Shown here: piece by piece, positions 1 to 34,742 of the stretch
Layout of the letters: each line of letters begins with the position of its first letter
Numbering within the stretch: position 1 is the stretch's first letter
Assembly: GCA_002256025.1 (NCBI GenBank)
Contig: NKIB01000164.1
Span: forward strand, 1-34,742
From: Asterionella formosa
Lineage: Eukaryota
Direction: 5' to 3'
DNA: 34,742 nt
Position numbers and translations under genes: made by a program
The notes under the pieces: generated by a model
The model's input: the letters and a program-made list of their open reading frames with translations, nothing else
Told to the model about the DNA's origin: nothing
Databases searched by the model: none

Positions 1-1539
1 AGAAAAAAACGGCCGTTCGTCCGATATTTCCCTCAAATGATCAAACTTCACTCCAAGTTCAACATAGTAGTACTAGATATACCGTGTTAAATTATAAAAT
101 GGGAATGAACGGAAGTTCAGACTTCGGCTGAAAAACCGGCCTACTGTCCGAACATTTCTACGAAAATCAGCGTAAGTGTCCGGTAGATGTCTGATGATGA
201 GTAATAGTAGAACATGTGCATTAATTGACTGCTGGTACCGGTACTGGAACTGGTAGTCTACTGTTTCATAAATGTTAAATACTGATAGATTTGCATGCAC
301 CATGTAAGGGTTCTAGTGGTACCAGTAAAAAATGCCATGGCCCATTGAGTTAGGGTGTTGTTTTTGAACCCTCCGACTAGAGGTAAATTCTATTTAATTT
401 TGGACCAATTTGTTCGATTGTGTCAGAGCAGCATTGATCAATCTGGCTGTCATGTTAAAATTCTGATTGAAAGATTTTTTCAGAAGATACAATGATGTAA
501 TGAAAAAGCTAAAAAGTGATTTCAATGGGTCACAGTGGCATATAGCTACTTTTTTCTGGATAAATGTATATTAATTTATGCACATTTTCAAGGACAGATT
601 AAGTCATGTGATAAAGCACTTGTCATGCATGGTATTACATGCCTTTTGACAACAAAGGTCTGGTGAAACACGTTTTTAACTTAGGAAAAGAGTAAAGTAA
701 ATATATCCATTAGCTGCTGGTATACCAGTAGCTACTAACCATTCATGATGCATGCGCATGATGATACCGTGCGCCTAAGTAATTTGGCATCTCCATAAAA
801 GTCAATACCAACAAGACAAGATTTTTTTGTCGAAAATGAGGTAGAGGTTCAAATCAATTTGGAATTTTTTTCTTGATCATCGTTTAGCATATGATGCGGA
901 GAGTTCTAAAATTACCATAATCTGTGTTTTCCCTGGTTCTTTGGTCAATCAACCATTTCAGGCAATCTATCATCTATTGAGATGAACAGCTGACTCCAAA
1001 TCTCAAACAAATTAAAAAACTGACTAGTCTACATGCTCAAGAAGGAGCGCATGAGAACTCTCAGAATTTACGTTTACATTCGTTTTGATAGCAAATCCTG
1101 TTATTCTGCGTTCAATTGGTCAAAACATTTTTTAATGGTACCGGTAACCATTAATTAGAGCTCTTTCTGAAGCACAACTTTTTGATGCTTTTCAAATGCA
1201 TACACATCGCTCAGGAAATGAAAGATTGGCTGATTTAACCCAGTAAACTGTTCCAGAATGGAAATCCTGATCATTGTCATTATGGCCGGAATCGAACCTT
1301 TTCTGAAAATTCACCATCATCATGTTTAATATATCCAATTGCCACTGGCAGATCCACCATCTTAGAAGGCTTGCTTGAGTAAGTACCGATATATCTGTGA
1401 TAGATTCCAAAGGAAGGAAGATTATGATGATGAATTGTCTTCTAGTATTATTAAGTATATTCCATTTACAGAAAGAATAAATCAGTGGTTTGCCGGGAAT
1501 CCTGTGAGATGATGGGAGCTTCCGATACCAGGCGAAACG

Positions 1540-2136
1540 GATGCTATCGGATTTTTGGCATATAAGACATATCTCAACTAATCAGCTATTGGATGGGATC
1601 AGGTGTTTTGCGGCCGCATTAGTCTTCACTGAGGAAAAAGCAATTTTCAGTTACTGGATGGAGCGACGACTACACAATGATATGCAACTGGCAGATATGT
1701 GGGTGGAACGGGTTGTCTACAATATGTGGTAGTTTGGTATTGATTCATGGATGAATAGGAACGAATATCTCTATGGAAAATCAGTAGAAGAACAACTCGT
1801 AAAGCAAATTCCTCAGGAAGTGGCAAACAAATAATCAGGCGATACAATCAGGATCAGATGCAAGTGAGCAACCAGGATCACTCTCTAATTGTCCTCCCCA
1901 TCCAGATACGCTTACGCAGACATTTTGTGGGCCAGAAAAGTCTGTGGGTAAAGACAGCCCAGTCGATATTGACTGTCAGTAGTTTCAACAATACCAGACA
2001 ATGGAGGATGATACTCACACACAAGCTCGTTTGGCCCCTTTGTGGTCGTAGTAACAACCTGATGGACGGAGACCATGGTGCGTTTAAGACCGGCCATCCT
2101 GAAGCCTCACCAGTGGCCTTCGGGACGCAAGTGTAA
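1540..2136 (+). mobile_element. Decayed 3' end of a non-LTR retrotransposon ORF (probable)
   Basis: Reading across stops and frameshifts gives '(*)SAIGWDQVFCGRISLH(*)' from about 1579, then 'MWVERVVYNMW*FGIDSWMNRNEYLYG' (about 1697-1777). These resemble the Q-x-x-IGW...GR-x-S-x-x-W and W-x-x-RN-x-x-L-[HY]-G motifs I recall from C-termini of stramenopile LINE-like ORF2 proteins. No RT core was recognisable. Confidence 0.5.
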
Positions 2137-3159
2137 TTTAGAGTTAGTTTAAATGTACTATAAAATGAACTTGAAGAACAACATAGTATAGTTTAGCATA
2201 TTCCTTTATCATTGCCATTACTCAGCAGAAGAGCTATAACGCAAAGAAGAAGTATAGAGTTTCCAGAACTAGTAAGTTTGGCGATGATTTATCTGAAACA
2301 GGCGATATGGCTTGGCTGAATAATACAGAGTTACTCCGAAAAATTTGGTTCCTGTCAAAATATTTCTTGAGAACACTTGTCAAGCTTGCCTTCATTTCGT
2401 TTACACCGCATCGGTTAGAGAGAGAAAGCGGACTCTGCGGTCGTGGTGGATTCGACTCCTGCATTCTCCATCTGTCTTTTTCATGTAGTCTCTTGGGTTC
2501 CAGGGGTGTGGCTGACGAAAATACAGGTCCCGTGCATGGTTTCACAGTACGGATGAATAAAACCGATACTAATTGTGTCCATTTATTTGGGCCCGAGTGC
2601 GATTATTGGATAGCTTTAACATAAAATGATAATCTGTTTTATATATTGATTGTTGAGAAAATTGCAGGACGCGAGCATACTGATGTGGAAGCAGGTGCGA
2701 AAATTAAGGAACAGGAGTATGTTGATATGGAATCACTCCCATGCTTGTTTGCTTGCGATGGCCTCCTGTTGGTCGTCTTTCTAGAATCAACAATTATTCC
2801 GTTTTTTAGTCACAGCACTAGCTGCTGTATCACTAGCATCTCATCATTTTAGCTGCTGGCTGATTGTAGCATGAAAAGCAATGATTCTTGCAAAAAGGAG
2901 AGATAAATCAGTAATAGTTGTTCAATTGAAAATAATTGCAAAGCGCACAGACCAAGAATCGCTGTTCTTACCTAATTTTATCTCTGAAATCTTACAAAGC
3001 ATTTTCGCTTCTGAAACACGAGCTAGATTACTTTAGCGAGTATTTGCAATTAACGAATAGAAATACAAAAACTATCAAGATAACAAAAAAGGCGCCAACG
3101 ACAAAGGCTTGAAAACGACCTTCATTTTTCATTGAATCTTGAATGTTCGTTCATGGAAA

Positions 3160-3940
3160 GCTATAATTTATTTGGGGAGGCAGCGTTCCGTGCTGCTATG
3201 ATGAAATCGCTTGGTATCAAAATGACAGGTCTGATGTATGCATGTGAGGGATGCGCACTAGCTAAGGCTAAGGCGAAAAATGTTCCAAAAAGTAACTTGA
3301 AGAAAATGTTATTAAACAAATGTGTGATGGTTTGCTGGTCATTCTAATAATCATGCTGGAGAGTCTGAAGACAAACTATGGGTACGTGAAATCATTGATG
3401 TCGAAGCTGCTTTTCTTGAAGGAGATATGGATGAGCAAATTTATATTGAATGGGCAAATGGGGTTTTAGAGTTTGGTTTCGAAACACAAGAACCAATGAA
3501 AAACAAATGCATTAGGTTGGAGAAGGCCATGTATGGCACAGTTCAAGCAGCGCTACAATTCTTCAAGAAAATTGTTCAAAACCTAACCAAAGTTGGATTG
3601 CAGCAAAGCAAGGTCGATCCATTTTTATTCTTCATCAAGGAAAACAACGCACTAATCATAATAATTGATACACATGCTGATGATTGTTTAATAGCTGGAA
3701 AGCCAAAAAATTATTAAATGGTTCAAAAATGAAATCATGAAACACTGCACAATCAAGGAGCTTGGTCCTTTGAAGAAACATTTGGGAGTGTGGTACAATT
3801 GGGGTCAAGATAAAGTGGGACGCTATTTGGATTTGAGCACTGATGATTTGGTGCATGTTACCTTGCAAGATTATCATGATATTTTTGGAAAGTATCCAAG
3901 AGATGCATTAACCCCAGCATTGCCTGGAACGATTAATTGA
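3160..3940 (+). mobile_element. Degenerate, internally deleted Ty1/copia LTR retrotransposon fragment (integrase Zn-finger region plus RT)
   Basis: 'LFGEAAFRAAMMKSLGIKMTGLMYACEGCALAKAKAKNVPK' resembles the copia pre-integrase/CxxC region. It is followed almost directly by RT motifs 'IIDVEAAFLEGDMDEQIYIEW', 'LEKAMYGTVQAALQF', 'QSKVDPFLF', a degenerate catalytic 'THADDCLIAG' (YVDD) and 'IKELGPLKKHLGVWY'. Frameshifts and stops are present and the integrase core is missing. Confidence 0.85.
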
Positions 3941-5054
3941 CGTGTACTTATGCGATATTCGACTGACACGTTATTTTACTGAACGATGCGAAACGTTGCT
4001 TTATAGATTTCTGGTGAAAAGTGAAGATGATAAAAATGGAACTGCATTGTTGAGGTTTTAAAAAATGGCTAACGAGTAATTCCTTCATATTTTTAGTAGG
4101 TGAAGGAAATCAAAATGGATAAAACAATGGAATTGCACCTACGAATTCAGAATCGGATCATAAGGAAAGGGAAGAGGCAGAAGTCAGAAGTCAGTCAGTC
4201 GAGTTTGAGAATCAGAGTGGAAGGTAGACGGGGCGGGAGGCATGTATAATGACCGACATCAAGATTATTGAAGAAAGGCAGGAGGAATCATGCATTAAGA
4301 TCATTGAAGTGAGGTGGGAGGCATCATGCTTCAAGAGCATTGAGACAATAGAAAAGGGGAACATTGTTTATTTGCACAGATTATAGAAACATTAATATCA
4401 TTTCTAATAGATGTAGCAGTAACATTATAATCCATTTCAACCTATTTTCTACAGCGATTTTGATCAGAATTAGCATCATGTTATCAAGATAGATATATGA
4501 TGAATGATTGTAAATCATTGGATAATGTTTGGATTATTATATTGTGTGTTGTTCATTATAAGTATGCTATGACATGATCAAATACTTATGCTACACATTT
4601 ATCTTACATAAAATGAAATAAGTATGATGTCGCAAAATTCTGTGCCAGTTAGCGTACAATACCTGTGATCTTATAAATATGATACTTTCTATTTGCAGAT
4701 GCATATATCGCCAAATGCTGTTTTACATCAGCCAGCTATTCAAATGTTTGCTGGAAACCAAATAAAACACACCAACTATTAAAAATTTTACTTGAAAAGA
4801 ATAACTATTGTTGCATATTATTTCTACAGTATTCACATTTACATGGAATACACCTCCAGATGTTTAATGGTTCCAATCCTCAAAATGAGCTTACCAACAT
4901 TTTCTTCCTTCCCAAGATCAGATCATCGCAACTTTCATGATTGCACAATCCATAATGGCACAATAGGACAATTAAGCCGGAGTAAATCATAGGAGTCAAA
5001 ATGTCCCAGCAGAAATTTGAATTATTCATGCAACTAATATTGGACAGAGGGAAA

Positions 5055-5415
5055 AGGTACCTACTACCCTGGTAGAAGTAAATGGTCTACACGAGGGTAC
5101 TGTAGTATGACTCCGGTACATACCCCGAGCTCGTAATACCTCGTACCACATCTATTACGTGTACCATGTCGAGTACCAGTACCTCGTACTCGGAATACCT
5201 GATACCAGGTACGTTGAGTTCTGGTACATGCTACTGTATCGTGATGGGCAGTACATGGCCGCTGGAAGTCACAAGGCAGGAGATTCAGGTACCGGTATTG
5301 TGATCAGCCATGTACTATCAAACGATTCATTCTACCGGGTACATGAACAAAATGACTTTCGTGTTTGGCTGGATGCATTTGGAAAGCATTGGCTTTTTGA
5401 TACATGTTACTGGTA
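5055..5415. repeat. Cluster of TA-CC/CCA-GG/TGG-TA words upstream of the guanylate kinase gene
   Basis: TACCAGTA 5174-5181, TACCAGGTA 5203-5211, TACCGGTA 5290-5297, TACTGGTA 5408-5415, plus many GTAC words. Confidence 0.75.
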
Positions 5416-5489
5416 TTAAATTGTGCATCAGTTGTATCTTAATGCCAACATCCATCTACACGTTCATCTTGTCCACAATATCACTCACC

Positions 5490-6791
5490 ATGACGTCTAT
5501 TGCTACTACGTATCCTCCTGTGGTCTTCAGTGGTCCCTCTGGAGTTGGGAAGGGAACGCTCATTGAATTGTTGACCAAGCGCTTTCCTGACAATCAATTT
5601 GGGTTCTCGGTGAGCCACACCACGCGAAGCCCACGAGACGGCGAAGTGGATGGGGTGCACTATAACTTCACCACTGTAGAATCCTTTCAACAAGAGATTG
5701 CCGCGGACAAGTTTGTGGAACACGCCGAGGTGCATGGGAGGTACTATGGCACATCCGTGGCTGCAGTGCAATCGGTGCAGTCCACCGGCAAAGTCTGCAT
5801 TCTGGATATTGATGTGCAAGGAGTCCAGAATGTTAAAAAGGCCGATTTGGAGTGCAAGTACATATTTATCGCTCCTCCGTCTATGGAAGTCTTGGAGGCT
5901 AGACTTCGAGGACGGGGTACCGAGAAGGAAGAAGATATTCAGACGAGGCTTGGAAATGCACAGAAGGAAATGGACTATGGCACTGGCGAAGGCAATTTTG
6001 ATGTCGTACTAAAGAATGACGACCTCCTCAAAACGTTTGAAAAGCTCTGCAATATCATGAAGAAATGGTACCCTCACCTCAAAGCTAGTATTCGTCCGAA
6101 CCCAGTCGTCTTCTGTGGACCAAGCGGAGTAGGCAAAGGGACCTTGATTAAAATGCTAATGGATCGCTTTCCAAATGATGACTTTGGATTTAGTGTGAGC
6201 CATACGACTAGAAAACCCAGAGAAGGAGAAGAAAATGGAGTGCATTACCACTTTACAACAGTGGAGGACATGAAGAAAGAAATCGACGAGGGCAAGTTTT
6301 TAGAACATGCCGAGGTACACGGGAATTATTATGGAACAAGGTGAGTGTTTAAAGGTGCATGGATTATAGTTTTGAACCAAGTTCAACGCTCATTTCATCT
6401 ACCCAACAGCATTGCTGCTGTGGAATCAGTGCAACAATCTGGCAAGGTGTGCATTCTCGACATTGATTTCCAAGGAGTTAGAAATGTCAAGAAATCTTCC
6501 CTGAAACCGTACTACATTTTCATTGCCCCCCCATCGATGGAATCCTTGGAAGCGAGACTTCGGGGACGTGGTACAGAGAGCGATGAAGATGTCAAGAAAC
6601 GTCTCGCCAATGCAAAGGCCGAATTGGACTATGGAAACGAAGCAGGCAACTTCGATCGTGTCTTTATCAATGCTTCCCTCGACGCTTGCTTTGAGGATAT
6701 GGCTGAACAGTTCAAGAAATGGTACCCGCAGCTGGATGAATATGCCCCAGATGACGGACCAACCAAGAATTGTACGTGCGTTTTGTCGTAG
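5490..6791 (+). CDS. GUK1: Tandem two-domain guanylate kinase with C-terminal CaaX motif (about 410 aa; exons 5490-6340, 6410-6791)
   Basis: Two full GK repeats, each with P-loop GPSGVGKGT, SVSHTTR, EHAEVHGxYYGTS, ILDIDxQG, FIAPPS and RLRGRGTE. Removing intron 6341-6409 (GTGAGT...CAACAG) restores YYGT-S-IAAV to match repeat 1. The protein ends ...KNCTCVLS*. The start is placed at ATG 5490 because the upstream in-frame extension does not look homologous. Confidence 0.93.
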
Positions 6792-6957
6792 TGGAATGTT
6801 GTGGCAGCACGCATTTTTTATTTCTCAGAACCTTTGTCACAGAATAGTCTGGACTCTGGATTTGCTTTTCTCAAAGCCATGAACCGGATAGTTAGAAGGC
6901 AAAAGGAAAATTTTGGCATGAGCCACGGGAAGAGTATGAATTGGATCTATAGGATTT

Positions 6958-7647
6958 TCATTGTTGATCCCCATTCTTTTCCATTTCGTTGAGTGGACAA
7001 TCAATAGTCTCTAGCTCATCAAACCCCATCATTTTCGTGAGACTCGCTATCATGTCATCTGGAGTGTCTTCTCGTCGCTCATACTCATATTGCTTGAAAC
7101 ATGACGCGTAATTGCACTCAGCAAAGCCTAGTTTATGTTCAAAGAGAAACCTTGACGCGGTATTGTCCTCGTTTATTTTGGAAAAGAATCGCCGGAGGTT
7201 TAATTCTTTAGTACCATAGAGCATCATCAGTAGACTGGCTTCACGTCCCAACCCTCGTCCTCTAAATTCCTGTTCGGCAATCATGATATCAAGTTCAGCT
7301 TGTTGATAGTGCGAGGGTGTTGTCGAATCCTCGTCGTCGTCCTCTGAAGACAGAAACAAATTGCAATCTCCCACCATGGCAGAAATGTTGCGAGTGACAA
7401 AGTCTCGTTCGTCTCCCTCGAACTGGCATTTTTCCTTCGCAAGCACAATAAAGGTACATTTGTCGTTATCCATTCGCCACGATGCTTGCATTTCCATTTC
7501 CTCCTCCAACGATAGAGGCTCCGACCCAGTCGCATCCAGCAAGCACGGATCCTTCATCCATTCGTGATAGTTCGCAACGTGTTCTGGTCGGTAAGGTACC
7601 AAGACAACTTTCTTTCCCACGATAGCAGTGTTGTAGTTGAGCAGCAT
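6958..7647 (-). CDS. NAT9: N-acetyltransferase 9-like GNAT protein (229 aa)
   Basis: 'MLLNYNTAIVGKKVVLVPYRPEHVANYHEWMKD...TGSEPLSLEEE...W...DKCTFIVL...MVGDCNLF...AELDIMIAE..FRGRGLG' is the NAT9 family signature with the GNAT acetyl-CoA motif. ATG at 7647; no intron needed. Confidence 0.92.
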   Translation of the reverse strand: MLLNYNTAIVGKKVVLVPYRPEHVANYHEWMKDPCLLDATGSEPLSLEEEMEMQASWRMDNDKCTFIVLAKEKCQFEGDERDFVTRNISAMVGDCNLFLSSEDDDEDSTTPSHYQQAELDIMIAEQEFRGRGLGREASLLMMLYGTKELNLRRFFSKINEDNTASRFLFEHKLGFAECNYASCFKQYEYERREDTPDDMIASLTKMMGFDELETIDCPLNEMEKNGDQQ

Positions 7648-9055
7648 GGTGATCCGGCCTCGAGAAATTCGCTTCCGAACGATGAATAACGAATGGGTCA
7701 CAAGATCTATGTTTGGGGTTATGTAGCCGTCATTTCCGTCGGATCATCACACCAGGATGACATAGGAACCAGTAGTTCTCCAACATACTGGTGTACCGGT
7801 ACTTCAGTTTCCTGGAAAGTCCGGTCCGGTCCGGTAACGCATGTTCTTTTATTATGCTTTCGATGATTCGTGCATGCCTATCCTGCAAGTTGCGGTAAAT
7901 GAGTAATTTAGCTTTGTTTTCCTTATAGTCCAAACCGTCTTTTACCGCATCTCCCTTCAAATTGCGTTCATTTTGCTGACATCACGAACTCAGCAAATTA
8001 AAATGTACGATAGTCGCACCTTTGACCCACTACTTATTTACAATATGCTGGCCAGCGTATAATGCCGTTAATTGTGGCATGATTTTGAATAAGGTTTTAA
8101 GTTCTAAATATTATCATTTTGGCAGAAATACAAAGCAGAATGTTTTGATTCGGCAGATAAAGTTGACTTCGCTTGAATCGAGGAAGTTTATTTTTGGTCA
8201 TTGGGTCATTGCTCGACTTTGCCATAGTATCTGCCAAAGTGATCACATATATAGCAAAAGTCATGGCGTGCCAACTCGAAAACGTTAAAATTACATGCCT
8301 TTGTATTTTACTTGTTCACGTAGGTAATCATATACCGGTATGTAGACATCTGACAGTTGCAGTGTGGCCAGTCAAGCAAAATTACCGAAACTTGCTGGTA
8401 ACCAGGCGAGATAGCGGTAGGCTGGCTTTCAATTACAAACATTTACCGTTAAGATATATAATAAATGCCGTTACTTTGTCATTCAGTAAATCGAAGTCGT
8501 GTTCTGCTAAATCTAAATTGTGTTCAACAACAACTATCAGGATTTTAGATCGAATGGAGACGAAACTGCGATTAACTGTATGGTATCTGGTACCAACTGT
8601 CCGTTCAGTTGATTGATATTCTAAATAGAAATTTCCTGTTAATGTTTTTTATGCACCCTCCGAGCCAAGCAATTCAGTAGGGCCAGCTAGTCAGCATCGT
8701 CCTGTCGATATGTTTCTGTGTTAACGTTATTTCAGTTACAACATTTACATAGACAACAGGTTACCATTCACCAATTGCCAGCCAAATGTCAAGCAAGGAT
8801 CGCCAAACGAACTAGCAATGAATGCTTTTATTTAGGCAGGAATATATATACCGGTATATGTTTATATGAAATATTTCGTTATGCCTGTATCTGCATATCG
8901 ATACATATATAGAAATGATACCGGTATATGGTTCGACAAAATGCAGTGTTTTTCCATTTCCGGTCTCGTGCACTTCACCTTGTTGCAATCATGTTGTAAC
9001 CATTTATTTACTTCCTTTGTTGTTGCTTCTATTTCTTTTTTACAGTAATTTATCC

Positions 9056-9148
9056 TCCGTATCGTCTCCACAATTCGACCCATTGCTGCTTTCTGTTTAC
9101 ATCCGTATCGTCTCCACAATTCGACCCATTGCTACTTTCTGTTTACAT
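9056..9148 (+). repeat. 46-bp tandem duplication (2 copies, 1 mismatch)
   Basis: tccgtatcgtctccacaattcgacccattgct[g/a]ctttctgtttaca at 9056 and 9102, ending 14 nt before the ATG at 9163. Confidence 0.95.
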
Positions 9149-9162
9149 GTTCATCATTTCTA

Positions 9163-9573
9163 ATGTCATCTACTACCCCCACCACAAATGCTGCAACAAC
9201 TTCTTTCCTTCGATCCTTGCAACATAGTCAAACTCAAGGCGATTTGATGTATTACATCTTACTGGCCATTGCCGGAGTATTATTGTGCGTCGTGATAATG
9301 GGAATGGGTTGTGGTCCAAACGTCGTCAGTGAGGATCATGATTATCGCTATCAACAAGAAGAAGAATCCACTGCATCATCGTATATTCGGGTAGTGACGG
9401 AAACGTATTGTGCACCTCATTCGGCCGAGTCATTTGATTCGAGGACACAGACAACGTCTCGCCACGACTTGAGCGAAAAGAAGAAGCAAGCATACTTGGC
9501 GCAGATTAATACGACGATACTAAATGACGCCATCAATGACAAGGATGTGAAGAAAACGAGTGGCGTTGAATGA
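9163..9573 (+). CDS. Hypothetical single-pass membrane protein (136 aa)
   Basis: ATG-initiated ORF with an S/T-rich N-terminus, one hydrophobic segment (YYILLAIAGVLLCVVIMGMGC) and a polar tail. No family recognised. Confidence 0.5.
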   Translation: MSSTTPTTNAATTSFLRSLQHSQTQGDLMYYILLAIAGVLLCVVIMGMGCGPNVVSEDHDYRYQQEEESTASSYIRVVTETYCAPHSAESFDSRTQTTSRHDLSEKKKQAYLAQINTTILNDAINDKDVKKTSGVE

Positions 9574-10383
9574 CAACGGAAACTTTACACATTGCGTGAG
9601 GGAGACCTGCAACTTACAACCAACAAAACCGCGCTCAATTGCCTCGACAACTTGAAAGTCTTGGAGCGTTTGGATGTGAAGATACGGTCCTTTTCCTCCC
9701 TTGTCTTTGTCAGTATCCATTTACACTTGCTACGTGACAATGACCCGTGGACGTATGCCAGAAGATAGCTCGAGCCCGAAAGCCGAAAAGGGAGGCGGAG
9801 GTTGTCGGCCTAAATAACCTCGCCGTAATTTAGGATAGCCCAGTCATTCGCGATTTAGCCTTGAAAGCTGTCGTTGGATAACAATTTAAACATATTGGGT
9901 TGAACAGGCTTACCATTGCCATTGTTGAGGCAATTTATTGCGTAATCTGTATGATATCCTCGAGTGGCCTTTCTGACTTTGAAGTGAAGGCCACCAAACA
10001 TACCTGGGTTGCATATGACGTAGCCTTCAGTACCTGATGGTAATGGTTGTGTATGATGAGCGTGATTCTCAATTATAAATTGAAAGTGTTGATGTCGGTA
10101 TGCAGGATGTTGCGTATATAGTGATAATATAGTATTAGACTTATCGGCTCGCATACTATGTCTTGCATTTTATTTTTCAATCGCAAATTGCATGGGAAAG
10201 GCAAATCATGTGTGCTTGCGTTATGCCCATTGTCCAAAACCATCAACCCATTCTCTCATCATTCTACTTAGTCGCAAGGGAAATCCAAAACGGATGTACT
10301 TGAGTTATGCCAACAAAACCATCAAATCATTCTCTCTTCGTTCCACTTAATCTATGGAGCGTCAGTGTTATTTATGTATCCTC

Positions 10384-10747
10384 TCATTGTTTCTTGCCGT
10401 CTTTGGCATCGGACGCTGCCTTCTTCTGAGCGTTCCAGTTTTCTTGTTCCTCCTTGGTAAACACTTGCCCATTTCCCTTGTTTTGTTGGTAATACTGTGC
10501 CCCAAACACAGCAGCAATGGCAAATGCCCAAGCTCCCATTTGTCCTCCCTGTGTTTTGTTTGTGTTCCACATCATATGAAGAAAAAGTTTATAAACATTG
10601 TGAGTACATAAATCTACTACCAAGATTGGTTTTTCATGCATATAATACACACACAGCAAGCAAGAAAGAGGGATAGTCCGGAATAACTGCTGTATCGTAT
10701 GATGCGATTCATATTCGACGTACTCTTCCTAATCCACCAGAAAACAT
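10384..10747 (-). CDS. Spliced microprotein, 62 aa, with one hydrophobic segment (exons 10747-10724 and 10548-10384)
   Basis: ATG 10747 gives MFSGGLGR, then donor GTACGT at 10723 and acceptor ACACAG ending at 10549. The phase-0 join reads GGQMGAWAFAIAAVFGAQYYQQNKGNGQVFTKEEQENWNAQKKAASDAKDGKKQ*. Confidence 0.65.
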
Positions 10748-11991
10748 TTTATTGATGGCTTGTTTCGCGTCCGTCATGATTGAAGGTTGTAGAATGTATG
10801 TCTACCGGTATTCTTCAAGAGAAAAGTAGTCTAGACGAAAGGAATAATCTTAACCTGTGTCATTGTATGAATGAATATACAGTATACGGTAAGCCAGCTT
10901 TCATTTACTACCAGGTACCGGCAATTCCCGCTCCAGCTATCGTCTTGCCATTTGGGTACTTCTAAGTAATTTTCAGGCTTTAAGTAGTTTCTTAAGTAAT
11001 TTTTATTGAGGGGCAATATGGGGCACATCGAATTTTTCGGTATTAAAATTGCCGATTTTTAGAGTAAGGTATCAGGTAATATGCATGGAGATGGTACAAC
11101 AAGCGTAAAACACACGAGAATGATTGTAAAAACCTGCAACATCAATGAAAATTGAACATGATGGTTGGAGCAACCAAAGTATGAAATGCGATGTAATAAA
11201 TTGCATCAAATAAGAAATAGAAAAAAATTGTTTTGGGTTTGAAATGAAGTAAAAAAAGGAGTTTCAATGGAGACGTAAGCATTGTGAATCATTGTAGTAC
11301 TTACACAGGCAACATTGCTTGACTTTCCATCAACACACAATCGAAGACCAAAAAAAGAAGGAAAAATGCTGAACCCAATTTAGACCTGCATCGTTATGTA
11401 GCGTAAACGGTCTGGTTGCTGCAGCCATGCGCATCGCTGTAGTAGCCTGACAAAAGAGTCTACAGAGATAATATTATAACGTGCTCAAAGTACTAAGTGT
11501 TAAAGTTTAGCATAAACCATGCATGGTTGTTTTCAGTATGACCCACATATGTAGGCTAGACGCTACCGGTAGAATATCCGTTAAGCATCATCACATGCAT
11601 GACTGGAGCAAAAACTTGCCACCAACATCAGATGTATCGATATCATTGTTTGTCCAACGAAATATGGACGATGCGACTACATGAATCCCTTGAGAAGACA
11701 GCAATCCAACAACCAACCGCATCTGTTAGACAACGAAATGCTACTGGTGTCATGACTGAACTGATTTCGCTTCAATCCGGTGATGATGGATGACGATTGG
11801 CATGATGGAAGGTGAATTACCGGAGTCCACATTTCAGGAGACGAACAAAAACAAGGTGAATTCTAGATATAAATTATTGAAGTCTGTAGAGTATATAAAA
11901 TGGTTTCCTCAAGTTGATTCCTTGCCGATTTCGGCAATCCAAGGGCTAGAAAACCGAGGGGCAATTGCTACAAATTGTAATGCCAAAATGC

Positions 11992-12103
11992 GAAGATAGG
12001 AAATTTACAAAATATATTTTAATGATGGGCAATATCGGACCCATTGCAAATTTCGATGTGAAGATAGGAAACGTAAGAAATATATTTTAAATGATGGGCT
12101 ATA
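11992..12103 (+). repeat. Imperfect direct repeat, about 43-bp core at 68-bp spacing
   Basis: gaagataggaaatttacaaaatatattttaatgatgggcaata (11992) vs gaagataggaaacgtaagaaatatattttaaatgatgggctata (12060). Confidence 0.8.
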
Positions 12104-14102
12104 GCAAGCTAAAATTGACATATAACACTCGATGAGTTGGCAGTAGCTAGGTAAGCGAATGGCATGACGATAGCTAGTTTGTGAATTGCCTCAGCAATAC
12201 CCTTCTCGGTGGCTACATGCCTTCTCGTACACATGTGTACTCGCAGGCATGAGACCAGCTCGGGCGCGTTCTTAATACACGTGTACCTTAGTACTACATC
12301 AGTCATGATTTTACAAAATTTAGGTAAGATTTAAGGCTTAAATAATCATTGATAGACACCATTCTTTGGCCCTTCAAAAAAGGTACTCCTAGACTAGTGA
12401 TACATCCAGGTACCACATCTATTGTCACCAATTCTTAAAATCTGTAAATGCATCAGCATCAAACATATATTGTGCCATAACTACAATTATTTCATGATTT
12501 GCGGTCATCACGCCTTGCTATGGGCCCCAACCACGAACTTTAAATGCTACTCCATACCTGCATTTCAACACATCATCATTCTCCAAACAAAGCACTGCTG
12601 CAATAAATTGTTCTGTTGATTATAATTCCCACAGTAGTACATGGAAGCAAAAAGAACCAACTTTGCTGTGATCAACACTATTGGTTTCAATAATGATGAC
12701 AATAAAATATAATCAGTGCTGCACTTGTTGTTAAATTGACAAAATGTGCAACTACTGGCCTAAAATTTCGACTCCCAAAGGAAGATCTATTGCTGAGAAC
12801 AAATTTAATCTTCAATTTAAAGAAAAAAGATGGTGATGAGAGTACTTCAACACACATCAATGAAACCCAGACGCAATAGAAGACCCTACTACTATTACTA
12901 CTACTACTGCCTTTGCTTGTTCTTAATTCAGGTAGTGGTGATGGCAATTATAAATCCTTTAACTTCTACTTTTGTAGAAAACAAAAAGACTTGCACAATT
13001 TCAGAAGCAAAAGAAAATCCTCCAAGCAGTGTGATTTATGCATCTACATGTTTTCTTTTGATCAATATGTTACATAGGTTAGAAACACCCAAGTGATGTG
13101 ATGATAAAAGTCGTCTAAAGGCTGCCCTTTAAGGAAATCATAGAGTTGCAAGGCTGAGGCTATGACTCCTCAAATCTGATATGGTTTAGGCTCGGTTTTA
13201 TATTACGTCATGAACTTGGTGGCGGGATCATTATTTTCATCGGTTGTCACATGGTCATTTAAAGCCACCCAGGTTACAAATTTTAGCAAGAATGACCTCT
13301 CGAATAATGGAGATTCCAGGCATTATGTCCGATTTCTCGATAGTTGGTAAATAGCCCCAACCAAGAGAAGATGAAAGGAAATGGGTAATCTCATCTAACT
13401 CTTGATTGTCCTTTTCATTGCTTCATTGTCGTCAATTCCAAGTGCATCCAAAAAAATCATTACTCAACTGTTTATTCGTCTATCACAGCCATGCCGCATC
13501 AAGCATTGAAAGCACTTTCATAGAGGCTCTTTGTGATTCTCTAAATGTTCTCTTGTGATTTTCTAAATGTTCGCTCGAATTAATTTTCGTAACTGAGCTT
13601 GTTGATGTGAGATTGCCAAAAAGGTTCTCTCGTGGTTTCATCTGCTCTTTCTCTCTTGTTTTTGGATTAATCATCAAAATCATATCTGTCATTGAATCTA
13701 TCTTGAGGCGATGAGATGATTGATCTATAAATGCAGTAAATGAAATATTAGGACAAAAAAATTAATTCTTTTGTTTGTTTGGTTGCTTGTTACTGATGGT
13801 CAAATATCAAAACTGTCGGGAGGGAAATGAACAAGTCGCTGGCATGTTGCCATTGAAGATCTGTGATCCAATTTTTAAATTATCATGAGAACAATGGGAC
13901 AACGGTGGTTTGAATTGAGTAGTTATAGCTTGATACCTTTAAAATCATGAAGTGATAAAAAAAACAAAATTAAATGACAGCCCTTAGCCATTCAGTCCAT
14001 TAAACTACCCCTTGCTTTCTTGTAACAACATCATGTTATTTGATTGGCTAAGTCGGATACTGGTACCGTAAATATTTTCAGGGTACCAGGTACCTGAGGT
14101 TG

Positions 14103-14190
14103 CCCTAGAAATCTGCTCACACGACTAGAATTTGCTGACAGCGACTAGAAACTGCTGACTGCAACTTGAAGCTGCTGACTATGACTAAAA
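14103..14190 (+). repeat. Degenerate 20-bp minisatellite, about 4.5 copies
   Basis: Units such as gactagaatttgctgacagc / gactagaaactgctgactgc / aacttgaagctgctgactat recur at a 20-nt period. Confidence 0.8.
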
Positions 14191-14998
14191 ATTTCTTAGT
14201 TTTTCCATTGGTGAATTTCATTAGCAAGCCTTCATCAGTTGCTGAATCTCATTACCTGTGAGTAGGAGCAGGTGAGCACAATTTCGATGATCAGAACATG
14301 ACTTGGATTTAATGAATGATAATTTAACATTGACGAAAGTTACTTAAGAGAGATTGGAGTGAAAAGCCAGACTATCTAGTCTGGCAGGCATGAGACAATT
14401 CATTGGAAGTGCGCCAAAACTGAAAAGGTGGGCATAAAACGTTTGCTACCAGACCTTCCCTTGTATTTTATCCCAGTACTTCAGTATGTAGAGATATAGG
14501 AACATACCCACATAGTGAATTACGGTATGATAAAGCTTGGCTCAACCACAGTGTGTACTTTTGTTGCCACTGTTTTGAGACTTACAGTTTTTCAGTACCA
14601 AATCAAAAGAAGAAAATCTATGAGCATTTCCTTGCAAGCTGGTGTTCAGCTCCTCTCAACTCCAAAGGTCTTCGAACTGACCCCTTCCCCTCAATGGAGA
14701 CTCCAAAAAACCTTGCACACCTGGGTCGCCATGCGTGATAGAGTGTAAAAATCTTCGCTTGGAGGTTTTTGATTGTCATTGTCGGGCCTCCAGAAATCTT
14801 GCTTGTCAAGAGCAGCAACAGCTACAGTTTGTTGCATCTCCTTCTGTCATGCGAAGGGAGCAAGGGCTTGCTTGACTGGCAGAACAGCTGGTACCATGGT
14901 GATTGTCAAAGGGTGGGAAATGATAAATCCTGTGATGTCCTTCCTGTTGCTGTTGTGTATTATATTTATGCACTACTGTTGTTTATATTTACCCTATG

Positions 14999-15176
14999 TA
15001 CCTGGTACCAGTACACTGGTATTATATATCATTACTGATATGTACCGGTATGTATCCACCAATATACTATGGCATTGAATGAGAAGACAGCAGAATCAAA
15101 CCACTGTGGGAAAAACTGAGGTATGTAGGAACCATACTACCGGTATTTCATGTGATCGAGTACCTGGTACCTGGTA
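14999..15176. repeat. Cluster of chained TACCTGGTA/TACCAGTA/TACCGGTA words
   Basis: TACCTGGTA 14999 overlapping TACCAGTA 15006; TACCGGTA 15043 and 15138; TACCTGGTA twice at 15161 and 15168. Confidence 0.8.
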
Positions 15177-15302
15177 GTCTAATAGAAATATTTTACTCTT
15201 TTTAATGATTTTTTCCCTCAGTCGTCACAGCAAATGGGTGGCTGGCAACGTTTAGGATTTACCAAAACCCGTTAGCATTGTTTTTCCATCTGTTGAACCG
15301 AA

Positions 15303-15352
15303 ACCAAAACCAAAACCAAACGAAAATTAATCTTTTGGGTTTTGGTTTTGGT
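15303..15352. repeat. Perfect 15-bp inverted repeat (hairpin, 20-nt loop) built from (ACCAAA)n
   Basis: accaaaaccaaaacc 15303-15317 is the exact reverse complement of ggttttggttttggt 15338-15352. Confidence 0.85.
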
Positions 15353-16161
15353 CCAGGGTTAGCATTGGCCTAACACCCGCAAAGTAATTTATGTACTCGG
15401 GAGTAAATTAAACATGGTCTACTTGCCCTTCAACATTTTTAGAAACGATGGTAATGACCCGTCGTCTAATACTGCATACAGTTTGTTCTGTGTAGTCGTT
15501 GTTTCGGGAGTCTTACATGCATACAGACCATGTCGTCAAATTACAAACGCAATAAGAGTTATATGAACCGCTATTTGCGATTCAAGGTACATACACTGTA
15601 GAGACGACAGATATTTCTGGTGCACGTCATTTTCGTAAACTTGCACAATACACAGCATTGCTGCACTGTACAGTATATGATGCAGAAGAAAGTTGTCAAC
15701 AAAAAATCAGATCCCAGCTACCGGTACTCTCTGCAAATGTCATACATACACAAAGAAGAATACCGATGCAACAGTATAAGTAATTAATTTTTGTCACCCT
15801 TTTCTGCGATGCCCATCTCCTCCGGGTCTTGGCAAGGCGTTAAATAAGCAATCCATACACGTATGGTAACTAAACTACTGGCATGCGATATGTGTAAACA
15901 ATACACCGGTAGATCATTCCTGGTGTTCCAGCGCGCTACCCAAAAATCTATATACAGTAAGTAATTATTGGCAATACAACTACAATAGTATATACATACA
16001 CACGATAGATATGCTATACTGTCGTCATAGGAAATAGACGACACATCTCGCGCTCTGTTCTTGAAGATCACAAAAACAAAACACCGATATTTCATTTCCC
16101 ATATTAGAACGAAGTCACAAGAAATCTTGATCTTTCTTTCGTCGATAATACAATTGCAACC

Positions 16162-16749
16162 ATGAATTCTTCGTCAAGAAATCCTTCGCTTGCTAGTTTT
16201 TTACTCAAAGGCGAGGACGACTTTGCAATCACATACTCCCGAGATGGCCTGCATTCGACGTTGGTCGATGAAAACAGCGTGATCTCGGGGGTGGCGATGT
16301 CCATCAACGAATATTCCCAACTCAGAGCGAAGAGGAGGACACAGGATTGGAAGGAGAAGCACAAGTCTAAGAAAGCATCGAAGAAGAGGAAATCAAAGAA
16401 AGGGTCAAGGAATTTGTCTGAAACGGATTCTAATGCCCTTGATGAAAGTCGCAGTAGCGTAGCGTCAACTCGAACAGCACCGGTGAGAATCAAAATGACT
16501 GGTGATGCCCTGTTACTAGGATGCAAGATTGACTCGATGGGTTCAACGCTTGAAGACATTCGACTTCTCAGAAAGGAAGCTAATGTCGAGTATGAGGAAG
16601 TCGATGCATTGAAACAACGTTGGCAAGACGATCTCTCCATTTTGATTGACAAATGGGAAGCGCAACTAACGCACATATTGGATAATAAACAAGTTCATAT
16701 GTTGCAGCCTATCAGAACGGCAACAAGTAACGCAACCTGTGCTCAATAA
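16162..16749 (+). CDS. Hypothetical protein (195 aa) with a basic NLS-like tract and a helical C-terminus
   Basis: ATG in CAACCATG context and an uninterrupted ORF with higher GC than its flanks. Lys-rich KEKHKSKKASKKRKSKK, then a charged helical segment (LEDIRLLRKE...LKQRWQDDL). No family recognised. Confidence 0.65.
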   Translation: MNSSSRNPSLASFLLKGEDDFAITYSRDGLHSTLVDENSVISGVAMSINEYSQLRAKRRTQDWKEKHKSKKASKKRKSKKGSRNLSETDSNALDESRSSVASTRTAPVRIKMTGDALLLGCKIDSMGSTLEDIRLLRKEANVEYEEVDALKQRWQDDLSILIDKWEAQLTHILDNKQVHMLQPIRTATSNATCAQ

Positions 16750-16949
16750 GTTTTTGGTCAGCGTTAGCTGGCCTCCACAACTGTCCTGAGTTAAACTTTC
16801 TGATTAGTGGTCAATTTGGTCACCACCTATGTGCTCACATCAAAAACTACCTTTCGAATAGATATAAATAAATTAATTGTAATATATAATTGATGACATT
16901 TTCCTTACACAATTTCATAAGAAAGGTGATTTAGCTGCTAGGGTGTATG

Positions 16950-17018
16950 TGGGGGAGGGGGGGGGGGGGGTTTGGTTTTTTTGATATCGTTGTTGGTGTG
17001 TTNNNNNNNNNNCCCCCG

Positions 17019-17072
<54 letters not shown>
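16950..17072. other. Assembly gap (10 N, 17003-17012) flanked by poly-G and poly-C runs
   Basis: G-run at about 16950-16970, Ns at 17003-17012, C-run at 17013-17072. This is typical of low-quality contig ends. Confidence 0.9.
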
Positions 17073-17074
<2 letters not shown>

Positions 17075-17136
17075 GATTTTATGATATCCTTGTTTCAGTG
17101 TTATAGAAGCAATTAGCATGGTTTATGCGAGATGAT

Positions 17137-17249
17137 GCTGGCGATGCTTTTTTCATCGTTTAGTAATAGATTAGTATAATCTTTACACCTAAGCTGGCGA
17201 TGCTTTTTTCATCGGTTAGTAATAGATTAGTATAATCTTTACACCTAAG
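17137..17249 (+). repeat. 56-bp tandem duplication (2 copies, 1 mismatch)
   Basis: gctggcgatgcttttttcatcg[t/g]ttagtaatagattagtataatctttacacctaa at 17137 and 17193. Confidence 0.95.
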
Positions 17250-18376
17250 ATGCCATTTAGCTACGGCACTTTTTCGAATTTATGTCTAAAGTGACATATT
17301 TATGTTGTTTTCCTTAAATATTCTTTTACTTTTTTCGGAATTTATTTGGGTCAATCCCAAATTTATGTGTTCTAAAAGAAAATGTATTTCAATTATCGAA
17401 TCATTATGTGATCACACCAATAATTATGAGTGTTTGCAACAATATCATATGTTGACCATCTAGCCATCGAGACAGTAAGATGGCAAAATTATGCTGCTCC
17501 ACAGCAATATTATGTTGCGTTCACCACATAATGAAATAAAGAGCGAGTCACCAATTCCAATTCACTTATTATTTTATCCGCTTTGACCTATTTCTTTAAT
17601 CTCAACTGCTAAAGAACAACACATGCAAGAGGAAGATTCACACAGTACTAGAATTAAGCTCATGCAGTAATGGACATATTATGTTAGCATATTTTTTAAA
17701 TTATTGTTGATTCTTGTAGAGTTTTCAATAGCCAGATTAGAAATAAAGCATCATTGAGCTTTGTTGAGCCTCACATGTCGCCATAGTGACTCAAAACTGA
17801 GATGTGACACAATGGCCTTCTCCTTTTGGAGAGGCTACAATGCGTCTACAACGATAACACAGCAACGAAAATAGGTAGGTAAGCTTTTACTAAATCGTCA
17901 GTTTTGTTGCCAATCCTATTTGACGAAGAAGTGTCATTGTATGAAAATCTGCTGTTATAAATTTTATTATCTATATAAGAAATGGTGAGGCATGCCTAAC
18001 AAGGAGAATAGTTTCAATTTGCAAAGGGTGAGATGATTCTTCAGCCGAAAGCTAAAAAAGACACAAACTCAAGTAAAAATCCAGGACAATGAAGTACGGG
18101 TATACAGTAAGAAAAATACATGTACATCTCATTGTCACCGTGCTTCATGGTCCGGTAATCGAGATGTTTAGCTTAGTCTTTATGAAACGTGTTTTACCGG
18201 ACCCTCCTCTGGTATGGGATACTTCACATACCGGTATTACAGGTGTCAGCAATAATGTATGTCCCGGTATGGCATTTGTTAATTATTATTTTATGTTATG
18301 TAGCTATACGTATGTACCGTTATGCAGTAATCCGTATCAGCTGGAGCAATAAAAATTGCCTTTGAACTAAAAAGCG

Positions 18377-21300
18377 ATGGACGACGCATTGGGATCGACG
18401 CGATACGGCCCCGCCGATCGAGGCGGTAATCCATATCATGGTGGTGGCAGCAGTGACCGTGGAAGAGGCGGTAGACATCGCTCTGGTGGCCGAGGAGGAA
18501 GAGGAGGACGATATCAGCAGAACGTCAACAACCGTAGGCATCAACCGTACAACAACAGCAACAATATCAGAGATCGCCTTCCGCCCAGAGGGCCTCGCGG
18601 TCCAAGGCCTCCCGGCAATCGCTTCCAGACAACCACCTCGGTTAATCAAGAAACCGCCATGGAAAAGCAGCTGAGCGCCATGGTGAGTCGCGTAGGAGAG
18701 TTGAAGGGGGACGAAGGCATCGGCACGCGATCGGTTGTAATCACTAAGAATATCGGAGACTTGGTGGCTGTTTTGACAAATCCCGGAAACGCGCCCTTAT
18801 TTTTGAAGTTTCAAGCTGTGGGGACAACTGATATTGACACGGAAGGAGATCCTCTGCAACAAGTGAAGGCAATTGACCAAGCAGGAAGCCTGGCACACTT
18901 GATTGTCTCCTGTGTATGCACGTTGCCTCTGCAAACAAGTTGCTATGCTACCATCACCATGGCAGTCGAGGAAAGCGCTCCTGAAGAGTACAAGGGATTC
19001 GCCAGTAGATGCGTGGCTTATGCTTGTCTCCATTTGGCTAGAGATTTCGACTGCTTGTTATTGGAAACGGATGCCAATGTCAGCATGTGCATGAATCGGC
19101 TTCAACACGTGTTGAAATACTTTGCGGTACTCAGCAAACTGGGTGTCCTATGTCCTTATGATGAAGCGGATGATCTTACAGGCACGTCGGACTTATCCAT
19201 GGCTGCTTTCTTGGTGGTGCTCACTTCAGCGTCTTTGAAAATGTTGGATCGCAATTCATCGGTTGCGGCCCTATTGGCACATTTGGTACTAAGTACAATT
19301 CCGTACCTGCTAGATTGTATTCCTCTCGATTTTATTATTTCTCAATTTGTACAGCCGATGGAACAACATGTGCTGAGTGCCGACAGCTACAAATCGACGT
19401 TTACACCAGGTTTTGGAAAGTCTGGGTTGCTTCTGAAGTCAGAACAGCACGAAGGCAACGATTGCGACGAGGATGAAGACGAAGAAGAAGACAATGACGA
19501 GGAAGATGCTTCGGCTCAATGTTGTGACACATTACAGGACTTGCTGCGATCTGTCAAGAAGTTGGTGGCTGAGGGCATCCACAGCACTCGCTTCGCTCTT
19601 TTCACCGACGCACCTTGGGATGGTCTTGAAAGGCTGACTACCGTTAGCATGGAAGTGGAGGAAGTTGCAGTAAATGCTGAGCCTCTGAATTATTCTTCCG
19701 AACCTCTTCGACTTTCTGTGACCGCATCGTCGATTTTAGGGATTGTCAATGACATTGGTGTGGACTTGCAATGCTTTCATGTCGAAGGCGTCATTTTTGG
19801 GCGACTCCCCATTTTCGGGCCGCCAGCTGAAGAGGACGACGACGAGGAAGAAGCGGAAGCAATCCCGAATGAATCGCTTCAAGCCTATCAGAAGGGTTTT
19901 GGACTCTTGGATCGATTTTTCCTGTCAGACGCTATTCGTGATATCTTGTTGAGCCATCAGATTAGTGTATCGGATAGTGGTCTGGATCGTGGGACCGCGA
20001 AGAACACCGCAGAACAGTGTTGGTCTGTCTGCCATATTTTGTTGCCTCCAGCTAATGAAGAAGGGATTATCATCGGGATTGAATATCCTATTGTTGAAGC
20101 AATTCTTTCCCTCATCCTTCAATCAACGCAGTCTGGAACTCTGCGTCACATTTATTTGTGTAAGGTCTTGGTTGAGTTGATTCGCCTCAAGCCAAACTTG
20201 ATGCCACAAGCACTTGCTATTGGAGTATCCAACTTGGTGCAATTTTACTTGCCGTCGCTGGTACCGCTAGCCCGCGACAACTTCAGTCGGTGGTTTTCCT
20301 TTCACATGACAAATCTTGACTACCAATGGCCTCCTGCCTTTTGGGAACAGTGGGCGACATATTTGGGCAAGCGCAGCAGTCGAAGCGATTTTGTCACTCG
20401 AACCTTGACATTAATGGCAGAAAATTTGAGCAATCCCTCCATGCTGGTCAAAACGTGCTTGCCTGCTGGAAGCCCTGTGGTACAATGTCTCCTTGGGACA
20501 CCAGGAGATCAGGGTTCTGCTGGGGCCTTTGCTTCACTTGGTCTTGAGATCCGAGATAGAATATGGGAAAAGAACGAAGATCCTGATCAGCTGCGAGGTT
20601 ACATCTTGAGCGAAGAAGTTTTGGACACGATTTGTAGTGAATCAAATTTTGCCGAAACTGAATGGGGTTCTATTTTTTGGCGAACAAATGCAATAATTCA
20701 TGGCATGCTTCATTCTGCAGAACGCCAACAAGCTCAAATAAAAGAAGCCGTTGCGAGTGCAGTTGATAGTCAAGGCGACGCAATGGAACCCGATGACCTT
20801 GGCAACGACGATGTATACTGCTCAACCATGGAGAATCTCCATCGATACAGGACGGTACTCATTGCAGTGCTTGCGAAGGATGCAGAAGCATATAATGAGC
20901 GCTTGACTGAGCATGGCCAAACAAGTCGCTCTGGAGCTGGACCTCTAGTGTCAGCACAGTTGTACTTATTGCGGCAGGTTCACACAATTCTGCCGAATTC
21001 CCGCACTCTTATGGAAGGCTGTATCAACTGCCTTGTCGAGAACGAGCTGGTGGAATTACAGTGTGTTTTCCGTTTTGCACTGAATCCTAAGGAGAAACTC
21101 ATAGATAGATGGTGGGAAATTGTGTCGGCAACATTTCGTTTAGGTCTTGACAAAGCCGTGTCCAATGTGGACGAAAGCTTGGGAAATCTATTTTTGTTGG
21201 ATAATGAAGTTGATTTTGCGATCTCCAACCGAACCCCTCCTATCATAGCATTTGCTGAACCGATTGTTGAGCTGATGGTAGTGTTGGTCTGTGAATTTCT

Positions 21301-21571
21301 GCTAAGCAAGGCAACTGGAGAGGCAAAGCTGTCACCAGAGGAAGTAGATCTAGTGGAAGGCCTCAAGTACTGCGTGCTGTCAGCTATATCGACATTATTG
21401 ATCAAACTAAAGGCAAGTGGCGAAGAAAGTATCAAAGGAATTTCTGAAAGTAGAGGACGGGCACTGTTGGATGAATCAAGCATTGCCAGTTTCAAGCTTG
21501 CATCTAAATGTAGAGACATGGGAAGCACTCCAGCCCTGGAAATTCTTGCTGAAGTTCTGGAGAGAATCTAA
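18377..21571 (+). CDS. NCBP1: Nuclear cap-binding protein subunit 1 (CBP80), 1064 aa, no intron required
   Basis: MIF4G-like helical protein. 'IVEAILSLIL...HIYLCKVLVELIRL' and 'NFSRWFSFHMTNLDYQWPPAFWEQW' match the CBP80 middle-domain signature (WFSHHLSNF-x-F-x-W-x-W-x-x-W). 'LPLQTSCYATI' and C-terminal 'LVELQCVFRFAL...WWEIVSATF' also fit. Confidence 0.85.
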   Translation: MDDALGSTRYGPADRGGNPYHGGGSSDRGRGGRHRSGGRGGRGGRYQQNVNNRRHQPYNNSNNIRDRLPPRGPRGPRPPGNRFQTTTSVNQETAMEKQLSAMVSRVGELKGDEGIGTRSVVITKNIGDLVAVLTNPGNAPLFLKFQAVGTTDIDTEGDPLQQVKAIDQAGSLAHLIVSCVCTLPLQTSCYATITMAVEESAPEEYKGFASRCVAYACLHLARDFDCLLLETDANVSMCMNRLQHVLKYFAVLSKLGVLCPYDEADDLTGTSDLSMAAFLVVLTSASLKMLDRNSSVAALLAHLVLSTIPYLLDCIPLDFIISQFVQPMEQHVLSADSYKSTFTPGFGKSGLLLKSEQHEGNDCDEDEDEEEDNDEEDASAQCCDTLQDLLRSVKKLVAEGIHSTRFALFTDAPWDGLERLTTVSMEVEEVAVNAEPLNYSSEPLRLSVTASSILGIVNDIGVDLQCFHVEGVIFGRLPIFGPPAEEDDDEEEAEAIPNESLQAYQKGFGLLDRFFLSDAIRDILLSHQISVSDSGLDRGTAKNTAEQCWSVCHILLPPANEEGIIIGIEYPIVEAILSLILQSTQSGTLRHIYLCKVLVELIRLKPNLMPQALAIGVSNLVQFYLPSLVPLARDNFSRWFSFHMTNLDYQWPPAFWEQWATYLGKRSSRSDFVTRTLTLMAENLSNPSMLVKTCLPAGSPVVQCLLGTPGDQGSAGAFASLGLEIRDRIWEKNEDPDQLRGYILSEEVLDTICSESNFAETEWGSIFWRTNAIIHGMLHSAERQQAQIKEAVASAVDSQGDAMEPDDLGNDDVYCSTMENLHRYRTVLIAVLAKDAEAYNERLTEHGQTSRSGAGPLVSAQLYLLRQVHTILPNSRTLMEGCINCLVENELVELQCVFRFALNPKEKLIDRWWEIVSATFRLGLDKAVSNVDESLGNLFLLDNEVDFAISNRTPPIIAFAEPIVELMVVLVCEFLLSKATGEAKLSPEEVDLVEGLKYCVLSAISTLLIKLKASGEESIKGISESRGRALLDESSIASFKLASKCRDMGSTPALEILAEVLERI

Positions 21572-21927
21572 AAATTGAAATTAGCCTTAAAATTGGGTCA
21601 TCGGGTCACAACTTTGTTCTTCGCAATGGCAAAAAGGAATTAGACAATAGAACAGAAGTGCTGGTGCAATCAATTGTCGTAATTTATCATAGCCGAACAA
21701 TGCAAGAGGAGTTCTTGAAAAGTTCTTTGAAGCTTCAACAAGGAGCGAATACAAAATGAGATCCATAGGGAAGGCATAATCCCATCAATTCCAGCAAAGC
21801 CAGACAAACAGTAGTAATTTATACTACATACCATTTACACTTAATTACGTTGTGACTGATGCTGAATATATTGCGTAAAAAGTGCTACTTCTATCATTAT
21901 CCAGGAACCGCAATATCGGATTTTGCC

Positions 21928-24900
21928 TTAGTCATTCTTTTCGTTCCCTTCGTCTGTCGCTGGTACTGAAGGCGGCATCCATTCGAATGGCTCGGGAGCA
22001 GGAAGCTCGCCCTCTGGTTCAAGAGATGGAGCCTTGACGGCACCCAACTCTTCCACTTCGCCAGGGGTCGAATCCGTCAAGATTATGACACCATATGGCT
22101 TCTCCTCGGGGCGGATCGGGCGGTAGCGTTGGTCCAGATCAAACGCGCACATCACCGATTGAAAACTAGTAATTCTTGCCGGATTCTTGACTCGGAAGTA
22201 GTTTGGCTCTGGCTCACGCTTCTTCTTTAGTTTCTTCTCAGGTTCGTCCCCATCCACATCCATATCATCACCGTCCTTCTTCTCGTCTTCGTCCTTGGGC
22301 TTGTCCGATTCGTCCACGTCCATGGAGGAACTATTGTGCCCATCTTCCTTGGCCTTCTTTCGTGCCAAACGAGCCTTGTTTTTAGCAGTCGTCGACAACG
22401 CCACAGTCTCAACTCGCTTCTTATCAACTACCTTCTTCTCCTCCATTTTCTTCGGATACGAGAAAACGCTTGGCCTTGAATTGCATTGGATCTCAAATCC
22501 CTTGGGGTATCTGAAGTCTTTGTTTAGTCCAATGGTATAGGTAGGTGTCAATGCAAGACTAAACATGTGCATCATGGGGTACCAATGCCAGTGCTGAAGC
22601 CACAAGACCAAACCAACCGCACTTGTCATTTTTGTAAATCCATTGCGAGATCCTAACCCCAGTGTGCAGTTGCGTCCACCAGCATCAATGATACCCTTGG
22701 AAAGAATGGCTCCCATCTTGGTCAAGATGCTTTGGTGCTTGTCACTCACAATGCTCGAGAGTCTCTCGCGGAAGGAACGAATCTTGCGTCCATTACACGA
22801 GTCACTTTGCTGCATGTAAATCATGGCAATACCCATCAAGGCTCCTTGGCGGACATAATCCGTCATGTCATCCATCATTGGCTCCAAGAGCGCAATACTC
22901 TCAGGATCGCCCGACCCGGCCATGGCGATTCCGACAGCCATGCAACTAGCATATCGAACGTGCGGATTAAAGGACTCCAACAAAAGCTTGACCAGCTGAG
23001 GGACACGGTCCGGAGTCTTGTACAAAACAAAGGCTAGACCAATCACTGCTGCCATGCGGACATCGTCACTGACATCGGAGACAGCGGTATGAAGCAGAAT
23101 GCGAATGGCCTTGTTGGACCCAGTTCCGCAATAAGCCAAGGCGATCGAATATTGCGCTCCATAGCGAAGAATGGGGTCTCGGTCACTACGCATTTCTTCA
23201 ATGACGGCATCCGCATTTTCTTCTTGGCCATATTGGACCAAAGCCAGTCCCATTGCAATGCCACGAATAATCTTTTCGTGTTGCGTTTCGCGAGCATAAT
23301 TCTTGAGCTCAGTGACGAGTTCCAGGATTTCATCTGTATTGTTGGTCTCAGGAAGCGAATTGGCCGTATTTCCGGCACCAGTTCCAACCAAGACCATACC
23401 AATGGCCATACCCGCTGCTTCACCGGCCACAGCAGAATCGGTGTACAGCAATTCCTTCAATTCATTAACGGTAGCCAAATCGGACGACCCCATAGACGTC
23501 AAGCCAACCCCAAGTGCGGCACCATGACTCATGGCTTCATTAGCATGAGAAGCCCGGAGATGGGATCGCAATAAATTTGCTGTTTCTCTACGCTTTTCTG
23601 CCGAGGAGCCAGCATGCGATCCATGTATAATTCCCAGTGCAAAGAGCGAACCACCTTCTGCGTAGCCACCCACGGACGAAATGGTAACAGCATTTTCTCC
23701 GTCTTCGGAAGGCGGTTCTGGTAAATATGGCTCCAAAAGGTTCATGGCTTCGGTAATGTGACCAGCATGAATGACGCCTAACGAAGCTGTCGCAGAGAAT
23801 TTGGCCCTGCAATCGGTGAAAGGGTGTCAGTGTTAGCAACATCGCTATCATAAAAAAGGAGAAGAAGTTCATAAAACACATACGCACCAGTTGGACGCTT
23901 TCTTCATCCAATCTAAGTGGTCTCGTAAAAAGGAATCATTGGTGGTGCCAGCGTACAAGTATGCATGAGTCATGACGGCCATATTATGCAAGATACTATT
24001 ACGACCTCCAGATCCCCGCTCCTCCATCGTTTTTTTGAGCGATTCTATAACAAATCGGTCGGCATTCGAATTTTTGTGAAGAAAGGAAAGGGAAAGCTCG
24101 GAGGAAAAGCCTCCAGTCAATACCCTGAGAGCTTGATCGAGTTGTTTTGTGTCAGTGCCAGTAAAGTTGGACTTGAGTCCGTCAGCAACAGCAGTAGCGT
24201 AGGCCTGGTCACCACTGTCTACAAGGTCAAAGCATAGCTGATAAGCAAGTAGCACATCGTTTTCACTTCCCTGAAGCAAGGTAGTGAGTACCATGCTGAC
24301 TGGCTGGGTTTGCTTCAAGAGTTGATGTACCAGCACTAGGTCGTAGGCGGCCGATTTCGTCGAGGAGATGAATCGTTCCTCCAAGGATGCTGCAACAGCA
24401 TTCAAAACTTCATTGCGGAATGCCTTATTCGAAACGACAGATACAGCAGCACTAAGCGCATAATGTAGGAGTTCCACGCTATGATTCGATACCTTGAAAA
24501 TATCCTGAACTTTCTCCGTTTCTCGCGCTTCAAATGCAATTCCAAGCGCATGTTGATAATTTCCCATTCGGCAAGCAGATTCCATCATACGGTGTACCAA
24601 TAGTTTTAGACTTTCCATAGGAATGTTATTGACGGATGTGTCATCCACAATAGTTTGTTCCGAGGATCTGGCACAGTATGCATCCAACGCTGCCGCAGTG
24701 AGCCGCTCTACGTAAGGCGTCTTGGTGGTCAGGTCAAAGTGCGCGTCGCCTGCTTCCAGAGCTAGTCGAAGGGCCTGAGAAGGTTCCTCTAGATGAAAAA
24801 AAACCCGAGATGCCACAGCCGCGGCAGTTTGGCGCATTTCCTTGGGCATTGCTTCGTCCTCGGAGATGCCTTCCAAGTCTGACAAAGCTTCTGCCACTTC

Positions 24901-25044
24901 GTGCCAGAGCACATCGACGCAGGCCAACAGTTTTCCCAGGGCGTGCGTTTTCAAAGCAATGTCTGCTTCTTGGAGAAGTGCGAGCCATCCTGAAGCAGTG
25001 GCGACTGGAGGGACAGTCAAGGGAGTCATGAGAGCCGTCGACAT
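21928..25044 (-). CDS. RPN2: 26S proteasome regulatory subunit RPN2/PSMD1 (about 1011 aa; exons 25044-23888, 23806-21928)
   Basis: N-terminal 'ALLQE...HAL.KL...VDVLWHEVA...AAAVASRVFFHLE'. Intron 23807-23887 (GTGCGT...TGCAG) restores 'NWAKFSATASLGVIH'. PC-repeat motifs HGAALGVGL, ETQHEKIIRG, HTAVSDVSDDVR, ESFNPHVRY and GIIDAGGRN, and C-terminal PAPEPFEW. Confidence 0.97.
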
Positions 25045-25371
25045 CGTTCTTTGAATGGGGTGCTTGGCAAAACCTCTACGAGCACAGCGCTTTATTCGAT
25101 CGATTGATCGATCAAATGAATCAGATGCGGTCGATGAATGGATATGGATTGGCTGAAGTGTTCAAGGAGGTAACGAGAAGCAGTGCTCGATGAAACTTGG
25201 CTTGCAATGGTGACGATTACATTCAATGAATTCAAAGGGTGGTATGATGGCATGGATTCCATTGGATTATCCTTGCAATTCGATCACTTTACCGTCCTAA
25301 TGCTTCATAGGATCTACATAAGAGCGATACCGGCGAGGTACGGTACTTTCTTTGCGCAGGTCCCTCCCTTT

Positions 25372-25741
25372 ACCGTATCATACGAGCGGAATATACCGTA
25401 TACATACCGGTACTACTGGTACCAGGTAGCCCTGGTACTTACCATAGAAGGCACAGGCAAAATGAATTACTCGGCCGTTGTTAAATGTACATGAGCAAAC
25501 GCTACATAGTATTTTGCGGGCAGCAGGTACCAGGGTCCCGGTTACCATGTTAACCTGATCCTTGTACCTGGTACCAGGTACCACGACCGCGTTAGGGACA
25601 AAAGCTTCTCCAAGCTTCGTTGTCGATCGTCGACTGCGCATATTTTCGCGCAAAAATGATAGACTTGTAGTTTACTACCGGTACCAGTACCTGGTACGGT
25701 ATTATCGATGTACCGTACGGGTACTCGGAATAGTACCGGTA
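25372..25741. repeat. Dense chain of TA-bounded footprint-like words upstream of RPN2
   Basis: TACCGGTA 25405; TACTGGTA/TACCAGGTA 25414-25428; TACCTGGTA/TACCAGGTA 25565-25580; four-link chain TA-CCGG-TA-CCAG-TA-CCTGG-TA-CGG-TA 25676-25701; TACCGGTA 25734. Confidence 0.85.
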
Positions 25742-26485
25742 CCAGTTAAAAACTGTAAGCCACCGTTATTTTTCTCCATTTTCCGACTGAAAATATTTAA
25801 GTAATTTATCTATCGAAACCTGATGCAAGTACGAAGAGTATGTTCGACGATGCACTCTACTCAACGAATAAGTACCGGTAATTAGTTTCGATTCAGTGTA
25901 GAAAGCCATGAAGATCTAATTTTTTCAAAGTCATTAAGATTGTTGCATAGCGGTGGCTTACAGTGCATATTTTTCTATCCATACATGAGTATATTTCCCC
26001 CCTAAACCGTGATTATTTTTACTCCGTTTATACTACAGAAATTCTTTTCGTATTACTTCACCTGTTAGGCACGATACAATATGCTTTTTGCGCTTGCATC
26101 GTCACCAAATGCTTCTGACGCAAAGTGTATTCGAAAGCATGATGACCTCATACCCCTAATTAATTGTACTAAATTAATTCTATCGGAAGAACATTATCAT
26201 TCTTGTGCATATACCGGTACATGTATAGAAAAGGCGATGCCAGCTCAATAGAGTAAACGTGAAAAAATCCGTCTTTCGCAATTTCGCATCTACAGCAACC
26301 TTTGGGCTGTAATGAGTATTTAACAACTTACACAAAGCAACAATAAAGGTACAGAAGTATTTACTCGCTACATAAATCTGAACAACTGTATCTTGCAAAC
26401 TAAGTTCAAACTGTGCGTTTACTCCATTTAGCGGTGGCTTGGAGTTCAAAAGTCGTCAAAGCGGTGGCTTACAGTTTTTAACTGG
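25742..26485. mobile_element. Non-autonomous TIR element (MITE), 744 bp, Tc1/mariner-pogo-like, TA target-site duplication
   Basis: Perfect 24-bp TIRs: CCAGTTAAAAACTGTAAGCCACCG (25742-25765) and CGGTGGCTTACAGTTTTTAACTGG (26462-26485). Each is flanked by TA (25740-41, 26486-87). Internal partial copies of the TIR core lie at about 25950 (gcggtggcttacagt) and 26431 (gcggtggctt). The interior is AT-rich with no transposase ORF. Confidence 0.88.
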
Positions 26486-27372
26486 TACCTGTTTTCCTAA
26501 ACTTACATACAGTGGTAGCAACATAGTACTATATAGCCCAAATTTTGTCACATGACATATGAAGTAGTATAATAACTTGTTTTGATGAAAATGTAACTTC
26601 ATCGAAAGTATAGAATATCTGGTAATCATTTTCAGAGATGCATCCTGTGGTTACAGATAGGGTGCTCAAGAAATCCTTACCAGATATTCCATACTTATGA
26701 CAAAGTTACATAATCAAAGAACCTGGCTGAACAAGACCCCCCCCATTTCTTGTCTTTTCAAAATTGGGAGAGCAATGAGGAGATTACCATACAAATCTCA
26801 GTTATGAGTACCAAAATGTGATGTAAATGCCCTGGCATCTGAATCCTATCTGTACACAACAAGTGCTCCATGCAATTGGGGAAATAAGTTTCACCCTGAC
26901 ATACTAGTTCCAGCCACATCAAGCGAGTTCCAATGGAAAAGTACTCTTGTTCAAAACAATCATGCATGAAGCAATGACTGATGACCATTATCTGTGTTGG
27001 CCAGCATGTTTATATATGTATTGTATTGGGAGGTTTAATTATCTGCAGTGTCCAAATCATTGTCAGCAAATTTACATCAACTTTTGTTGGTACCATCAAA
27101 GTAGATGCAAGAAATGCAGCACCATGCCTTAGAACTGCCCCGGTGGAAACCTGGAAACCTTGGTAACCTGGTACTAGGTCTTGTCATTGCGATCTTTCCA
27201 TCGTAGATATGTACTTACTACCTGGTACCAGGTACCAGGTATATTAGTATTATCTACACATCATAACAATATCCATACTGTATTCGCAAGCATTTCTTCG
27301 TGCAGCCATGATCAGCGGAAACAGCAAAAAAAGAAAGCAACAGAATCACACAATAGAAGCGATATTGACACA

Positions 27373-29067
<1,695 letters not shown>

Positions 29068-29280
29068 AGAAGAAAAAATTTCAAACAATGTGTGAAATGA
29101 ATGGAGCATCGAAAATGGCTTGCTTTGACGTATTAGATATTCTACCACAACCAAGCAGCGCACTAACACTTCCAAACATCAAAATATACTATTGGGGACA
29201 ATGGCGAACGTTATTGAACATACCGTTAACGTACAAAAAATGTTCCTTCGCCACAACGCGTTCGAGAAGGCAGGTTTGCA

Positions 29281-30559
29281 CTACCGTTCTAGTGTCTTTG
29301 CATCTAGCAACAATTCCTCCATTAGAGAAAGCAAGGTAGTTAAGCCAATCTTGTACCCCTTGTCACCACATGATGATCTTCGAACATGCCCAAAGTCAAT
29401 CATTTTCAGTTCAACATGTTCCACATTATTTGCTTGACGATCACCTTCATACACAAACAGAATGGAACTGGCATAAAATGATAATCGGTCGTTATCTTCA
29501 AACCATGTCAAGAGCGACTTCAGTTTCGCCACGAGACGATGCAACTGTAGTATGGAGTTCCGCCTGCTAAAAAATAATCGTAGTGCTTCCAAAACGGAAG
29601 ATCGCGTCAAGAGAGATCGTCCCAAGGCTTTCCCAAACATTCGAAACCCCAACGCATCACCGTCGGGATGGTGCGGATCATGTATTCTCATATCTACGAT
29701 ACGAAAGCCAAGCACTGTTTGTGGAGGATATTTGGACGCTTCCCTTCGTTGTTTCTCGAGAGGTGCATCTGGTTCATACGTCTCTGTTCCCACTTTGATA
29801 TCCATCACACAAGGTTTGGAAAATCGGGAGGTCAAGTCTTGCAATACGACATAGGGGTAGGTGGGGGTGTCTTTCTGATCATGTTGCTCCGGGCTGTACT
29901 CAAGAACTCCATAGTACGATGGAATGAAGGGAACTAATCTTGCCAAAAGCAATTGTTCACGGAGCTTATGGTGTTCGTAGTTCTCCGAGTCTGCAACGAT
30001 GTTTTCGTGCAATAGTCGTTTCGACATCCAAGTGCCTATTAGGCTTTCAAGTGTGCTACGTCTCCCCGAGGAGCCTTGGTTCTTGGCATCGACCGATGCC
30101 ACTAGGTTAGCCTCATAAAATGCCACTTCCCTGATGCCTCGGTTTCCACTTTGCATCGGTTTTAGTATGTAGTCTGGTGCAAGTTGTAATATTGGCCTCT
30201 TCTTTAGGGAAATGCCTCCCACCTGACCAGTCATAATGGTGGGATGCTGAGTGCCCAACAAATTCGGAACCCGTCGCAATGCAGACGCTAAAATAGATTG
30301 GCAAACAGTAGCATCTGATGAATCAATCTAAAGAGTTTCAGGAATATTAGCAATGTCTTGTAAATAAATAAACAAAATTATCTTGTCTGTTAAAAGAACC
30401 AAGAACGAATGTTCCTACCATTGGACCATCAGCAAAGTTCTTCTCGCTTTCTTTCGGGCGATTCCTCGAGTGCGATTTTGCCCTCCATCTCAAGTACAGG
30501 CTAAAGGTGACGACAACAATAGAGCTACATGTTGCAAACCCAACAGTGATCCTGTTCAT
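29281..30559 (-). CDS. IPMK: Inositol polyphosphate multikinase-family (IPK) protein with N-terminal hydrophobic anchor, about 395 aa; exons 30559-30419, 30327-29281
   Basis: IPK motifs QVGG, REVAFYE, FIPSYYG, LQDLT...PCVMDIKVG (PxxxDxKxG), FYASSILFVYEG and MIDFGH. The phase-0 intron 30328-30418 (GTAGGA...GCTAAT...CTTTAG) joins the 47-codon exon 1 in frame. Subfamily (IPMK vs IP6K/IP3K) is inferred. Confidence 0.85.
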
Positions 30560-32810
30560 CCCCTTTCCTGTCTTCTGTTCTTATCGGTGACGAGGAGCGT
30601 GTGATGGTAGATCTAATTAACAAGTGTTGGGTTACATACCGGCAGATCCTGATCATCAAATACTTTTACACTGGTGGTATATATTTGGATCATCATTCAT
30701 TTCAATTTCTTGAATATATACGGTGCATGTGTACCGTGCTCTGCGAAATTGTGCTACCGGTACTGGTACCAGTTAAAAATGGCTTTGAGCCACTTGACGA
30801 TGTATACTGAAGGTAATACACGACCTACCGGTAGGGTGGAGACTGCCTGTGAGTATTCTTGTGTTCGAGGCTTGGGAGGCGCGAGTAGGTTGACCGAACG
30901 AGTGGCGCCCCCGGCGCACTGCAACCTTGAGGGAATTTGATTGCTGATATCTATAGCCCCTCAATTGATTGCCGTTTACTTAAGGAAAATCGACTGCCAA
31001 AATTGGACAAGAGTAGGAGGAGCTACATGAAGGCATGAAATGATGGTTTTCTTTAAAGTGTTGATGGCAATTCCACTACTTACATCCCTGCTATCTTCCA
31101 GCATGCTCCAATGTATACAAAATCTGGTCAATGATGTCTCAAGTACTGACTCTTCATCAAATGGATCTGGCTGGTTGTTGGATAATTCGACTTCTCATAT
31201 GATTCATATCGTTGCATCGTGCTTGCTTGATCATGGTGGCGCCAAAAATTCGGTTCCCCTTTCTGTTGATTTCCTATAGCCTTTCTTCCGGCCAAATACT
31301 TCTCTACATTTGATATGTAGTGATAAATAAATTAATGATTGTTCAAAAGCGACCTCAATGAGTCGTTGCATATCAAAACTCGAAAAGGTAGGTCAAAGTT
31401 AGGCTTCCATCTCGTCATTGAACCGGTATTTTCGTCAGATATGATCAGCCGTTAAATTTTAACTATATTTTTGTAGTATGCTTTCTACGTGTTCTACACT
31501 ATCTCAAATCAGATCTCGGCAGCAAGTTTTAGTGCTCATGTGTTGGCTTTTTATACTGCTCTACAATAGTATTGTTTCATTGCTTTCTAATCACAATATT
31601 TCTTTTGTTACTTCTGCATAATCTTCTACAATGACAACGAAAAGTCGTCAATCTCAATGAGCTATCGCAAACTCCGCAAAGCAGCCGGAACATGATGGAA
31701 CCAGTGTTCTGCATTAACTCATATTCAACAAGGAAGAGAGGACGGGTATGTGCTTGTTGATTTTTGTTGTCATATTTGAGTTTCCGCCATTGTCGAGTTT
31801 ACTAATTATGAAACATATTTCTTCCTCTTCAGAACATTGAGCGATGAAGGCTATTGTCATGTTACTCCTCCACTTCCTGACAATAGAACAAATCAGTATC
31901 CACTGGTCAAACCAGCTTGTCCAATGAGGTGAAATATGTTGCCAGTTGATTGTTGTTTTCACGAGGTATAATGATGAACACACACTACCATTATTCTTTT
32001 CCTGTTTCCCAATGCTAGCAAGCCACTTTTATCGAAACTCGCACGAAGATTGCAAAGTCTTCAGGTCGCAAACTATGTGGGCAAGAACATATCTCGCCAG
32101 CACCAACAACATATCACTCCATTGCTCCCTATCAACCTTTGTCAAACCTGTCCTCCTCAATTTTCCAAGCCACAAACGCCCACATCAGCCAGTAAATTTT
32201 CGACACATCCTGCTCCTCCTCCTGCTGGATACTACCAGAAGTCTGCATCGCCAGCACCAAATCTCCACTATCAAGCTGTTGCTCCTCCAAAGACTCCGCA
32301 ACCACAAGTCCGAATCAATACAGAAACCAGCACTGCCTCTAAATCAATTCAGGCATCGGTTTCTGCTCCTCCAGTCCCAATCTGAACATTTCTGAAATTT
32401 TTGTCGTTGCAACGACAAAAAAGTGTGAGTTGACAATTGTTAATGAAAATGCGTTGACAAAATTTCACACGATTTTTCTGCTGACCCAGCATTTTCTTTT
32501 TCACTTTTATTCTACTCCCTGCTTGTCATTTTCACGCCTTACCTTTCGATTTCCGTTTCATAGTACTTTGGTTGCTTAACAACATCGTGTCGAATTTTCG
32601 ATGCTTGTTACAATCATTCTTCTGTGACTATTTTTCATGCATATACCGGTAGTACCAGTATATTCGTGTTGAAATGGTCCGTACTCCTTCCCGCAGGCTG
32701 GGTCTCTCTTCACGTAGACTCTTACGTGATCGTGGTACTACCTAGTACCACTTACTTTCTCTCTTGTCTCTGCTTCTAGCCTTCCTTCTAGATAGACTAA
32801 TTGACCTTCC

Positions 32811-33083
32811 TGTCAATTAACACACTGTTTCCTCGGTTGATAATCTAAAACTCAAATTAAATTATAAGCTAAACTAAATGTTTCCTTTCCATACATCTTT
32901 GCTTCCTGCAAAGTTGTTCTAAGACTATCTTCGAGTTTCCACTTAACATTTCCATAGAAATCTTCAATCTTTGATCTCGTTAGACAGCTGATTGACGTGG
33001 CAATGCAATATTCGACTCGTTCGATTACAATCGAGTCCACAATCCTTGTGACTCGGGCTAATATTCTTGACATCCTCGTCCCC
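32811..33083 (-). mobile_element. Candidate polypurine tract and 3' LTR of the copia element
   Basis: On the minus strand GGGGACGAGGA (33083-33073) directly precedes TGTCAAG (from 33072), just after RNase H. A 6-bp inverted match TTGACA ends at 32811, but an alternative ...TTATCA end near 32838 is possible. The second LTR is not in the window. Confidence 0.45.
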
Positions 33084-34613
33084 ATTGCCACGCTCAAGAG
33101 GCTGTAACATCGTTCCACTCTGAACTGATTCGGACAATCTTGTGTGAATCTGTTCCTTCACATTCTTAGTCATTATGTCCGCAAAATTATCTTCCAACCT
33201 TATAAAAATGACTTCCAATTCTTCATCCTCAATCATGTCCTTTACATGGTGATACTTAATATCAACATGTTTTGTCCTGGTTCCGATTTGCTGATTCTTC
33301 GCGATAAAAATAGCTCCTGTATTGTCTTCTCGTAGGATGCTTGGTAACATGACCTTACCAGCAGTAACCTCATTCAGTAGCATTGCTATGAACTTGATCT
33401 CTTGTCCACACTGGGACATTGCCACATACTCAGCTTCCGTGCTGGACAGCACAACCGTTTGTTGTCCCTTCGACTGCCAACTGATTAGTGCCCCGCCAAT
33501 AGTAACAAGATACTAGCCAGTTGTGCTCTTCCTGTTAACCTTATTAGCAGCCCAGTCACTGTCCACGTAGGCAATGACTCTTAACCCTTTTGGCTTACGC
33601 AACTTGAGAACTCTATCCTCCATATTGGATAGGTAACCAATGACTCTTGCCAATGCATGCCATTGTTCTTCACCTGGGCAGCTTAAATGAGCCGATAATT
33701 CCCGAACCGCATTCGCACAGTCCGGCGAATCCTTCTTTGTAGACCATAGTAACTTGCCCACAATTTTTCAATATTCTCCTTCTATAATGACTTCACCGTC
33801 ATTCTTGTTCAATGTCTTTCCTGGTACGCCCGGTGTTGCGTACGACTTAATTTTCATATCGGTCAACTTCTCGTATTTGTGTAGAAGTTGCATACGAAAT
33901 TTCTGCATCTGCACCTCCCAGTATTCACCATACTTGTCCTCTTTCCAAGCATATTCCACTCCTAGGCGTTTCTGTAGAATACCCTGCTTGGTAATATTGA
34001 AATCTTCCTTGATAACATTTTTCATATACTCCACTGCACTTGGAGTCCCACATACAATACCGTCATCCACGTAATTAACAAGTAGACCATCAATTTGTCC
34101 ATCCTTGTTCCGGTGCATAAATAACATAGGGTCAATCTTGCTCTTTGTCATACCTGGCTTATTGGTGACACATTTCGCAAAAGTCCTGGACCAGCATCGT
34201 GGAGCTTATTTAGAAATGCTGCTTCCACATCAATAGCCCCCGCTCGCCAACCGTTGTACATCGTCACTGCGAGTACCGTTTTGATTGTCACATCGCTTGC
34301 AACTGGAGCAAATGTCTCAGTAAAATCGACACCTGGGATTTGCTCATATCCCTTCACAACCAATCTTGCCTTGTAAATGGTCTTCCCGGTTGACACATCT
34401 TCTTTAATTCGAAACACCCATCTCGTTTTTATTAGTGTTTGCTTCTTAACAGTATCACGTTTGACAACTTTCCACACTCCTCTCGACTGGAAGTTTTCAT
34501 ATTCTTTGTTGATTGGCTTGATCCACTCTTTCTTGTCAGTATCACGTTTGACAACTTTCCACACTCCTCTCGACTGGAAGTTTTCATATTCTTTGTTGAT
34601 CGCCTTCATCTAA
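32964..34613 (-). mobile_element. Ty1/copia retrotransposon pol remnant (RT plus RNase H), pseudogenised
   Basis: RT motifs VWKVV, KTRWVFRIK, YKARLVVKGYEQIPGVDFTETFAPV, IDVEAAFLN and NYVDD. RNase H motifs YVDSDWA, RKSTTG, LSSTEAEY, EDNTGAI, RTKHVDIKYH and ADIMTK. There is a frameshifting deletion near 34210 and in-frame stops at 33768-33770 and 33513-33515. Confidence 0.95.
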
Positions 34614-34742
34614 GCCGCGAAATACGCCACTTTTCGAAATTTCGTCTACGTATGAGTGTTAATTATGTGGTACTTCACATGCATTAATGCCACTCTTCAC
34701 GTAAAAAAGATTACTTTTAACGGTTTCATGTGAAGTTTTAAC

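Follow-up and report, generated by a model that had tools for sequence, protein, structure and literature searches.

Elements of the Tc1/mariner superfamily leave excision footprints made of the 2-4 first or last transposon bases with a TA on either side, the Sleeping Beauty footprint being TACAGTA or TACTGTA (PMC6943129). Minos leaves a characteristic six-bp footprint at the excision site, and the title of the paper cited for this footprint names heteroduplex-formation repair (via PMC3386967). Reviews give overhangs of 2 or 3 bases for the superfamily (PMC3878927). In rice, Mariner (DTT)/Stowaway-type MITEs, which are non-autonomous and duplicate TA, far outnumber autonomous elements, and comparison of closely related genomes reveals excisions (PMC4423477). 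Here we describe short TA-bounded words that are probably scars of such elements, in nuclear DNA of a freshwater diatom. The window is the whole stretch that was analysed (34,742 nt).

Abundance and grammar of the TA-bounded words

The palindrome TACCGGTA was present 21 times in the window, compared to a mean of 0.12 in 100 dinucleotide-preserving shuffles (maximum 2; 21 or more in 0/100). The related words TACCAGGTA/TACCTGGTA and TACCAGTA/TACTGGTA were present 13 and 10 times respectively. In the non-coding part (23,727 nt), the order-1 expectation was exceeded by TACCGGTA (21 vs. 0.13), TACCWGGTA (13 vs. 0.11), TACCAGTA/TACTGGTA (10 vs. 0.57) and TACGGTA/TACCGTA (8 vs. 1.3). The one-sided forms TACCTA/TAGGTA (9 vs. 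8.2) and TACCATA/TATGGTA (5 vs. 3.4) were not enriched there, and TACCATGGTA and TACCAGCTGGTA had 0 copies each. Ten control palindromes, of the NNCCGGNN form or of the same composition, had 0 or 1 copy each, and the TA-bounded words ranked highest among the window's 8-mers and 9-mers, behind a C/G homopolymer. When TA-spacer-TA combinations were tallied, leaving out spacers with an internal TA, the counts were CCGG 21, CCAG 6, CTGG 4, CCAGG 7, CCTGG 6 and CCGT 4; the leading 4-mer and 5-mer classes were CCGG, CCAG, CTGG, CCAGG and CCTGG, and the next-ranked spacers had at most 4 (4-mers) or 3 copies (5-mers).

Single-base variants of TACCGGTA were enriched at the inner bases (21 vs. 6.7 expected) and not at the outer TA (5 vs. 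9.1 expected). The CpG transition was the sole strongly enriched variant (10 vs. 2.45 expected), and the CpG observed/expected ratio was 0.82. No extended similarity common to the flanks of the 21 TACCGGTA sites was found, indicating that the words are not fragments of a bigger repeat. Non-coding DNA contained approximately 1.5 word loci per kb. Host coding sequence harboured 0/44 word units, though it makes up 31.7% of the window (11,005 nt, Pfam-supported); the binomial P is 5e-8 on the 44 units, which are non-independent inside arrays, and about 2e-6 on the 35 loci. The sequence-only reading had claimed at least 21 copies of TACCGGTA, frequent sibling words and none in coding exons; the count proved to be exactly 21, each at the position it had given, and the other two claims were borne out.

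The words and the elements associated with them are as follows (X2, X6, X7 and X8 are four other public runs whose contigs were compared with the window; strand is given where one was assigned):

236..243, TACCGGTA word, degenerate CTGG-TA pieces on its flanks
320..327, TACCAGTA, equal to the TA duplication plus the left-end tip of the older MITE
322..1138, older MITE, TA on both sides, ends CCAGTAAAAAATG... and ...CATTTTTTAATGG
723..730, TACCAGTA word
1139..1146, TACCGGTA word, sharing its first TA with the right flank of the older MITE
5174..5181, TACCAGTA word
5203..5211, TACCAGGTA word
5290..5297, TACCGGTA word, guanylate kinase gene downstream
5408..5415, TACTGGTA word
7794..7801, TACCGGTA word, GNAT gene ORF 51 nt downstream
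8333..8340, TACCGGTA word
8849..8856, TACCGGTA word
8919..8926, TACCGGTA word
10803..10810, TACCGGTA word, length the same in the X2/X6 contig spanning 9119-10944
10909..10917, TACCAGGTA word, one additional TACCAGG unit in all four other runs
11564..11571, TACCGGTA word within a very high-copy element
14058..14070, array TA-CTGG-TA-CCG-TA
14084..14092, TACCAGGTA word
14999..15013, array TA-CCTGG-TA-CCAG-TA, length the same in an X8 contig, 0 gaps
15043..15050, TACCGGTA word, length the same in an X8 contig
15138..15145, TACCGGTA word
15161..15176, array TA-CCTGG-TA-CCTGG-TA
15719..15726, TACCGGTA word, length the same in X2 and X8 contigs, 0 gaps
18229..18236, TACCGGTA word, MIF4G-like gene 148 nt downstream
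25405..25412, TACCGGTA word
25414..25428, array TA-CTGG-TA-CCAGG-TA
25565..25580, array TA-CCTGG-TA-CCAGG-TA, perfectly palindromic over its 16 nt
25676..25701, array TA-CCGG-TA-CCAG-TA-CCTGG-TA-CGG-TA, MITE 40 nt away
25734..25741, TACCGGTA word, sharing its second TA with the left flank of the intact MITE
25742..26485, intact MITE, 744 nt, CCAG...CTGG ends, perfect 24-nt terminal inverted repeats (25742-25765 and 26462-26485)
25873..25880, TACCGGTA word within the intact MITE
26212..26219, TACCGGTA word within the intact MITE
27219..27241, array TA-CCTGG-TA-CCAGG-TA-CCAGG-TA, DLD start 181 nt downstream
30755..30768, array TA-CCGG-TA-CTGG-TA, adjoining the solo transposon end
30769..30800, + strand, solo end starting CCAGTTAAAAA, aligning with the MITE terminal repeat at 76-81% identity (27-38 nt)
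30826..30833, TACCGGTA word
32644..32651, TACCGGTA word
32653..32660, TACCAGTA word, 1 nt after the preceding TACCGGTA word

Arrays contained up to four units, neighbouring units overlapping via common TAs. Their composition was mixed, with A/T centres and 4-/5-base units combined; the identical neighbouring units expected of a micro- or minisatellite grown by slippage were present in only 2/9 adjacent pairs. CCGG units were mostly single (19 single, 2 arrayed) and CCWGG units mostly arrayed (3 single, 10 arrayed; Fisher P = 1e-4), a difference that is not predicted by one family scarring at random.

Resident elements and comparison with other runs

The intact MITE is flanked by TA (25740-25741 and 26486-26487) and harbours three copies of a 12-nt sub-terminal repeat, CTGTAAGCCACC. 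In the older MITE, the 31-nt arms (318-348 and 1112-1142) are 81% complementary. These elements show three features of Tc1/mariner (IS630-Tc1-mariner) MITEs: the 2-bp TA target-site duplication was present at both, and a TA also precedes the repeat in L001; the terminal inverted repeats of the intact MITE are perfect over 24 nt; and the family is multi-copy, MITE depth being approximately 60-155 times single-copy in the four runs. The depth values, which do not equal copy numbers, were summed over contigs for 25709-26375: 17583 vs. ~153 for single-copy DNA in X2, 8160 vs. 52.7 in X6, 321 vs. ~5 in X7 and 382 vs. ~5.5 in X8. All three CCAGT-ended elements (both MITEs and the solo end) adjoined a word through a common TA, and only 79/1685 (4.7%) of the non-coding TAs lie inside words. 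None of the 146 ORFs of at least 55 aa outside host genes within the window matched a DDE transposase family. Terminal-repeat scans returned one metagenome contig, one chance-level bacterial match, zero viral contigs and no autonomous copy.

Clean one-unit indels accounted for 2 of the 12 indel rows listed (of 57), while words make up approximately 1% of the compared stretch. X2, X6 and X7 each had one contig that lacked 6 letters at the 25873 word (place 25872), leaving TA for TACCGGTA; this was the one site among the listed indel rows at which a homologous copy carried the plain TA expected of an excision footprint. The word is present in most MITE copies (depth without it 268/3203 in X2). 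All four runs had a contig with TACCAGG inserted next to TACCAGGTA at place 10908, and this 7-base indel repeats the neighbouring unit, as slippage would too. Both indels are differences between strains or paralogous copies and may be gains or losses. At least four word loci had the same length in contigs of other runs, indicating that most scars are old and that their formation cannot be watched. No single site was seen in all three of the filled, scar and empty states, and the 15 joint rows listed (of 175) included none in which another allele or strain had the element at a word site. Contigs with upstream sequences unlike one another ended on the array at 25565..25580, 28 of them from X2 and 26 from X6; at the array 27219..27241 there were 62 X2 contigs with unlike downstream sequences.

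Probable excision scars and competing explanations

The words are probably scars that were left when donor sites were repaired after excision of cut-and-paste elements that duplicate TA, namely Tc1/mariner-like MITEs with CCAG...CTGG ends. An element would enter at a TA, duplicating it; later excision would leave a few terminal element bases on either flank, and end joining would then fix TA-(terminal bases)-TA. Every scar would contribute another TA, and reused TAs would give rise to arrays. As in the footprints described in PMC6943129, CCGG, CCAG, CTGG, CCAGG and CCTGG all parse as element ends, here CCAG...CTGG. The mechanism is a known one and the density is unusual. If they are scars, the TA-bounded words are a readable record of past transposon activity.

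The sequence-only reading had placed a MITE at 25742-26485 and parsed the words as TA, end bases of CCAG and/or CTGG, and TA; both hold: the element carries perfect terminal inverted repeats between two TAs, and its ends match the inner bases of the words. Its interpretation of the words as scars stands in part: the TA bounds, the multi-copy family, the words adjoining 3/3 elements and the two clean one-unit indels argue for it, but 0/146 ORFs matched a DDE transposase family and no three-state site was seen. Its picture of a single family does not predict the separation of solitary CCGG from arrayed CCWGG units, the possibility that TACCAGTA/TACTGGTA are CpG-deaminated TACCGGTA, or the enrichment of words upstream of the host genes.

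As to the specific chemistry, we tentatively propose, as a possibility, that excision produces a 3' overhang of 4 bases, CCAG, at either flank. Aligned in full register, the outer bases of the two overhangs would pair and two C/A mismatches would remain; if both were repaired to G:C the product would be CCGG, and one-strand repair, or replication without repair, would give CCAG or CTGG. With a one-base shift, pairing would resemble that of the Sleeping Beauty CAG overhang, the central mismatch being A/A, and CCAGG and CCTGG would arise equally often. Using a single parameter for repair to G:C (p = 0.84), the model predicted 21.8 CCGG, 8.4 CCAG+CTGG and 0.8 CTAG, compared to 21, 10 and 0 seen (chi-square P = 0.28), and CCAGG (7) and CCTGG (6) are near its equal numbers. 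The forms outside its predictions (TACCTA/TAGGTA, TACCATA/TATGGTA, TACCATGGTA and TACCAGCTGGTA) were not enriched. A single overhang of this kind would fit the entire word spectrum. Against this chemistry, CCAG and CTGG are equally derivable from CCGG by CpG deamination, and the overhangs given in reviews have 2 or 3 bases (PMC3878927). Arca et al. (1997) reportedly described a 4-base overhang, the Minos footprint being said to consist of four terminal bases plus TA.

A different scar chemistry, which we regard as rather unlikely, would involve a 2-base stagger leaving CC per flank: lossless joining would give TACCGGTA, an extra retained base CCAGG/CCTGG, and later CpG deaminations TACCAGTA/TACTGGTA. 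It agrees with the overhangs of 2 or 3 bases reported in reviews (PMC3878927), with the CpG transition as the only strongly enriched variant of TACCGGTA (10 vs. 2.45) and with the CpG ratio of 0.82. However, CC overhangs are unable to pair, so that a uniform 2+2 product is not expected of annealing; the one-sided products are not enriched (9 vs. 8.2 and 5 vs. 3.4); and a CpG decay of 32% should bring decay at the TA positions, where none is visible (5 vs. 9.1 expected).

The words might also be functional, as the palindromic site of a putative dimeric factor or a general promoter element selected in promoters whatever its origin; we judge this improbable. Each of the six host genes with Pfam support has a word locus at most 500 nt upstream of its approximate start, these upstream stretches (3,000 nt in total) harbour 11/35 loci (12.6% expected, P = 0.003), and two Copia-like stretches contain 0 loci vs. 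8.8 expected. This upstream enrichment, expected of a cis-element too, counts against the scar reading, and the perfect palindromic core and the invariant outer TA positions likewise suit a binding site. Promoter bias would also follow from insertion preference, and from the fact that the non-coding DNA of a compact genome is mostly promoter. The six genes have unrelated housekeeping functions. Dimeric factors seldom tolerate a one-base change in half-site spacing, which is what the 9-mers introduce. Moreover, units overlap through common TAs in arrays of up to four, words lie within MITEs (25873, 26212, 11564), and strains or copies differ by whole-unit indels with TA duplication rather than by substitutions. 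The transcription-factor alternative raised from the sequence is therefore weakened, yet the enrichment upstream of all six genes stands.

Finally, we also judge improbable an explanation without excision, in which the words are tips of decayed copies (TA duplication plus first terminal-repeat bases) and arrays of 7-base units change by replication slippage: the TACCAGTA at 320 is such a tip, the indel at 10908 copies its adjacent unit, CCWGG units are mostly arrayed and arrays such as 27219 terminate dozens of contigs with unlike flanks, but a CCAGT-ended repeat cannot have TACCGGTA as its tip, A-rich terminal-repeat continuation follows words only at the element ends 320, 25734 and 30755, slippage is faithful copying and the arrays are mixed (2/9 identical pairs), and it is unable to make a solitary 8-mer in unique DNA.

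Comparison with known footprints

Read as excision scars, the words resemble Sleeping Beauty footprints in having terminal transposon bases between two TAs. In that system the 3' overhangs of the inverted ends anneal, and repair of the central mismatch can go in either direction, so that two complementary variants arise (PMC6943129); the diatom 9-mers with a central A (7) or T (6) follow the same logic. Sleeping Beauty footprints have C.G inside, whereas the diatom words have CC..GG and their main product is a 6-base insertion. Furthermore, Sleeping Beauty footprints are known from experiments, and the putative diatom scars are fixed, partly arrayed features of a wild genome, at approximately 1.5 loci/kb of non-coding DNA. 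By footprint description only, TACCGGTA, TACCAGTA and TACTGGTA are like Minos in Drosophila, as six-base insertions at TA. The TE excisions detected in rice (all superfamilies) are mostly accompanied by deletions or filler DNA, unlike the uniform words of the diatom, and the available part of that study does not report a uniform scar word as an over-represented oligomer (PMC4423477).

Short TA-flanked words and their arrangement

The palindrome TACCGGTA was found at all 21 positions counted by hand in an earlier sequence-only reading (shuffled sequences: mean 0.12, maximum 2). Over the whole window, CCGG (21 copies), CCAGG (7), CCTGG (6), CCAG (6) and CTGG (4) topped their own length classes among the spacers between successive TAs. 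In non-coding DNA, which makes up about 68% of the window, the words built on these five units were 20-fold to more than 100-fold above an order-1 model, and TACCTA/TAGGTA, TACCATA/TATGGTA, TACCATGGTA, TACCAGCTGGTA and TACTAGTA were without enrichment there under the same model. Ten control palindromes were present in 0 or 1 copy each. The strict five-unit grammar gave 44 units in 35 loci (a locus being one word or one array), while a looser grammar, also admitting CCG, CGG, CCGT and similar spacers, gave 42 loci. None of the 44 units touched host coding sequence, in agreement with the absence from coding exons noted earlier. Sequences flanking the 21 TACCGGTA sites had no common features, indicating that the words are not portions of a longer repeat. 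One-base variants were enriched at the inner positions (21 seen vs. 6.7 expected) but not at the outer TAs (5 seen vs. 9.1 expected).

Loci were clustered (12 successive pairs 100 nt apart or less vs. 4.9 expected, P = 0.0014), and adjoining units in arrays have one TA in common, as in the following examples.

Arrays of words in the window
25676-25701: TA-CCGG-TA-CCAG-TA-CCTGG-TA-CGG-TA
27219-27241: TA-CCTGG-TA-CCAGG-TA-CCAGG-TA

Contigs with dissimilar flanks terminated on the arrays at 25565 and 27219 (28 and 62 contigs respectively in X2, another public run), indicating that comparable arrays are frequent elsewhere in the genome. Numerous joints such as 25582 to 27219 were considered as deletions and rejected; their sides measure just 18-23 letters, and they were read as contigs of other loci with similar arrays.

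Adjoining elements and proposed excision chemistry

The sequence-only reading took the words for excision scars of Tc1/mariner-superfamily elements. This stands as the best-supported explanation, and we consider it probable, although it falls short of proof. Three elements or remnants with related ends are present.

Elements with related terminal repeats in the window
25742-26485: MITE, perfect 24-nt terminal inverted repeats starting CCAGTTAAAAA, TA on both sides, 12-nt sub-terminal repeat present three times
322-1138: older MITE, 31-nt arms (81% complementary) starting CCAGTAAAAAA, TA on both sides
30769-30800: solo end, 76-81% like the MITE terminal repeat

All three adjoin a word via a common TA (words at 25734, 1139 and 30755 respectively), yet just 4.7% of the non-coding TAs are located in words. 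Apart from array-to-array pairs, the only TA-CC...GG-TA inverted-repeat pairs in the window were those of the MITE (0 mismatches) and of the older MITE (4/16). No transposase was found in the window: none of 146 ORFs of at least 55 aa outside host genes matched a DDE transposase family.

Tc1/mariner elements are excised with the non-transferred strand cut a few bases within the element; once the ends are joined, 2-4 bases from the start or end of the transposon stay between two TAs (PMC6943129, PMC3878927). The footprint of Sleeping Beauty is given as TACAGTA or TACTGTA (PMC6943129) and that of Minos as six bp (PMC3386967). With CCAG ends, 4-base 3' overhangs would pair at their outer bases, leaving two C/A mismatches. 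If each were converted to G:C with p = 0.84, 21.8 CCGG, 8.4 CCAG+CTGG and 0.8 CTAG would be expected; 21, 10 and 0 were seen. Overhangs shifted by one base would pair in a Sleeping-Beauty-like manner with a central A/A mismatch and give CCAGG and CCTGG, which were seen 7 and 6 times. Under the 4-base model TACCGGTA would be the commonest product, followed by TACCAGTA or TACTGGTA and then by TACCAGGTA and TACCTGGTA in equal numbers. The scar reading would also imply the same five spacers genome-wide, with other NNCCGGNN words not enriched. We infer the 4-base chemistry from this spectrum; CpG deamination after a 2-base stagger is a serious competitor. Hairpin-type (hAT-like) footprints were rejected, since they would copy the flanks and hence give no constant word.

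Among the features that do not fit the scar reading is the arrangement of the units: CCGG was solitary in 19 of 21 cases, while CCAGG and CCTGG were arrayed in 10 of 13 (Fisher P = 1e-4). Nor is this split accounted for by slippage, because neighbouring units within arrays were identical in just 2 of 9 cases.

Further repeats were observed in the window. A 1.27-kb element (10920-12190) has 40-nt imperfect terminal inverted repeats (78% complementary) and nothing else in the window is repeated nearly so often: the summed contig depth of this element in X2 is 57,000-147,000 vs. about 153 for single-copy sequence. TACCGGTA lies inside it at 11564, and TACCAGGTA adjoins its left end. No clear target duplication was seen, and one copy does not suffice to set the ends of this element; the idea that it ends in CCGG was dropped. 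A 131-nt hairpin-like element (26586-26716) has 46-nt arms (80% complementary); the stretch around it is also multi-copy in the compared runs. An inverted pair of short CCAAAA-type repeats (15294-15355; 22-nt arms, 86% complementary) was left out of the contig comparison as a repeat. Positions 14581-14592 match the core of the MITE terminal repeat exactly over 12 nt, followed by CAGTACC. This could be the trace of a decayed solo end, but taken by itself such a match is expected by chance (E = 3.2).

Variation among runs and matches in other DNA

Contigs from four public runs of four studies (X2, X6, X7 and X8) were compared with positions 7700-27699 of the window. Summed contig depth over the MITE was approximately 60-155 times the depth of single-copy bins nearby, a figure that is not a copy number. 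Two word-located indels were present among the 12 indel rows listed of 57. X2, X6 and X7 each had one contig lacking six letters at 25872, which reduces TACCGGTA to TA in a MITE copy. All four runs had a contig with TACCAGG inserted behind 10908, giving TA-CCAGG-TA-CCAGG-TA. Length was unchanged at four or more loci (10803, 14999, 15043 and 15719) in contigs differing by 0.2-3% from the window, indicating that most words predate the strains. One X8 contig, whose span includes the words at 10803 and 10909, had 13 gap letters (net +1) at places not located; these fit +7 and -6 and were not counted as evidence. Nor was one X2 contig spanning 8849 and 8919, in which exactly six letters were absent at a place not located.

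Scanning metagenome contigs for the MITE terminal repeat gave one locus, a 1206-nt contig (27% GC) whose left 490 nt contain a bacterial-looking lipoyl-domain frame. The repeat lies at its extreme end, preceded by TA, TACTGGTA and TACGGTA; two word-like 7/8-mers near the repeat compare with 0.1 expected (P = 0.006, for a pattern picked post hoc). This contig may be a chimera, and we give it little weight. The same scan gave a single match in prokaryote genomes (an Acidobacteriota MAG), the level expected by chance, and zero matches in viral contigs. Paralogue variation was sought with a 91-aa frame, a spurious ORF spanning the word at 26212, and one weak protein was obtained among two candidates.

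Promoter bias and possible meaning of the words

The window is nuclear DNA of a diatom. A dihydrolipoamide dehydrogenase exon matched diatom proteins with 80-94% identity. Runs containing the stretch were mostly labelled as freshwater metagenomes. Host genes were taken as those with Pfam support (n = 6).

Host genes, with their 500-nt upstream stretches, and retroelement remains
5517-6791, + strand: three-domain guanylate kinase (upstream 5017-5516)
6958-7743, - strand: GNAT acetyltransferase (upstream 7744-8243)
18377-21571, + strand: MIF4G-like protein (upstream 17877-18376)
21928-25044, - strand: RPN2 (upstream 25045-25544)
27400-29067, + strand: dihydrolipoamide dehydrogenase, DLD (upstream 26900-27399)
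29281-30327, - strand: inositol polyphosphate kinase (upstream 30328-30827)
1200-5100 and 32700-34742: Copia-type retroelement remains (RVT_2 matches 3328-3717, 33771-34205 and 34151-34609)

The three guanylate kinase domains lie in two adjoining same-strand open frames (5304-6791), which could reflect either a gene with its domains in tandem or a tandem duplication. At 16957-17072, G14, a 10-N assembly gap (17003-17012) and C54 follow one another; this homopolymer pair possibly arose during assembly.

At least one word locus lies within 500 nt upstream of the approximate start codon in all six host genes. These upstream stretches make up 12.6% of the non-coding DNA and hold 11 of the 35 loci (P = 0.003), and the two Copia-like stretches hold none (8.8 expected). 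These observations, too, do not fit the scar reading as it stands. They can be explained if the elements prefer to insert into open promoters, or if the retroelements are young; a regulatory role of the words could equally account for them.

Returning to excision scars, a wider reading is offered tentatively, as possible rather than probable. Cut-and-paste scarring would be a main writer of non-coding sequence here: a Tc1/mariner-type transposase with a 4-base stagger would have left repair products at about 1.5 loci per kb of non-coding DNA, before every gene examined, as the most over-represented oligomers of the window. Scars would create preferred TA targets and so arrays, the ratio of CCGG to CCAG/CTGG/CTAG would serve as a natural measure of how far mismatch repair in a diatom is biased towards GC, and some scars may have been co-opted as promoter elements. 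If the scar reading is true, a single genome would hold a fossil record of transposon excision besides insertion. It would show which outcomes double-strand-break and mismatch repair give naturally in a diatom, and in what proportions, and promoters would have a mechanism of growth by 6 or 7 bases per event. Motif discovery would call for caution, as the strongest 'promoter motif' in such genomes may be a transposon scar.

No published description of such scar words was found in the full-text literature covered, which lies mostly outside subscription journals and excludes supplements. Excision footprints are textbook knowledge, normally observed singly, in experiments or in pairwise genome comparisons; here, if the scar reading is true, they would be dense and uniform enough to be counted as words. 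The excision mechanism is already known; in its density, uniformity and arrays the present case would be an unusual form of it.
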